Shown: positions 1-64,000 of the stretch, in pieces
Numbering within the stretch: position 1 is the stretch's first letter
Layout: each line of letters starts with the position of its first letter
Source of the DNA: Mantamonas sphyraenae STR306
Lineage: Eukaryota; Protista; CRuMs
DNA length: 64,000 bases
Direction of reading: 5' to 3'
NCBI GenBank assembly: GCA_026936335.1
Contig: JAPMXV010000075.1
Span: 146,360-210,359, forward strand
Program-made: the position numbers and the translations under genes
The notes under the pieces: generated by a model
Databases searched by the model: none
Seen by the model: the letters and a program-made list of their open reading frames with translations, nothing else
Told to the model about the DNA's origin: nothing

Positions 1-1824
1 CGCCAACGCGACAACGACATCAAGCGCGAGTACGCACAGTCGCTGGGCGAGTCTGCAACGGCCATTTTCATGACCACGTTGACCGACGTGATTGTGTTTA
101 GCTGCGGAATGATCGGAGCGTCGCCGGCGGCAGTCAAGTTTTGCAGCACGACATGCCTGTGCCTGATGATGGACTTTGCGCTGCAAATGACCTTTTTCAT
201 GGCTGCGATGGCACTTCATGCGCGATACATGGGCGGCTGCCGCAGGTGCTCGGTGTTGGACAAACACGCGGCGACAGAGACGGAGTACACATACAACGAG
301 GCCGAGATGGACGACTACGACGCCACCGTCACCGACACCTTCATGGATCAGCCAGAGATGTCTGCCATGTACGAGCCGTCGTCCCGTCGTGGATCCAGCA
401 TGCCTGGAAGCGGCGCACAGACCGCAGGAAGTGCGACACCTGTGCGACGTGGAGACGACATTGAGATTCACGCGCTGCCGATGCACAAGTCATCGACTAT
501 CGGCGACGTCGCGTCGACAGTGCCAGTTTCACCACGCACACAAACGACAGCAGCAGGTAATCAGGGCCTCAGCCTGCTGGGTATCGTGATGCGAGACTAC
601 TACGTGCCGCTGTTGGGCAAGCGCTGGTGCCAAGTGATCTGCGGCATCATTCTGGCGGGTCTCATAGGCATCTCTGTGGCTGGGTTTATTGGAGCCGACT
701 TTTCGTATGTTGGATTCGACGAGGCGCACCTGCACACATCGACGGACGCGCTGTTCATCGACATTCGGCTGCAGGACTTTCCAGAGGCGTTTACGGATCT
801 GCACGTGGTGCTTCCGCGGAAAACCAATTACCACTCACCGAAAGTACAGAGTGCGGTGCTGGACATGTGCAGGCGCCTGGAGGGCATCCATGGAAAGTGG
901 AGGGCGCCCGGGTTTCCGATCCGGTGCTGGCTGCGCGAGTTTGCGGCGTACAACAACGGGACATTGCCTTTGGGCCGCAAAGCATTCTACAACGCACTGC
1001 GACAGTTTACAGCAAGCGGTCCGGTGGGTGCGCAGGCACGCAGGGACCTGCTGTGGGACAAGGACGTGGTCGAGCAGTCGCGGCTGATGGTGCGTGTCAA
1101 CAGGCCGTTGTTTGTGGACGAGGCTGTGGAAGTGAACAGCACGATCAACACGGCGTTGCGTGGGGTAAACATGGCGTACGCTGTGGGGCTCAACACAATC
1201 GCCGACGCAGACAACCTGCCTGTGATCCTGGAGTCGCTGGTGACGGCGACGGGAACCGCAGTCGTACTCGTGGGCATCATCTGCGCCATCCTGCTCATCA
1301 ACCCGTGGTCAAGCGTTGTGCTGATGGTTGTGATTGTGGCCACGGTGGGCTGCGTGATTGCGGCACTGACATGGGGAGATGTCCATTTGTCCGTGCAGCT
1401 GCTGGTGGTCGGTGTGGCTGTCGTGGGCATGGGTGTGGACCTGACCGCACACATGATGCTGGCGTTCAACACACAGAGCGGGCCCAACCCGATCATCCGG
1501 CTGCGGCGCTCGCTTGTGGGCATCGGACCAGGAGTCTGGTACTCGGGGCTGACGAACCTGGCGCTGCTCCCGTTTGTGTATGAGGGCTCTGTGTACCTTG
1601 TCTTTTCTGCTGTAATGCTGGTGGTGTCGAGCAGCTTTGGCATGGTGTTTGCGTGGCTTGTGGTGCCCATGCTGGTCCAGGTGCTTCCGTTTCCTCCAGC
1701 GATTCGCGACGCGTCGATCATGCACGAGCTGAGTGATTTGAAGAATCACCCGTTTGACGCGTCTTCTCGATGGAAGCAGTCGTTTGCAGAGTACGAGGAT
1801 GGGGAGAAGCCGAGGGACGGATGA
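1..1824 (+). CDS. Patched/NPC1/Patched-related (RND, sterol-sensing-domain) membrane protein, 5'-partial
   Basis: Frame is open from base 1 (..SLGESATAIFMTTLTDVIVFSCG..FC..DFALQMTFFMAAMAL, an SSD signature). A luminal loop is followed by a second TM bundle with GMGVDLTAHMMLAF and SLVGIGPGVWYSGLT, typical of the C-terminal half of Patched-related/NPC1 proteins. Confidence 0.85.
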   Translation, partial: RQRDNDIKREYAQSLGESATAIFMTTLTDVIVFSCGMIGASPAAVKFCSTTCLCLMMDFALQMTFFMAAMALHARYMGGCRRCSVLDKHAATETEYTYNEAEMDDYDATVTDTFMDQPEMSAMYEPSSRRGSSMPGSGAQTAGSATPVRRGDDIEIHALPMHKSSTIGDVASTVPVSPRTQTTAAGNQGLSLLGIVMRDYYVPLLGKRWCQVICGIILAGLIGISVAGFIGADFSYVGFDEAHLHTSTDALFIDIRLQDFPEAFTDLHVVLPRKTNYHSPKVQSAVLDMCRRLEGIHGKWRAPGFPIRCWLREFAAYNNGTLPLGRKAFYNALRQFTASGPVGAQARRDLLWDKDVVEQSRLMVRVNRPLFVDEAVEVNSTINTALRGVNMAYAVGLNTIADADNLPVILESLVTATGTAVVLVGIICAILLINPWSSVVLMVVIVATVGCVIAALTWGDVHLSVQLLVVGVAVVGMGVDLTAHMMLAFNTQSGPNPIIRLRRSLVGIGPGVWYSGLTNLALLPFVYEGSVYLVFSAVMLVVSSSFGMVFAWLVVPMLVQVLPFPPAIRDASIMHELSDLKNHPFDASSRWKQSFAEYEDGEKPRDG

Positions 1825-2017
1825 GGGGTGGTGCAATGGAATGTCAAGTGTTCAACGATACAGTACATATAGGATTACCTTCAGCAGCTCGTGCGGGACG
1901 TGCACATATGCGGTGGGAGGATGTGGGTGCCTGGACGCGCTGTGAGTCGCATCAAACAAGTCCGAGTCTTCTGCGTCGGCAGGACCACACGATTGGAAGG
2001 GGTGGTGAGGGGTGGAC

Positions 2018-3539
2018 ATGTTGAGCCATCGTGGCACGTTTGTCCTCACTGTGGTGATGATGGGTGCAGCCTTGACCTGTGCAGCGACAACGACAAGCTG
2101 CGGCAGGTTGGCTGTGCCGCTTGACGCGACCGAGTTTCGACGTCCAGCTGCGTCGCCGCTTGAGCTGCCCGAATGGAAGCCCGGTTCAGCTCCAGCCACA
2201 GTTTTGTGCAACGTGTCTGCCGCAATGCCCGTTGATCTTGCACCGCCAGCAACAGTGGGAAGTGCGCCGGTGCAGAAGGAGTGTCGGTGGAGCGTGGTCG
2301 GTGCGTTGTACGCTCTTTGCAACTCATCCTTGCCCTCTTCACCGCTGCAGACCCAGGTGATACACATTCCGCATGCCGCTGTGCACGCACAGGTTGTGTG
2401 GGACACGGAGCAGCGATACTCGTTCGCGTCGCGGGGGACGACGGGGCGAGGTGCGTTCAACGACACAAACCTGTAGGTGTGGGCGTATCCATTGGTTTTA
2501 CTTGTGCACACGTGTCCTGTGCCATGAAACGGCGTCCGTTGATGCTTCCGTAGCCGTGTCCTGCCTTGTGCACAGGACGCTGACCCCGTTGCACAGCGCG
2601 CAGACCATAGTGAACCCAACCAACTCGTTTCACCACTACAGCAATGTTCAGGGCCAACACGAGGTGCTTGTGGTGCCGCTGATGCAAGTGCCCCTGCACT
2701 TTTGGCACTATCTGGCCGAGTTTTGCACGCTTTTGGTGCCTGTGCTGGAAGCACTGCAGGCCCATCCGACGTGGAAGCTGCTTGTTCCGCAACACGTCGA
2801 AGCGTATCTTCCTGTGCAGGAGCTGGGTGTGCGAGACGAGCAAGTGGTCAAACACGACTGGCAGACCACCATGCACGCACGTCACATGCTCGTGGTCACG
2901 CAGAGACCCGTGCATCTGGTGGATCTGCCGGATGGCCAGCTGTTGAAGGCGCTGCGGCAAAGATGGTGGCAAGTCACGGGTAAGGAACGTTTTGCGGCAC
3001 GGGAAAAAGAGATCCCGCGCCGGATTCTGATTGTGCAACACTCGTGCATGCCCGATGGAGCACGTAATCTTCGCAATGCTGAGGCGCTTGTGGTGGCGTT
3101 GGAAGGAAAGCTGAGGAGCACACCTCTCGATGGAATGTTTACGGTGGAGGTCGACTGCGTTGGCGAACGTCCGCGCGTGGAGCAACAAGAGGCTTTCCAT
3201 GACGCAGCCATGGTCATCATGGCTGCAGGCTCTGCCACTGGGAATCTACTGTACAGCCGACCTCACACGCCCGTGATTGTCATCCACGCAGGTGACATCG
3301 GCTACTTGGGGTTCTACAACCTCGCCGCAGCGTGGGAAGTGGACTACATCATGGCAAAGGCGGGAGATTGGGGTTCGTTTGATGGTGTGTGGGAGCTGCC
3401 TGTCGATGTGGTGGAGGCCTTGGCAGCGAGAGGGGTCGACGAGCTGGCCAAGCGGTGGGGGGTGGTGGAGGATGCTTCATCTGCGATGAATCCCGTGGAT
3501 AGCAAAGCAGCGCACACTGTTGGGTCAAGACCGGCATGA
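2018..3539 (+). CDS. Glycosyltransferase family 61 (DUF563)-like protein with an N-terminal signal/anchor; one intron at about 2473-2596
   Basis: ORF 2012-2476 (hydrophobic N-terminus) joins ORF 2373-3539 in frame through GTAGGT..GCTGAC..CACAG. Motifs HFWHYLAEF, RNLRNAEALV and EQQEAFHDAAMVIMAAGSATGNLLYSRPHTPVIVI match the GT61 pattern. Confidence 0.7.
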
Positions 3540-3919
3540 AGGTGAACGAGAGAGGCTTCTTGGGACAATGTCCCGTTCCAACTCTGTCCGTGAATGAATC
3601 CTTTTCCCAGATCCGTCACCACGAGGCATCCCACCGGTGGTGAAGGGGAAATAATCCGCGTCCACAATGAGTTTTCAAGGACCTCTGGGATAGTGTGCAG
3701 GGTGCATCAGCTCGCTGACAAATCAGCGCGACTCAGCGCGGCTCGGGAGCGCTGCGCTGAATCTTTTTTCCCTTGCCAGCGATCGACCCACGGGCGGCTG
3801 CAACGTGACGCAGAACACTGCTGTAGGAAACTCACACAACACAAGATCCTTCTCTCGTGTGCCATCGGAATGAAGATCTTGCCTTGCGCGCGACGGGCAA
3901 TCGAAACGAGGTTTTTCCG

Positions 3920-6900
3920 ATGCGAGCCCTCCTTGTCGCCTTTCTTTCTTTCCTGGTGCTCCTTTCCCTGGCATCTCTGGGTGCTGGCCAGAGAGATGCA
4001 ACTCTGTGCTTCATGCAAGCTCTCGGCGTGGCCCCTGCCGATCCCCTCACCTGTCATTGCACCTGGCGAGGGGTGACGTGCGACGAGTGGAATGCTACGC
4101 AAACTTCCTGCCCGTCAACCACCTCTGTACACTCCATCAAGCTGGACTCTATCGCTCCAACACCTCCGTACACTCCCAAAATCGACGGGGATTGCCTTCA
4201 GAACCTGACTTCCCTGAAAACCCTCGAGCTGCGCAACATGAGCATCCATGGCGGCCTCTCGAAAATACCCACGTTCTTGAGAACGCTCTCCATGCCATTC
4301 AACGCCATCCAGAACATTTCCGCGTGGTACAAAGTTTTTTTTTATGAAAGTAACTACGTTGATCTTGGGAGCATCGAAACTTTAGACCTGAGCCACAACA
4401 TCCTTGAGCTGGAATTTGGCGGGGATGCGGAGAAGATCCTCTTTGAAAAGCTTGTCAATCTCAAAGAGATTAACTTGTCTCACAACCGCCTGAAGGGGTC
4501 TCTTCGTCGCTTTGGATTGCCTTATTTCGAGGAAGAAATGCTCTCATATCTGAGGGTTGTGGACTTTTCGAGCAATCAGCTGGTTGGTCCGCTGCCGCCC
4601 CTGCGCTCGTTCGGCAAAGTCCGCGTTCTAAACGTCTCTCACAACCAAATCGACGAGCCGATTACGCGCGACCATCTCTCCTCCACCCTTCGTACCCTGG
4701 ACGCCTCCCACAACGCCATTCCCGGCGCGCTTCCGCAAGACCCGTCCCTGTGGGCATCTATGCACATCGTGGACCTGAGCAACAACAAGCTGATTGGAAG
4801 CATACCCTCGCTCCTCCCAGCTTCGTCTCTGCAGTCACTCAAGTTGGCCAGCAACACACTGTCGGGCGCGCTGCCGCCGTCGCTTTGGCAGCAGCCACAA
4901 CTGCTCGTCCTCGACCTCACTGACAACCTCATCTCTGGACGTATCGATGGCCATTCGTCGTCGCCAACGTGGAATAGCACTGCTCTGCAGTGGCTGTCTC
5001 TGGCACGCAATCAACTGAACGACACGCTGCCGCCGCAGCTCGGGAGTCTCACAAATCTCACCTATCTGGGCCTCTCTGAAAACCAGATAGAGGGCAAAAT
5101 CATACCCGAGGTTGTTCAACTGATGCACATGCACCGTCTCAGCCACCTGGACGCCTTTGCCAACCTCTTGTCGGGCACGGTACCCAGGGCACTCTTTGCC
5201 GTCGCCCCCAGCGCAGATCCCCGGGCCAAGCGTATCATCAACCTCTCTCGCAATGAGCTTTTGGACACCCAGATTCTGGAAACACTCCTGCATGGCGACG
5301 CTCTCAACGTGGAGTTGCATTTCAGCGGAAACAACAACGAGACGACCCAGATTCCAGACACGCCCAAGTGGAGCCGCTTCGCCTGCTTGAATCTCCACCT
5401 GACTGCCATGTCGCTTGATGGACCGGTGCCGTCGTCGTTTGTGCGTGCAAACCTGAGCTACCTGAATCTCGCCTTCAACAAGCTTTCGGGTGACTTTCCC
5501 GCGGCGCAGCTGAAGGGACAGAACCCCGCCTGCCAACTAAAGGTGCTCTCATTGGGCAACCAGCAGGGCATCCGGGACCATCTCCGTCTGCCGCTCGGCG
5601 AGGCCTTGCATGCGTTGGCTCGTGTCGCACACCTGCGTGAGGTGTACTTGGACCACATGAATCTCACGTACGATGCTCCCTGCAGCAATAACAGCGCTGC
5701 AAGGTTCCTGCAAGAGCTGGAAGTGTTGTCACTTGCATATTCGACTGTGAACGACAATTGCCCATTCGACGTCGAACTGTTTGGTTTGCCGCGCATCCGC
5801 TCCATCGACCTGCAAGGAACCCTCTTTAGACTGCACATCAACGAAAGCATAGCGTTTAGTCCTAGCCTGCGTGTCATCAACGTCGGCGGGAAACGAATGT
5901 CCGCAGTGATTCCGTGGCACAAGCTTCCGCCCCAGTTGGAATATCTGGCCATTGAGGGCCCCGAAGACATCGCTGTGGACGCAAGCATCTCTGCGGAAGC
6001 GTCTCGCAACGTGACGTTGCGCTCGTTGCACACTGTGCTGCTTCCACGCACCCGATTTGGCCACACCTTGAGAAACTTGTGCCCGGTTCTCCCCGCGATC
6101 CAGCGGTTCAGCATTCAAGACTCGGTCGAGGTGGATTTCCTGCCAGATTGTCTGGTCAGCTGGCGCGGCCTCGTTCAGTTCATCGTACGCAACTGCGGCC
6201 TTGGGGGCGACGATCTCCCCGACTTTTCAACGATGTCCAACTTGACTGAGTTGGACCTGAGCAACAACAGGATCAGTTCGTCCACGTGGACAGTTCAGCG
6301 ATCGCTGGTGCGGTGGTATGGGCCGACCCCTGTTTCGCCGCCTCTCAAGGTGCTGAACCTGCAGAACAATCTCATCCGCGGAGCCGCTGCCAACCTGCTC
6401 GTGGCGCGGAACTGGGGTGACCTCGACCTGTCTTTCAATAGTCTCAATGGGGAAATCCAACCTTCCGCAGACCTGCGCATGTCGTCCTTTACCACGATCC
6501 GACTCGAGAACAACGAAAACGTGACAGGAGCGCTTTCCGAGGAGCTGCTCACCATCCCATCGTTATCGTACGTCAACGTGGCCAACACGAGCGCCACGCT
6601 GTCGGACTTTACTCAGTGCACGGTGGAGGCGTGGGAACCCATTGTAACGCATGGCGAGCAAAAGCTGCGTTGCAAGGATCTCACCCTGTCCTGCAACCGC
6701 CGTGTGCAGATTCGAGGCTCCTGGCCAAACGCAAAGTTTTGCGAGTGCCTGGAAACCACAGGGTTTGGGAGCAATTTGACAACGTGCTTGGATTGTCCCA
6801 CGTGGCATCCGGCCAGCCGGTGTTCCGGCGGCATGATCACCAGCAGCCGATACGACGACAGCACCGAGCGCATCCGAGTGTGTCCCGTGCCCTTTGCGTG

Positions 6901-8380
6901 TGAGTCTGTGTCACAGGTGGACGTTGTGGGCAACAACAGCGATCCCCACTGCGCTCTGGAGTACACGGGCCGTTTGTGCTCCGAATGCCGGCTGAGTGTG
7001 CCTCACCACGGCAAACAAGTGCAGGTGTACCGCCACGGCAAGAAGTGCGAGCCGTGCCAAGATTCCGACGTGTGGCAACCCATCACCCTGCTGTGCGTGG
7101 CATTTGTCGCCCTGCTTGCGTTTACGTTTCACTCGCGCTTCCACCACTACGACAGCCAGAAGGGCACCAAAAAGATCCTCATCTTCTGGCTTCAAATTAT
7201 GGCTGTACTCGACTCGTCCATTTTCTCCGTGGATGTCCAGTATGAGGCCCTGCGCTCCCAGGCACATGGCGCAGGGGAAGCATTTGTGGAAGACTCGTTT
7301 AAGACCGACTCCATCAGGCGAGAGCTGTCGCAGTTGGTCAAACTATCTTTCAGCAGTGTGCTGTGTGCGTTTGATCATCCGGAAACGCATGGGGTGCCGT
7401 GGAAGGAGCCGTGGATGTTTGAGTTTTGGCTGCGTTTGGGTCTGCCGCTGGGGATCATCACTCTGCTGTGCGTGGCCATCTTCAGCTTGGCGCATGTGGG
7501 CGGACAGCACCTTTTTGGCACGCGCAGGCACCTGCGGCGGATGACCATGGGCATTGCCGTCTACTTTCTTGTGCAATTTGGGTACGCGGGCATGACGCTG
7601 GTCTCCCTCCAGGTGATGAACTGCACGAACCCAGATGGCTACATGAACGCCCTACCGTTTGTAAAGTGCGATCTCGAGCCCGTCAAGGTGCTTGTCGGTG
7701 TCGCGTGGGTTGCCTTTCTGCTTGTGGGGCTTGGGCTGCCGGCCCTCGTGTTCTGGCGTGTGCGACGCATCCGCTGGCAAGAGGCGTCGCGTCCGGCCGA
7801 TGAGCAGTTTGTCAAGGAGAATCTGATGGCGTGGGGCCATCTGTACTGCAGCTACCGCGACGAGGCGTGGTGGTACGAATCGGTTTTGATGCTGCGCCGA
7901 CTGGTGGTGACCATGATTGTCTCGTTGACCCCGTACGACAACCTGCCGCTGCTGTTTTCTCTGCTGATGTTGAGCATGCTTGCGTTTATTTCCATCCACG
8001 CGCATGTGCAGCCGTTCAAGCGGCGCCAGGACAACCTGCTCGAAGACGTTTCCCTCAACCTGCTGCTCGTCCTCACCGTGATTGGCACGCTTGTCACAGT
8101 GCTGCCGTACAGAGACTTTGGCGACGCTCTGTTGGCCCTGTTTGGCGTCGAGACCATCGGCTCCCTGCTCTTTGTGATCGTCGCCGCGATGAAGCTGCTG
8201 CGTGAAATTTCCCACTCGGTGGACTTTCGCGCGATGATGGCTTGGGCCAAAGGGATGTTGAGCAGGGGCGAGAGACAGCAGTCGTCACGCAAGTCGAAGA
8301 GCGGACGATCTCGTCTGGTGCCGCAGGGCCGGCGGAGGGGCGGCAAGGACAGGGAGATTCCGCTGCTGGAGGATTTTTGA
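3920..8380 (+). CDS. LRR ectodomain + Cys-rich region + ~7-TM receptor-like protein (~1,486 aa)
   Basis: Signal peptide MRALLVAFLSFLVLLSLASLGAG, LRR N-cap CTWRGVTC, many plant-type LxxLxLSxNxLxGxLP repeats and a Cys-rich stalk (CALEYTGRLCSEC). The multi-TM region contains WGHLYCSYRDEAWWYESVLMLRRL and QPFK..DN.LE. Confidence 0.85.
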   Translation: MRALLVAFLSFLVLLSLASLGAGQRDATLCFMQALGVAPADPLTCHCTWRGVTCDEWNATQTSCPSTTSVHSIKLDSIAPTPPYTPKIDGDCLQNLTSLKTLELRNMSIHGGLSKIPTFLRTLSMPFNAIQNISAWYKVFFYESNYVDLGSIETLDLSHNILELEFGGDAEKILFEKLVNLKEINLSHNRLKGSLRRFGLPYFEEEMLSYLRVVDFSSNQLVGPLPPLRSFGKVRVLNVSHNQIDEPITRDHLSSTLRTLDASHNAIPGALPQDPSLWASMHIVDLSNNKLIGSIPSLLPASSLQSLKLASNTLSGALPPSLWQQPQLLVLDLTDNLISGRIDGHSSSPTWNSTALQWLSLARNQLNDTLPPQLGSLTNLTYLGLSENQIEGKIIPEVVQLMHMHRLSHLDAFANLLSGTVPRALFAVAPSADPRAKRIINLSRNELLDTQILETLLHGDALNVELHFSGNNNETTQIPDTPKWSRFACLNLHLTAMSLDGPVPSSFVRANLSYLNLAFNKLSGDFPAAQLKGQNPACQLKVLSLGNQQGIRDHLRLPLGEALHALARVAHLREVYLDHMNLTYDAPCSNNSAARFLQELEVLSLAYSTVNDNCPFDVELFGLPRIRSIDLQGTLFRLHINESIAFSPSLRVINVGGKRMSAVIPWHKLPPQLEYLAIEGPEDIAVDASISAEASRNVTLRSLHTVLLPRTRFGHTLRNLCPVLPAIQRFSIQDSVEVDFLPDCLVSWRGLVQFIVRNCGLGGDDLPDFSTMSNLTELDLSNNRISSSTWTVQRSLVRWYGPTPVSPPLKVLNLQNNLIRGAAANLLVARNWGDLDLSFNSLNGEIQPSADLRMSSFTTIRLENNENVTGALSEELLTIPSLSYVNVANTSATLSDFTQCTVEAWEPIVTHGEQKLRCKDLTLSCNRRVQIRGSWPNAKFCECLETTGFGSNLTTCLDCPTWHPASRCSGGMITSSRYDDSTERIRVCPVPFACESVSQVDVVGNNSDPHCALEYTGRLCSECRLSVPHHGKQVQVYRHGKKCEPCQDSDVWQPITLLCVAFVALLAFTFHSRFHHYDSQKGTKKILIFWLQIMAVLDSSIFSVDVQYEALRSQAHGAGEAFVEDSFKTDSIRRELSQLVKLSFSSVLCAFDHPETHGVPWKEPWMFEFWLRLGLPLGIITLLCVAIFSLAHVGGQHLFGTRRHLRRMTMGIAVYFLVQFGYAGMTLVSLQVMNCTNPDGYMNALPFVKCDLEPVKVLVGVAWVAFLLVGLGLPALVFWRVRRIRWQEASRPADEQFVKENLMAWGHLYCSYRDEAWWYESVLMLRRLVVTMIVSLTPYDNLPLLFSLLMLSMLAFISIHAHVQPFKRRQDNLLEDVSLNLLLVLTVIGTLVTVLPYRDFGDALLALFGVETIGSLLFVIVAAMKLLREISHSVDFRAMMAWAKGMLSRGERQQSSRKSKSGRSRLVPQGRRRGGKDREIPLLEDF

Positions 8381-8540
8381 GCAGAGCAGGTCTTTGCGAC
8401 CGACCGTGAACACAGCTGTGCTTTGCTGAAAAGCAATAAAAATCCATCCTTTCGATGGTAGTCGGTCGCAAATCCCTGCCGTCAGCCGCCCGTCGCCCCG
8501 CCCACCTTTATTCCGTGTGTGTTGTGCGGAGCAGAGCGGC

Positions 8541-9120
8541 GGCGAACGTCCGAACGGAGGAATGGGAGGGCCACGGGGAGTGAGGATGGGTTGAGAGGGA
8601 TTGAGAGGGGGTGGGGAGGGTGGGAATGAAGGTGGTTTGTTGGAGAGGGTGTTGGATGGGGGGGTGGACGGGGTGGAAGGGGTGAAAGTGGTTTCCCAAA
8701 TTGTGAGTGTCAAGCTTGACCGCAGAAGAGACACTGCAGCGTTGTTTCGGTGTGGCCATTGGCTCTCTGCTGTTTGTGATCGTCGTCGCGATGAAGCAGC
8801 TGCGCGATGTGTCTCAGCTCGCCAGATCTTCGGGCTACGACACGCGATGATTTCTTGGGGGGCAGGGGAAGCTGAAAGTTGGCCGGAGCCGGGAAGGAAG
8901 GGACAGCTATCACGCATGGAGAGGAACGTACGATGTTGTCTGGGGTCGCATGGCCGGCGTAGGGGCGGAGAGGACGGGTGGGGTGAAGGGTGGCGAACGC
9001 CCGAACGGAGGAATGGGAGGGCCAGAGAGAATGAGGATGGGTTGAGAGGGGTTGAGAGGGGGTGGGGAGGGTGGGAAAGAAGGTGGTTTGTTGGAGAGGG
9101 TGTTGGATGGGGTGGTGGAC
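8541..9120. repeat. Pair of ~130-bp G-rich direct repeats (8541-8672 and 8992-9120) flanking a degenerate copy of the 3' end of the LRR-TM gene
   Basis: GGCGAACGYCCGAACGGAGGAATGGGAGGGCC...GGTGGTTTGTTGGAGAGGGTGTTGGATGGGG occurs twice. 8741-8880 resembles 8138-8265 (ctgctctttgtgatcgtcgccgcgatgaagctgctgcg). Confidence 0.8.
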
Positions 9121-9312
9121 AACGGGGAGAAGCTGGTACTTTGAGCATCGCTTTCCCGCACGGCGATTCAGGTCACAGAATGATCTTGCCGGTCTTCCAT
9201 ACGCTGTGTGTAGAGAAACGCCCTAGGGAAGGGTTTTGAGGTCGCCAGAGCATGCGATGCAGCGATGTAAAGGTGCCACACGCGCCCACTCCACCAACAC
9301 CAGCAACCACTC

Positions 9313-11922
9313 ATGGCAACACGGAAGCGGGGAACGAGCATTGCCTCTGCCACATCATCTCCTTCTCCATCCGACACATGGGATGCACTTTTGCCAGCCA
9401 CATCCACGGTCGCAACAGGTTCGTGCTCGCGCATTCGCGTTCATCCTCTTTGCCCCACCCCCCTTTCAACAGCCACTGACACTCGCTGGCGTCAATTCAG
9501 AAGAGGAAAAGCTGCGCATCGGCGATCTACGCGTCATATTGTCCGTGCGCGTGACACGACGACGTACGTGCGCAACTACGACGGCACACGAAACGCACCC
9601 TTGCTGACACGTTTGCCCTGCCCCAGGCCTACTGCAGGATGCCTTTGTCTATCTTGCCTTCATGATCCTCTACATCATCCAGCTATCGCTCATTCGCAAC
9701 GTCACCGCCACCCACCGGCTGGAGACCACGCTTGTAGCTGCAGGTGAGCAGGCGCCGTTTTTTTCTAGCGACGTCGATCCAGACGCTCACCCAACCCCTC
9801 CGCAGTGGTCGACGACGAGTTTCCGGACGTCTCTTTTGCAAAGTCGTACATGGACATCACCAAGATCTCCGAGTTTTGGGAGTGGACGCGAGGCGTGCTG
9901 GTGGGTGCGCTGACGGTGGACACGGGACCGGACGGGCAACCATTGCCAGCCGCCAAGCAGCGGACCATCGCCGGGGTCAATCGTGTTGTGGGCGCCGTGC
10001 GCTTCCGGCAACTGCGTGTCAACACGACCAGATGCCCAAACGAGTTCATGGACAAGGTCATGCCGACATGTGTGCCAGAATACGATCCTGGCGCGCACCA
10101 AGTTGCCAACGGGACACTGTTCAATGGCTATCGCTTTGTGGAGACGGTGCGTGGCAGTGACTCGCACATACCGACCGAGTTTTCGCGCATCTCCAGTCGG
10201 TACTATCCCGGCGACGGGTTTGTGTCGGATGTGCTCCTTCAAAAGGGCAGCGTCGCCACGGCCTGCGACAACGGCACACAGTCTGCGCAAGCGTTTGTCA
10301 CCTGCCAAGTGGATGCAATGATACGCAACAATTTCTACGACGAGCAGACGTCTGTGATGTTTGTGTCGTTCACCACGTACAACGGCCTGGACGATCTCTT
10401 CATGCTCTCCCAGCTGATGGTCGAGACAGACACGTCTGGGGGCCTGCACCCGTCGTGGAACATGCGTCCGTTCCGCACACGCGTGTACGTGCGCCCAAGC
10501 GACTGGGTGCGCCTCGTGGTGGAGCTGTTTGTGCTCGGGTTCATCGGGTACTTCATCTGGGCAGAGATTGACGAGGCACGGAAGCAGTGGAAGGAAGGCA
10601 CTCTGAGTTTGTACTTCACCGTGTGGAATGTGCTGGACGTGATCAACCTGCTCTTTTTCGTGGTGATCATTTTGTGGCAGATCTCGTACGTGGCCCGCCC
10701 CGTGCCGACGCAGGTCAACGACGCGGCCTACCAGCCCTACCCGGCATTGGATGGCTGGGCACGCGATTTCATTTCGATTGTCAACTTTACGTCATTCAAT
10801 GTGTTTTTGTCGTTCATCAAGATCTTCAAGTTTTTGCAGGTCAGCGACCGCATGTCGCTGATCTGGCGCACGCTGAGCGTGGCGTCGGCAGACCTGCTGG
10901 CATTCATGACGTTCTTTGTCATTGTCTTTCTCGGCTTTGCCATCATGGGCTACGTGCAGTTTGGCGGATCGATGGCGGAGTTTGACACGTTTGACAACGC
11001 CATCCTCACGTGCTTCAACATGGCCCTCGGTGAATTCAACTTGGAAGACATGACGCGTGCCAACCGCGTGCTGGGGCCTCTGTTCTACGTTCTGTTTGTC
11101 GTGCTCGTGTTTTTCATCCTCGTCAACATGTTCCTGGCCATCATCAACGACGCGTATCAGGAGGCCCACAAGAACATGCAGCGCTTCGAACTGAGTGACC
11201 AGATGTCTCGTGCATGGCGCAAGCTTCGCCGTCGCTTTGCGCTGCAGCGCAAAGAGCTGCAGGAGGGCGACCAGCAGGAGGACGACAAGCTTCTGGATCG
11301 CTTCATCAAGGCCAAGAGCAAGGACGAGCGGGCAAACGAGGAGTACGAGTGGCTTGCAAGAGATGAGTTGGAGGATAGGCTGAGGGACGAGTATGGCGTG
11401 GACCAAAAGGGCACGCAGAGGCTGGTGAACTTGTTTGAAGAGCTGAGCGGTCGTGCAGGGTACCGAGAGAAGCTTACCAAGGCGCGCAAGCAGGCAGAGA
11501 GGCGTTCACAGAAACTCAAGATCAGAGTGACCGGCAGGGAGCCGTTTGACGAGGAATTGGAGGAACTGGAAGAGCTCGAGGACGAGCGCGGGGACTTGAT
11601 GGCTTGGATGGAAACGGTCCAAGAATCGCAGGAGGAGCTGCGCAAAGAGACCGCTCAGGTGCGGGAACTTGTCCAGCAGTTGCTCGCTCAGACGCACGAG
11701 AAGGTTCAAGGCGGCGCAGAGGTGGGCCCGCGAGTGCAACCGGAGCCGAATGTGGACATCGTCAAGCCAAAGGTGCAAGCGAGCGCGGTGCACGCACGTG
11801 ATAATGAGAGCCGTGGCGTGCAGAGTGAGCCGAGGTTGGTTGTTGCACGTGGGGTGGAGATGAGGGCGCTGGCGCCCGTTGAGAACGACGAGTGGACAAG
11901 TGACGAGGAGAGCGATGAATAG
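9313..11922 (+). CDS. PKD2: Polycystin-2 (TRPP) cation channel; introns 9419-9472 (tentative), 9545-9626 and 9744-9805
   Basis: Splicing restores S1 (LLQDAFVYLAFMILYII). TOP-domain motifs NRVVGAVRFRQLRV, YPGDGF and FVSFTTYNG are present. Pore and S6 FNMALGEF..NRVLGPLFYVLFVVLVFFILVNMFLAIINDAY closely match PKD2. C-terminal coiled coil. Confidence 0.93.
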
Positions 11923-12744
11923 AGCTCTCACTGGGTACGTGTAGTTGTTCAATTGACATGAGGTTGCTATAGCATCGAGTGAGTCTGCACGGGTCAACAA
12001 GGCCGCGCAAGAGGCTGAAAAAGGCGTGGGCAACATTTTTGAAAAGGGGCCGCACTCTGAGAGCCCACCATCCACAGGGTGGCCAGACCGCGCGCACAGC
12101 CCAGAAAGGCCAGGTATCTACGTGCTGGACACGTAGGCGAGCCAGTAGGCGAGGTGTGTGGTTGTGGTTGTCGGTCGCCGCCGCCGACGCGTCCAAAATC
12201 GGTACAGTGTGCTTCACGAGGGCAGTCAGTCAGCTCGTGACTGCCCACCAGCCCTCGATGATGCATGTTGGCTTGAGGTTCTCGTGATCCCGACTGCGCA
12301 TTGGACGGGAGGGGATGGTCGGGATCTCCTTTGCCACATTCGACACAACCTGGTCCATTCCTCTCCCCTCTTTCCCCACTCGCTCACATGGCTTCGTTCA
12401 GTTCGACCATCCCTGTTTCATCCTTCTCCCACTCCTCCTTCCCCGATTGGGCGCGGTTCGCGGGGTGTGCCAACGAAATTTCTCGTGTCATCATGGGTGC
12501 TTTCAAGGCGACTCGACACGACGCACGAGTCCATGTAGGTTGGCATTTGGTGGGTGGAGTGGACTGTTGGGGTGGGGGGGTGGGTCGGGCTCGGATTCAA
12601 GGCGACAATTCGGCACGTGTCAACCATTTGCCGAATGTTCCGCAGATTCACTCGTCACCGCGACGCTTGACATCAGCGCGAGTATCTCGAGTGTGCGTGC
12701 CCAGAGTCGCTTCCATGTGGACTCGATGAGATGAACAGAGATGC

Positions 12745-15700
12745 TTGGGACCATGCGATTTGAGGGCGACGTCCTTGGGAGAGGGCTTGTGCGAGAGGGA
12801 AAAATACGTGCACGAGCATGCAGCCCAGCTCACACACACACCACACGTCGACTGTACATCAACACAGGACGCGGAGCTCGAGTGCATTCATACTTGGAAG
12901 TCACGGGGATGTATTCGCAAAGATGAAAAGTATCGCCGCATCGAAAAGGAAGCGACGACGTCTGAAAGCTTCCGGAACCCGAGACGCACAAGGGTGTCAG
13001 AGTTTGGCGATCGTGAGTCACAGACTCAATATGCGGGGACAAGCGAGTGCGTGGAGAGACGCGCAGGTGCGAGACAACGTGTCACATCAACAAATCGATG
13101 GGATAGGCTTGGACGGGCGAGTTGGACAGGGCGGCTGGCGATTGTGGCGCTTTTCGTGGTGCAGGTCGTCTGCTGGAGAGTGGATGCAGGCGCAGTGTGT
13201 CCCGCGAACACATACAACGTGACCATGGGCAACTCTTCGGTGTGCACGGCATGTCCGTCAGGCAAGTACAGCAGTGCCGGGTCGCCCGCGTGCTACGCGC
13301 CGTGGGTGACCCAGTTTGGTGGCACCGGTGAGGACGCCATGTACGGTGCTCTATTTGTGAAGGATGGTGTGGTGGCGTGGGGAAGGACCACAGGATCCAT
13401 CAACGGGGTGGCGTGTCCAGAGCCTGGGGTTCATACCGGGTACGTGACCAAGTTGGATTTCAGTGGTACCGTCCAGTGGACCACCATGATTAACCGTGGA
13501 ACAGGGCCAGATGGCGTGCACGATGTGGACGTAGATGATGCTGGGAATCTGTATTTGGCTGCGTTTACATTTGGTGGAGCGTACCCGGGGTTTGCATACA
13601 AGGGCCACTACGACCTGGTGATGATGAAACTCTCCCCTCAGGGAACCCAGTTGTGGGTCGACCAGTTTGGTTCAACTGGCCATGACAATCCCTCTTCATC
13701 GTTGGTAACCGCGGATGGACGCGTGCATCTTTTTGGCTGGGTGTCAGGAGACGTGGACGGGCTCGCCAGTGCGGGCCAAGATTCTATCGTTCGCACCTAC
13801 AATCAGACGGGCTCTGTGCTTTCCACCTATATGTGGGGTACATCTGCAACCGACTCTTTGGCAAACATTTTCAATGCTCGCGAGTCGTCGAACGGAAGTG
13901 TTTGCGCGGTCGGGGGCACTTCTGGTTCGTTTGACGGGTACACGCTGTCGGGTGCATCGGACGCCTTCTTTACGGTGTTTCAGGCCGATGGAAGCAACTA
14001 CACAGTGCAGTTTGGATCGACGTCAACTGACACGGCCAGTGGGTGTACGTGGTCATCCGATGGGGAGAAGTTGTTCGTCTCCGGCACAACCGGGGGTTCA
14101 ATTGGATCACAGGTGCACGTTTCTGGGAACGACATGTTTGTCGCAATGTTCTCGGGACAAAACATGGTGTGGGTCGCCCAGGCAGGTTCTCAAGGGGATG
14201 AATTTGGAAACGGCCTCGTGTTTTGGGACGACACCCTGCTGGCATGTGGACGAACGACTGGTTCCATGGAAGTGGGGCACGCGCTGGGAGGTCTAGACGT
14301 GTTTTGTACGTACATCCGCGCGTCAGATGGCTCCGTGTTGGAGACCATGCAATCTGGAAGCAGCGGTGACAACTACGCAGAAGCCATGGATATTGATGCA
14401 GGTGGCAACGTGCTTCTTTCATCATCCAGTGTGGGATCTGTGGATGGAAACTCAGCGTTGGGTAATTTTGATGCTGTGGTGTGGTGGAGGCCGTTCAAGT
14501 GTCCAGCGGGAAGATACGGGTTGTTCTGCACACTGTGTCCAATGGGCACGTACAGCAGTGAAGAAGGCGCTATGCGGTGCACACAGGCGACGTGTACTAC
14601 GGGTCAATTTCAGGGTGTTGCCACAGGCCGGACCTCTTTGGCAGATGTGTGCTTCCCTATGGTCAAAGGAGTCTGGACGTACACGACCGCACGCTCAGGG
14701 GAGGCTGAAAATGCCTACGCCGTCCACATTGACGCTGCAAGCAACACGCTCCTCACTGGGTACACAAACGGTGTAATCAAAGCAGGAAACTCCTCAGGGA
14801 ACGCCCAGGGCATCCATGACGCTTGGGTACGCAAAGCCAAACCAGACGGTACAGCGCTGTGGTCCCACCAATGGGGCACAACAGGACATGATGCAGGCCA
14901 CGCTGTTTGCTCGGATGACGCCCTGGACGTGTACGTGGGAGGATACGTCTCCAACAACGTTGGTCACATCACAAAGCTTTCTGGCTCAACGGGAAGCCAG
15001 CTGTGGCAGGTTTCAGATCTTGAAGCGTCGTCGTTTGTCACCGCGGTGGCAGAACACAAGGGTGTTCTCTTTGCTGGAGGTGATGCACACGCAAACCAGC
15101 ACGGCTTCACCAACCCGATCCCTGGTCGCAGGTATGGCTGGGTAGGTGCGTTGAGCGCATCCAACGGCACATGGTTGTGGTTCAAGCCAATTCGCTCAGA
15201 GTTCGACGACGCTGTGACAGCGATCGCGGTAGACACTGTAGACGGCACTGTCTTTGTTGGAGGCGTCACCGGTGGCATTATCGGGGTCACCAGCGGGACG
15301 ACGGGGAAAGCAGCTGCTTTTGTCGGTCGCTACACTTCAACGGGCACACTCGTGTATCTGGTGCAGACCGAAGCGACGATGACTGGGCGGGGTCTGGCGT
15401 ACGATCGCGCCAGGGGGGCACTGTACCAGTCGGGGTACACCAACGCAGCCATCCCCGGGGCTGGCGGTCACTTTGGCGCAGATGACGTGTTTGTCACGCG
15501 CTATAGTGCGTCCACGGGAGTACGTGAGTGGACCATACAGTACGGAGGCACCGGGAACGATCGGTCGTGGGGGTTGGCTGTGGATGTCGACGGCGCCCTG
15601 TACGTCGCAGGCGAAACATCTTCCAACTTTGACGGATACACGAACCCGGTCCCAGGGGACGGACAGATGCTACTGAGCAAGGTTGCTCCGGACGGTGTGC

Positions 15701-18700
15701 GTTTGTGGACGAAGATTTGGGGCACCATTGCGTATGATGGAAACTATGCAGTACATGTGCGGAATGGGTATCTGTACACCGCCGGGTGGTTCAATGGGCC
15801 GGCAACGGATGGATGCATGACACTACTGGACCACCCTCCGTGTCCCGAGGGAACATATGAGCGGCTGGACGCGACACTCGACCAGCCATATAGGGCTGCT
15901 TGCCAACCATGCGACAACGATTTGTGCGTCTCGGGTTCCAAGGCATTGGTCGCCAGCGATCTCTATGGGGAATCCTTTACCATCCTACCCAGTGATGTCG
16001 GTGGATACGAGGTGTTCTTCAACAGTGCGGAGCGTTTTGTGATAGGCCGAATCACATCTCAGAACGATGAGGTATTTGCGATCACAGGGAACGTGACGGG
16101 TCTGTCTGCTGACGTATTCGGCATCCTTGGATCTCTCGACGGTGACATGATTCTCCAGATTCACCGTGACGAACCCAGCAACAAACCCATTGCGCTGGTG
16201 CGCGTGGACAACAAAGGAAATGTGGTATGGGCTCGCGAGTACTACTCTTTCCCCTACATTGCCAATGTCAGGGTACTCAGATTTCTGACGCTGCTGCAAC
16301 TGGACAACAGCAACATGCTATTGTCCGGGCAAATCAAGTCCACCTTCAATGGGGTCATTGCAGATTTCCTGCTGTGGCTGGACGGGTATGGAGTTCCAAT
16401 TGAAGCAAGATTCGGTGGCACACAGAGTTTCTTCTCCGTCCGGCTGGTTGACAACTCGCTTGGGGCGCAGGGGTTCATGGAGAACCCGCCTCGTGTTTTT
16501 GTGGGAACTTTTGACTCATCCTTGGGGTACATTTCCCGACGGCTTTCGTTCTGTGACTTTGGTGCAGGAGGCTTCTCTGACGTTGCCTCGGCAAAGCGAT
16601 CCAACGGCAACTATGTGTGGGTTTTCCGGCTCGCGGCGTCACCTGCGCTCATCCAGATTGTGGAATTGTCGTCTGAGCAGCACAGATTTGTGCTGCGTCG
16701 GCAACTGGATCCAGTTGGGATTCTGTCGTCGGAGGTTCGAACTTTGGTGGCCACAGCCGACGGGGGTGTCATCCTATACAGCAAAGTCGGCCTGACAACC
16801 CGCATTCTTCGTTTGTCACCGACCTGGCAAACGTACAACGACACCTACTATGAGTGCGCGTGTGACATCAGTATGTTGCAGCCACTGGAGAACGGCGACA
16901 TCATCCTCAGCTTCAAAGTCAGTGGTGCTACGAGCACAAAGCTCATGCGGGTTTCGTCCGCATTCGAAACTGGTACATCCTGTGAGAATCCTTTTGTTGT
17001 CAAGTCAGCCGGTTTTGTGTTGACCTCTTTCTCCCATTGCGGAACGCATTCTGTCGTGGGGGACTTTGGGTACACAAAAGAAGGGCATGGCACAGCTTCA
17101 GATTCAATGCTTGGTGCAACCAAAGCAATGGTGATGGATCACACGGCCCTCGACATTCGGATCACGACACTAAACATCTCCCAAACCTGCGGCGGCTGCG
17201 ACAACCACTGCTCCAACCGCGGTCCATGCATCAACAGCACCTGCCAGTGCAACCCGGGCTTCACCGACCGCCCCACCTGCACCGAAGGCGTCCTCTCTGG
17301 CGTGACATCGACCCTCAACCTTGTCTCCACCACCCCGCGCAACGCCCTCCCTGCCATTGTGTCCGTCCAGATGACCTCGCGCGACGCATTTGGGGTCCTG
17401 AAAACCGTCGGTGGCTACACCTCGCGCTTCCTCAACGCCACGGCCTTCCACGCAGCCACGCAGACCACGCTGCTATCATCATCCAACGCAACGGATCTGG
17501 GCACAGGTGCATACACATTCCCGTTCCTGTTGGATCCTCCTGGCGAGTGGACGATCACCGTCAACGTGGCGTCGGCATCCAACCCGCTCGCCGTTGACGG
17601 CTCCCCAACCACCAACCTCACCCTCTCGGCGTACGACTGCACGGCAGAGCTGTCTCCCAACGCCACAAGCATCTCATCGACGTCTCCTGCCCGCGTGGTG
17701 CTGAACCGAGCCACCAACATGACGATACCCACCACTGCGTTCTGCCGTCTCTCGCTCATCCGATGGGTCCCTGTGAATGTCTCGTGTACCAACTCGTCCT
17801 ACGCCTTGTTCGGTCTCCCCGTCAACGCACCACAGCCGACAGCGACGTTTCCACACCTGGGCACCTTTCAGTTGTGTTTCTCGACCGACTCTGGCACCAC
17901 TTGGCACCGACAGACATCCACATCGACGCATGTCACTGTCATTGAGCACCCTTACATCGCAGACATCCAACCCACACGACTGCAGCCTCGTGGAGTCCCA
18001 TTGACCGTGACGATGACGGGGTCTGGCTTTGACACGGTCGATCCAGCGCATGACCGAGTGTGCTTCTCGCCCAGCCACTGCGTGGCACCAACCATCCAGT
18101 CTTCTACGGGTCTCACGTGCACGCTGCCTGCCATACCGACACCTGGAAACCTCACCGTGGCCCTGTCTCTACACAGCGCAGACAACACACCCATCCCTCG
18201 CCCCGTCTACACTCCTGTGGACTGGATGAGCATCTACGAGACACCCACCATCACCTCGATCACCCCGCGTACCATCCCTGCACACGAGGGTGGCCGTGTG
18301 CGCATCGACGGCCTGCACTTCACCACACCCTCCATGGTGTTCAAACTGCACATGCTGCGTTCTCCCGGCGGTCCTGTCCTCGCCACAAACTGCACGACAC
18401 CGTCACCGACCACCGTCACCTGCGACCTTCCACCCGTCGACGCCCCTGCGCTCTCCTACGCCCAGATATCCCTCAACGACGGTGTGACATTCTCCGGTGG
18501 AGAGACCCAGCAGTTCCTGTTCATCTTTGATCGCGAAGCCAAGTGCGACAACACGGTGGAGCTGGAGATTTCGCGCCAGCTGCGCCAGGAGCTCTCTGTG
18601 GCGCACTACATGCCCAACGTGCTGCGTGGTGTGCAGCCCATGTCCAATTCTACCTGGGAGGCGTACAACGTGACAACCATCACCGACGACGACTTTTGCT

Positions 18701-21700
18701 GCCGCTTCCGTCCGGAAGACTCCGAAACACGATGCGGCGCATTCTCTGCCGCACGCACGCAAGACATGCAAGTGTCGTACGGCACCCATGCGCCTGTGGT
18801 GACGTCGGAAACCATCACGGCATGGAACCGCCCGTGCGACTTTCTGCCGCGCGCATACAAGGTGCAGCACCGCATGAACGCGAGTGTGCCGTGGCAGAGC
18901 ATGCAAGGAAGTCGGCTGTGCTCGTCCGTGTCTGGCGAACGTGGCAGTGTGTCGATCTGCGTGGACATGTTTGCCCAGGTGCTTGCGTCCCAGTTCCGCA
19001 TTGTGGTGGTCAACAACACCATCTCTGGCTCTGCGGTGGATCTTGCGTCGACCCAGGGGTACTGGATCCAAGAGATACAGGTGCGTGGCGTGCTTGTCAC
19101 CCAGCCTTACTCTCTGGTGGGTCGGTTTGTGACCTCTGGCAGCAACAGCACCAGCGTGCAGAGCGGCGCTGGGACGACGTGGACCGATGCCTTGCACGTG
19201 CAGCTGACCAATGTGCTCGGAGAGGACCTGGCCGTGGCAGGCGTGCGCGTGGTGTTGAACATCCCAGCATGGAACACCAGCGGAGTGGCCACAACGGTGG
19301 CCAATGGGAGTGCGGTGGTGCCTCGCATCAGCACGCCCAAGCCACAGCTGGTGGGCGAGGTGGCAGCACGCTTGTCGATCCACCCGCAGGATGCAATCCA
19401 GGCACCGGACCTGGATACGAGCCACGCCGTGCTGATGCGCATTGTGCCTGGCGTGGCGCATCGGGTGGTGGCCACAGCAAAGAACACCAACGGAAGCGAC
19501 GTGGCGTCGTTGATGTTCAACACGCAGCGTAGCGTGGTGCTGACAGGCACGTACACCATCGGCGTGAGTCTGAGGGACTTTGCAGGCAACACTGTGGGTG
19601 GGTATGACACACCCACACAGCGTGCATGCAACGCCACGTACTACGGCACGGTGGTGTCGACAGCGACCATGTCATCTGGCACAGCCACTCTGAGTGCACT
19701 GTCCATGGAGGCACCCAATCCAGGAGACACAACACCGCTGCAGGTGGCGTGTGCAGGCGTGGCCCACGTCGACACTGTGCCGGTGGTCGTGTTGACGGGT
19801 CTTCCCACCAACCTGACCCTGACCAACGGCACCGACCTCGTGCAGCAGACGACCACAGAGGCGACCATGCAGCTGTCTCGTCTGGTGATCACGGTCGTGG
19901 ATGACCTGGGCAATGCATCGCCAGCAGGCACAGCGCGCAACGTGTCGATTGCGTTGATCCGGGGTGGCGTGACGATGCAGGTGTGGTGGCGTAGCATCGC
20001 AGGCACAAGCACACACGTGGACACAGGCACGCTCTCTCTGGGATCCCCATTGGCCTCGGGGTCGTATGCGCTGGAGATCGCAACCGATGGACTGCATGGC
20101 ACGGCGGCGGTAGTGCAGGTGGACGTGGGAAGCGCCGTGGCCTTCCGCGTGGTGTCTGCTTCACAGACGCATCCGACACGTGCCACTGTGGCCCTGGACA
20201 CAATCACACTGCAGCCGGTGGATGTGTTGGGACAAGACACGGTGCGTCCTCCTGCACAGTGGCAGGGATCGCTGACCGTGTCCAACAACAGAAACGGCGT
20301 CATCCTGCGCACAGGCGTCCCCTTCACCTCCCCACTGCATCTGGCAAATCTGTCGCTCAGCGCACCGGCACATGGAGTGCACACAGTCAACGTGAGCAGC
20401 ACCGTGTATAATTCCGCCCTGAACGACACGCTTGTGACCCTGTCGATCACGGCTGGAAGCGTGACGCATGCGCAGTTGAACTGCACCGGTGCAGCTCTAC
20501 CTTCGAGCCCAAGTGTGCAACTGAGCACCTGTGTGGTGTCCCTGCGTGATGCGGCTGGCCAAGTGCCTGCGTTGAACGGATCCAGCGCTGTGCAGGTGTC
20601 TCTCAGCGCCAACTCGTCCATGGACCCCAGCACGGTGCTGGCCACACTTGACAGTGCAGAGGTGGACTTGACCAGCGTCCGTTTGCTGTCTCCTTTGGCA
20701 GGCACAGTGTCCCTGTCAGCAACGGTGCGTGTGGATGGGCAGAGTGTGCCTGTGCTGCCTGCGTCTGTGGCCCAACGCGTGGACGCCGGACCCGCAGCCA
20801 ATGTGACCATTGTGGCAGTGAACGGCAGTACGACCCTGGCCACTCAGCCTGGAATGCGTGTGCCCAGCGTGACGTTGGATGTGCGAGACGTGGTTGGCAA
20901 TCGGTTGGAGGTCGGCCAGGGCTCACGTGAGGCCATGGTCCGTCTGCTGCGTAGCCATGGAGCTGTGGTGCAGACGTGGAACGTGACCATCGATGGAGTG
21001 ACCTCGACGGGGCCGCTTCCGCTCGACGAGGCTCTCCCAAGCGACTCATACACGCTTGCGGTGTCATCCCAGGGACTCTACGGCGCAAACGTGGCCATTG
21101 ACGTGGTACCCGGGCCTGCGGTGGAGCTCCATGCTTTGTCCGAGTCGCTTGGTCAGCTGCGCACTGCCACGCAGGTGGCCTTGCCTCCCAGTGCATGGGT
21201 CAAACGCGACTCGCTGGGCCAGGTCACATCGATGGGAACCATCCAAACACAGGTTTCCATTGTGTACGATGGGACGAATGCAGCAGCCGTGGCCCTCGCC
21301 GGATGGACGGCGGACAAGAACGACACGGTTCTGGTTGTGTCTGGTGTGCAGCTTGCCTCACCCGTGCGTGGCAAGCACACCCTTGTGCTCACCGACGCAT
21401 TGTCGCACTTTGTGGCCAACGTCACCTTGGTCATCAACCCGGGCAATCCGGTGTCGTCGATGCTCACGTGCACCGAGGGATTCACCACGGTTGCCAGTGC
21501 TCTGCATGTGCCCATCGCATGCAACGTGAGTCTGTTGGACGCCTCCGAGTCTCTGGCGTACATTGAGGCAGGCAGGTGGGTGCGCATTGGCCTCACCATC
21601 CAGCCCACGTCGAGGGTGGCGCCTGCCTCACGCAACATCAGCCTCGTCGGAGGGCAGCACACGCTCGATTTGCACAGTCTGTTTGCACTGGAGGCGCCCA

Positions 21701-24700
21701 TGGCCCGCACGAATCCCTATGTGATGTACGTGACGATCGCGTGGTTGGGTGACGGTGTGATGACACACGAGGAACAACACAACCGGACGGTGGCCATTGT
21801 GCCCGGGTCCGCGCACAACATCACAGCGCATGTAAACGCAAGTTCGTCGACAGTGTACACAGAGAGTGGCATGCGTGCACCCGCCGTCGCTCTGGCTGTG
21901 GTGGATGCTGTGGGAAACCTGGTGTGCTCGGGTGACGCCGTGCGCAATTACACACTGCGACTGGGCACCGAGACCGCCGCGCGGTGGTGGTTGACATGGC
22001 AACCGAGCAACAACCACTCAAACAGCTGCTGGCACACAGTGGACACCCTGGCTCTGGGTACGCCATTGCCGGTGGGTGGGTACAGCGTTGTCGTCGGCAC
22101 GGATGGGTTGCATGACGCAGTGGTGCCCTTTGTTGTGAAAGAGGGCCCTGCGTCCGCCATCCAAGCCGTCCATGCGCATCTGGGCTTTGTCAAGAGTGCC
22201 ACAACGACGCTGGTGCCACAGATGCGCTTCCAGGCTGTGGATGTCCTTGGCCAAGGCACCGACGTCCCACCGCGCTCGTGGGCAGCTTCATCGCGGCTGC
22301 GGGTGGTTGCAGAGACCAGTGGACACGCCCTGCTGGCGGATGTTGTGTTTGGCCAGTGGATCAACGTGACGGGTCTGACGTTGTCGTCGCCTGCGCATGG
22401 AGACCACTGTTTTGTGCTGCGCAATGCATCCTCATCCAGTGGCGCATTGTCGTCCAACACTGTGTGCATGACTGTGGTGTCGGGTGATGTGCACTCCTTT
22501 GTGATGAACCACACACAGGCTTTGCTGAGTCTTCGCAGTGGCACCTCTGTTCCGCTCACGCCGTTGCGGTTGTATGCACTGGATGCGTCGATGGCGTTGC
22601 CAGATGTGTCCGGTGGGATGAATGTGTCTGTCAACGTCACCGTGACGACACTGGGTGTCCATGGCATCCAGGAGGTGTTGCTGCCAGACAAGACATGGTT
22701 CGATCTGCACACGGTGCAATTGATCACCCCGCGTGCTGGACAGTACATTGTACGCGCCGATGTGTTGTCGGACACTGCCCACACCCAGTCGCTGTCTGTG
22801 CCGCTGTCCATCCAGCCTGGAACCGCACACGCCATGGCTGTGGAGGACGCACCGTGGATGAAGGCAGTTGCGTCCTGGTGGCCGATGGCAGCGGTGCACG
22901 TGACGGTGCACGATGTGGCCATGAACACACTTGGATGTGACCAACTGGCCATGGAAGGCAGCTGGACAGGCCAGTTGCAAGTGATGGGGACGGCGTCGGC
23001 GGCCGTGCCCGCAGATGTGCAGGTGACCAACGCGTGTCAGCTGCGAGTGAACAGCAGCCACAGCATGGACTTTGCATTCGAGAGCACATACACAGTGCGC
23101 GTGCGCGTGCAGTCGGCACAGCAGACCGTGGCCATGGACACGCAGGTGCAAATGACGACAGAGTCGTGTGGCAAAGCAGGCAACGGGATGGTCAAGGGTG
23201 ACACCGTGCGCGGACTGGCCACAAACCGCACCGGGTGTCGCTGTGATGGATCCAAGCGGTACGATCCCATGGCAGGGCGCTGTCTGGAGGACTATGCACT
23301 CACGTCGATGAGAGTCAACTTTGTGGAGGATGTGCCCGAGTTGACGGTGGAGGTGACATTGAAGGGAGCAGACGGGCAATCCTGTGCAGGCTTGAGTGTG
23401 GTGGCAGCGCGTGTGAGTGCAACAGGCACCGGCTCGGCGGCGTCGGACACACACAGCGTGGATGTGAACAACCCGGTGCTGTCTGGGTGCAGAGTGACGC
23501 TGGTGGCTCCGTCAGTGCCGTTGTGGTACGAAAGCACGTATGCGGTGACGGCGGAGATGACGGTGTCGTCTGCGGCTGGGTTGACGATGATGAACGGTAC
23601 CATGGCGCAAGGAGTGGTCACACGAAAGTGCAGGGACAAGGTCACGCACATGGTGTTCACCAACGACCCATCGGCTGGCGCTGCACGCGGATGTGCCTGC
23701 AGTGAGGGTTACATGATGCAGACGGCAGCTGGTCAGGCTCAGACCAGTTGCGTGGCGTGCGAAAAGGGCCAGTTCAAGGGCAAGGTGGGCAACGGCGCAT
23801 GTTCTGTGTGTTCTGGCGGACGTACCACGGAAGCGGCAGGCGAGAACGACGCCAACAAGTGTCGATGCAAGCTGACAGAGTACTTTTCGGGTGTGGAGTG
23901 TTCCTCGTGCCCCAGCAACTTTGTGTGTTCCGGAAGCGACGTGGGTGAGATCCAGGTGCTGCCTGGATTTGTGGTGGATCCAAACAACCGCACACGTGCC
24001 ATCACATGCCAACTGGCGGAAGCGTGCCAGGGTGGAAACACATGCACGACGGGCTACGACGGCCTGATGTGTTCCCAGTGCGCAGACGGGTGGGGCCGTG
24101 CGTCTGGCATGCGTTGCACAGAGTGTGCCGAGCCTTGGGTAAACTGGACCATGACCATTGTGGCCACGACTGCGTTTGTGGCCGTGGTGGCCTGGTTCAT
24201 GCGACACTACATGAAAAAGGGAGCCAGCGGACCCGTGTCGTTGGCACAGTCGGTGGAAAGCGTGGAAGCCATCCCTCCCAAGCTGATCGCCAAACTGGTG
24301 CTGAACCACATGCAGATGGTGGGTCTGTTCTCGGTGGTGCGTGTGGAGTGGGGCGAACTGCTGCACGGGATGTTTGACACGGCGTCGACGGCGGGCATGG
24401 GTGTGGAGTTGGCACCCATCAGCTGCGCGTTGGATCACCCTCTGCATTACTATCGCTTCTACTGGTTTGCATCGTGGCCTTTGGTGGTGCTGGTGGTGTC
24501 GACGGTGATCCAGGTGGGTCTGTGGGTGCGTCGACGTGTGCAGAGCAACACGGGCAGCTGGAGGGAGCTGAAGCAGGCCATCCGGTACTACGCCCTTCCT
24601 CTGTCGCATGTGATGAACGCACTGTCCCACTTGATGATCCTGCGTGCGTTCATCGAGTATCTGGATTGCCAGCAGTTTGGGGACGAGTTGGTGATGCGTG

Positions 24701-25584
24701 CCGACACACGCATTGTGTGCACCTCGGACGAGTACCTGGCCAACATGGCGCCCATCCTGCTGTGGGGACTGTGGGAGGTGTTGGGCCATCCGTTGCTGGT
24801 GTTGCAGCGTCTGTGGGATCACAGTCGACATGGACGGCTGGAGGAGACTCACGTGTGGTCGTCGTACAACTTTTTCTACGCGTCGTACAGGCCCGATCGG
24901 TATCTGTACGAGTTTCTGATTCTGGGAAGGAAGGCCATGCTGGTGGTGGTGACGGTGGGATTCCGAGCAGAGCCGCTGCTGCAGCTGTACGCAGGATCGG
25001 TGGTGCTGCTGGTGGCCCTGGTGGTCCAGCAGTACCTGTCGCCGTATCGGTTCACGTGGCTGACGCGTTTGGAGTTTATCAGCTTGCTCGTGTCGCTGGG
25101 CACGCTGATGACAGGGATGCTGATGCTTGGGCGAAACGCAGGTTCGCAGACGGTGGAGAGCGCGACGGCGTTGTCAGTGGCGCCTTGGCTGGTGATGCTG
25201 GCCAACGTTGGGTTCATGGCTCTGTGTATATGGATGGGTGGCAAGGTGGGCGCGGAAAAGATGAAGGGGAAAGGCTCCAAGGTGATGGACGCATTGGGAA
25301 GCTTTCGGTCTGCCAGTAGGACGGGGAGGGCCAGTAGGGAGAGTGGAGGGGATACGAAGGACGATGTGGAGGATGAATGGGCGCTGGCGACGGTGGGATC
25401 GTCGGGTGTGAGCATGGCGCAGACGAGCATGATTGAGTTGAGCGAGCTGGGGGTGATGACGTTGTCGAGTGAGGGTGGGGAGGGTGTGGGTGAGGAGAGT
25501 GGGAGTGAGGAGGAGGAGGAGGACGGGGAAGAGGAGGAGGAGGAGAAGGAGGAGAAGGGAGAGACGACGGGAACAGCAGCTTGA
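12745..25584 (+). CDS. Giant modular surface/receptor-like protein: SBBP-type beta-propellers, Cys-rich (GCC2/ephrin-receptor-like) repeats, EGF, two IPT/TIG domains, tandem Ig-like repeats, ~7-TM C-terminus, acidic tail; true start uncertain
   Basis: 12.8-kb open frame with a signal-like segment LAIVALFVVQVVCWRVDA near 13135. Motifs: WVTQFGGTGED, DVFVTRYSASTGVREWTIQYGGTGND, CPSGKYSS, CSNRGPCINSTCQCNPGF, PTITSITPRTIPAHEGGRVRIDG, CTTGYDGLMCSQC, YNFFYASYRPDRYLYEFLILGRK. Confidence 0.85.
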   Translation: MGPCDLRATSLGEGLCEREKYVHEHAAQLTHTPHVDCTSTQDAELECIHTWKSRGCIRKDEKYRRIEKEATTSESFRNPRRTRVSEFGDRESQTQYAGTSECVERRAGARQRVTSTNRWDRLGRASWTGRLAIVALFVVQVVCWRVDAGAVCPANTYNVTMGNSSVCTACPSGKYSSAGSPACYAPWVTQFGGTGEDAMYGALFVKDGVVAWGRTTGSINGVACPEPGVHTGYVTKLDFSGTVQWTTMINRGTGPDGVHDVDVDDAGNLYLAAFTFGGAYPGFAYKGHYDLVMMKLSPQGTQLWVDQFGSTGHDNPSSSLVTADGRVHLFGWVSGDVDGLASAGQDSIVRTYNQTGSVLSTYMWGTSATDSLANIFNARESSNGSVCAVGGTSGSFDGYTLSGASDAFFTVFQADGSNYTVQFGSTSTDTASGCTWSSDGEKLFVSGTTGGSIGSQVHVSGNDMFVAMFSGQNMVWVAQAGSQGDEFGNGLVFWDDTLLACGRTTGSMEVGHALGGLDVFCTYIRASDGSVLETMQSGSSGDNYAEAMDIDAGGNVLLSSSSVGSVDGNSALGNFDAVVWWRPFKCPAGRYGLFCTLCPMGTYSSEEGAMRCTQATCTTGQFQGVATGRTSLADVCFPMVKGVWTYTTARSGEAENAYAVHIDAASNTLLTGYTNGVIKAGNSSGNAQGIHDAWVRKAKPDGTALWSHQWGTTGHDAGHAVCSDDALDVYVGGYVSNNVGHITKLSGSTGSQLWQVSDLEASSFVTAVAEHKGVLFAGGDAHANQHGFTNPIPGRRYGWVGALSASNGTWLWFKPIRSEFDDAVTAIAVDTVDGTVFVGGVTGGIIGVTSGTTGKAAAFVGRYTSTGTLVYLVQTEATMTGRGLAYDRARGALYQSGYTNAAIPGAGGHFGADDVFVTRYSASTGVREWTIQYGGTGNDRSWGLAVDVDGALYVAGETSSNFDGYTNPVPGDGQMLLSKVAPDGVRLWTKIWGTIAYDGNYAVHVRNGYLYTAGWFNGPATDGCMTLLDHPPCPEGTYERLDATLDQPYRAACQPCDNDLCVSGSKALVASDLYGESFTILPSDVGGYEVFFNSAERFVIGRITSQNDEVFAITGNVTGLSADVFGILGSLDGDMILQIHRDEPSNKPIALVRVDNKGNVVWAREYYSFPYIANVRVLRFLTLLQLDNSNMLLSGQIKSTFNGVIADFLLWLDGYGVPIEARFGGTQSFFSVRLVDNSLGAQGFMENPPRVFVGTFDSSLGYISRRLSFCDFGAGGFSDVASAKRSNGNYVWVFRLAASPALIQIVELSSEQHRFVLRRQLDPVGILSSEVRTLVATADGGVILYSKVGLTTRILRLSPTWQTYNDTYYECACDISMLQPLENGDIILSFKVSGATSTKLMRVSSAFETGTSCENPFVVKSAGFVLTSFSHCGTHSVVGDFGYTKEGHGTASDSMLGATKAMVMDHTALDIRITTLNISQTCGGCDNHCSNRGPCINSTCQCNPGFTDRPTCTEGVLSGVTSTLNLVSTTPRNALPAIVSVQMTSRDAFGVLKTVGGYTSRFLNATAFHAATQTTLLSSSNATDLGTGAYTFPFLLDPPGEWTITVNVASASNPLAVDGSPTTNLTLSAYDCTAELSPNATSISSTSPARVVLNRATNMTIPTTAFCRLSLIRWVPVNVSCTNSSYALFGLPVNAPQPTATFPHLGTFQLCFSTDSGTTWHRQTSTSTHVTVIEHPYIADIQPTRLQPRGVPLTVTMTGSGFDTVDPAHDRVCFSPSHCVAPTIQSSTGLTCTLPAIPTPGNLTVALSLHSADNTPIPRPVYTPVDWMSIYETPTITSITPRTIPAHEGGRVRIDGLHFTTPSMVFKLHMLRSPGGPVLATNCTTPSPTTVTCDLPPVDAPALSYAQISLNDGVTFSGGETQQFLFIFDREAKCDNTVELEISRQLRQELSVAHYMPNVLRGVQPMSNSTWEAYNVTTITDDDFCCRFRPEDSETRCGAFSAARTQDMQVSYGTHAPVVTSETITAWNRPCDFLPRAYKVQHRMNASVPWQSMQGSRLCSSVSGERGSVSICVDMFAQVLASQFRIVVVNNTISGSAVDLASTQGYWIQEIQVRGVLVTQPYSLVGRFVTSGSNSTSVQSGAGTTWTDALHVQLTNVLGEDLAVAGVRVVLNIPAWNTSGVATTVANGSAVVPRISTPKPQLVGEVAARLSIHPQDAIQAPDLDTSHAVLMRIVPGVAHRVVATAKNTNGSDVASLMFNTQRSVVLTGTYTIGVSLRDFAGNTVGGYDTPTQRACNATYYGTVVSTATMSSGTATLSALSMEAPNPGDTTPLQVACAGVAHVDTVPVVVLTGLPTNLTLTNGTDLVQQTTTEATMQLSRLVITVVDDLGNASPAGTARNVSIALIRGGVTMQVWWRSIAGTSTHVDTGTLSLGSPLASGSYALEIATDGLHGTAAVVQVDVGSAVAFRVVSASQTHPTRATVALDTITLQPVDVLGQDTVRPPAQWQGSLTVSNNRNGVILRTGVPFTSPLHLANLSLSAPAHGVHTVNVSSTVYNSALNDTLVTLSITAGSVTHAQLNCTGAALPSSPSVQLSTCVVSLRDAAGQVPALNGSSAVQVSLSANSSMDPSTVLATLDSAEVDLTSVRLLSPLAGTVSLSATVRVDGQSVPVLPASVAQRVDAGPAANVTIVAVNGSTTLATQPGMRVPSVTLDVRDVVGNRLEVGQGSREAMVRLLRSHGAVVQTWNVTIDGVTSTGPLPLDEALPSDSYTLAVSSQGLYGANVAIDVVPGPAVELHALSESLGQLRTATQVALPPSAWVKRDSLGQVTSMGTIQTQVSIVYDGTNAAAVALAGWTADKNDTVLVVSGVQLASPVRGKHTLVLTDALSHFVANVTLVINPGNPVSSMLTCTEGFTTVASALHVPIACNVSLLDASESLAYIEAGRWVRIGLTIQPTSRVAPASRNISLVGGQHTLDLHSLFALEAPMARTNPYVMYVTIAWLGDGVMTHEEQHNRTVAIVPGSAHNITAHVNASSSTVYTESGMRAPAVALAVVDAVGNLVCSGDAVRNYTLRLGTETAARWWLTWQPSNNHSNSCWHTVDTLALGTPLPVGGYSVVVGTDGLHDAVVPFVVKEGPASAIQAVHAHLGFVKSATTTLVPQMRFQAVDVLGQGTDVPPRSWAASSRLRVVAETSGHALLADVVFGQWINVTGLTLSSPAHGDHCFVLRNASSSSGALSSNTVCMTVVSGDVHSFVMNHTQALLSLRSGTSVPLTPLRLYALDASMALPDVSGGMNVSVNVTVTTLGVHGIQEVLLPDKTWFDLHTVQLITPRAGQYIVRADVLSDTAHTQSLSVPLSIQPGTAHAMAVEDAPWMKAVASWWPMAAVHVTVHDVAMNTLGCDQLAMEGSWTGQLQVMGTASAAVPADVQVTNACQLRVNSSHSMDFAFESTYTVRVRVQSAQQTVAMDTQVQMTTESCGKAGNGMVKGDTVRGLATNRTGCRCDGSKRYDPMAGRCLEDYALTSMRVNFVEDVPELTVEVTLKGADGQSCAGLSVVAARVSATGTGSAASDTHSVDVNNPVLSGCRVTLVAPSVPLWYESTYAVTAEMTVSSAAGLTMMNGTMAQGVVTRKCRDKVTHMVFTNDPSAGAARGCACSEGYMMQTAAGQAQTSCVACEKGQFKGKVGNGACSVCSGGRTTEAAGENDANKCRCKLTEYFSGVECSSCPSNFVCSGSDVGEIQVLPGFVVDPNNRTRAITCQLAEACQGGNTCTTGYDGLMCSQCADGWGRASGMRCTECAEPWVNWTMTIVATTAFVAVVAWFMRHYMKKGASGPVSLAQSVESVEAIPPKLIAKLVLNHMQMVGLFSVVRVEWGELLHGMFDTASTAGMGVELAPISCALDHPLHYYRFYWFASWPLVVLVVSTVIQVGLWVRRRVQSNTGSWRELKQAIRYYALPLSHVMNALSHLMILRAFIEYLDCQQFGDELVMRADTRIVCTSDEYLANMAPILLWGLWEVLGHPLLVLQRLWDHSRHGRLEETHVWSSYNFFYASYRPDRYLYEFLILGRKAMLVVVTVGFRAEPLLQLYAGSVVLLVALVVQQYLSPYRFTWLTRLEFISLLVSLGTLMTGMLMLGRNAGSQTVESATALSVAPWLVMLANVGFMALCIWMGGKVGAEKMKGKGSKVMDALGSFRSASRTGRASRESGGDTKDDVEDEWALATVGSSGVSMAQTSMIELSELGVMTLSSEGGEGVGEESGSEEEEEDGEEEEEEKEEKGETTGTAA

Positions 25585-26130
25585 GGGCGTGGTGAAGTGG
25601 AGAGTACAAGTTCGTTGTCTCATCTCACAAGTGGATGCCATGGATGCCCAGGATGATCTGACTTGCAAGGTTGTGGACGCATGATGGATAATTGCCATTG
25701 AGTGCTGTTATCAATTCCCTCGTCCAAGGATGTGGCCCATGTGGGCATGAAAGGCGGTTGTTGTCGAGTCTCCGCGTCCGTTGTCCACCGGGCCTGTCCC
25801 CGATACCGTCACACACCGCTCTCAAGATGGAGGGTTGTTGATGAGATGTAGATGCAGCACGTGCAGCGTTGAGTGCATGAGTCGTCGAATGGAACTGGCT
25901 GCCGCCATGCACTGACATGGCATTTTGCTCGTTCAGCACGTGTCACCCCACCTCATACCTTCTGAAGTCCCCTCACATGGCACCGTCACTCCTCAACTCC
26001 CAGCATCATCCATATAGACATGCGGTGCTGGCACGTGGAGGAGAGCCGACGACGGGGTCTGGTGAACATGGCGACAATGTGCGTGATTCACCATCAGAGA
26101 CATGTGATGGTACAGAGTCCGTTGACTGGA

Positions 26131-28154
26131 TCATGGTGTGGGCACAATGGTCATCTTGGAATTGTAGCAGCTGAACGCAGGGTACCACGTGCCGTCGTCA
26201 ATGTTGTCGATGATGACGTCGACGTTGCCATTGCGGGAGAAGGTCAGCGTGTGAGCTGTGGTGTCCAGCTCCACCGTCACAATGTCGCCTTGGTTGTAGC
26301 GCGTGTTGATGTCGGTGGAACTTCCATTCTTGTACGTGTACCCACCGGAGCTGAATGTGTACCAGCTGTGGCTTTCCTGCTTGGCCCCTGTGAGCCATGC
26401 GGTGTCAGTACTTTCCATGTGGTGTCTGTGAGATGTGATGACTTACCAACAAAGGTGCTTCTGAGATCACTGCTGCTGTTGCAGATGCCGATCATAATCT
26501 GGGACAATCGGTCCACTCGCGCGCTCCATCGCTGTCCCGAGCGCAGCTTCTTCTTGCCAATCCATGTTGCCCAGGAGTTGCTACTGACATCCAGACTGTC
26601 CTCCGTGAATGTTCCCCGGCTTTGGTCGACCCGGTCCCAGTCCAGACCGATGGTTGCATTCTCTCGCTCCGTGTCGCAAACTGGTTCCTGACCCTTGCTT
26701 ATGCGCAGGGCATCTACCAGACCATTCGTCAACACCTCCAACTCCACATGCCGCGTGTCCCACTCTCCGTCCACCTTCATCCCTTCCAGACGTTCCGGAC
26801 TCAGCAGCCCAAACCGCACACACCCATACATCCGCCTCTCCCACCCTTCCTCCTCCTCCTCCCCATCATGTTCCTCCACATACCTCTCCACAATCTCCAG
26901 CACGTCGTCCTCACTCTTCACCTTGATCCTATCGGCACTCAGAATCAGCTCCGCCACCCACACCGGCAGCCCGCTCATGTTCACACGCCCATCCTCCCGC
27001 AACACCTCCAGCTTCCCCGCAATCGTCACACACAATCCTTTCACCACTTCCTCACTCGCACCTGTTGCCAGTGCCACCTTCAGCAATCCCATCTCCTCGT
27101 CGTGCCTAACGCCCTCCAACAATCCACTCAGGTACTCCACATCCTCTGCCTCCACCATCTCCTCCACATCCACACTGTCCAAATACCCACCCACCACCCG
27201 TGCCAGCTTTCTCTTGTCCACTCCCTCCTCCCCATGCTGCTCCAACGCCACCTTGACCATTGCCACAAACACACAGCCCCGCATAAACCCAAACGCCCCA
27301 CCACCCACCGCATCTGCCACCTTGCCCCACTCCTTTGCCACCCGCAACACACTTGCATGGTACACATTGGAGTGCACCACCTCGGCGACACCCATGGCCC
27401 CCACGAGACTGCCCCCACGACACATCCTCACCAGTGTCTCTGCATCATGCTCCTGTCCCACCCACTGCATCACATGCTCCGTCAGCATGGGCATCAGCCA
27501 GAACTGTGCCACGGCCAACAGACTGTAACACAGCTCCACGTTGGTCACAGGCAGGGTACCGCCGTAGCACCACCCCACCGCCACTTCCATTGCACGCAAC
27601 ACACCCACACTCTGTGTGCCCCGCTTCACCACCATTCGAAACATCCCTCCCCCCTGTCCATCCTCCCTGCTGTGTTCCAACACCGCTGCCCCCGACGACG
27701 CTGCTGCCCCGTCCTCAACCTCCAGCAGATACCGCCACAGTCCGCTGTGCAGACACAGAAACGAACGGTGTGCACGAAGCACCACGTCCTTTCCTCCCAG
27801 ATCGTCTCCATCTGGTGTCCCGTCATTGTCCATTCGCTGGTGTGAGCGTGGTTCAATCTCTTCCTTCCCCACTCCAAACTCACCCGCCCCATCCAGTCCT
27901 TCCAGCACAATCTCCACATCGGTACACAGACCACTCTTGTACATGTCATGAAACAGCGTGCGCACTGCTGGTGACGTGTCGGGTCCTGCCTTGCCCTGCA
28001 GCGGCGAAAGAGGGCCGTACGCCTTTGTGCGCTCCGACTGCAGGTAATGGTCAGGTCCATCTGTGGACAGACCATGCACACTGCGCATCCCATGGTTGGT
28101 GTTGCTGCTGCTGTCTGCCTTGCCCTTGCCCTTGCCCCGTGCGATTGTGCTCAT
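26131..28154 (-). CDS. BTB/POZ + BACK-like + SPRY(B30.2) protein, putative Cullin-3 adaptor; intron 26388-26446
   Basis: BTB motifs CTDVEIVL..LRAHRSFLCLHSGLW..WCYGG..LLAVAQFWLMP and BACK-like ILSADRIKVKSEDDVLEIV..CVRFGLLS. A GTAAGT..CTGAC..CACAG intron joins the SPRY end YNQGDIVTVELD..LTFSRNG..WYPAFS in frame. Confidence 0.82.
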
Positions 28155-28589
28155 TGTTCCCCCCACTGCGTGTGTGTTTCGTGTTGTTGTGTCACACCCG
28201 TCGCATTGCACACCCCATCCATCAACCACCACCAAGAACGCAGATCTGAAACGGGCAGTGGCGGTGTAGTTGCCTTTGTTCACTCGATTGGCAATGTGCA
28301 AGCAAAGGGGGGTCGACACCACTCCTTTCTTCCTCGGACGCATCCGTTTCCTTCCCTGCTGGTGGCACTGATGGGCAAAGACAGGACGGTGTGTGTGTCA
28401 CTCTGGATATTGGAACAACGTCATGGAGGTGTGCGTGGAGGGTTGTAAAGTGGGGAGGAAATGTGGCTCTTTCATGTGTGGTGGTGGTGGTGGATGGATG
28501 GAGGAAGAGGGTCAGAAGCAGGAGGCACGATGGAACGCCGTCCTACTGTAGGTTGTGGCGTAGTGGGGGGTGAATGTAGGTGGAAGATC

Positions 28590-29150
28590 GGGTGTGTGTG
28601 TTGTCGACGCGGAATGTGAAGGCGGCGAAGAAGAGGCTGAGCGCTCCTTGTCCTCTATGCGCGAGTGCAACAACGCATATTGCATACAGACAGTTTTGAA
28701 CAGTCATCAGGTAGGGAGGGGCGGGGGTATCGGGGACTTGTGCCCGTGTATAGATGGGATAGAGAGAGAGTCACGGAGGAATCAGGAGAGGCTGACAATC
28801 ATGGGATATCGCAGGAAATATGGGCTTAAACGTACATCAGTGGTTGGAATTGTTGCAGAGCGGGGACCATGGGCGGATTGTGGAAGCTTTGGAGGATCAG
28901 GGAACGGTGAGTAGGCGGAAAGAAATCGGGAGGGCGTTTTGGGTGAGCGTGACGTTGATCGTCGCACCAGAAGAAGGGAAGGAGGGATGGGAGTAGGGTG
29001 GATGTGATGGTGAGTACGCAGGGTGGAACGTGTGTTGACACGGCACACACAGAAATTGGACCTTGCACGTGGGGACCTGGGAGACAAAGAAGCAGCGGCA
29101 CTCGCGCGGGCACTGGCTCAGAACAGCAGCTTGCAGACCCTGGACCTCAA
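28590..29150. repeat. Upstream/exon-1/intron block, near-identical at ~34070-34630; a longer version (from ~28350) recurs diverged at ~50845-51780
   Basis: Shared text such as GAGGCTGAGCGCTCCTTGTCCTCTATGCGCG..CAACGCATATTGCATACAGACAGTTTTGAACAGTCATCAGGTAGGG. Confidence 0.85.
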
Positions 29151-30870
29151 CAACAACACCATCGGGGCAGAAGGCGCCGCAGCACTGGGGCAGGCACTAA
29201 GTGAGAACAGCGGCTTGCAGACACTGATTCTCTGGGACAACGGCCTCGGGGACGAAGGAGCAGCAGCGCTTGGGCAGGGACTGATTGATAACACCGCCTT
29301 GCAGACGCTGGACCTTGAGAACAACAGCATCGGGGACAAAGGCGCAAGAGCAATGGGGCAGGCACTGAGTAGGAACAGCTGCTTGCAGACACTGAACCTG
29401 GGAATCAACTGCATCGGGCCAGAAGGCGCAGCAGCACTGACGCAGGCACTGTGTGAGAACACCACCTTGCAGACGCTGGACCTCGGAAACAACAGCATTG
29501 GGGCAGAAGGCGCAGCAGCGCTGACGCCGGCACTGAGTGAGAACACCGGCTTGCAGACTCTGTACCTTAGTAGCAACAGCATCGGCGACAAAGGAGCAGC
29601 CGCACTGGCGCAGGGACTGAGGGAGAACCAGAACTTGCAGGCACTGAGCCTCTTCTACAACAGCGTCGGAGCAGAAGGAGCGGCAGCACTGGGGCAGGCT
29701 CTGAGTATGAACAGCAGCTTGCAGACACTGAACCTCGGCTGGAACAGTTTCGGGGCGGAAGGCGCAGCAGCACTGGCGCAGGCACTGAGGGAGAACCAGA
29801 GCTTGCACACACTCATCCTCAGCTCGTGCGGCACTGGTGCAGAGGGAGCAGCAGCACTGGGGCAGGCGCTGAGGGAGAACAACAGTTTGCAGACTCTGAA
29901 TTTTGGAAACAACAGTATCGGTGACGAAGGGGCCGCAGCACTGGGACAGGCTCTGAGTAGGAACAGCAGCTTGCGGACACTGTACCTCAGCCTTAACAGC
30001 ATCGAGGACGAAGGAGCAGCAGCACTGGGACAGGCACTGAGTGAGAACAGCTGCTTGCAGAAAATAGACCTCGCAAACAACAGCATCGAGGCAGAAGGCG
30101 CAGTAGCACTGGCGCAGGGTCTGAGCAAGAACAGCAGCTTGCAGACACTGAACCTCAGTACCAACACCATCAGGGCAGAAGGAGCAAAAGCGCTGGCGCA
30201 GGCACTGGGTGAGAACAGCACCTTGCAGATGCTGAGTCTCAGCTTCAATCCTACCGGGGACGAAGGAGCAGTAGCACTGGCTCAGGCATTGAGTGAGAGC
30301 AACAGCTTGCAGACACTTGACCTCGGGAACACCAGCATCAGGACAGAAGGTGCAGCAGCGCTTGCTCAGGCGATGGAGGGCAATCGCTCCTGCTGGAAGA
30401 TTGAAGGCGTTCGCAATGACGCGTTGCAGTCGCTGTTGGAGAGGAACATGGAGAATCACGTGGAGTTTGTGGAGTGTGGGGATGTGGAGACGATGAGAGA
30501 GTTGTGGGAATGGGGTGTGCCTGTGGACACGTTTGCAGGGGATGAGGGGGAGGAGACTGCGCTGGAGAGGGCTGTGAAGGGTGGGGATGAGACGATTGTG
30601 GATGTGTTGCGGGCGTGGGGTGCGACGCCGAGGATGGAAACGGTGGAGATTGTGAGGAAGGGAGGGTGGAGGAAGGCGTGGCATTGGATTGGATGGGGTG
30701 GGCAGGTGGATGAGGCGATGGAGGTGGCGCTGGTGATGAATGGGGAGGAGAGGGAGGCGATGTTTGAATGTGGAGGGATGGAGGCGTATGAACCGACTGC
30801 ACAGTGGATGACACTGCCGGATGAGGTGATGGAGAGGGTGATTGGGTGGATGGGGAGGGGTGGGTGGTGA
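28820..30870 (+). CDS. LRR-ankyrin-C-terminal F-box-like protein, copy 1 (16 LRRs); exons 28820-28906 and 29053-30870
   Basis: Exon 1 MGLNVHQWLELLQSGDHGRIVEALEDQGT, GTGAGT..TTGAC..CAG phase-0 intron, 28-aa repeats NSSLQTLxLxxNxIGAEGAAALAQALSE, ankyrin ETALERAVKGGDETIVDVLRAWGA, terminal WMTLPDEVMERVIGWMG. Confidence 0.88.
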
Positions 30871-32957
30871 TGGCGTCGCGGAATGAAGAAGTTGGTTGAG
30901 TGTGTGGTTGTGAGGGAAATGGGCAAGCAATGAAAACCAGCATGAGGAGTAAAAGGCGGTGCTACACACCCGTGTTTGTTGTTCACCACCTGTACAGACA
31001 GGACCATCGGGGTCCCAGTAATTACGCTCCAAGCACAACCGGCGAGTCCTCTTGCTTGGTAGTGTCGTCACTGCACATGCGGAGAAGGTTCCTCATTTGG
31101 ACACCCCACACACCATGCGCGTTCACTCGTGTTCCATAGCGGGATTGTCCTCTTCTGAGTCTGCCCTCCACCGTCCTCCGTCCCCGTTGTTGGGTGAGGG
31201 AGGGTCGTTGGGATGGGATGGGGGGTTCACCCACCCTCCACCATACCCCTTCCACGTACCCAGTCCCATCTTCTTCGTTGTCATTGTCGTTGTGGTTGTG
31301 GTTGTGATTGCAACTTGGCGCGTTGCACGTCGACGTGGCCACCTGCTTCCTGATGCTGCTACGGTTGTCCCCCTTTCATCCTCCAACCAGCGCCTCCATG
31401 CTGCGTCCGCTTCTGGCTTGCCAAAGCCCATGTCCGATGGACACTGGAAGGGATCCCACAGAACATGTCCCGGGGGGGAGGGGGGGTTCCTGGAGACGCG
31501 CCCACACACTCGCACCCTCCTCACGTCCACCACGCAAACACCCTGTGTTTCTCTTCATGGGTGGATGCACACGTTCTGCGGTTTGTCCATCCCTTTGTTC
31601 TCCCTCTGTGGCGACTTCTCTCTCCTTGGATCGGGGCGAGCAGCGCCGTTTTCACGCGCGTACTTTCCACGTGTCACATACACGCCTGTGCGTGCGTGGC
31701 TTCCCTTTGGCTTCGGACTGGGTTGACCTAGCCTTGTCCCAACTGGTCAAGAGGTTGTTCTCGCGTGCGTGCGAGTTGTGGCTGCAGCCACAGAGGCGAC
31801 TTGAGGGTGCGTCTGAACCGCGAGAACAAGCTGGAGCGCACGGGCCGCCAAAAGCGTGACGTGTGCCACGGAGGACATCCGAGATACGGCTGGGGATGAT
31901 GCCATGGGCCCCTCAGACGTGGAATTGGTGCATCTGTCCGGTTCCAAGGTGTGCTAAGGCGCCCATGGTGTTGAACGTGGCCTCGGTTGCCGGGCGTGTC
32001 GACGGGCGCCTTGGTCGCCGTCTGCCAGAATCCCATCACAGAGGCAGGGAGGACATTCGAACCGACTTTGACGACAGTACGCCACCGCACGTGTGTTTGT
32101 GCATGTGTTGGTGCAACGTCATTCTCACTACTGTTCCACGATGTTGGAGGGGGGCGGGAACTCCGGTGGCTGAAAACGCGCACCTCGGCGGGTGGGTGTG
32201 TGCATGTGTCCCCAGGACCACAACTTCAGTGAGGGTACACACACATACACGGGTCTCCCAATGGACGAAGCTGGTGATGTGTGTTCCCATCTGCGACCAT
32301 TTCAAGTGCGATGTGAAACGCCTCGCTTTTCGGACCCACCAGTGGATGATTGAGAACGTGTGGGTGGCAGAGGCGCCACCAGTGCGGTCGCGACGGATGA
32401 ACGGGTCATGCCAGGCGAAGCTTTGGTCTCTGTTGAGTCTCACGTGCAGCTCCGGGATTTTCCTGACTCGAAGAGGTGGAGAAAAAAGAACGCCGTTCAC
32501 ATTTTGGGAACGGATGATGGACCCCGAACATTATGAGTCAACCCGAAGGTAGCAGCCAAAAGCGCAACTCAACGGAGGAGGAGGACCAACGTGTCAGAGA
32601 AGAATTTTCCTGCCGAGTCTATCACGTGTGTCATGGGTGACATGGTGGACATGGATGCACAGGAGAGAATTCAAGATTCCCGGAGGAGTGGGAGTTGGGA
32701 GTGTGCAGCGTACGGGGAGAGGATACCGGGCGGGAGAAACGGAGCGTGGCGGTGAAGGCGCCGAACGACGCAACGCATCTTGGAATTGGTGACATCGAAC
32801 AGGAATCTCAGGGTAAGTGAGGTGGCTGGGTGGAGAACACACGGCTGGTGGGCTGTTGAGGGGAGGAATGGAAGGGGGCGGTCGCTGTGGGAGGGAGAGT
32901 GGGCGGGTGGTGCCCACGACGCTCACAACGGAGAGCAGACACAGATTGGGTACACAG

Positions 32958-34017
32958 ATGAATACCGATTGGAATGATCTGCTGAAGAACGGGGACCATG
33001 CACAGATTTGTAGTGCACTGGAGGCAGCGGGAGAGGTAGGCTGGGACCGGAACACAAGGAAGAGCGGGAAAGAAGTGGGTGAAGGGCAACAGTGGAGTGT
33101 GTGCTGACACGACACGTGGGCCACAGCGGCTGCGCATTAATTGCATGTATCTAGGGGACGACGAGGCAGTAGCGCTTGCCAAGGCGCTGGGGAAGAACAC
33201 CAGATTGCGGACACTCGACCTGGGCTTCAACAACATTGAGGACGAAGGAGCAACAGCGCTGGGACAGGCACTGAGTGAGAACAGCAGCTTGCAGAGACTG
33301 GACCTCAGGGCAAACAGCATCGGGGCAGCAGGAGCAGGAGCAGTGGCGCACGGACTGAGTGCGAACCGCAGCTTGCAGACGCTGTACCTCTTCAGGAATT
33401 CGATCGGGGCAGCAGGAGCAGCAGCACTGGGGCAGGGTCTGAGTGAGAACAGCAGCTTGCAGACACTGCACCTCGGCTGGAACAACATCGGGGACAAAGG
33501 TGCAGCAGCACTTGCTCAGGCGATAAAGGGCAATCGGTCGTGCTGGAAGATCACCGGCGTTCGCAATGACGCGTTACAGTCGCTGTTGGAGAGGAACATG
33601 GAGAATCACGTGGAGTTTGTGGGGTGTGGGGATGTGGAGACGATGAGAGAGTTGTGGGAGTGGGGTGTGCCTGTGGACACATTTGCGGGAGAGGGGGGGA
33701 CGGAGACTGCGCTGGAGAGAGGGGTGAAGGGAGGGGACGAGGGGTTGGTTGAGGTGTTGCGGGGATGGGGTGCGAAGCCGATGATGGAAACGGTGGAGTT
33801 GGTGAGGAAGGAGGGGTGGAGGAAGGCGTGGCATTGGATTGGGTGGGGTGGACAGGTGGATGAGGCGATGGAGGTGGGGTTGGTGATGAACGGGGAGGAG
33901 AGGGAGGTGATGTTTGAGTGTGGAGGGATGGAGGCGTATGAACCGACTGCACAGTGGATGACACTGCCAGACGAGGTGATGGAGAGGGTGATTGGGTGGG
34001 TGGGGAGGGGATGGTGA
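32958..34017 (+). CDS. LRR-ankyrin-F-box-like protein, copy 2 (5 LRRs); exons 32958-33035 and 33127-34017
   Basis: Exon 1 MNTDWNDLLKNGDHAQICSALEAAGE, GTAGGC..CTGAC..CAG intron, same C-terminal module as copy 1. Confidence 0.85.
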
Positions 34018-34305
34018 GTGGGGAGGGGAGGTGCGGAGAGGCGAATGTAGGTGGACAGTTTTTGAACAGTGATATGTGTGTGTGTGTGAGGTGGACGCGG
34101 GATGTGAAGGCGGCGACGAAGAGGCTGAGCGCTCCTTGTCCTCTATGCGCGGGTACAACAACGCATATTGCATACAGACAGTTTTGAACAGTCATCAGGT
34201 AGGGAGGGGCGGGGGCATCGGGGACTTGTGCCCGTGTATAGATGGGATAGAGAGATAGTAACGAGAGGAATCAGGAGAGGCTGACAATCATGGGATACAG
34301 GAAAT

Positions 34306-36430
34306 ATGGGCTTAAACGTACATCAGTGGTTGGAATTGTTGCAGAGCGGGGACCATGGGCGGATTGTAGAAGCTTTGGAGGATCAGGGAACGGTGAGTTG
34401 GCGGAAAGAAATCGGGAGGGAGTTTTGGGTGAGCGTGACGTTGATCGTCGCACAGGGAAGGAGGGATGGGTGTAGGGTGGATGTGATGGTGTATACGCAA
34501 GATGGAACGTGTGTTGACACGGCACACACAGAAATTGGACCTTGCACGTGGGGACCTGGGAGGCAAAGAAGCGGTGGCACTTGCGCGGGCACTAGCTCAG
34601 AACAGCAGCTTGCAGACCCTGGACCTCGCAGACAACCCCATCGGGGTAAAAGGCGCAACAGCACTTGGGAAGGCACTGAGGGAGAACAGCGGCTTGCAGA
34701 CACTGGACCTCAGCCACAACAGCATCGGGGCAAAAGGCGCAGCAGCATTGGGGCAAGCACTGTGTGAGAACATCAGCCTGCAGACGCTGGTCCTCAAAAA
34801 CAACAGCATCGGGAAAGAAGGAGCAGCAGCACTGGGGCAAGGACTGAGTGAGAACAGTACCTTGCAGACACTGAACCTCGGAAAAAACAGCCTCGGGGCA
34901 GAAGGCGCAGCAGCACTGGCAAAGGTACTGGGTGAGAGCAGTAGCTTGGAGACACTGAATCTCGACAGCAACAGGATCGGGGCAGAAGGAGCAGCAGCCC
35001 TGGGGCAGGCACTGAGGGAGAACCAGAGCTTGCAGACACTGGGTCTCACCAAGAACAGCATCGGGGCAGAAGGCGCAGCCGCGCTGGGGCAGGCACTGAG
35101 GGAGAACCAGAGCTTGCAGACACTGGGTCTCACCAAGAACAGCATCGGGGCAGAAGGCGCAGCCGCGCTGGGGCAGGCATTGAGTGAGAACAGCAGCTTG
35201 CAGAAACTGGGTATCAGCGACAACAGCATCGGGGCAGAAGGTGCAGGCGCGCTGGGGCAGGCACTGAGTGAGAACAGCAGCGTGCAGAATCTGGATATCA
35301 GCCGCAACGGCATCGGTGGAGAAGGAGCAAAAGCTCTGGCGCGGGCACTGAGTGAGAAAAACAGCTTGCAGTTTCTGGAGCTCTCTAGCAACAGGATCGG
35401 GGCAGACGGAGCAGCAGCACTGGCGCAGGCACTGGCTGAGAGCCGCAGCTTGCAGATACTGGACCTCGGCTGGAACAGCATCGGGACAGAAGGTGCAACC
35501 GCACTTGGGCAGGCACTGAGTGAGAACAACAGCTTGCATACACTGATCCTCAGCCGCAACAGCATCGGGGCAGAAGGAGCCGCAGCACTGGCGCAGGCAC
35601 TGAGTGAGAACAGCAGCTTGCAGACACTGAACCTCAGTACCAACACCATCAAGGCAGAAGGAGCAGCAGCACTGGGGCAGGCACTTTGTGAGAACCAGAG
35701 CTTGCAGAGACTGAACCTCGGAAACAACAGCATCTTGGCAGAAGGAGCCGCAGCACTGGCCCAGGGACTGGGGAAGAGCAGCAGCTTGCAGACCCTGAAC
35801 CTTAGTACCAACAGCATCAAGGCAGAAGGAGCAGCAGCACTGGGGCAGGCACTTTGTGAGAACCAGAGCTTGCAGACACTTTACATCAACTTCAACAGCA
35901 TCGCGGACAAAGGAACAGCAGCACTGGCCTTGGCGATGGAAGTCAATCGGTCGTGCTGGAGGATCGATGTCGTTGGCAATGGAGCTTTGCGGTCGCTGCT
36001 GGAAAGGAACATGGAGAATCACGTGGAGTTTGTGGAGTGTGGGGATGTGGAGAAGATGAGAGAGTTGAGGGAGTGGGGTGTGCCTGTGGACACATTTGCG
36101 GGAGAGGGGGGGACGGAGACTGCGCTGGAGAGAGCTGTGAAGGGTGGGGATGAGGAGATTGTGGAAGTGTTGCGGGCATGGGGAGCGAAGCCGAGGATGA
36201 AAACGGTGGAGATGGTGAGGAAGGAAGGGTGGAGGAAGGCGTGGCATTGGATTGGATGGGGTGGGCAGGTGGATGAGGCGATGGAGGTGGCGTTGGTGAT
36301 GAATGGGGAGGAGAGGGAGGCGATGTTTGAATGTGGTGGGATGGAGGCGTATGAACCGACTGCACAGTGGATGACACTGCCGGATGAGGTGATGGAGAGG
36401 GTGATTGGGTGGGTGGGGAAAGATGTGTGA
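34306..36430 (+). CDS. LRR-ankyrin-F-box-like protein, copy 3 (17 LRRs); exons 34306-34392 and 34532-36430
   Basis: Exon 1 peptide is identical to copy 1, the LRR string is different, and the ankyrin and TLPDEVMERVIGW end are the same. Confidence 0.88.
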
Positions 36431-36434
36431 ATTG

Positions 36435-37505
36435 TTCCGTTCATTCAAGGCGGTGGTGTTTGGAGGAGGAGGGCAAGGGATTGGAGAGGCGTTGAAGAGT
36501 GGAATGAATGGAAGGTGATGTGGGGTGATGCGGCCAATGAGGGTGTGCAGTGTCGTTGGGTTGGAGTTTGGGCAGTCAAGGGATCGTGTGGGAGAAGGGA
36601 GTGACGGCATGGGTGACAATGGCGCTGATGGTGGGTTGCACCTGCCTGGAGATGAGGTTGTGGCATGGTGATGGGAACGAGGGAGGCCAACACACAGCCG
36701 CTAACAGAGCCTCTGGTCGCTTTGACAGTCGTCTCTGGGTGTTCCTTCTCTGTGAAGTGGATACCATGGGACTGTCGCTGATGATGCATTGGCCTTTGGT
36801 GACACCGTGGCTGTATGGATGACACCAGCGAAGTAGAAACTCCGCCTGTGGGAGGATCAACGCACACAAAACCTGCCCTGTGTCGGCGCACAGCCCTCGT
36901 TGGATCCTAAGACCAAGCTTGTAGACGAGTCCACGGGAAACACACGCACAGACGCAGTTTCGTGTTTGGGGTGATTTTGGTGGAGAGCGGCTGGTTGTTG
37001 GCCATGTCGACAATGGTCGGAAAGTGGCGAAAAGTGGAATGAGGGTCATTGGGGTGTGGTTGATGTGTGGAGGGCAGAGACCGAGGCTGAGGGCATGGGA
37101 CGGCCTGTGGTGCGAGCAGGGGGGCGGCAAAGGTGCGGGTACTCGGCCACCGCCTGAAACCAGCTGCGTGAGTTTCTGCGACACTGCTCACGAATGCACA
37201 GCCTGACTGTGGTAAAAGTGTGCTTGGGAAGTGTGTGGGTGACTACACACAGGTGCAAGAGGTGGGCGTGGTGATCGAGGGGGTGTGTGGTCCGTGGGAG
37301 GGCGGTTTGTGGCGCAGGAAGGCGGCGAGGTGCGGCTGGGCTGGCAAGGCGACAAGCAAAAACGACGCCACGACCACCACCAGGCACATTTTTCATCGAA
37401 TTTGGGGAACTTGGCGCAGAGGTGGAATGGGAGGATGAGGCCTGTTGCGTGTGTGGGAGGAGGATGTGTCTGCGACAAAATCACCTCCGGGTGGCAAGGG
37501 GAGAG
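36435..37505. repeat. ~1.1-kb spacer duplicated at ~49460-50585
   Basis: Long near-identical stretches, e.g. GAAGTGGATACCATGGGACTGTCGC..GATGACACCAGCGAAGTAGAAACTCCGCC and CAGGCACATTTTTCATCGAATTTG. Confidence 0.88.
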
Positions 37506-38034
37506 GTCATGGGGCCGCAGTGCAGCAAGGTGGGCGATGACGCAGACTCAAGAGAAGGAAGCAGGTGGAGAGTCAGCAGTGTCATACGCAGCAGATGCCA
37601 GTGGGGTGGGAGAGCGTGCGCTTGTCAAAGCACAACAAACACAACTGACAAAAGGAGATGGACGAACAAGGTGAGTTGACGACGTAGTGGGGTCGATGTG
37701 TTGTTTGCCATTGGTTGGTGGGTGTGTGTTGGGACAGCGTGCAACCAGCTCTTCCGTTTTGGCGTGAGGAAGGAGGCCGGTTGGCGCGTGAGAACCTGGT
37801 GGCGAGGATCGTCGTGCTGCCCCCCAACGCACCATAGCAGGCAACGCTTGGGGTGCACAGAGTACTTGGCCAGTGCAGCAGCAACATGCGCCGCAGCTAA
37901 CAACCGGCACATGCTCACAGATTCAGACTCTGAAGGTATGGAGACCATGCAGAGGAGAAAGGGAGCTGGGCAGAGGGAAAGTTGGTGCACACACGCTCAC
38001 AACGGGCAAAGCAGGCGAAGTGAACATCCTGAAA

Positions 38035-39779
38035 ATGGATGATGATGACTGGGCGGCGTTGCTGCGGAGTGGGGATCATGAACGGATTTGTCGGGCACTG
38101 GAGGCAGAGGGAGAGGTGGGTTGTGACTGGGACGCGTGGCCGTGTTGCACGTCAAGAAGCGGATAAAGGGAAACTATGGAGTGTGTGTACTGACACGTGG
38201 AACACAGTGTTTGTGTATTCGTAGCCAGTTTCTGGGTGACAATGAGGCAGCCGCACTGGCGCAGGCACTGTGTGGGAAGTGCAGCTTGCAGACACTGGAC
38301 CTCAGTGACAACAGTATTGGGGACGAAGGAGCAGCAGCACTGGCGCAGGCACTGAGTGAGAACACCAGCTTGCAGACACTGAAGCTTGGTTCCGGCAGCA
38401 TCGGGAACTTAGGAACAACGGCACTTGCGCAGGCACTGATTGAGAACAGCAGCTTGAAGACTCTGCAAATCAGCACCAACAGCATCGAGGACGAAGGAGC
38501 ATCCGCACTGGGTCAGGCATTGTGTGAGAACAACAGCTTGCAGACTCTGGATCTCAGCCACAGCAGCATCGGTGGCAAAGGAGCGGCAGCAGTGTTCCAG
38601 GCCCTGAGTTTGAACAGCAGCTTGCAGACGCTGATCATCAGCTGGGATGGCATCGAGGCAGAAGGAGACGCAGCACTGGGGCAGGCTCTGAGTGAGAACA
38701 GCAGCTTGCTGACATTGGACCTCATCGACGACAGCATTGGGGACGATGGAGCAGCAGCACTGGCTCAGGGACTGAGTGCGAACAGCAGCTTGCAAACTCT
38801 ATACGTCGGCCACAACTGCATCGGGGACGGAGGAGCAGCAGCACTGGCTCAGGGACTGAGTGAGAACACCAGCTTGCAGACACTGGACCTCATCAACAAC
38901 TGCATCGGGGACGATGGAGCAGCAGCACTTGCTCGAGCATTGAGTACGAGCAGCAGCTTGCAAACACTATACCTCTGGAAAAACAGCATCGGGGACGATG
39001 GAGCAGCAGCACTGGGGCAGGCACTGAGTGAGAACAGCAGCTTGCAGGCTCTGGACCTCAACAGCAACAGTATCGGGGCAGAAGGAGCAGTAGCACTGGG
39101 GCAGGCACTGAGTGAGAACAGTAGCTTGCAGACTGTGGAACTCAGCTACAACAAAATCGGGGTCGGAGGAGCAATAGCACTGGCGCAGGCACTCAGTGAG
39201 AACAGGAGCTTGCAGAAACTGCACCTCAGAGACAACAGCATTGGTGGAGAAGGAGCAGCGGCACTGGCGGAGGCGATGCGTGGCAATCGGTCGTGCTGGA
39301 GCATCGTTTATGACCACGATCGGGCTTATCAGTCGTTGTTGGAGAGAAATAGGAAACATCACGCAGAGTTTGTGGAGTGTGGGGATGCGGTGAGGATGGC
39401 TGAATTGAGGAAGTGGGGTGTGCCTGTGGACACCTTTGCAGGGGAGAGTGGGAAGGAAACTGCGCTGGAGCGAGCAGTGAAGCGAGGGGACGAGAGGATT
39501 GTGGAGGTGTTGCGAGCATGGGGTGCGACGCCGAGGACGAAAACGGTGGAGATGGTGAGGGAGGAAGGGTGGAGGAAGGCGTGGCATTGGATTGGGTGGA
39601 GAGGACAGGTGGATGAGGCGATGGAGGTGGCATTGGTGATGAATGCGGAGGAGAGGGAGGTGATGTTTGAGTGTGGAGGGATGGAGGAGTATGTGGAGGA
39701 AGGAGGGTGGGAAGGGTGGGTGACACTGCCAGATGAGGTGATGGAGAGGGTGATTGGGTGGGTCGTGGTGGCTGGGTGA
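38035..39779 (+). CDS. LRR-ankyrin-F-box-like protein, copy 4 (13 LRRs); exons 38035-38115 and 38208-39779
   Basis: Exon 1 MDDDDWAALLRSGDHERICRALEAEGE, GTGGGT..CTGAC..CAG intron, C-terminus MEEYVEEGGWEGWVTLPDEVMERVIGW. Confidence 0.86.
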
Positions 39780-39854
39780 GGTGGGGAATGAACACCACTG
39801 GTTTGTGTCTGCGCAAAGTCTTCCCAGCATCCTTGCGCACCCAAACCAACCACC

Positions 39855-41211
39855 ATGGACTGGAATCACCTGCTGGATTCCCCCTCCGACCCATTGTCTA
39901 TTGAAGAGGCACTGGCACACGCTGGGAAAGTACGCTGAATCGCATTCCCCCGTTGCTGCTGCGCAAGGACCTTGCCTTACTCGCCTCCACCCCACCCCCG
40001 CTCTCAAGTCGCTCTCACTGCGGCAATGGCAGCTCACAGACACCCAAATCGCCTCTTTGGCATCATTTGGCATTGCCGGAAACACCACCCTCCAAGTCCT
40101 GGACCTCACACGGAGTGGAGTAGGCCCTCACGGCGCAACCGCCCTTGCCAAGGCCCTCACCGCCAACACAACCGTCCACACGCTAAAGTTGAACAGCAAT
40201 GTCATCGAAAGCAAAGGGTGCATTGCAATCATCGAGTCGTTGAACCACAACAACTCTCTGCTCTCCCTCAGTCTCCTGAAAACCAACCTCGATGACGAGT
40301 CGTTCCGTCTGGATGCAAACAACACGCTGAACGAGCTGAACGTCGCCTTCAACACCGTTGGCGACGCCTTTGCCGCCTCGTTGGCCAGTTGACTTTCTGA
40401 AAACACTTCTCTGTGCATCTTGACCCTCACCCACAACCAAATCAGCTGCCAAGGCGCAGAGGCCCTCGCTGCAGCGCTCACACACAACGTCAGGCTGACA
40501 GACCTTTCACTTGCCCACAACCACATCGAACGCAAAGGCGCTGTTGCCTTGGCCACTGCTCTGTTGGCAAATAGCACCCTGCAGTCTCTGAATCTCTACC
40601 ACAACAGCATCGATGACGACGGAGCCATCGCCATCGCCACAGCCCTGCATTCAAACAGCACTCTGCAGATTCTTGATTTGGCCAAGAATCCCATCAACGA
40701 CTTGGGGCAAACGGAATTGACGACTGCTTTGACCAACAACACGACTTGCTTGCGCATCGACTGCTGCAAGAGGGTGTTCAACTTGACACAAGCGAGGAAG
40801 TTCACAACAGCTGCACAGCGTGGCGATATTGCCACCATGGGCGAGTTGAGAGAGTGGGGTGTCGCTGTGGACGCTCGGGCAGGCGAGCACGGGCAAACCG
40901 CCTTGCAGCTGGCCATGGAAGCCAGACAGGATGCTGTGGTTGCACAACTGAGGCGTTGGGGGGCACAGGCGACGTATTCATTCACAAAGTCGATCGGGGG
41001 TTCAAACTGGGAATGGCGGGAACCGTGGCATTGGGTGTTGGGCACCGTGGTGCAAGACACCGCATTGGAAGTCGTCCTGGCCATGAACGCTGAGGAGCGG
41101 GATGTGATGTTTGAAGCAGGAGGGATGGAAGGGTATGTTCCCACGGCCCTGTGGAGCACCCTTCCAGACGAGGTGATGGAACGTGTGGCAACGTGGATCG
41201 GCCATCTGTGA
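39855..41211 (+). pseudogene. Divergent LRR-ankyrin-F-box-like copy 5 (~9 LRRs) with one in-frame TGA at 40390-40392; intron 39930-40008
   Basis: Exon 1 MDWNHLLDSPSDPLSIEEALAHAGK. ORFs 39754-40392 and 40420-41211 are in the same frame (LAS*LSENTSL). Ends WSTLPDEVMERVATWIGHL. Confidence 0.75.
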
Positions 41212-41349
41212 CACCACACCATGCTGAAGTGCACAGGTCCACGCGTGGCGATACGTGCATCCAATGCGATTCAGTCTAATGTTGGAATTGCTTTGGTGGG
41301 TTTGGGGGAAGAAGACAACACTGACGCCGGCGCGCAGGGCAGCCAAACA

Positions 41350-43330
41350 ATGATCAAACGAGGGAAATCTTCTCGTCTCTTTGCACTGGCCTTGAACTGC
41401 ATGTTTGGCATGTGTGGCCACGCGTCGGAGGGAGCCAGGACATGGACAGAGCCCGACGAGGGGCTCTGAGGAGAAACGTAGCTGGGCTTCGGGATGCCAG
41501 CAACGTGGACACGCCTATGGTCCAGTGACGGGCTTCCCTTTCCAGGGACGGGCACCAACCAACATCTTGCTTCCGCTGGATGCCGAAAGGGACGAGAGGG
41601 TGGACCCCCAACAGTGGGGTTGGATCGACAGGTTTGCATCTCGGGAGAAGAGGAAGCAACGGGGCTCACTCGGGGCAGTTTGCAAGGACACAACGCACGT
41701 TGGACTGGACGACGTGTTTCCGAGCAAGATTGATGCAAAGGATGGCAGCCGGGTGTGGATGCGACCATGTGGAAGCAGCACCCATCATGAGCAGGGTGCA
41801 AGCGTCGCCGTGCAGAGCTCCGGGTCACAGACGGCACACACCCATGGCGGTGGCCACGATATCGTTGTGAACAAGTGGGCGAGCAAATGGAACATTCGTG
41901 TGGACGAAGCAAAATGGGGCATCAGCAGCGATGACTGCGGGAAGGGGAATGGGTGGTGCGGTCGACCTCACACACACAAGGGAAGCGTGTGTGGTGTCAC
42001 ATGGGTCTGAAGGTGGAGGTGCACTGGAGGCAGAGACAACCACGCGGACAGCTGCAGACCATGTTCCTGACCAAGTGGAGTGCAGACGGGGCCAAGGGTG
42101 TGGACGCGTCTTTGGGGCATCGGTGCGGGCGCCAAAGACACGTCTTTGGGAACGGCGTCGTTGTGGACGGTGACGACGACGTGTATGGCACTGGCTTTGC
42201 GATCGCCTCTGTGGATGGCAACCCACACACGCTGGGCAACAGGTCATTGTGTGCAAACGCTGTGGAAGAGAGCAACGGGAGCAAAGAGCTGGAGGCAGGA
42301 GTGGGGCATTACTGCCAGCGAGGCGGGTTCCTTTGGGGGGGGGGGGGGGTTGTGCCATGGAGGCTGGCGGATTTGGTCGTGTCTGGCCCAGAATTGGCCA
42401 AGGGACAGAACGACGTGTTCTATGTTGGTGCGAGTTGCGGGCTATGGTGTGGCAAGTGGCATGGAGCAGTGTGCTGGTTGCAGCCGAATCGATTGCAGTG
42501 AAGGACTCGCTGGTGAACCACGGGCGGACGGACTGGCCACTCCGGGTGTCGACAAAGGGGGGCAGGACGCAGTGGCATGTGCGGGTGGGTGCCAAGTGGG
42601 CAAAGGGTCAGCGCTGTGGCAGACAGTGCATCTGTGGCGGATGGGTGGACTCCTCTCAAGGGAGGCATGGCCGGGAGGGAGTGGCGAGTCGAGGGGCAGT
42701 GTTTGGTGATGATGATGGGACTCGGACACACAGCACATGTGCTGTGGGTGGGAGCATTGGTCGGCAACCCAACCTGCGTGGTGCAGCAGTGGGCATTCGA
42801 AGCAATGGCAACGTGGGCACTGTCGCAATGAGCGACGACCAGCTGGGCACAGAGTCCGACGGCGTCTCTCCCTGTCGTTGTCCAGGAACGTGGCACAGAC
42901 GGGACGCTGGGGAGCACCCAGGACCCTGGGAGGCTGGACATGGGGACCCTGTGGTAGCCATGGATAGGTACGTCTCTGGACACACGTACCAGGCGGTGGG
43001 ATGGCCAGGCTAATGTGGACGACAAGGATTTGGTGCTGACCAAGGCGTGGACCCGCTGTGGGGGGCACATTCATTCATTTGCGGATGCCACAAGCCGCCG
43101 TGGCTTGCGATGCGACCAACCGCACAGCAGTGTGTGTGTGTGTGTGTGGCACGCTGGACGGCCAAGTGCTATTGGACAACGGAGATGTGTGGTTTTGACG
43201 GGAATCAATTGTGGACTGTGGTGTGGGGCACATGGAGTTGACGACCCGGGGGGGGGGGGGGGGGGGGCAAGGGCGTTGTGGTTGGCGCCGATGGCAGTGT
43301 TTACGTGACGGGTTGGATGGGGAATGCAAA
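41350..43330 (+). pseudogene. Frameshifted SBBP-type beta-propeller secreted-protein relic, similar to the N-terminus of the giant protein
   Basis: Fragments in shifting frames: MFLTKWSADGAK/VWTRLWG, NGVVVDGDDDVYGTGFAIASVDGN, HDIVVNKW, QLGTESD, DKDLVLTK. Poly-G tracts at 42335-42349 and 43248-43267. Confidence 0.55.
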
Positions 43331-43479
43331 GCATGGACAACCAAATGTGAACGGGCGATGATGGCACCAAAGTGTGGACACAGCAGGCGGGGAGGAGCAC
43401 GGGGAGCAGCAGGGGAGGGGGTGAGTGATGGAGAGGGAGAATTGCCAAGGTGCAATGCGTGTCAATGATGTCACTTGGC

Positions 43480-45259
43480 TCACCCTCCCTTGGCCAGCCA
43501 CTCCAACACCCTCTCCATCAGCTCATCCGGCACCGTCCACCAATCACACGTCGCCTCATACCCTCCCATGCCACCACACGCAAACATCACCTCCCTCTCC
43601 TCCCCATTCATCACCAGCGCCGTCTCCATCGCCACATCCATCACACAACCCCATCCAATCCAATGCCACGCCTTCCGCCACCCTGCCTCCCTCACCATCT
43701 TTACCGTTTCCATCCTTGGTTTCGCACCCCACGCTCGCAACACCTCGACCACTGCCTCATCCTCGCGTTGCACAGCACTCACCAACGCAGTCTCCTCCTT
43801 GCCTCCTCCATCCCCTGCACACGTGTCCACAGACACGCCCCAAGCCAGCAGCTCCTCCATCGCCTTGACATCTCCTCGTCCAGCACTCATCACGAACGAA
43901 TGGGCCATGTCACGATTTCTTGCTGTGGTCGCACTCTGCCCGATGCCGTCGATTTCCCAGCAGCTCCTGTTCTCCTCCAGTGCCTCGGCCAGCGCCTTTG
44001 CTCCCTGTGCACCCATTCTATTGTTTCTCAGGAACAGTCTCTGCAGGCTGCGGTTCCTCTCCAAAGCTCTGGCCAGAGCCACGGCCCCGTCCGGGCCGAC
44101 GCCGTTCCTGACAAGTTTCAGCTTCTGCAAACTGCTGCTTCCCTCCAGCGCTTCCGCCAGCACTGTGGCCCCATGCTCTCCGACGCTGTTGTTGTTCAGG
44201 TCCAGTGTGTGCAAGCTGACGTTCTTCTGCAGTGCCCTGGCCAGAGCCGCGGCCCCTTCCGGCCCGATTCCGTTTCTCCCGAGTGTCAGCGTCTGCAAAC
44301 TGCTGCTTCCCTCCAGCGCTTCGGCCAGCACTGTGGCTCCTTCCGAGACGATGGCGTTGCGATCGAGGTTGAGCTCCTGCAGGCTGGTGTTTCCTTGCAG
44401 CCCCTTGGCCAGTGCTGCAGCCCCTTCTGCCCCGATCCAGTTGGCGCTGAGGTCCAGTGTCTGCAAACAGTGGTTTCCACCCAATGCGTTGGCCATGGCT
44501 GCTGCTCCGTCTGCGCCGACCACGTTGTCGCCGAGCGTGAGCATCTCCAAACTGCAGCTCTGTGCCACAGCGGCGGTGGCCAACGCGGTTGCTCCTCTTG
44601 GGCCGATGTTGTTGTGGTTGAGGTTCAGTGTGCGCAACCCGTGATTCTCTTCCAGTGCAACGGCCAGTGCGCACGCCCCACGGGTGCCGATGTCGCAGTT
44701 GGTGAGGTCCAGTGAGGTCAGGTGCACACACACAACCAAAGCCTGTGCAAGTGCAGCAGCTCCTTCTGCGCCAATGCTGTTCGCCCCAAGATGCAATCCC
44801 TGCAAAGAAGTATTCTGTGACAATCCTTGGGCAAGTGCAGCTGTCCCCTCGGCCCCTATGCAGTTGCCTTTCAGATTCAGTGTGCGCAAACACGTGTTTG
44901 TTGCCAGTGCGGCGGCCAATGCCACCGCTCCGTCATCGCATGTGCTTTGCAAAGACAAGTCCAGTGTTTGGATGGTTGTGTTCGCCTCCAGTGCTTTGGC
45001 CAGTGCGCCTGCTTCGTGGACACCGATTCTGTTGTGAAAAAGGGTCCAACACATCTGTGGCCGCGGCAGACTTTTCGACACGTCTTTGCGCAAGATCCAA
45101 TTCCTGGTTTTGACGACGCGTGTCAGCAGCACGGCACGGCCATTGCACGCTCTCGTTTCCTCGCCTTGCCTTTCCTGCAGCCTCCAACGCGGAACAAATC
45201 TGCTTCTCGTCGCCGTCGCGCAACAGGGTGGTCCAGTCGACTGCCCCCTGTGTGGTCAT
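43480..45259 (-). CDS. LRR-ankyrin-F-box-like protein, copy 6 (~13 LRRs, inverted); exon 1 45259-45170, probable GC-AG intron 45169-45104; apparent +1 frameshift near 45043 or an alternative acceptor
   Basis: Exon 1 MTTQGAVDWTTLLRDGDEKQICSALEAAGK is homologous to the other first exons. ORF 43480-45132 carries LRRs, ankyrin and WWTVPDELMERVLEWL. Confidence 0.78.
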
Positions 45260-45825
45260 TGTGTCTGGACGGTATTTCATGTGAGCTGATCTCACACGCT
45301 GCTGCCCATCTGCTCTCCGCTTCAACTCCATTCCACGCACCGGCTGAACGCGAAAAATCGGCAGCACGTTCAGGTTGGTCACGTGTGGGGCAATGTCTTT
45401 CCGATCCATCCGAAGACCCTGTTTATCACCTCATCCGGTAGTGTGTATTGAGTGGATACACCTCTTGCACGAGGAGGAGTGAACAGTGGCTGGTGGTGGG
45501 TGATCGACAGGTGGAATGGACGTGCTTTTGAGGGGATAAGGGGCGAGATTAGAGTTCAGGGGAGGTGGAGAGGGGAGGGGTGACTTTGTTGGAATTGGAG
45601 GGAGCGGGAAGGGAGGGGGGAAGGGAGTGGGCGGGGTGCAAGCGCAGCAGGAGGCAACGCATCTTGGAGCTGTCACATTCTCGCAGGGTCGCAATGTAGG
45701 TGGAGTGGGGTGGACAGAGGACGTGTGGGATGGAGTGGTGGTGGAGAGGGAGGAGGAGGGCGGCGGCGGAAGGGAGGGGAGGGAAAGGTGGTGCTCACGC
45801 GCTCACAACGGGCAACGCAGACGAT

Positions 45826-47446
45826 ATGAACTGGTCGAGGAACGAGTGGCGCAATTTGCTGAATGGCGGGGATCATGAACGGATTTGTAGCGCACTGGAG
45901 GCAGTGGGAGAGGTGGGTTGCGACTGGACGCAGAGGGATGTTTGGCACGTCAGGAAAAATGAAGCGCAAAAATGGAGTGTGTGCTGACACGTGGAGCACA
46001 GATGATGAGTATTGAATTCGCGAACCTCGGAGGTTATTGGACAGTAGCACTGGCCAAGGCGCTGGGGACGAACACAAGTTTGCAGACACTGAATCTCTGC
46101 AACAACAGCATCGGGGCAGAAGGGGCAGCCGCACTGGCGCAGGCACTTTGTTTAAACAGCAGCCTGCAGACACTGAATCTCTACAACAACGGGATCGGGG
46201 CAGAAGGGGCAGCAGCACTGGCGCAGGCACTGGGTGGGAACAGCAGCTTGCAGAGACTGAATCTCAGCGCCAACGGGATCGGGGCAGAAGGGGCAGCAGC
46301 ACTGGCCAAGGCGCTGGGGACGAACACAAGTTTGCGGATACTGAACCTCAGCGTCAACGGGATCGGGGCAGATGGAGCAACGGCACTGGCGCAAGCACTG
46401 AGTGAGAACAGCAGCTTGCGAACACTGAACTCTTTGGCAACAACGACATCGGGCAACGAAGGCGCAGCTGCAACTCGCGCAGGCACTGAGGGAGAACAGC
46501 AGCTTTGCGGACACTACTCTCTCGGCGCAAACAGCATCGGGGGCAGAAGGAGCAGCCGCACTTGGCGCAGGGGATTGAGGGAGGACAGCAGCGTTCAGAT
46601 TCTGCAACTCGACAGCAATCGCATCGGGGCAGAAGGAGCAGCTGCACTTGCGCAGGCGCTGAGTGTTAACCGCAGCTTGCAGAATCTGGACCTCACCGGT
46701 ACCGGCGTTGGCGAAGAAGGTGCAACAGCACTGGCGCAGGCGCTGAGGGAGAACAGCAGCTTGCAGATACTGTACCTCAGCGACAACAGAATCGGGGACG
46801 AAGGAGCAGCAGCATTGGCAAAGGCAATGCAAGGCAATCGATCGTGCTGGACATCGAATGGGCTTCGCAATGACACTTTGGAGTCGCTTTGGAGAGAAAC
46901 AAGGAGCAGCACGAGGAGTTTGTGGAGTGTGGAAATGTGGAGAGGATGGCTGCGTTGAAGGAGTGGGGTGTGCCTATGGACACGTTTGCAGGGGAGCACG
47001 GAAGGACCACGGCGCTGGAGCGAGCAGTTGAGGATGGGGATGATGAGATTGTGGAGGTGTTGCGGGGATGGGGTGCCAAGCCGAGGATGAGGGACGGAAG
47101 AGATGGTGCGGAAGGTAGGGTGGAGGAAGGCGTGGCATTGGATTGGATGGGGTGGATTGGTGGAGGAGGCGATGGAGGTGGCATTGGTGATGAATGGGGA
47201 GGAGAGGGAGGTGATGTTTGAGTGTGGTGGGATGGAGGAGTATGTGGAGGAGGGAGGGTGGGAAGGGTGGGTGACGCTTCCAGATGAGGTGATGGAGAGG
47301 GTGATTGGGTGGGTGGGGAGGGGTGCTGCACCGGCAAGGGTCGCTGTGGGGAGGTCAGGGGAGACGAGGAAGCGAGGGAGAGATGAGGTGGAAGAGGAGA
47401 GGAGGAAGCAGAGGTGGAGAAGAGGCAACGTGTGGAGGAGGAGTGA
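45826..47446 (+). pseudogene. LRR-ankyrin-F-box-like copy 7 (~10 LRRs) with several frameshifts (real or sequencing) and a basic/acidic tail; intron 45913-46001
   Basis: Exon 1 MNWSRNEWRNLLNGGDHERICSALEAVGE. The module is split over ORFs starting at 45972, 46889 and 47103. Confidence 0.78.
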
Positions 47447-47852
47447 ACAGTGGGGTGTGATCAGCAAGGAGGAATGGACGTCGGACGCAGGAGAGGAGGA
47501 AAGGGCAGGAGGTTGGCAGGAAGGTAGGGAGGATCTTGGACGACGGGGATGGCAATGTGGGGAGAATGTACATTCAACACACAGATAGCAATGCCAGTGC
47601 AATGGAAGGGGGTGGTTGCACTGGCAGTCCATTGCGAGGGAAGGAAGGTTTGGAGGCCTTTTGCAGCGGTACGGTGTTGGCAAGCGCAGCAGCGCACAAC
47701 GCATTTAGGAGCTGTCACATTCTTACGGGACCGCAGTGTAGGTAGATTTGGGTGAATAGAGAAGTGTGGGATGGAGAGAGGGAGGAGGAGGACGGCCGTG
47801 GAAGCGAAGGAGAGGAAACGGTGGTGCACACACGCTCACAACGGGCAAGCAG

Positions 47853-49439
47853 ATGAGCTCGACAAACATGGATGATTGGGTGGCTTTGCTGCAGAGCGGG
47901 GATCATGCACGGATTGGCAGTGCTCTGGAGGCAGAGGAAGAGGTGTGTTGCGCCCGGAACGCGGACGGAATGGTTGTGTCACGTCCAGAAGCGAGTGGGC
48001 GAAGGGAAAGAATGTGTGCTGACACGTGGAGCACGGAAGTTGATCATTGTTCACAAGCAGTTGGGAGACAATGAGGCAGTAGCACTGGCCAAGGCGCTGG
48101 GAAAGAATAGGAGCTTGAGGAAATTGTCGTTGAACAAGAACAGTATCGGGGACGGGCAGCAGCACTGGCGCAGGGCTTAGTGAATACAGCAGCTTGCAGA
48201 AACTGGAACTAAGCGGCAACAGAATCGGGGACGAAGGGCAGCAGCACTGGCGCAGGCACTGTGTATGAACCGCAGCCTTCAGACACTGTACCTCAACGAC
48301 AACAGCATCGAGGCAGAAGGCGCATCAGCACTTGCGCAAGCACTGATTGCCAGCAACAGCTTGCAGAAACTCTTTCTCGGGCAACAACAACATCGGGGCA
48401 GAAGGGGCAGCAGCGTTGGCACAGGCAATTTGCGAGAACTCCAGCTTGCACTCACTGAACCTCTGGGGCAACAGCGTCGGTGCAGAAGGAGCAGCAGCGC
48501 TGGCGCAGGCAATTTTGCGAGAACTCCAGCTTGCACTCACTGAAGCTCTGGGGCAACAGCGTTGGTGCAGAAGGAGAGCAGCAGCGCTGGCAAAGGCACT
48601 GTGTGTGAACAGCAGCTTGCAGACACTCTTTGTCTACACCAACAACATCGGAACAGAAGGAGCAAAAGCGCTGGCCCAAGGCACTGTGTGAGAACCGTAG
48701 CCTGCGTACACTGGGTCTCAGCCTCAACAATATCGGAACAGACGGTGCAACAGCACTGGCGCAGGCACTGAGTGTGAACAGCAGCTTGCAGAAGCTGGAA
48801 GTTAACGACAACAGCCTCGGGGATGAAGGAGCAGCAGCACTGGCGCAGGCGCTGGCTGAGAACAACAGCTTGCAGTCGCTGGACCTCAGCAGGATCAGCA
48901 TCATGGATGAGGGAGAAGCAGCACTGACAAGGGCAATGGAAGGCAATCGGTCCTGCTGGAGGATCTACGGCGTTTTCGATACCTCTTTGTGGTCACTGTT
49001 GGAGAGGAACAGGAAGCATCACGTGGAGTTTGTGGAGTGTGGGGATGTGGAGAGGATGAGAGAGTTGATGGAGTGGGGGGTGCCTGTCGACACGTTTGCA
49101 GGGGAGAGGGGGAGGAAGAATGCGCTGGAGAGAGCAGTGACGCGAGGGGATGAGAGGATTGTGGAGGTGTTGCGGGAGTGGGGTGCAAAGCCAAGGATGG
49201 AAACGGTGGAGATGGTGAGGAAGGAAGGGTGGAGGAAGGCGTGGCATTGGATTTGGTGGGGTGGACAGGTGGATGGGGCAATGGAAGTGGCGTTGGTGAT
49301 GAATGGAGAGGAGAGGGAAGTGATGTTTGAGTGTGGAGGGATGGAGGAGTATCTGGAGGAGGGAGGGTGGGAAGGGTGGGTGACGCTTCCAGATGAGGTA
49401 ATGGAGAGGGTGATTGGGTGGGTGGGGAGGGGAGAGTGA
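47853..49439 (+). pseudogene. LRR-ankyrin-F-box-like copy 8 (~11 LRRs), frameshifted in the LRR region; acceptor changed from CACAG to CACGG with an in-frame AAG 3 nt downstream
   Basis: Exon 1 (MSSTN)MDDWVALLQSGDHARIGSALEAEEE. LRR fragments lie in several frames, and the C-terminal module is intact in ORF 48630-49439. Confidence 0.78.
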
Positions 49440-51457
49440 GGTGGGGAGGGTGTGGGAATGGATGCGTTCATTCAAGGCGGTGGTTTTTGGAGGAGGAGGG
49501 CAAGGGATTGGAGAGGCGTTGAAGAGTGGAATGAATGGAAGGTGATGCGGAGTGTGATACGGTCAAAGAGGGTGCAGTGTTGTTGGGTTGGGGTTGGGCA
49601 GTCAAGGGGTCGAGTGGGAGAAGGGAGTGACGGCATGGGTGACAATGGCGGGGATGGTGGGTTGCACCTGCCTGGAGATGAGGTGTGGCATGGTGGTGCG
49701 AACGAGGGAGACCAAACACACAGTGGCTCATAGGGCCTCTGGTCGCTTTGTCAGTCATCTCTGGATGTTCCTTCTCTGTGAAGTGGATACCATGGGACTG
49801 TCGCGGATGATGCATTGGCCTTTGGTGACACCGTGGCTGTATGGATGACACCAGCGAAGTAGAAACTCCGCCTGTGTGAGGATCAACGCACACAAACCCT
49901 GTCCTGTGTCAGCGCACAGCCCTCACTGGATCCTAAGACCATGCGTGTAGTCGAGTGCATGGGAAACACACGCGCAGAGGCAGTTTCGTATTTTGGGTGA
50001 TTTTGGTGGAGAGCGGCTGGTTGTTCACCATGTCGACAATGGTCGAAAAGTGGCGAAAAGTGGAATGAGGGTCAGTGGGGTGTGGTTGATGTGTGGAGGG
50101 CGGAGACCGAGGCTGAGGGCATGGGGTGGCCTGTGGTGCGAGCAGGGCGGCGGCAAAGGTGCGGGTGCTCGGCCACCGCCTGACACCAGCTGCGTGAGTT
50201 TCTGCGACACTGCTCACGAATGCACAGCCTGACTGTGGTAGAAGTGTGCTTGGGAAGTGTGTGGGTGACTGCACACAGGTGCAAGAGGTGGGCGTGGTGA
50301 TCAAGGGGGTGTGTGGTCTGTGGGAGGGCGGTTTGTGGCGCAGGAAGGCGGCGAGGTGCGGCTGGGCTGGCAAGGCGACAAGCAAAATCGACGCCACGAC
50401 CACCACCAGGCACATTTTTCATCGAATTTGAGGAACTTGGTGGAGAGGTGGAATGGGAGGATGCGGGCCCAGAGAACGGAGGATGAGGGCGTGGAGGGGC
50501 CTGTGGCGTGTGTGGGAGGCGGAGTTGATGGAGGCCGGATTGCCACCTTGCGACAAAATCACCCCAGGGTGGCAAGGGAGGAGGGTATGGGATGGATGGT
50601 GGTGAAGAGGGGTGGGGGAAGGAGGGACGGTTGGGGTAGCATGTGTGTGTGCATGGACGCAGCCATCCGCACACGCGGGCCGAAGAGCAGGAAGATGGGC
50701 GGCGACTCAGATTCGGGAAGAGGAAGCAAGGTGAAGAGTCATTCGTGTCGCAAGAATGAATTTGGCGGACGCCATTGGCATTGCATGGGCGCATGGGTGA
50801 ACACAGCAGTGGCAAGCAGGAGGAGGACGAGGCCAACGGTTGTTTCTTCCATGCTGGTGGCACTGATGGACAAAGACAGAACGTTGTGTGAAGCACTCTG
50901 GGGAGTGATAGCACGGCATGGATGCACTGGGCAGAGTGAACGAGGGCATGCATGGGGCGTGGAGGCAGACAACCGCCAAAGGAAGATGGGCAAGTCGTGG
51001 CAGGTGCTGCTGGGAAGGACGAGGGAGGAATGTGTGGAGGATAGTAGAGTGAAGAGGGAAGGTGTGGTTCATTCATGTGTGGTGGTGGTGGTGGATGGAG
51101 GAAGAGGGTCAGGAGTGGACTGGAGGCATGGTGGGGCGCACAAAGGGTGTGGAACGCCGTTCTACTGTGGACGTTGTGGCGTAGTTGGGTAAAATGTAGG
51201 TGGGCAGTTTGTGAACAGTGATTGGGTGTGTGTGTTGTGAACGCGGGATGTGAAGGGGCGAAGAAGGAACAGAGTGCTGCTTTTCCTCTGTGCGGAGGTG
51301 CATCCAACGCATATTGCACACACACACTTTAGAGCAGTCATTGGGTAGGGAAGGGCGGGGGAATCGGGGACTTGTGCGCTTGTGAGGGTGGGATAGGGAG
51401 AGAGGCACGAGAAGGAGGAATCAAGAGGGGCTGACCTCGTGGAGTACCGCAGGAATT

Positions 51458-52944
51458 ATGGGCTTGGAAAGAGAAGAATGGGTGGAATCGTTGCAGAGTG
51501 GGGACCATGGGCGGATTGTGGAAGCTTTGGAGGCTCAGGAAGGGTGAGAGTTGACGGAAAGAAATCGGGAGGGAGTTGGTGAGCGTGACGTGCGTCGCAC
51601 GGGGAAGGGGAGGAGGGATGGGGGTAGGGTGGGTGTGATGGTGAGTAGGAAGGGTGGGACGTGTGTTGACACCTCGAACACAGAAATTGGACCTTTGCAA
51701 TTGGTACTTGAGTGACCACGAAGCAGCGGCACTTTCGCAGGCACTTGCTCAGAACAGCAGCTTGCAGACACTGATCCTCAGCCACAACAGATTCGGGGCA
51801 GAAGGCGCAGCAGCTCTGGGGCGGGCACTGGGTGAGAACAGCAGCTTGCAGACACTGTCCCTCGGCTCCAACAGCATAGGGTATGAAGGAGCAGCTGCGC
51901 TGGTGCAGGCACTTTGTGTGAACAGCGGCTTGCAGGCACTGGACCTCGGCGACAACAGCATCGGGGCAGATGGAGCAGCAGCACTGGCGCAGGCACTGAA
52001 GAAGAACAGCAGCTTGCAGACACTGTTCCTCGGCGACAACAGCATTGGATATGAAGGAGCAGCTGCACTTGCGCAGGCGCTGTGTGTGAACAGTAGCTTG
52101 CAGACACTGGACCTCGGAGGCAACAAAATCTGCGACGAAGGAGCAGCAGCACTTGCTCAGGCGCTGGCTGAGAACTGCAGCTTGCAGATACTGTACCTCG
52201 GACGCAACAAAATCTGCGACGAAGGAGCAGCAGCACTTGCTCAGGCGCTGGCTGAGAACTGCAGCCTGCAGGCACTGTTCCTTGGTAGCAGCATTGGGGA
52301 CAAAGGAAAAGCATCACTGGTGCAGGCAATGCAAGGCAATCGGTCGTGCTGCATTATCCACGGCGTTGAAAATGATGCGTTGCTGTCACTGTTGGAGAGG
52401 AACAAGGAGCAGCACGAGGAGTTTGTGGAGTGTGGGGATGTGGAGAAGATGGCTGAATTGAAGGAGTGGGGTGTGCCTGTGGACACGATTGCAGGTAGTC
52501 AAGGTGGTACACTGCGCTGGAGGTAGCAGTTGAGGATGGGGATGATGAGATTGTGGAGGTGTTGCGGGAGTGGGGTGCAAAGCCGAGGATGAAAACGGTG
52601 GAGATGGTGAGGAAGGAAGGGTGGAGGAAGGCGTGGCATTGGATTGGGTGGGGTGGACAGGTGGATGAAGCGATGGAGGTGGCATTGGTGATGAACGGGG
52701 AGGAGAGGGAGGTGATGTTTGAGTGTGGAGGGATGGATGAGTATGTGGAGGAGGCAGGGTGGAAGGGTGGGTGACACTGCCGGATGAGGTAATGGAGAGG
52801 GTGATTGGGTGGGTGGGGAGGGGAGCTGCTCCGGCAAGGGTCGCTGTGGGGAAGTCAGGGGAGACCAGGAAGCGAGGGAGGGATGAGGTGGAGGAGGAGG
52901 AGGAACCGGAGGTGGAGAAGAGGCAACGTGTGGAGGAGGAGTGA
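51458..52944 (+). pseudogene. LRR-ankyrin-F-box-like copy 9 (8 LRRs) with single-base frameshifts and a basic/acidic tail
   Basis: Exon 1 MGLEREEWVESLQSGDHGRIVEALEAQ; exon 2 starts at 51684. The module is split over ORFs starting at 51654, 52553 and 52759. Ends ETRKRGRDEVEEEEEPEVEKRQRVEEE. Confidence 0.78.
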
Positions 52945-53399
52945 AGGATTGGGTTGATCAAGGATTAATGGACGTCCTTTTTTGGGACGCAGGAGAGAGA
53001 GGAAAGGGTGGGAGAGGGATGGCTAGGGAGCTAGTCACGTGTGTGTGGACAACTATGGCAACGATTATGTCAGGTGAGATGTGGGGACATGACACAGGCG
53101 TGTGAATGGGCGGAGCAAGTGGCGGAGGAGCTTCAGATGGCGCAGTGAGTGGCAAGAGAATGCAGTGCATGGCCATGTCCACTGCCTGTGTGATGGAAAT
53201 GGTCGAGTGGGAAACAATGCAAAGTGACACGTTGTGAAAAGACGGGAGGCTGGTTCGGGCGGACGGTGCAGCGAAGGGAGACGAAACACGGGCTGAACAC
53301 ATCCATGCGCTGTCCAACAATCCCTTGGCGCGTACGCAATCATCCAGAGTGGAACCAGTGTTGACCACAGTGGAACCATGTTGTGTGGAAAGGGCCGCA

Positions 53400-56300
53400 T
53401 TGGGCGTGGTTGAGGGCGTTTGTTGGCGGGAAGAATATGGCGCGTGGAAGCGCGACTCGTCAAGGACAATGGAAGCCTACGCCGCTCACGCGTTCACAGA
53501 GCAACAAGAGGGGAGGTGGAAACACTCCTTCAGGACCCATTGCCAGCATGGAGCACGACCTGGTGATGCATTGTGACAAGGACACAGCGCTGCTGCTTGG
53601 TAAGGCCGTGAAGATGGCCAAAGATGAGAGGGTGCTTGGCGCAGTTCGACCAGTGTGTGTTTCCATACTCAAACACGGACGAGGGCATGTCCGTAGAGGC
53701 CACCATGGTTGCACAAACGCCCAAGGACGAACTGGCGCCGAAGAACATGAAGGACGTGTGCACAAGCAGGCCGTCAAGGTTGTGCACTAGGTGCAAACGT
53801 CAGCCAACACAGGCGTGGATGACGACGACTGGGCTGGAGGAAAGAAGGTGGCCGTGGACTTGAAGAAGGAAGGAAGCTGAAGATGGGTGGAAGAGCGGGA
53901 AGTGGCTGATGCACCGTGGCGGCCTTCTGCTGGGCTCTTGCTGCCTGCAACACGACGTTGTGTTGCAGACGACACCGTTCAAGGCAGGCGGTGCTTTGGG
54001 GGGCAGCAGCAGCAAAGGTTGCTTGGGTCGACTCGCCCCAGGGAATCTGAAGGGGGTGCTCGAGTGGCAAGTTTGGCAGCGGCAGGGACAAGGGGTGAAC
54101 GAACGCCATGGAGACGATGAAGTGGGTCTGAAGCAGATAATGAAGTGACAGGATTGGGGCAGCTGAAGGCATGGGACATTGAGGAGAAAATGAAGTGGAC
54201 CGTGGTCCGAGAGCGTGCGGTTGAGTTGTGCAGTTGCTTGAGCGGACGATGGACAAGCTGACGTAGGTTGGGATGTGCGCATCAGTCAGAACACGCTCTG
54301 TGTTGCTTCCACATCGCATGGTGTTGCCAGACCATGTCGAAGCTGTTGAGATCGGCCTGCATGTGACACCGTGAGTGACAGCGTGTCCGAGGAGCGGGAG
54401 GACAACCAGGGGGGCAGATCCGGGTGCTGCGGCGGTTCACGGGCGATACGCAATGAGACACGCGTGGACAAACGAGGAGAGTGCAACGTCCCCTGGGGGG
54501 TTGGGATGCAAGGAGAGGAGGACAACCACTCTGGTGGACATCCTCTTGATCGTGTGCCAGCAGGGTGTGAACGCGTCCGGCTACAACCTCAACACCCAAA
54601 ATGGTGACCAAAACAGCTGCAAACAACCTGCTGCAGTCGCTGGTGTGGACTCCATCCAGTCGATGTGCCAGTCGCAAAGCCGCGTGGCATTCGCAGGCAG
54701 CGGGATGGACGCCCTCGCCGTGGCCCTCAAGGTCATGTGCGTGGACTACCGCGACAATGACTCGCAGCAACTGAATGCCATCGAAGGTGCCTGGGTGCGC
54801 TGTACGCCGTTTCCTCTCGTTCGAGGGCGATCTGGAGCGCGAGTAGGCCTCACGGGATCTGCGTGCCCAAGTGCGCGATGTCGACCCACAAGGAGGGCAG
54901 CATGGAGAATGTGAAGGAGGCGCAGCTCAAGTTGGACGAATGGGAGAAGCTGAATGGTCAGCTGCAGGACACATCCAAGGGCAGGTCACGAGCCTGTTCC
55001 GCATCTTGGCCCTGCTGACCATGCGCCAACGACCCCGGTTTGGAGCCAAGGACCAGAAGACGGCCATCCAACAGCCAGCGCCTGGCCGAGGATGTGCTTT
55101 TGACATCGTCTGCAAGGAAGGGTCTGCACTGAACGAAGCAGGCAACGCGCTGTCGACTGTGCGAAGCGACAACGTGAGCGGTGGCAAGGTTTTGCCGAGG
55201 ACTCGCTGTGGCTGCTGGGTCGCGTGGCCCACCTGCATGCCACCAACGAGGGAGTGGGCGTGCCAACCACGAATACGGTCGGCCTGTGGATGGACAAGAA
55301 CAAGCGGGCAACAGCGGCAGTCGCGTCGTGAGCAAACGAGACGCCCGACGGCGACGGCAGCGCCACAGGTCCACGCCGCAAGCTGTGCAACGGCAACGGC
55401 GACGACCAAAGGAGGTGACGGGCGAATGCGGTGGCCAGGGCGTGGAGAGCAGTGAGTCGATCCTGGATCGCACGTGGACGCATGTGGCCGTATCGCGCAG
55501 TGCCACCAAACGGTCCTGAAACTGGTCATGAACGGCAACGGGAGGTGGGCGGTGCCGCTCCATGATCGGCACCACACCGGTGCGCATGGACGAGAGGTTC
55601 ACAGGCGTGGTCACGGAAGGCTTGGATGGTTTTGTGACTGAGGTGCGCTTCAGCAAAGGGGGAGCAGCTGCGGACGAGGAGGCGCTGGGTCTGGGCGCAA
55701 AGGCGGCCGAACGTGCCGTTTTTGCGCTGAGCGTGCCCAACCTGGTGAGCCACAGCGTGGAGTGTGTCCTGCAGACGATGTTGCCCCCTCTGTGCTGGTG
55801 CATCCATACGCAGCGACACGTGTGTCCATGGGCCAGGTTGTGCAGCTGAAGCTGAGCATTGTGATGGACAACGACCTCAGCTCGTCGTGGACAAACACGG
55901 CGATGGCCATCCGCGCTTGCCGCAAGGCATTTCACACGCCAGCACCCGACCGGGCCTGGGCCAGAATGGTGGAGACGATTGAGGGCGTGCGCACAGGGTC
56001 TGCTGACAACCCGGCGGCTGTGCTGATCAAACTCGCTCCTGTGTGTGTGGTGGGCAACGCCTTTGCCCTTTGGGTGGGCAGACGGACGCCAAAGTGCAGG
56101 GAGCCGCTCGGGCGAGCTTGCGTTGCTGCTGCGGCCGCTGCTGTCGTGCGACATGTGGGGCGAGGATCTGAAGCAGGCGCTGACCAAACGTACACTGGGC
56201 GACATCTCAGCCGTGATGGAAGGAGCGTGAGCAGCGGATTGTTTGCCATGGGCGAACGTGAAGCGATTGGGGATGGGCGCACTCAGCGTGCTGGGTGGAC

Positions 56301-58365
56301 TCTGACCGACTGCGTGCGCACAGGCAGCCGTGTGGTGGACACTGCCACTGAAGGCGAAGGAGGAGACTGGGCATGGTGATGTGGTACAGCGCGACCACGT
56401 CGTACGTGCCGGTGCTGCTCGACGAGGTGGTCAAGGGCGACTCGCAGCTGCTGGACCTGAGCCAGAACCGCCCCCGAACTGGACGGCGACGCGGCCGTGA
56501 AGGACGGATGTGTTCCTCACTGACTGCAGGTCTGAGAGAAGCATTCAGAGATGTGCTGAAGGCAGCTGTGCAGCGCAAGGAGGGCGAGACGACCGACAAC
56601 GGCGACTCGTCTGTGGCCAAGTTGTTCAACACCTGAAGGTGCTTTCTCTGATGTTGATGAGCACACACAGAGCGCGAGAAGCGACCAGTTCATGGCCAGC
56701 AACCTGCTGTCGGATCTAATGACACTGGCCACCACCAACCTGAACGCATCCGGAAGCGGATGTGTTGCTGACCAAGGTGCAGCGTCTGGAGGAGGCGTTA
56801 AACAACACAATCTCTTTGCTTGAGGGCGAGGTGGCACGTGTGGCCATCGCCGGACAACGCGTGCCGCGAGGTGGTGGTCAACACGGCGAAGAAAGGCGAA
56901 ACGGACATCGACGTGGCGCAGATGCCCAGCCGGTGCTGCAGTACATGCAGGGTGACGACGAGTTGCTGGGCAACCGCTACGAGGATTCTGACCGCAGGCG
57001 AGGAGAACCTGCCGCCTCTGGCAGCGACGCGTGTGGATCTGTGGCACGATCAGCTGCAGTTCCAGGGCAGATGGTGCCACCCGAACGAAAGGATCAGCTG
57101 CAGTGGTCCACGGACAGCGTGGAGATCACAGTGGACACTTGATGGTGGAGGGCAGCCACACCTTGCACTGGGCTATGTCACGGGCATGGTCGGCGAGGAG
57201 GAAGAGGAGGAAGGCGAATGGCGCGTGTCGTGCGTGTACGGCAACGATGGCAGCGTGCGCAAGGTGACGTTTACGTCGGATGGACGGGTTGAGCTGACCG
57301 AGGAGGAGGTGACGGCCCTGGGAAAGGGCACATCGTTTTCTGTGGCGGGCGACGTGGTGGGCATCGGCCGCGACTACAACAATGGTGAGGTGTTTGTGAC
57401 CAAGAATGGCGAGAACCTGGCGCGCAGTTCAGCGAGCCGTGTGGCGCCATGTGCGGTGACGGTGATGACGCAGGGCAAAGGCGTGTCCTCCAGCGTGAAC
57501 AACGGCGACACAGTGCGCTACAACGTGGACTCGCTCGTGTCGTCGTCCGATGGCTCGCTGTTCAAGTTGCGCCATTTCAACGGCGTGTTGACGGCGAATG
57601 GGGCCCTGACCACCATTGAACTGAAGATCGACAAGGTGGACGGCCGCGATTTCTCGGGCGAGCTGAACTGGCCGTCGGAGGAGACGATGGTGAAGATGGA
57701 GGCTGAACTGGCTGTGCACAACAGCCATGTGTTACGCGAGGTGGACGTGCTGGAGGGCCAGAAGAACAACTGGACGTGGGGCGAGTACAAGTGCACGATC
57801 GACGCCGATGGCAACATCCACGGTTTCTCTGGACGGGGCGGGGGAGAAGACGGTGGAGCTGGCACGCTTTGAGCGTGGCGTTGCGCTGGACTTTAGCAGC
57901 GAGGAGCACACCTGTGTGGATCTGGGCGGCGGATCGAAGGTGAGAATGTCTGTGGAGATGTCGGTCAAGTGTGACGGCATGCCGGGAGAGAACGAGGCCC
58001 AGTACTCGCTGACGGGCGGCCCGAAGCGCGACAACCGCTTGTTCGTTGTGCGCGTGGCGAAGGCACGTCGCGTCCGTCGAAGACGAGCTTTGTGGAGACG
58101 GGGTACATGCTGGCGGAGGAGGGATGTGGCCACCTGGATGTGCCTGGGTGCCGGCTACGACGTGGAGAGCGGCACGTGGAAGCTGTACGTGAACGGCAAG
58201 CTCAGGGGCGAAGCCAAGGCGGACAACGAGCTGGACAAGATCAAGGACCAGCGCTTCTGGCTCGCCGAGACGCTGTACTCGAAGGAGTCGAACAAGGTGG
58301 CGCCGGAGGATGTGGGTGCTGATCACGCGGCGTTGATTGTGGGAAGGGGAGAGGGATTCAAGTGA
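53400..58365 (+). pseudogene. Heavily frameshifted large gene containing SPRY and LamG/ConA-like domains
   Basis: SPRY motif FSVAGDVVGIGRDYNNGEVFVTKNGENL in ORF 56820-57872. LamG-like WMCLGAGYDVESGTWKLYVNGKL in ORF 57727-58365. Upstream fragments look coding; boundaries are approximate. Confidence 0.5.
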
Positions 58366-58585
58366 AGGTGGGTGCACAGGATTCGGCGTTCATTGTCTTG
58401 GAGAGGGGGGATGGGGGTGGAGATTCGCGCAGTCGGTAGGCGCGCATGGCACGTGCCTTTGCCATAGCCAAGTTGTTACACTCTGTGCTGGTGGTCCGGA
58501 TCATGTTGTGGTATGGTTGAAGGGTGCGTTCTTGCACTTTCCATCGGAAGGAGACGCTAGTGTCCGGGGTTGACCTCTCATGCGC

Positions 58586-61500
58586 TCATGCTCTCTCAGA
58601 GAGAAGCGGCTCGTCTAACAATCTCATCCCGACCTTGTCATCCGACCGCGCTCCCGCCTTGGTCCCTGCCCGCATCCGCCTGAACGCCGCGTAGGCACTC
58701 TTTGATCCCAGAGCCACCACAAGCGCCACCCCAACGCACATCGTCACCACAATCACCCCCAGCGCCACAACCTCCACTGCGTCCGTGTCAAACCGCGCCT
58801 TGCTCAGCGTCACCGCCGTTCCAGTCACAAACACCGTCAGCAGGGTGTACAGGCTCAATGTCTCCATCTTGTTGTCCAGCGTGCGTACAAACGGTCGTAG
58901 CCGCCCGTGCACCCAAATCGACACCACCAGCGTCAGAAAGAGCACAATGAAGAACGTGATCTGCGAGTAGAACGGTACGGCCGTCACCAACACGGTGACC
59001 ACAACACGCCGCCCAATCACCACCAGCTCATACCACATCCGATCGGGTCTGTAAGAACGGTACAAGAAACCAAACGCCGTCTGCGCCCACCTTTCCTCCG
59101 TCGCCTTCGTCTTCCACACGTACACAAGGGCCACAACGTCCACCAGCGGCACGCAGATGCCCACCAGCACCAGAAGCGCCCAGGAAACTCCTTGCACGTC
59201 GACAAGCGTCCCATCAAGCGGTCTGCCCTGGCACACAATGAACGGGTATTGGTTCAAGTAGCGCCACGGCGTCTCTCCACGCACGCCCGTGGCCGCGTCC
59301 GTGCACATCAGAAAGCTCAGTGCTTGCAGCAGGATGGGTCCGTACGCAACGTGCAATGCAAACAGAGCCACTCCCGTGATCTTGTGTTTCAGAGCAACCC
59401 CGTTGTGGTTCGTGGTGGTGTCGCTGAACAAATCGACCGTGTCGTCCCCGTTGGCCTCATCGTCCTCAACTCCACTGTTCCCCCGTCTCTTTGTGTACAC
59501 ATCCCAAACAAGCGACACAACGGCTCCCAGCACAAGCAACGGCAGCACCATCGTCGTGCTGGCCACGAATGCCCCGCTCCATCGCTCCGTGTATCCGTCC
59601 GGCGCGGTAAACAAGCACTGCACAGACGATAGAGACAGGTTCACCGATGAGGCCACATGGTTGACCACCTGCATGACCTGGCCCAACATGCCACTCAGCG
59701 ACACAGACCCGTTCGCTTCCTCGACGCGGTGCAATGCGCTCGTCAGTGAGATCGACGACTTTTCAATCGTCGCGAGAATCTGCCAAAAGAACAGCGTCAC
59801 CTTGAGTGTGGCACTGTCGCCTCCGTGATGCAGGCGCTGTCGGATCACCACAATGAGGAACAGCGCCGCAAGCACAGCGTACAGCACGATGCCCATCGCC
59901 ACCTCCACCGTCGTCGGACACTGCAAGCACACACGCGCGCTCTTGTAGTAGCCACGTGCACACTCGCTGCACAGACGAGAACCACTCTGGTACCCTGGGG
60001 CACATTCGCTGCCTCGAGTGCGGCCGTCGCCGTTCTCCTGCTGCAACTTTGGACACGCGGCTGCCACGGGACACGGCAGCACTGCCAGAGATGAGTGTGT
60101 CGCGTTTGGCGCTGCCACTACACGGCACCCTCGGATGGAGCCTGCGGTGCAGCGGCACTCGCTAAACTCCTCGGGGCACTGCAAGCACTGCTGGCGATGA
60201 CCAAAGAACTGGGCCGCGCACGTGCACTGCTCGATCCAGTTGATGGGGTCGTAAAAGAAGAGCATGCTCTGGCCATCGGCTCGCTGTATGGCCGCACACG
60301 TCACGTTGCCAAACTGGTTCTGGTTTGTTTGCGACGGTCGCAGGAAACCGACCTCGCCTCCAGCCAGCGCGGTCGACGTGTTGCGCACGTCCACGTACCA
60401 CAAAGAGCGACTGGCACGCATGGCAGGCGGGAAGCTGCCACCTATCAACGTGTTGTGGATGTCCAGGCGCTGGAGGTTGTTCAGATCTCGCCAGGCAGAC
60501 ATGGAGCCACGGAGGCTGGTGTTGTACACCTTGAGAGTCTCCAGGGACGGCATATGCATGACAGAGACGTCGCCTATGGTATGTGGGTTATTGGAAAAGT
60601 CGAGGAGGCGGAGGCTGGGAAAGGCGGTGGAGAATGACAGCTTTGGGAGCCGGTTGTTTGCCAGGTGGAGGTTGACGAGACTTGACGGGAGGTCCCCCAC
60701 GAAGATGCTGGATTGGATGTTGTTCTTGTTCAAGGCGTAGCGTTGTTAGGGGTTCAGGGAGGCGTGGAACGTGACGTGAGCCTGTTGTTTGAAAGATCCA
60801 GAGTGGTGCACTGTACCATCTCGTCGAGATTCTGCACGGAGGAGATGCCGTTGTGCGACATCGACAGCACGAGAAGCTTTTGGAACTGTTGGGATTGACG
60901 GAGAATGTAGAGAGGTTGTTGTGGGAGAGCTTGCAACGAACGCAGTTGGGTGAGGGCACCCAGACCGGTCGGGAGGCTTCCCAGCTGGTTGTTGTCCAGG
61001 TTGACGGTGACAAGTGCTGTCATCGACTTGAAGGATGGAGGGATGGAACGGAGCTGGTTGAAGGACGCGTCCAGCGAAGCAACGGCCGTCAGGGAGCCGA
61101 TTGTTGAGGGGAGGGAAAGCTTGGACACATCCAGAGTTGTTGCTTTGGAAGTTGCCAAGGCATCCAACGACGTGAGCACGTTGTGATACATCCAGAGTGG
61201 TGAGCTTGGAAGTTGCCAAACAGAGGCGGCAGGGAGGTGAGCAAGTTGTTGGACACATCCAGTTTCACCAGCTTGGCACAGTTGGCAATGGTGTCTGGGA
61301 GGGAGGAGAGGACGTTGTTGGACACATCCAGACTTGTCATCTGGGACAGAGCACCGATGGAGGAAGGAATCATGGTGAGCTGGTTGCGGGACACATCCAA
61401 CTCTACCATGTTATGAAATTGTCCAAGGAAGGACACGGAACTTAGGTGGTTTTGCGACAAGTACAGACGTGATAGCTTGGTGAGGTTCCCCATGGAGGAG

Positions 61501-63178
61501 GGGAGCGAACTCAGCTTGTTGGAGGACAGGTGCAACTCATTAAGTTGCGATAGGCTGCCAATGGATTCTGGCACGGATGCAAGGCGGTTGATGGACAAAT
61601 CCAGTATGTGTAGGTCCTTGAGGGACAGAATTGACTCGGGAAACGTTGAAAGCTGGGTTTCGGACAGACGCAGCACGGAAAGGTGCGAGAAGTACGCAAA
61701 GTCGGGGAACGAGATCAGCGGATTGTTGGACAGACTCAATGAAGTGAGCTGGGTGAGGTACGAGATGGGGTCAGGGAGTGTCGTCAGCTGATTGGAGGAC
61801 ACGTCCAGTGACGTGAGCTGGGTGAGGGACGAGATGGAGTCAGGGAGTGTCGTCAGCTGATTGGAGTCCAAGTCCAAGGACGTGAGGTGGGTGAGGGACC
61901 AGATGAGCATTTTTCATGAGTGTCGTCAGACTGATTGAAGGACACCCCCAATGACGTGAGCTTGGTGAGGCCGAGATGGAGTCAGGGAGTCGCTTTAGCT
62001 GATTGGAGAACACTTTCAAATGCCGTGAGCTGGGTAAGGGCCGAGATGGAGTCAGGGAGTGTCGTCAGCTGATTGATGGACAGTCCAATGACGTGAGCTT
62101 GGTGAGATGGACGAGAGTGGAGTCAGCTGAGTGCCGGCCGTCAGCTGATTGTTGGACACAAAATGGCTCAGGGATTCGTCGTGAAGCTTTTGATAGGTAA
62201 TGTCCGAGATGGAGTCAGGGAGTGTCGTCAGCTGATTGATGGCACGTTCAACGACGTGAAGCTTGGTGAGAGACGAGATGGAGTCAGGGAGTGTCGTCAG
62301 CTGATTGTTGGACAGGCTCAATTCCGTTAGCTTTGTGAGGGCCGAGATGGAGTCGGGGAGTGACGTTAGCTGATTGGAGGACACGTCCAGTGACGTGAGC
62401 TGGGTGAGAGCCGAGATGGAGTCAGGGAGTGTCGTCAGCTGATTACTGGACAGGGGACAATGACGTGAGCTTGGTGAGGGCCGAGATGGAGTCGGGGAGT
62501 GTCCTCAGCTGATTGCCTGACATGTACATTGACGTGAGCTTGGTGAGGGCCGAGATGGAGTCGGGAGTGACGTTAGCTGGTTGTTGGACAGGCTCAATTC
62601 CGTGAGCTTGGTGAGGGCCGAGATGGAGTCAGGGAGTGACGTTAGCTGGTTTGGGACAAGCTCAATGACGTGAGCTTGGTGAGGGCCGAGATGGAGTCGG
62701 GGAGTGACGTTAGCTGGTTGCGGTACAAGCTCAATGACGTGAGCTGTGTGAGGGTGTTGAAGGAAAAGGGCAGAGACTTCAGGTTGTTGCGCGGCAAAAT
62801 GAGGTACTGCAGCGACGCGAGGTTCCCAAGGCACTGGGGGATGTTTGTATGGCCAACAGCATCCATGTACACTCCAATTAGCGATCCCATTGTACAAGCG
62901 TCCTTGGACACGTTCCCTCCGATCCGAATCACGCCCAACTGGACAACCTCGTGGCCACAGCACGGAACGGTGCCATTGAAGCCTGGAGCGGTCGTGTTGC
63001 ATTCAACACCCAAACTCTGCCACGAGCAGAAGCACTGCGTTTTGTCTGGTGATTCGCCCAACGCGGTTGCCAGCGCACTGAGCTGGTCACGTTGCTCGCA
63101 ACTTGCGTCCACCTCCTCCAAGAGCACAGGAAGGAGGAAAGAAACGACGAGGATACCTGCAGCGAGGGCCCTGTGCAT
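58586..63178 (-). pseudogene. Second LRR + Cys-rich + ~7-TM receptor-like gene, frameshifted in the LRR region (possibly sequence errors)
   Basis: Signal peptide MHRALAAGILVVSFLLPVLL, N-cap CFCSWQSLGVEC and 23-aa LRRs LTSLPDSISALTKLTSLSL. The intact C-terminal ORF 58586-60733 has CAPGYQSGSRLCSEC and FGFLYRSYRPDRMWYELVVIGRR. Confidence 0.8.
61730..62760 (-). repeat. Tandem ~69-bp repeats encoding 23-aa LRRs
   Basis: GTGAGCTTGGTGAGGGCCGAGATGGAGTCAGGGAGTGTCGTCAGCTGATTG recurs at ~69-bp spacing. Confidence 0.88.
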
Positions 63179-63379
63179 TGTATCCTGCTCGTTTGCTTGT
63201 GTCGAGGTGCGGCCGGGCAGAGAACTCAACCTGTGCGCGTTGAACGTATCCAGGTTGTCACGATGAGTAATGGGTGTCTGAAAGTCTGTTCAGTGTGTGG
63301 TTTACCGCTCATGGACCTCTCCAAAATCGACACCCGCTTGGGTTAAGACCTGACATGAATCAGCGGCGCATGGGGCGAT

Positions 63380-63865
63380 TTATATGTGCCAGATGGCATC
63401 CAGAGTCAAATGACGGTCGTCAGGGATGGCTTCGACGGCAAGGTAGGTCACAGGAGTGAGGTCGTCTTCGGAGAAGAATAAGGACGGGGCGGAGTTGGAG
63501 GAGGAGGTGAGCCAACGGGTTCCGAGAAGGGTCTCGCAGATGCCGTCACGGACAGCAAAGGAAGCGATTGAGTTGTCGCTGTAGGCGTAGACGTAGCCAC
63601 TGCAGATGGTGCTGGAGTCAAGGTCGCGGGCGACGGGCAGGGCCTCGAGCGTCTTGTTGACGTTGTACTCAACAAAGTGACCCACGTGGCCACAAGGGGG
63701 CACCGATGTCGAGTTGGAGCCAGACAGTGTGGAGTGAAGGCTTGTCGCCAGCGGTGTGGAGGACCACAGCATGGGCTTGGTTGTCCTTGCTTTTTGCTCG
63801 TCGGTCGACTGGGCCCGACACAGGCCCTTCTCGATGGACGCGGTCGGCGGAAACGGATGCGGAGA
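63380..63865 (-). other. Open reading frame of unknown function abutting the telomere (possibly a truncated gene)
   Basis: The frame of ORF 63380-63772 stays open up to the first telomeric repeat. No domain recognised. Confidence 0.3.
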
Positions 63866-64000
63866 GGGTTAGGGTTAGGGTTAGGGTTAGGGTTAGGGTT
63901 AGGGTTAGGGTTAGGGTTAGGGTTAGGGTTAGGGTTAGGGTTAGGGTTAGGGTTAGGGTTAGGGTTAGGGTTAGGGTTAGGGTTAGGGTTAGGGTTAGGG
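63865..64000 (+). repeat. Telomeric repeat (TTAGGG)n, chromosome end
   Basis: AGGG followed by 22 perfect TTAGGG units (63869-64000), with the G-rich strand running 5'->3' toward the end. Confidence 0.98.

Follow-up and report, generated by a model that had tools for sequence, protein, structure and literature searches.

In the innate immune receptors of animals, recognition is the task of leucine-rich repeat (LRR) horseshoes of the NLR type. LRR genes are also found in subtelomeric contingency and variable-repeat families, for example the Tetrahymena LRR genes and the lamprey VLRs. A third setting is provided by FBXL/Skp2-type proteins and the bacterial GALA effectors, in which LRRs of the 26-aa CC type are combined with an N-terminal F-box. 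The cellular F-box has three helices over about 40–50 residues and starts at Leu-Pro, with a helix 1 consensus made up of Leu-Pro, an acidic residue and a hydrophobic spacing. Another docking element, the BC box, is usually followed by a Cul box.

Ankyrin-repeat (ANK) proteins carry shorter versions of such elements. Poxvirus and Orientia ANK–PRANC proteins, including CP77, carry their ankyrins ahead of a linker and finish, at the very C-terminus, in an L-P-x-E helix; they are multicopy, lie at genome or chromosome ends and have many truncated members (PMC4353913). According to the same review of poxvirus ANK proteins, most Skp1 contacts are made by F-box helix 1 and the loop before it, a two-helix F-box is the poxvirus norm, and cowpox CP77 is the one-helix exception, which binds Skp1 with a helix-1-only F-box (PMC4353913). 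The BC box follows the pattern [TSP]-L-x3-[CSA]-x3-[AILMFVPG], and in the ANK/BC-box and ASB adaptors of Cullin-2/5 the ankyrins are followed by a short C-terminal helix starting T-L (PMC6232478).

The locus described here resembles each of these systems in part. It shares the 28-aa alternating repeat with the RI/NLRC3-type LRR domains, whereas the NACHT, CARD/PYD or GAP parts of NACHT-LRR proteins are absent and the LRRs are followed by ankyrins and an orphan tail. As in the Tetrahymena and VLR-type families, the genes are subtelomeric and fast-evolving, with constant ends and variable middle LRR cassettes; in contrast to them, the variation is germline, between paralogues, with no sign of somatic assembly, and the proteins are predicted to be cytosolic rather than surface-exposed. 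An L-P-x-E helix accompanies LRR_6-related LRRs, as in the FBXL and GALA proteins, but it is C-terminal and about 15 residues long, and ankyrin repeats stand between it and the LRRs. The order of ankyrins, linker and extreme C-terminal L-P-x-E helix is that of the ANK–PRANC proteins, and so are the multicopy state, the chromosome-end position and the truncated members. Unlike those, the genes are cellular and have an intron, the candidate recognition part is the LRR array and not the ankyrins, at most helix 1 is present with no PRANC or F-box profile match, and Skp1 docking is putative. Compared with the ANK/BC-box and ASB adaptors, the helix likewise starts T-L after ankyrins, but position 6 is Val/Leu and not Cys/Ser/Ala, and neither a Cul box nor a SOCS_box match is found.

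We consider it probable that these genes are a lineage-specific, subtelomeric birth-and-death multigene family which encodes soluble intracellular proteins of three parts, with a variable LRR horseshoe held between constant ends.

Nine copies beside a telomere

The window (the whole stretch of 64,000 nucleotides that was analysed) contains the following features, given by position and strand.

28820–30870, +: g1, intact; about 16 LRRs ahead of cap, ANK and tail; exon 1 28820–28906 (29 codons), intron 28907–29052, exon 2 29053–30870 (605 codons)
32958–34017, +: g2, intact, shortest copy; about 5 LRRs; exon 1 32958–33035, intron 33036–33126, exon 2 33127–34017 (296 codons)
34306–36430, +: g3, intact; about 17 LRRs; exon 1 34306–34392, intron 34393–34531 (alternative acceptor at 34501/34502), exon 2 34532–36430 (632 codons)
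38035–39779, +: g4, intact; about 13 LRRs; exon 1 38035–38115, intron 38116–38207, exon 2 38208–39779 (523 codons)
39754–41211, +: g5, most divergent copy; about 9 LRRs; in-frame stop at 40390–40392
43480–45259, −: g6, intact, inverted; about 13 LRRs; exon 1 45259–45170, then GCAAGG (GC donor), likely acceptor CACAG, exon 2 45054–43480 (524 codons)
45397–45444, −: orphan terminal motif alone, T-L-P-D-E-V-I-N-R-V-F-G-W-I-G-K, 117 nt upstream of g6 exon 1
45826–47330, +: g7, disrupted; exon 1 45826–45912; reading frame broken within the LRRs (about 46416–46592) and again in cap/ANK/tail (near 46890 and 47090); normal stop behind the motif missing
47853–49439, +: g8, disrupted; exon 1 47853–47942; reading frame changing at least 5 times across the LRR array (48115–48700); open frame remaining at 48630–49439, with the last 3 LRRs, cap, ANK and tail
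51458–52944, +: g9, disrupted; about 7 LRRs; exon 1 51458–51543, its junction not keeping phase with the conserved acceptor; reading frame broken near 52511 and 52765; normal stop behind the motif missing
63865–64000, +: telomere repeat (AGGGTT)n = (TTAGGG)n, 22.7 units, G-rich strand running toward the window end

A sequence-only reading had proposed nine paralogues, 8 on the plus strand and 1 on the minus strand, in a subtelomeric array, and all nine are found where it placed them. As a (TTAGGG)n telomere occupies 63865–64000, 11 kb past the last copy, the term subtelomeric is correct; the array lies 11–35 kb from the telomere.

Five of the nine copies (g1, g2, g3, g4 and g6) are intact, with two-exon frames that stay open for 322–661 codons and conserved splice signals. 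The other four are broken, g5 by an in-frame stop and g7, g8 and g9 by frameshifts, and these disruptions may stem from assembly errors. Since g5 also has no recognisable exon 1, it is probably a pseudogene. Seven copies keep the normal stop (all except g7 and g9), and we read the orphan motif beside g6 as the relic of a lost head-to-tail neighbour. Searches and folding took exon 1 and exon 2 separately, with broken copies left unmended, and exons were joined only as a reading-phase check of candidate junctions. Rfam and tRNA scans found no RNA genes in the window.

Gene structure and the N-terminus

Exon 1 has about 26–30 codons and is followed by an intron of 89–146 nt, which is conserved and cis-spliced. 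It codes for W-x2-LL-x2-GDH-x2-I-x2-ALE in eight of the nine copies. The CACAG acceptor is conserved and gives phase-0, in-frame models for g1, g2, g3, g4, g7 and g8; g6 requires the GC donor. Exon 1 is hydrophilic by reading and is therefore unlike a signal peptide, and Pfam matches no NACHT, NB-ARC, kinase or other extra domain in any ORF, both in line with what had been noted from the sequence. The proteins look intracellular, as previously suggested, because a signal peptide, a transmembrane segment and other domains were not found.

We also considered whether the terminal motif belongs to another exon or gene. As an N-terminal F-box of the next gene, it would restore the classical F-box–LRR order; we rejected this, because the motif continues the reading frame of the LRR–ANK exon upstream of it, a stop follows it, and the next gene has its own, different exon 1. 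A further 3′ exon, suggested by the position of the stop inside GTGA(G), was rejected as well: the g2 stop and the g3 start are only 289 nt apart, and since those 289 nt are the conserved promoter/5′ region there is no space for it.

The LRR interior is reshuffled between constant flanks

Each copy has 5–17 LRRs of the ribonuclease-inhibitor/NLR type, 28 aa long with an 84-nt period. Pfam LRR_6 (PF13516) matches with E values of 1e-13 to 3.5e-77, and the scores of the seven ORFs tested, 50–249 bits, all exceed the cut-off of 23.4. The PDB matches include ribonuclease inhibitor (E 5e-37), NLRP and RanGAP. Axonemal LRR proteins are also among the top PDB matches, so a structural, non-recognition role is possible. 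Membership of the NLR family proper is contradicted: no NACHT/NB-ARC domain is present and the LRRs are preceded by just the 26–30-codon exon 1.

Among the matches listed, the closest are LRRs in NACHT proteins of public assemblies, with 49–57% identity; for vertebrate NLRC3 the figure is 41–46%. Of the 120 closest LRR matches listed, none has an ankyrin domain and none extends its alignment past 83% of the query; most reach only the LRR part (75% of the query).

Variation within the repeats is concentrated at the β-strand positions. Across 68 LRR units, positions 5, 7 and 8 of L-Q-T-L-x-L-x-x-N have an entropy of 3.0–3.6 bits, and most scaffold positions (1, 4, 15, 16, 18, 19 and 23) are below 0.5 bits. 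The dN/dS is about 1.0 at the variable positions and 0.31 at the scaffold positions. These ratios are saturated over all unit pairs (dS about 1), so that we do not claim positive selection; relaxed constraint fits the value near 1 as well as diversifying selection does.

The order of the units is less conserved than the ends of the genes. For example, g1 and g3 share 96% identity over the 5′ region, 94% over the first LRR unit and 91% over the DNA from cap to stop, and among their inner units no match exceeds 86% and no diagonal is seen. Collinearity of the LRR units is thus lost even where the flanks of two copies agree at 91–96%. Within g3, some units are 94–96% identical to each other, which suggests that its internal duplications are recent. 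Furthermore, the copies fall into the 5′ types {g1, g3, g9} and {g2, g4, g7, g8} and the 3′ types {g1, g2, g3} and {g4, g7, g8, g9}; because these two groupings disagree, the paralogues are recombinant mosaics. Tandem paralogues, a nearby telomere, disruption of four of the nine copies, discordant 5′ and 3′ groups and an orphan fragment are together what a subtelomeric birth-and-death family displays.

A conserved C-terminal module of ankyrin repeats and a Trp-rich tail

The LRRs end in a cap, N-R-S-C-W/C in eight of the nine copies and N-T-T-C-L in g5. Two ankyrin repeats follow: DARPin and ankyrin chains match residues 27–88 of the C-terminal domain (E 1e-14 to 8e-16), the Pfam Ank models being below threshold (E 0.008–0.25). 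At least two 33-aa repeats are therefore present, and a third is suggested by pattern alone. The segment W-R-K-A-W-H-W and the terminal W-x-T-L-P-D-E-V-M-E-R-V-I-G-W occur in all nine copies, with small variants in g5 and g6 (W-W-T-V-P-D-E-L-M-E-R-V-L-E-W in g6).

Accordingly, the single layout proposed from the sequence (a short exon 1, 5–17 RI/NLRC3-type 28-aa LRRs, an NRSCW-type cap, about two ankyrin repeats, a W-x4-H-W helical segment and the terminal motif) agrees with our results, g5 departing from it in exon 1 and in the cap.

Pairwise dN/dS of the C-terminal domain is 0.16–0.52 at dS of 0.18 to more than 2. In g5, the frame through cap, ANK and tail is still open, with dN/dS of 0.16–0.27 against the other copies. 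The terminal motif is invariant at 10 of its 15 residues across the nine copies, and the codons of six invariant residues (T, P, D, E, R and one V) have changed synonymously. The C-terminal module and its terminal motif are thereby shown to be under purifying selection. These values, together with the non-collinear LRR interiors, bear out the earlier picture of constant ends around a variable middle.

The tail has no relative in the libraries searched. A word-index protein search with the cap, ANK and tail of g3 gave no match at E ≤ 0.001, and a full HMMER profile search of 1.84 billion protein representatives with the tail returned just three repetitive, unrelated proteins. No relatives were seen in back-translated scans of metagenome contigs and IMG/VR, and sequence and profile searches of the PDB found ankyrin proteins alone, over the two clear repeats only. 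On these grounds, and as the listed LRR matches are free of ankyrin domains, the LRR–ankyrin–tail architecture appears to be undescribed, as the sequence-only reading had supposed.

Two AlphaFold runs on a 7-paralogue alignment had mean pLDDT of 59.6 and 53.1, with the tail below 50; given this low confidence, any fold of the constant module is tentative. Foldseek with the second, low-confidence model returned ankyrin proteins exclusively and nothing below E 0.09, for which reason we claim no fold assignment.

Function of the constant module

The reshuffled LRR interior and the constant ends support reading the proteins as variable recognisers with a constant module. In this model, the first part would be the short, conserved helix that exon 1 encodes at the N-terminus, and the second the ribonuclease-inhibitor/NLR-type horseshoe of 5–17 repeats, whose number and inner repeats may be under continual reshuffling as the tandem copies undergo unequal crossing-over and gene conversion. 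The third part would run from the LRR cap through two clear ankyrin repeats and a degenerate third (W-R-K-A-W-H-W) to the Trp-rich tail, predicted to end in an amphipathic helix. The concave face of the LRRs could then be a variable ligand-binding surface, and the constant module could give all variants the same partner or location. One of several candidates for that partner is a cullin-ligase adaptor subunit.

The terminal helix may also act within the protein. W-R-K-A-W-H-W would then be a degenerate third ankyrin repeat, and the final hairpin with the T-L-P-D-E helix a truncated fourth repeat or C-cap, its F-box likeness being coincidental. Indeed, K-A-W-H-W-I-G-W-G-G...A-M-E-V-A-L-V-M-N-G fits the ankyrin pattern x-T-P-L-H-x-A-x-x-x-G...V-x-x-L-L-x-x-G with an invariant His, HMMER aligns the segment weakly (3.4 bits) to a NOMPC ankyrin repeat, the AlphaFold model has an ankyrin-like β-hairpin directly before the terminal helix, and every Foldseek match is an ankyrin-repeat protein. 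Nonetheless, the alignments are weak, the models have pLDDT below 50 in the tail, and ten invariant residues including D, E, E and R are not usually required of a cap helix. Capping of a degenerate ankyrin stack by this helix accounts for the motif as well as SCF docking does, and capping and partner docking are not mutually exclusive; as the full explanation we regard capping as plausible though unlikely.

The sequence-only reading had taken the C-terminus for a truncated F-box of the PRANC kind. The proteins would then be substrate receptors of cullin-RING ligases, a candidate helix-1-only F-box docking Skp1 or a BC-box-like helix docking Elongin C, and the LRRs would pick the targets for ubiquitylation, which would make the family a recognise-and-degrade repertoire. 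The motif does resemble F-box helix 1 in its Leu-Pro, its acidic residue and its hydrophobic spacing (i, i+1, i+4, i+5, i+8), it is under strong purifying selection, and it lies at the extreme C-terminus after ankyrin repeats, as in ANK/PRANC proteins. However, a cellular F-box has about 40 residues after Leu-Pro, and the seven copies with a normal stop have 13–16, enough space for one helix, so that helices 2 and 3 are absent.

The profile searches also speak against an F-box or PRANC identity. No F-box (PF00646 / PF12937), F-box-like, PRANC (PF09372) or SOCS_box model of Pfam matches at E ≤ 10 in any of 18 queries, among them complete ORFs, tails and the final 26–30 residues, and a PDB profile search with the tail gave no F-box chain at E ≤ 10. 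The best match to the last residues is the unrelated RHH_5 (E 0.02–0.12), which indicates that a string of LPDE plus helix is unspecific; this match and a weak one to PRiA4_ORF3 (E about 0.02) were treated as chance. In Foldseek, the low-confidence model retrieved ankyrin proteins alone. Despite a layout resembling PRANC, at most helix 1 is present.

For the BC-box variant, a C-terminal BC box suffices for Cullin-2 binding by ANK proteins (PMC6232478). The motif T-L-P-D-E-V-M-E-R-V departs from the pattern at position 6 in all copies (Val, or Leu in g6) and at position 2 in g6 (Val), and no residues are left after it for a Cul box. SCF docking is thus unsupported by our searches and depends on one short terminal helix; it stays a candidate because CP77 binds Skp1 through helix 1 alone (PMC4353913). 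Overall, we judge a role as ligase receptors to be doubtful.

An immune or effector role is conjecture. Its boldest form, in which a germline subtelomeric repertoire of NLR-type LRRs in a protist would be coupled via ankyrins and a helix-1-only F-box or BC-box-like helix to a cullin-RING ligase, and so degrade viruses, endosymbionts or foreign proteins, seems to us decidedly unlikely; if true, the layout of the poxvirus/Orientia ANK–PRANC proteins would have its first counterpart in a cell, the variable part here being the LRRs.

Finally, as four of the nine copies are broken the entire array could be decaying, and the orphan tail fragment and the normal stop lost in two copies would suit a graveyard of a once-useful gene without present function, but the five copies with open frames and conserved splice signals, a C-terminal dN/dS well below 1 even at dS > 2 and a motif whose changes are synonymous only make this very improbable.

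Significance of a shuffled middle with constant ends

Returning to the variable-recogniser reading, the family has NLR-type LRRs with no NTPase domain, joined to a conserved ankyrin/Trp-rich module lacking known relatives. A recombination-prone subtelomere would shuffle the repeats and both ends would stay constant; a repertoire of binders that share one output would be expected to leave just such a mark in the genome. As partners of the constant module, a ligase, a scaffold and a membrane are candidates, and the partner would point to a new signalling or degradation route. If the proteins are unexpressed or structural, the array would still be a clear case of repeat shuffling through subtelomeric recombination.

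The window as a whole has 58% GC, long ORFs and intron-poor, protist-type genes. Together with the TTAGGG telomere, the GC content and long ORFs might point to a trypanosomatid, an origin that we rejected on account of the conserved cis-spliced intron. Vertebrates have the same telomere repeat, but the type of the genes speaks against human DNA. Its PKD2-like gene has a best database match of 35% identity, and vertebrate homologues of its genes are at most about 31% identical.

Nine paralogues with a common layout

Motif scans, ORF lists and alignments recovered nine LRR-ankyrin paralogues at 28820-52944 (g1 to g9, numbered along the window), eight on the forward strand and one, g6, inverted, as the sequence-only reading had proposed. 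Its subtelomeric placing of the array is likewise borne out by a perfect telomere repeat. Since the G-rich strand of this repeat runs outward, the window is the right end of a chromosome.

63865-64000, G-rich strand outward: telomere, (AGGGTT)22.7, perfect repeat of the TTAGGG type

We found a short exon 1, encoding W-x2-LL-x2-GDH-x2-I-x2-ALE, in eight of the nine copies; its peptide is kept even though the DNA is only 43-56% identical between the two 5′ types. Donors resembling GT(G/A)(A/G)G(T/C) follow exon 1, and a conserved CACAG acceptor lies directly 5′ of the first LRR, giving phase-0 models with introns of 89-146 nt. Exons were searched and folded separately, and their joining was confined to a reading-phase check of the junctions. 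Five genes are intact with two exons (g1, g2, g3, g4 and g6; 322-661 codons), g2 being the shortest copy and the g6 model requiring a GC donor.

LRR units are 84 nt (28 aa) long and of the ribonuclease-inhibitor/NLR (RI/NLR) type, matching Pfam LRR_6 with up to 249 bits and, in the PDB, proteins that include ribonuclease inhibitor (E 5e-37), NLRP and RanGAP. The array terminates in an N-R-S-C-W cap, after which come two ankyrin repeats (DARPin and ankyrin chains, E 1e-14 to 8e-16) and a Trp-rich tail of about 78 residues. The tail closes with the 15-residue terminal motif, W-x-T-L-P-D-E-V-M-E-R-V-I-G-W; where the normal stop is retained, as it is in seven copies, it comes 3-6 residues further on. 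Alignments, Pfam and PDB matches agree with the order first read from the sequence, in which the LRRs lead through an NRSCW-type cap and about two ankyrin repeats to the terminal motif.

The other copies are disrupted. An in-frame stop interrupts g5 (40390-40392), which is without a recognisable exon 1, and g7, g8 and g9 contain from one to at least five frame changes per copy. These disruptions may stem from assembly error; the copies were taken as they stand, with frames left unrepaired. Both g7 and g9 have lost the usual stop and carry a common acidic/basic extension (…GRGAAPARVAVG.SGETRKRGRDEVEEE…; 47274-47460 and 52774-52944, +), which indicates descent from one already altered ancestor. 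Beside the inverted gene lies a further copy of the terminal motif:

45397-45444, - strand: orphan terminal motif of 16 residues (T-L-P-D-E-V-I-N-R-V-F-G-W-I-G-K), 117 nt upstream of the inverted g6 exon 1

A pyrimidine tract and AG precede the orphan motif and a stop follows it; it is probably all that remains of a lost head-to-tail neighbour and would mark an inversion breakpoint.

Among the matches listed, the closest database LRRs (49-57% identity) belong to NACHT proteins in ENA assemblies, the closest being 54% identical to g3:

ENA ERZ25067889, contig ctg49634_28x_l (729 kb), 3001-6189: 1062-aa NACHT-LRR protein

The organism behind ERZ25067889 is perhaps the closest relative sampled so far, or the match may only reflect a shared, consensus-like LRR. 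None of the 120 closest LRR proteins listed has an ankyrin domain or an alignment extending past the LRRs. Taken by themselves, the LRRs are typical RI/NLR repeats. None of these 120 proteins joins an LRR array to an exon-1 helix, ankyrin repeats and an orphan Trp-rich tail.

A constant C-terminal module under selection

The C-terminal domain, from cap to stop, has a dN/dS of 0.16-0.52 at dS values of 0.18 to over 2, indicating that it is under purifying selection. The motif is invariant at ten of its 15 residues, six of which show synonymous codon changes. Such selection on the constant module implies that it is functional. We consider it fairly likely that the LRRs of these proteins are a variable binder, attached to a C-terminal module that is kept constant by selection and has a putative common partner.

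Alternatively, the terminal helix could serve within the molecule, as a truncated fourth ankyrin repeat or cap, which we regard as unlikely. Two AlphaFold runs, built on a shallow seven-paralogue alignment (mean pLDDT 59.6 and 53.1), model the tail as a hairpin and then a terminal helix, with tail pLDDT below 50. The W-x4-H-W segment ahead of this helix, first described as helical, is probably a degenerate third ankyrin repeat, because W-R-K-A-W-H-W...A-M-E-V-A-L-V-M-N-G fits the ankyrin T-P-L-H...L-L-x-x-G pattern and aligned weakly with a NOMPC ankyrin repeat (HMMER). This favours a cap, as does a Foldseek search of the C-terminus, which on a low-confidence model returned ankyrin proteins only (best E 0.09). 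An intramolecular cap and F-box-type docking can both hold.

The sequence-only reading had made the terminal motif a truncated C-terminal F-box that recruits Skp1/Cul1. Poxviral F-boxes do retain only two of three helices, most Skp1 contacts are made by helix 1 and the loop ahead of it, and CP77 binds Skp1 through an F-box that consists of helix 1 (PMC4353913); in ANK/BC proteins a short C-terminal helix alone can be enough to recruit Cullin-2 (PMC6232478). However, the proposal draws on about 12 residues, and membership of the F-box, PRANC and BC-box classes, which is distinct from whether the tail works in their manner, failed in every test run (Pfam, PDB profile, length and pattern). The F-box, F-box-like, PRANC and SOCS-box Pfam models were absent at E<=10 from whole ORFs, tails and the last 26-30 residues. 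The last tail residues weakly match RHH_5, an unrelated family that also opens with an 'LPDE + helix' string, so this motif is unspecific. Only 13-16 residues follow Leu-Pro, which leaves room for helix 1 at most of the three F-box helices, and the terminal motif departs from the published BC-box pattern at position 6 (PMC6232478). A ligase-docking F-box- or BC-box-like helix is possible but improbable.

A downstream exon completing an F-box was also considered and ruled out: g3 starts 289 nt past the g2 stop, and since this gap is a conserved promoter region, a further 3′ exon is impossible.

No relatives of the tail were found by word-index protein search or in metagenome contigs and IMG/VR. 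A full search of the tail profile against 1.84 billion representatives gave three repetitive false matches only, and against the PDB a single chance match (E 1.3).

A variable LRR middle

Across 68 in-frame LRR units, variability is highest at positions 5, 7 and 8 of L-Q-T-L-x-L-x-x-N (3.0-3.6 bits) and moderate at positions 10, 13, 24, 25 and 27, and the scaffold positions are almost invariant. In established structures, positions 5, 7 and 8 form the concave beta-sheet face that contacts ligands. Their dN/dS is about 1.0 compared to 0.31 at the scaffold; as this comparison is saturated, we do not claim positive selection.

More telling is the loss of collinearity between g1 and g3. Identity is 96% for the 5′ regions, 94% for the first LRR units and 91% for the DNA from cap to stop, compared to at most 86%, without a collinear diagonal, for the inner units. 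Within g3, some units are 94-96% identical to each other, pointing to recent internal duplication. In addition, 5′ regions group g1, g3 and g9 against g2, g4, g7 and g8, and 3′ domains group g1, g2 and g3 against g4, g7, g8 and g9; this discordance identifies g2 and g9 as recombinant mosaics. The non-collinear interiors and the mosaics indicate that unequal crossing-over and gene conversion within the repeat arrays are the main source of variation. Subtelomeric, fast-evolving repeat-protein families are of a known kind; docking of the constant module on a cullin ligase, or an expression response to infection, would make this one far more significant.

Neighbouring genes

The window has a G+C content of 58%. 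Upstream of the array lie long protist-type ORFs, nearly without introns, among them a Patched/sterol-sensing fragment and two LRR + TRP-like multi-pass receptors.

Genes flanking the array
3857-8380, + strand: LRR + TRP-like membrane protein, 1507 codons
9805-11922, + strand: PKD2-like cation channel
12745-25584, + strand: single 4279-codon ORF with TIG, Ephrin_rec_like and DUF7630 domains
26277-28343, - strand: BTB/BACK-type ORF, adjoining the array on the centromere side
56820-57872, + strand: weak SPRY-domain ORF (E 1.6e-4, under the Pfam cut-off), on the array's telomere side
58586-63229, - strand: receptor-like gene, last before the telomere

The giant membrane proteins look like a receptor family with one common membrane module. 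The multi-pass C-terminus is similar in those at 3857-8380 (+) and 12745-25584 (+). The best match of the PKD2-like protein is only 35% identical (5.8 billion clustered proteins; transcriptome and Logan contigs), and its identity to vertebrate homologues is <= ~31%; this points to a eukaryotic source lineage with almost no public sampling, and the contig is not considered human. BTB/BACK and SPRY domains are types frequent in ubiquitin-ligase adaptors.

In the last gene before the telomere, a hydrophobic N-terminus occurs together with a Cys-rich region and a multi-pass, TRP-like (PF06011) end; the gene is broken into several ORFs through introns or frameshifts. Its 69/139-nt tandem repeat (61715-62754) is coding, with 23-aa LRR_8-type units. 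Finally, GC skew reaches 0.2-0.4 (G over C, coding strand) across 28000-54000, intergenic G-rich tracts included, compared to about 0.1 in neighbouring genes, and each LRR array has long spurious ORFs on its antisense strand.

Follow-up and report, generated by a model that had tools for sequence, protein, structure and literature searches.

Innate recognition in plants and animals, like adaptive recognition in jawless fish, rests largely on fast-evolving repertoires of leucine-rich repeats (LRRs); far less is known about such repertoires in unicellular eukaryotes. In plant NLR and R genes, the solvent-exposed residues of the xxLxLxx segment of the LRRs are under positive selection and the genes follow birth-and-death evolution. 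The VLRs of lampreys and hagfish arise when cassettes are joined somatically to a germline gene that is incomplete by itself; their LRRs are 24 residues long, with Cys-rich caps, and the products are secreted or GPI-anchored. In contingency gene families, ectopic recombination near telomeres speeds diversification. In fungi, the NLR-like genes nwd and het-e of Podospora carry WD, ANK and TPR repeats of high internal conservation (~85% at the amino-acid level for nwd), and no LRR motifs have been found in fungal NLRs (PMC4986451). The LRR-ROCO candidate receptors of brown algae are described as ROCO GTPases diversified by exon shuffling (PMC3341825, PMC11378527). A literature search found no described subtelomeric family of RNI-type LRR genes.

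The window (the whole 64-kb stretch of DNA that was analysed) contains nine tandem paralogous LRR genes between 28.9 and 52.8 kb, all with the same order of parts (Table 1). Eight are on the plus strand and one (G6) on the minus strand, with spacings of about 0.5-6 kb. The cluster stops 11 kb short of the chromosome end, which is marked by the telomere repeat that closes the window, so this is a subtelomeric multigene family in the sense of tandem paralogues within tens of kilobases of a telomere repeat. Each gene encodes a short N-cap, 4-16 RNI/NLR-type LRRs of 28 residues and a conserved C-terminal domain of ~165 aa. The repeat period is 84 bp, or 28 aa (TRF). All the repeats of a gene lie within one exon; 5' of them there is only a putative 38-nt exon, conserved among the copies, and a conserved non-coding flank. 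The initial annotation had described roughly 100 units at 29053-52350. Its count holds approximately, as nhmmer recovers 88-89 units across 29.1-52.3 kb and the total is ~100 once the N-caps and G5, a divergent copy, are included, but these units do not form one array: they belong to nine separate genes, one of them on the minus strand. The stop codon is at the identical place in six copies. A single giant gene spliced in series from the neighbours was ruled out by this conserved stop, and the splice phase would moreover create a TGA.

Four or five copies look intact and four are broken, some of the breaks in the latter being possible assembly errors. Because of its in-frame stop, G5 is likely a pseudogene, or else carries an unrecognised intron. 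The frame of G8 changes three times because four of its units are 83 or 85 bp long. The source DNA is GC-rich, Rfam and tRNA scans of the 64-kb window gave no matches, and a neighbouring polycystin-like gene has its best match (35% identity) among protist transcripts.

Table 1 Positions of the LRR genes, their parts and the chromosome-end repeats in the 64-kb window
Feature	Position	Strand	Description
G1	28869-30870	+	Intact; inferred exon 1 28869-28906, intron, exon 2 from 29022; Pfam LRR_6 E=1e-75
G1 exon 1	28869-28906	+	ATG in ACCATGG context; GTGAGT donor at 28907
G1 exon 2	from 29022	+	N-cap; 15 LRR units 29098-30357; C-cap; C-terminal domain 30358-30867; stop 30868-30870
G1 unit u01, hypervariable patch (example)	29143-29154	+	Codons 16, 18 and 19 around conserved Leu-17 (CTC)
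G2	32998-34017	+	Intact short copy; exon-1 homologue ATG 32998; main ORF 33040-34014
G2 parts		+	N-cap; 4 LRR units 33172-33507; C-terminal domain 33508-34014
G3	34502-36430	+	Intact; ORF of 642 aa, own ATG 34502
G3 upstream exon-1 homologue	34355	+	In-frame TAG
G3 parts		+	16 LRR units 34577-35920; C-terminal domain 35921-36427
G4	38078-39779	+	Intact; exon-1 homologue ATG 38078; ORF 38127-39776
G4 parts		+	12 LRR units 38253-39260; C-terminal domain 39261-39776
G5	40000-41211	+	Divergent; ~9 LRRs and C-terminal domain; in-frame stop 40390-40392
G6	43480-45132	-	Divergent; intact 550-aa ORF
G6 parts		-	~12-13 LRRs 45006 down to 43996; C-terminal domain 43995-43483
G7	45875-47321	+	Broken; nine LRR units; C-terminal domain frameshifted
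G7 units 5-7		+	Indels; lengths 87, 87, 85 bp
G8	47905-49439	+	LRR part broken; ten LRR units; C-terminal domain 48921-49436 intact
G9	51507-52821	+	Broken; exon-1 homologue ATG 51507; ORF start 51645
G9 parts		+	7 LRR units 51729-52313; C-terminal domain over three frames 52314-52821
69/139-bp subtelomeric tandem array	61715-62754		TRF
Telomere repeat (AGGGTT)22.7	63865-64000		TRF; closes the window

With their 28 residues, the repeats belong to the RNI-like LRRs, whose units of 28-29 residues have LxxLxLxxN followed by an alpha-helix, and the products of G1, G3 and G4 match the Pfam profile LRR_6 far above its threshold (183-249 bits, cut-off 23.4; E=1e-56 to 1e-77). Their nearest solved relatives in the PDB are the LRRs of NOD2 (E=5e-49), the ribonuclease inhibitor (RI; E=1e-34 to 1e-38) and the LRRs of NLRPs, and sequence and fold matches are also good to the axonemal LRR proteins LRRC34, DRC5 and LRRP. 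A single-sequence AF2 model of G2, usable in its LRR part only, alternates strands and helices, places the beta-strand at unit columns 15-20 and superposes on the NOD2 LRR domain at 3.0 A over ~170 columns. Columns 16, 18 and 19 are thereby predicted to lie in the beta-strand of the concave face. The central NACHT or NB-ARC joined to LRRs that characterizes NLRs is lacking: Pfam detected neither domain in any ORF scanned, and G1, G3 and G4 yielded LRR families alone. Nor do the genes resemble VLRs in their make-up, since G1-G4 and G6 are complete ORFs from the N-cap to the conserved stop, the repeats are of the 28-residue RNI type rather than 24 residues long with Cys-rich caps, and Pfam found no LRRNT or LRRCT. 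As the inferred gene models have no signal-peptide-like start, the product is presumably cytosolic. Exact look-up of the G3 and G6 products returned no record, and no exact match in metagenomes was found for a 21-nt word of the scaffold, present in 7 places in the window.

The C-terminal domain appears to have a degenerate ankyrin-like core. A profile of seven paralogues matches generic ankyrin-repeat proteins at profile positions ~35-95 only (E to 7e-26, 2709 hits) and found no full-length relatives among 1.84 billion cluster representatives. Pfam and a word-index protein search gave no match to the domain, the profile found no relatives in viral and metagenome contigs, and an AF2 model from seven sequences is poor (pLDDT 45). 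The domain is under purifying selection (dN/dS between copies 0.23-0.52), and its identity to that of G3 is 46% in G5, 64% in G6 and 91% in G1. Towards its end, LPDEVMERVIGW resembles the first helix of an F-box, and the protein terminates 4-6 residues later at the conserved stop. Yet the tails of three paralogues match no F-box family in Pfam at E<=10, and the genes do not belong to the F-box/LRR (FBXL) class. A split or permuted F-box, of which LPDEVMERVIGW and the N-terminal exon would be the halves, was rejected in view of the conserved stop, the TGA that the splice phase would create and the lack of a Pfam F-box.

Variability along the 84-bp unit was studied in 64 clean units, which are paralogous repeats of one genome and not alleles. 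Amino-acid entropy is uneven and culminates at the x columns 16, 18 and 19 of the LxLxxN segment (2.90, 2.90 and 3.55 bits; 12-15 residue types), to which W, Y and F are nearly restricted. These three codons correspond to unit bases 46-48 and 52-57, an offset that holds for every in-phase unit. All twelve tetrads quoted in the initial annotation (DLNN, ILWD, DLEN, NLGI, YLSS, SLFY, NLGW, VLKN, GLTK, YLWK, HLRD, YLFR) were found, and its peak of variability is real, but to call it confined to the x positions was too strong: columns 7, 8, 10, 14, 21, 24 and 28, some of them outside the strand, are moderately variable (1.6-2.3 bits, omega ~1-1.5). At the two remaining canonical x positions of LxxLxL, Q13 and T14, there is rather little change. 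The scaffold had been regarded as highly conserved even at many synonymous sites. Conservation of codons is indeed evident, as codons vary far less within a column than expected from the codon usage of the window: TTG in 60/63 units for Leu at column 12 (21% background use), CTC in 49/55 for Leu at column 17 (18%), GAA in 44/46 for Glu at column 25 (27%) and AGT in 27/28 for Ser at column 7 (12%). Nevertheless, the units are only ~74% identical in DNA and ~61% in protein, and "highly" is only relative because 4-fold synonymous diversity amounts to 0.33. Between the closest unit pairs, ~10% of the scaffold bases differ versus ~40% of the x-codon bases.

Selection was assessed with a fixed-sites codon model in which, unless stated otherwise, the x codons and the scaffold share their synonymous rate. 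Under this model omega at the x codons (omega_X) is 2.9-3.4 versus 0.54-0.58 for the rest (LRT 68-88), an excess over 1 that relies on the silent sites of the scaffold as neutral yardstick. As an overall figure, omega_X is ~3 versus 0.55 elsewhere (LRT 48-88). Ten bootstrap trees gave omega_X of 2.5-3.1, and the intact genes alone 2.55 (LRT 37), so that omega=1 at the three x codons is rejected throughout the shared-rate runs (omega 2.5-3.4, LRT 37-88). Per-site omega significantly exceeds 1 only at columns 16, 18 and 19 (2.2, 3.1 and 4.0). The tree model does not allow for the recombination that occurs among repeats and that can inflate such site-model tests; a tree-free JC ratio was 2.6 (bootstrap range 2.2-3.3), and twelve null simulations with omega_X=1 and re-inferred trees returned omega_X of 0.92-1.24 and LRT <=2.5. 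When the x codons are given their own synonymous rate, omega is weaker (1.9, p=0.046), and that rate shows no significant increase (alpha 1.56, p=0.21). Naive per-column NG86 ratios at columns 16, 18 and 19 are 0.60, 0.88 and 2.14 because the x codons are saturated. Of the two explanations offered in the initial annotation, diversifying selection on the predicted binding face is therefore supported by the restriction of omega>1 to the three x sites, the null simulations and the tree-free ratio. Neither of the two results named there as contrary to it, dN/dS <=1 at these sites or an even spread of variability along the unit, was obtained. Targeted mutation of the x codons is not indicated, since their synonymous rate is not significantly raised and the Leu between them keeps its CTC codon.

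A history can be proposed for the cluster. All the repeats would descend from one 84-bp unit, with the scaffold still short of synonymous saturation, since the repeats continue to share position-specific codons. The arrays of G1 and G3 are not collinear, their 5' flanks being 96% and their C-terminal domains 91% identical (C-domain dS 0.23), and units u06 and u07 of G3 are 1 nt apart. Duplication, loss and shuffling of units would account for the remodelling of the arrays, given copy numbers of 4-16, this 1-nt pair and the lack of collinearity despite 91-96% identical flanks. At positions 5, 7 and 8 of LxxLxLxxN, amino-acid changes accumulate at 2.5-3 times the rate of silent sites, which suggests that duplication was followed by positive selection for new surfaces. 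The outcome may be a germline repertoire of binding specificities, for instance for sensing or neutralising foreign or fast-evolving proteins; a role in ligand recognition is suggested by the general structure of RNI-type LRRs and the secondary structure of the model. The subtelomeric position would favour turnover of the family. Overall, it seems moderately probable that this is a lineage-restricted subtelomeric family of nine LRR genes whose binding-face residues are positively selected and which may serve as a recognition repertoire.

Other scenarios may explain parts of this pattern. One possibility, which appears rather unlikely, is that constraint is simply relaxed: the x positions would drift and be saturated, the silent sites of the scaffold would evolve slowly through homogenisation (gene conversion, unequal crossing-over) or constraint, and omega>1 would be an artefact of the yardstick. 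The near independence of x-codon distance from scaffold distance (Spearman 0.07) suggests saturation, seven other exposed columns have omega ~1, the x class is borderline under its own synonymous rate, and the position-specific codons could reflect homogenisation as well as shared ancestry. Yet homogenisation of whole tracts would also wipe out the x-codon differences unless selection keeps them, the Leu-17 codon amid the x codons varies no more than other scaffold codons, the x sites outpace the neutral-like columns (omega 2.2-4.0 vs 1.0-1.5), and the simulations with omega_X=1 never exceeded 1.24. It is more improbable that these are ordinary structural or scaffolding proteins, such as axonemal or cytoskeletal RNI-like LRR proteins, with a fixed partner, old fixed differences between repeats and no repertoire. 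In its favour are the good matches to LRRC34, DRC5 and LRRP, which stand beside those to NLRs and RI; housekeeping LRR proteins, however, are usually single-copy and conserved across eukaryotes, whereas this family has nine tandem copies of 4-16 repeats each, broken copies, recent unit duplication, omega>1 at strand positions and a C-terminal domain lacking a full-length relative in the 1.84 billion representatives.

Programmed diversification is the least credible of these scenarios. The cluster, broken copies included, would be an archive of cassettes from which expressed genes are rebuilt in a clonal lineage by gene conversion or x-codon mutation, a process resembling lamprey VLR assembly or trypanosome VSG mosaics. 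In its favour are the subtelomeric location, the mixture of intact and broken copies, the mosaic non-collinear arrays between near-identical flanks, and the 5' flanks of G1 and G3, which are 96% identical though their C-domain dS is 0.23. Nevertheless, several germline copies are complete ORFs and somatic assembly is therefore unnecessary, the synonymous rate of the x codons is not significantly raised, the hypervariable patch contains a conserved silent site, and the 64-kb window showed neither an enzyme nor an element for diversification. Very improbable, too, is an anticipatory receptor system of protist kind, in which intact and broken LRR genes would swap cassettes with frequent gene conversion. 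Were it true, clonal populations would carry differing mosaic LRR arrays with pre-diversified binding faces, and the locus would represent, in a lineage that is neither animal nor plant, a germline or somatic generator of LRR repertoires that is linked to an orphan ankyrin-like signalling domain.

In the preferred reading, a positively selected germline family, the locus bears the signature of known LRR repertoires, with the LRR strand as the apparent target of positive selection. It differs in its setting: RNI-type repeats without a nucleotide-binding domain are fused to a domain without full-length relatives, at a recombination-prone chromosome end. If the signal holds in population data, this would be a tractable case for the origin and maintenance of a recognition repertoire in a protist. 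Like plant NLR and R-gene clusters, the locus has tandem paralogues, hypervariable exposed strand residues with dN>dS, variable repeat numbers and pseudogenes; unlike them, it has no NB-ARC or NACHT, its repeats have 28 residues of the RNI type instead of the 24 of the plant type, hypervariability is limited to positions 5, 7 and 8, with Q and T conserved at positions 2 and 3, and the cluster is subtelomeric in a non-plant eukaryote. The repeat class and fold (Pfam LRR_6) are common to RI and the LRR domains of NOD2 and NLRPs, but RI is encoded by one conserved gene and lacks a C-terminal domain, and NLRs bear NACHT and effector domains where this multi-copy subtelomeric cluster has an orphan ankyrin-like C-terminal domain. 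With VLRs it shares diversity on the concave LRR face and many LRR cassettes per locus; in contrast to them, it has complete germline genes and repeats of the RNI type, and the single assembly gives no sign of somatic change. As in trypanosome ESAG8/LRRP and VSG or Plasmodium var, a variable multigene family with pseudogenes adjoins a telomere, but the domain architecture is different, and the present family gives no sign of surface exposure, expression switching or parasitism. The LRR-ROCO genes of brown algae offer a parallel in a lineage of protist grade, with an expanded, fast-shuffling LRR repertoire proposed to act as immune receptors, whereas the present genes keep all their repeats in one exon and have no ROC-COR domain (PMC3341825, PMC11378527). 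The fungal NLR-like genes are similar in the DNA-level similarity of repeats within and between paralogues, their reshuffling and variable number, and the few positively selected surface positions; they differ in that LRRs are used here, no NOD domain is present and internal identity is moderate (~61% aa / 74% nt versus ~85% aa for nwd; PMC4986451). If the signal holds, the "conserved repeat with hypervariable sites" mode of the fungal WD/ANK/TPR receptors would be extended to LRRs. The evolutionary principle is already known, and the gene family is new.

The region at 29-52.8 kb, initially read as one array of about 100 units of 84 bp, instead contains nine copies of a domain of ~165 aa, which were located by tblastn with the sequence following the repeats. 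The 88-89 repeat units detected by nhmmer with an 84-bp profile are grouped upstream of these domain copies, defining nine paralogous leucine-rich repeat (LRR) genes, G1 to G9 (see table). Long ORFs on the reverse strand also cover the arrays, a side effect of a repeat free of stops.

Window-relative positions of the LRR genes and of the other features discussed
Feature	Position	Strand	LRR units	Remarks
G1	29014-30870	+	15	intact
G2	33040-34017	+	4	intact
G3	34502-36430	+	16	intact
G4	38127-39779	+	12	intact
G5	about 40000-41211	+	about 9	divergent, in-frame stop
G6	45132-43480	-	12-13	divergent, intact
G7	45963-47321	+	9	frameshifts
G8	48082-49439	+	10	LRR part frameshifted
G9	51645-52821	+	7	frameshifted C-terminal domain
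LRR/TRP-like ORF	3857-8380	+		typical (non-RNI) LRRs, PF06011
Polycystin-type channel ORF	9805-11922			
4,279-codon ORF	12745-25584			uninterrupted; matches only TIG, ephrin-receptor-like, DUF7630
Flanking ORF	26277-28343	-		weak BACK match, E=2e-4
1-kb element, copy 1	36429-37440			just 3' of G3
1-kb element, copy 2	49456-50466			just 3' of G8
Flanking ORF	56820-57872	+		SPRY, E=1.6e-4, below cut-off
LRR/TRP-like ORF	58586-60733	-		typical (non-RNI) LRRs, PF06011
69/139-bp subtelomeric tandem array	61715-62754			~15 copies, ~1.1 kb before the telomere
TTAGGG telomere	63865-64000			window end, 22.7 copies of AGGGTT

The telomere repeat, the tandem array preceding it, a GC content of ~58% throughout and the eukaryotic domains of the long ORFs outside the cluster (polycystin channel, TRP-like, Patched SSD, TIG, ephrin-receptor-like, SPRY and GT61) identify the window as a chromosome end of a GC-rich, intron-poor eukaryote. 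The polycystin-type ORF is 27-31% identical to vertebrate PKD2L1 and has its best match overall (35%) among protist transcripts, while the 4,279-codon ORF looks like a giant intronless gene for a surface-like protein. This low identity and the uninterrupted giant ORF speak against a human origin of the DNA. The two ORFs that combine typical LRRs with a TRP-like membrane domain lie one on each side of the cluster, as do the BACK and SPRY ORFs; both of these latter domain types are present in ubiquitin-ligase adaptors. The GC skew of the coding strand is strongly positive over the cluster (0.2-0.4 at 28000-54000) and changes sign (-0.31) across the ORF on the minus strand at 26-28 kb. The two copies of the 1-kb element are 93% identical, their ORFs have no match in Pfam, and they could represent a mobile element or a piece of a duplicated segment.

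The upstream flanks of the LRR genes fall into two related classes, both of which have a conserved GGGGAYCATG start, a GTGAGT- or GTGGGT-type donor ~38 nt further on and an AG acceptor directly before the main ORF. We infer a predicted gene model in which a short exon 1 is separated from a large exon 2 by an intron of ~50-115 nt. The G3 homologue of exon 1 (34355-34392; G1 counterpart at 28869-28906) reads ATG GGC GGA TTG TAG, with an in-frame TAG, and exon 2 of G3 has an ATG at 34502 where G1 and G9 read GTG; the start codon thus looks to have shifted between these paralogues. At the other end, six copies share a TGA stop in the same alignment column, shortly past LPDEVMERVIGW.

The variability of the repeats was studied on 64 in-phase, stop-free units of 84 bp (28 codon columns) from G1-G4 and G7-G9. 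Their mean identity is 74% in DNA and 61% in protein, and their tree is star-like. All the x-tetrads listed in the initial annotation were found among the units, and amino-acid entropy does peak at the x positions of LxLxxN, namely columns 16, 18 and 19 (2.90, 2.90 and 3.55 bits; 12-15 residue types). Nevertheless, variability is not confined to them, as columns 7, 8, 10, 21 and 24 follow at 2.0-2.3 bits, and the canonical x positions 2 and 3 are rather conserved (Q13 in 86% and T14 in 69% of the units). The conservation claimed for silent sites holds: among units carrying the consensus residue, codon choice is far more uniform than expected from codon usage in the window, with TTG in 60/63 units for Leu-12 (background 21%), CTC in 49/55 for Leu-17 (18%), GAA in 44/46 for Glu-25 (27%), AGT in 27/28 for Ser-7 (12%) and a preference for GCA at four Ala columns. 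This position dependence of the codons indicates common descent or homogenisation rather than codon bias.

Selection was evaluated by a fixed-sites codon likelihood (MG94xHKY) with a single synonymous rate for all sites, using trees of the 64 units from IQ-TREE or FastTree. The dN/dS of the three x codons reaches 2.98 with the all-sites tree, 3.42 with the scaffold-only tree and 2.88 under F3x4, against 0.54-0.58 for the other unit codons (LRT against a value of 1 at the x codons: 68-88). Site by site, the ratio is significantly above 1 only at columns 16, 18 and 19 (2.2, 3.1 and 4.0); seven columns are not distinguishable from 1 and structural columns lie far below it. The signal is kept over ten bootstrap trees (2.5-3.1, LRT 48-77) and in the intact genes G1-G4 alone (2.55, LRT 37). 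Since 12 null simulations on the same tree, with the x ratio set to 1 and trees re-inferred, returned only 0.92-1.24 (LRT <=2.5), the signal does not stem from errors in trees built on short sequences. Pairwise diversity is 0.587 at first and second x-codon positions versus 0.329 at 4-fold silent scaffold sites, a tree-free Jukes-Cantor ratio of 2.6 (bootstrap range 2.2-3.3), and the closest unit pairs differ at ~10% of scaffold bases versus ~40% of x-codon bases. A naive Nei-Gojobori calculation gives 0.60, 0.88 and 2.14 at the x columns, the low ratios arising because multi-hit codons inflate apparent silent differences.

The result is weaker when the synonymous rate of the x codons is fitted separately (alpha 1.56, no significant departure from 1; beta/alpha 1.9, p=0.046). 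Moreover, all the compared sequences are paralogous repeats of one genome that recombine, recombination can inflate site tests and the codon tests are not recombination-aware. With these caveats, diversifying selection on the strand positions is supported. Targeted diversification, also proposed initially, is not indicated. Since the silent position of Leu-17, between hypervariable codons 16 and 18, is conserved like other silent sites, the x-specific synonymous rate is not significantly raised and domain and Rfam/tRNA scans revealed no diversifying enzyme or element within the window, selection on amino acids is favored over a local mutator in this one assembly.

LRR copy numbers range from 4 to 16 per gene. 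A recent duplication is indicated by units 6 and 7 of G3, which are one base apart, and tandem-repeat analysis reported higher-order periods of 252 bp in G9 and 168 bp in G6. Units of the same gene are only slightly closer to each other than to those of other genes (15.7 vs 16.8 differences per 75 scaffold bases, p=0.002). G1 and G3 share 93% identity in the N-cap and 91% in their C-terminal domains, and their 5' flanks (28592-29013 and 34080-34492) are 96% identical despite a C-terminal dS of 0.23, an indication of recent gene conversion at the 5' end or of constraint on the promoter/5'UTR; the G9 flank is 77-80% identical. Yet the G1 and G3 arrays align positionally at few units only (u01, u13, perhaps u02), other positional pairs differing at 12-21 of 75 scaffold bases. 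Since the flanks are nearly identical and the arrays mostly do not match by position, the arrays are mosaics whose turnover outpaces that of their flanks, in agreement with subtelomeric unequal crossing-over and conversion.

The repeats are LRRs of the ribonuclease-inhibitor/NLR type (Pfam LRR_6, 183-249 bits; cut-off 23.4). Their nearest solved sequences are the NOD2 LRR (E=5e-49), RI-like proteins, ribonuclease inhibitor, NLRP5 and axonemal LRR proteins, and the LRR part of a single-sequence AF2 model of G2 (pLDDT 75-88) aligns structurally with the NOD2 LRR (3.0 A over ~170 columns). In this model, columns 15-20 (L-x-L-x-x-N) form the strand, and the helix extends from column 25 into the following unit, up to its column 9. 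In RNI-type LRRs, the strand x residues and the next loop line the concave ligand-binding face, as in RI-RNase complexes; by analogy, we infer that the x residues would take part in ligand recognition. The moderately variable columns 21 and 24 map to the strand-to-helix loop and columns 7, 8 and 10 to the helix end and next loop, so not all the variation lies on the predicted concave face.

Pfam returned no match for the C-terminal domain. When 1.84 billion cluster representatives were searched with a profile built from seven paralogues, no full-length relative was retrieved and the only matches were generic ankyrin-repeat proteins, at profile positions ~35-95. No relatives emerged from a word-index search, from scans of viral and metagenome contigs or from an exact DNA word search. 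Since dS between paralogues is 0.23-0.45 and dN/dS 0.23-0.52, the domain is real and evolves under purifying selection, and the copies of the gene did not arise very recently. In the C-terminal ~50 aa of G1, G3 and G6 (e.g. 36281-36427), Pfam gives weak sub-threshold matches to PRiA4_ORF3 (PF07929; E 0.004-0.1), in the same profile region across the three paralogues. The F-box-like LPDEVMERVIGW in these tails has no F-box match in Pfam.

The scans performed found no NACHT, NB-ARC, F-box, signal-peptide-like or transmembrane features. Membership in known systems was rejected for the NLRs (no NOD domain), the VLRs (complete germline genes, repeats of the 28-residue RNI type) and the FBXL proteins (no F-box found). 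The behavior of the family matches that of plant R-gene LRRs, but, unlike in plant NLRs, canonical x positions 2 and 3 are rather conserved. The closest in mode are the fungal NLR-like genes, whose WD, ANK and TPR repeats are internally highly conserved and reshuffled, with positively selected surface positions, although no LRRs of this kind were found in fungi (PMC4986451). The genes constitute a new family that would work like the systems compared here.
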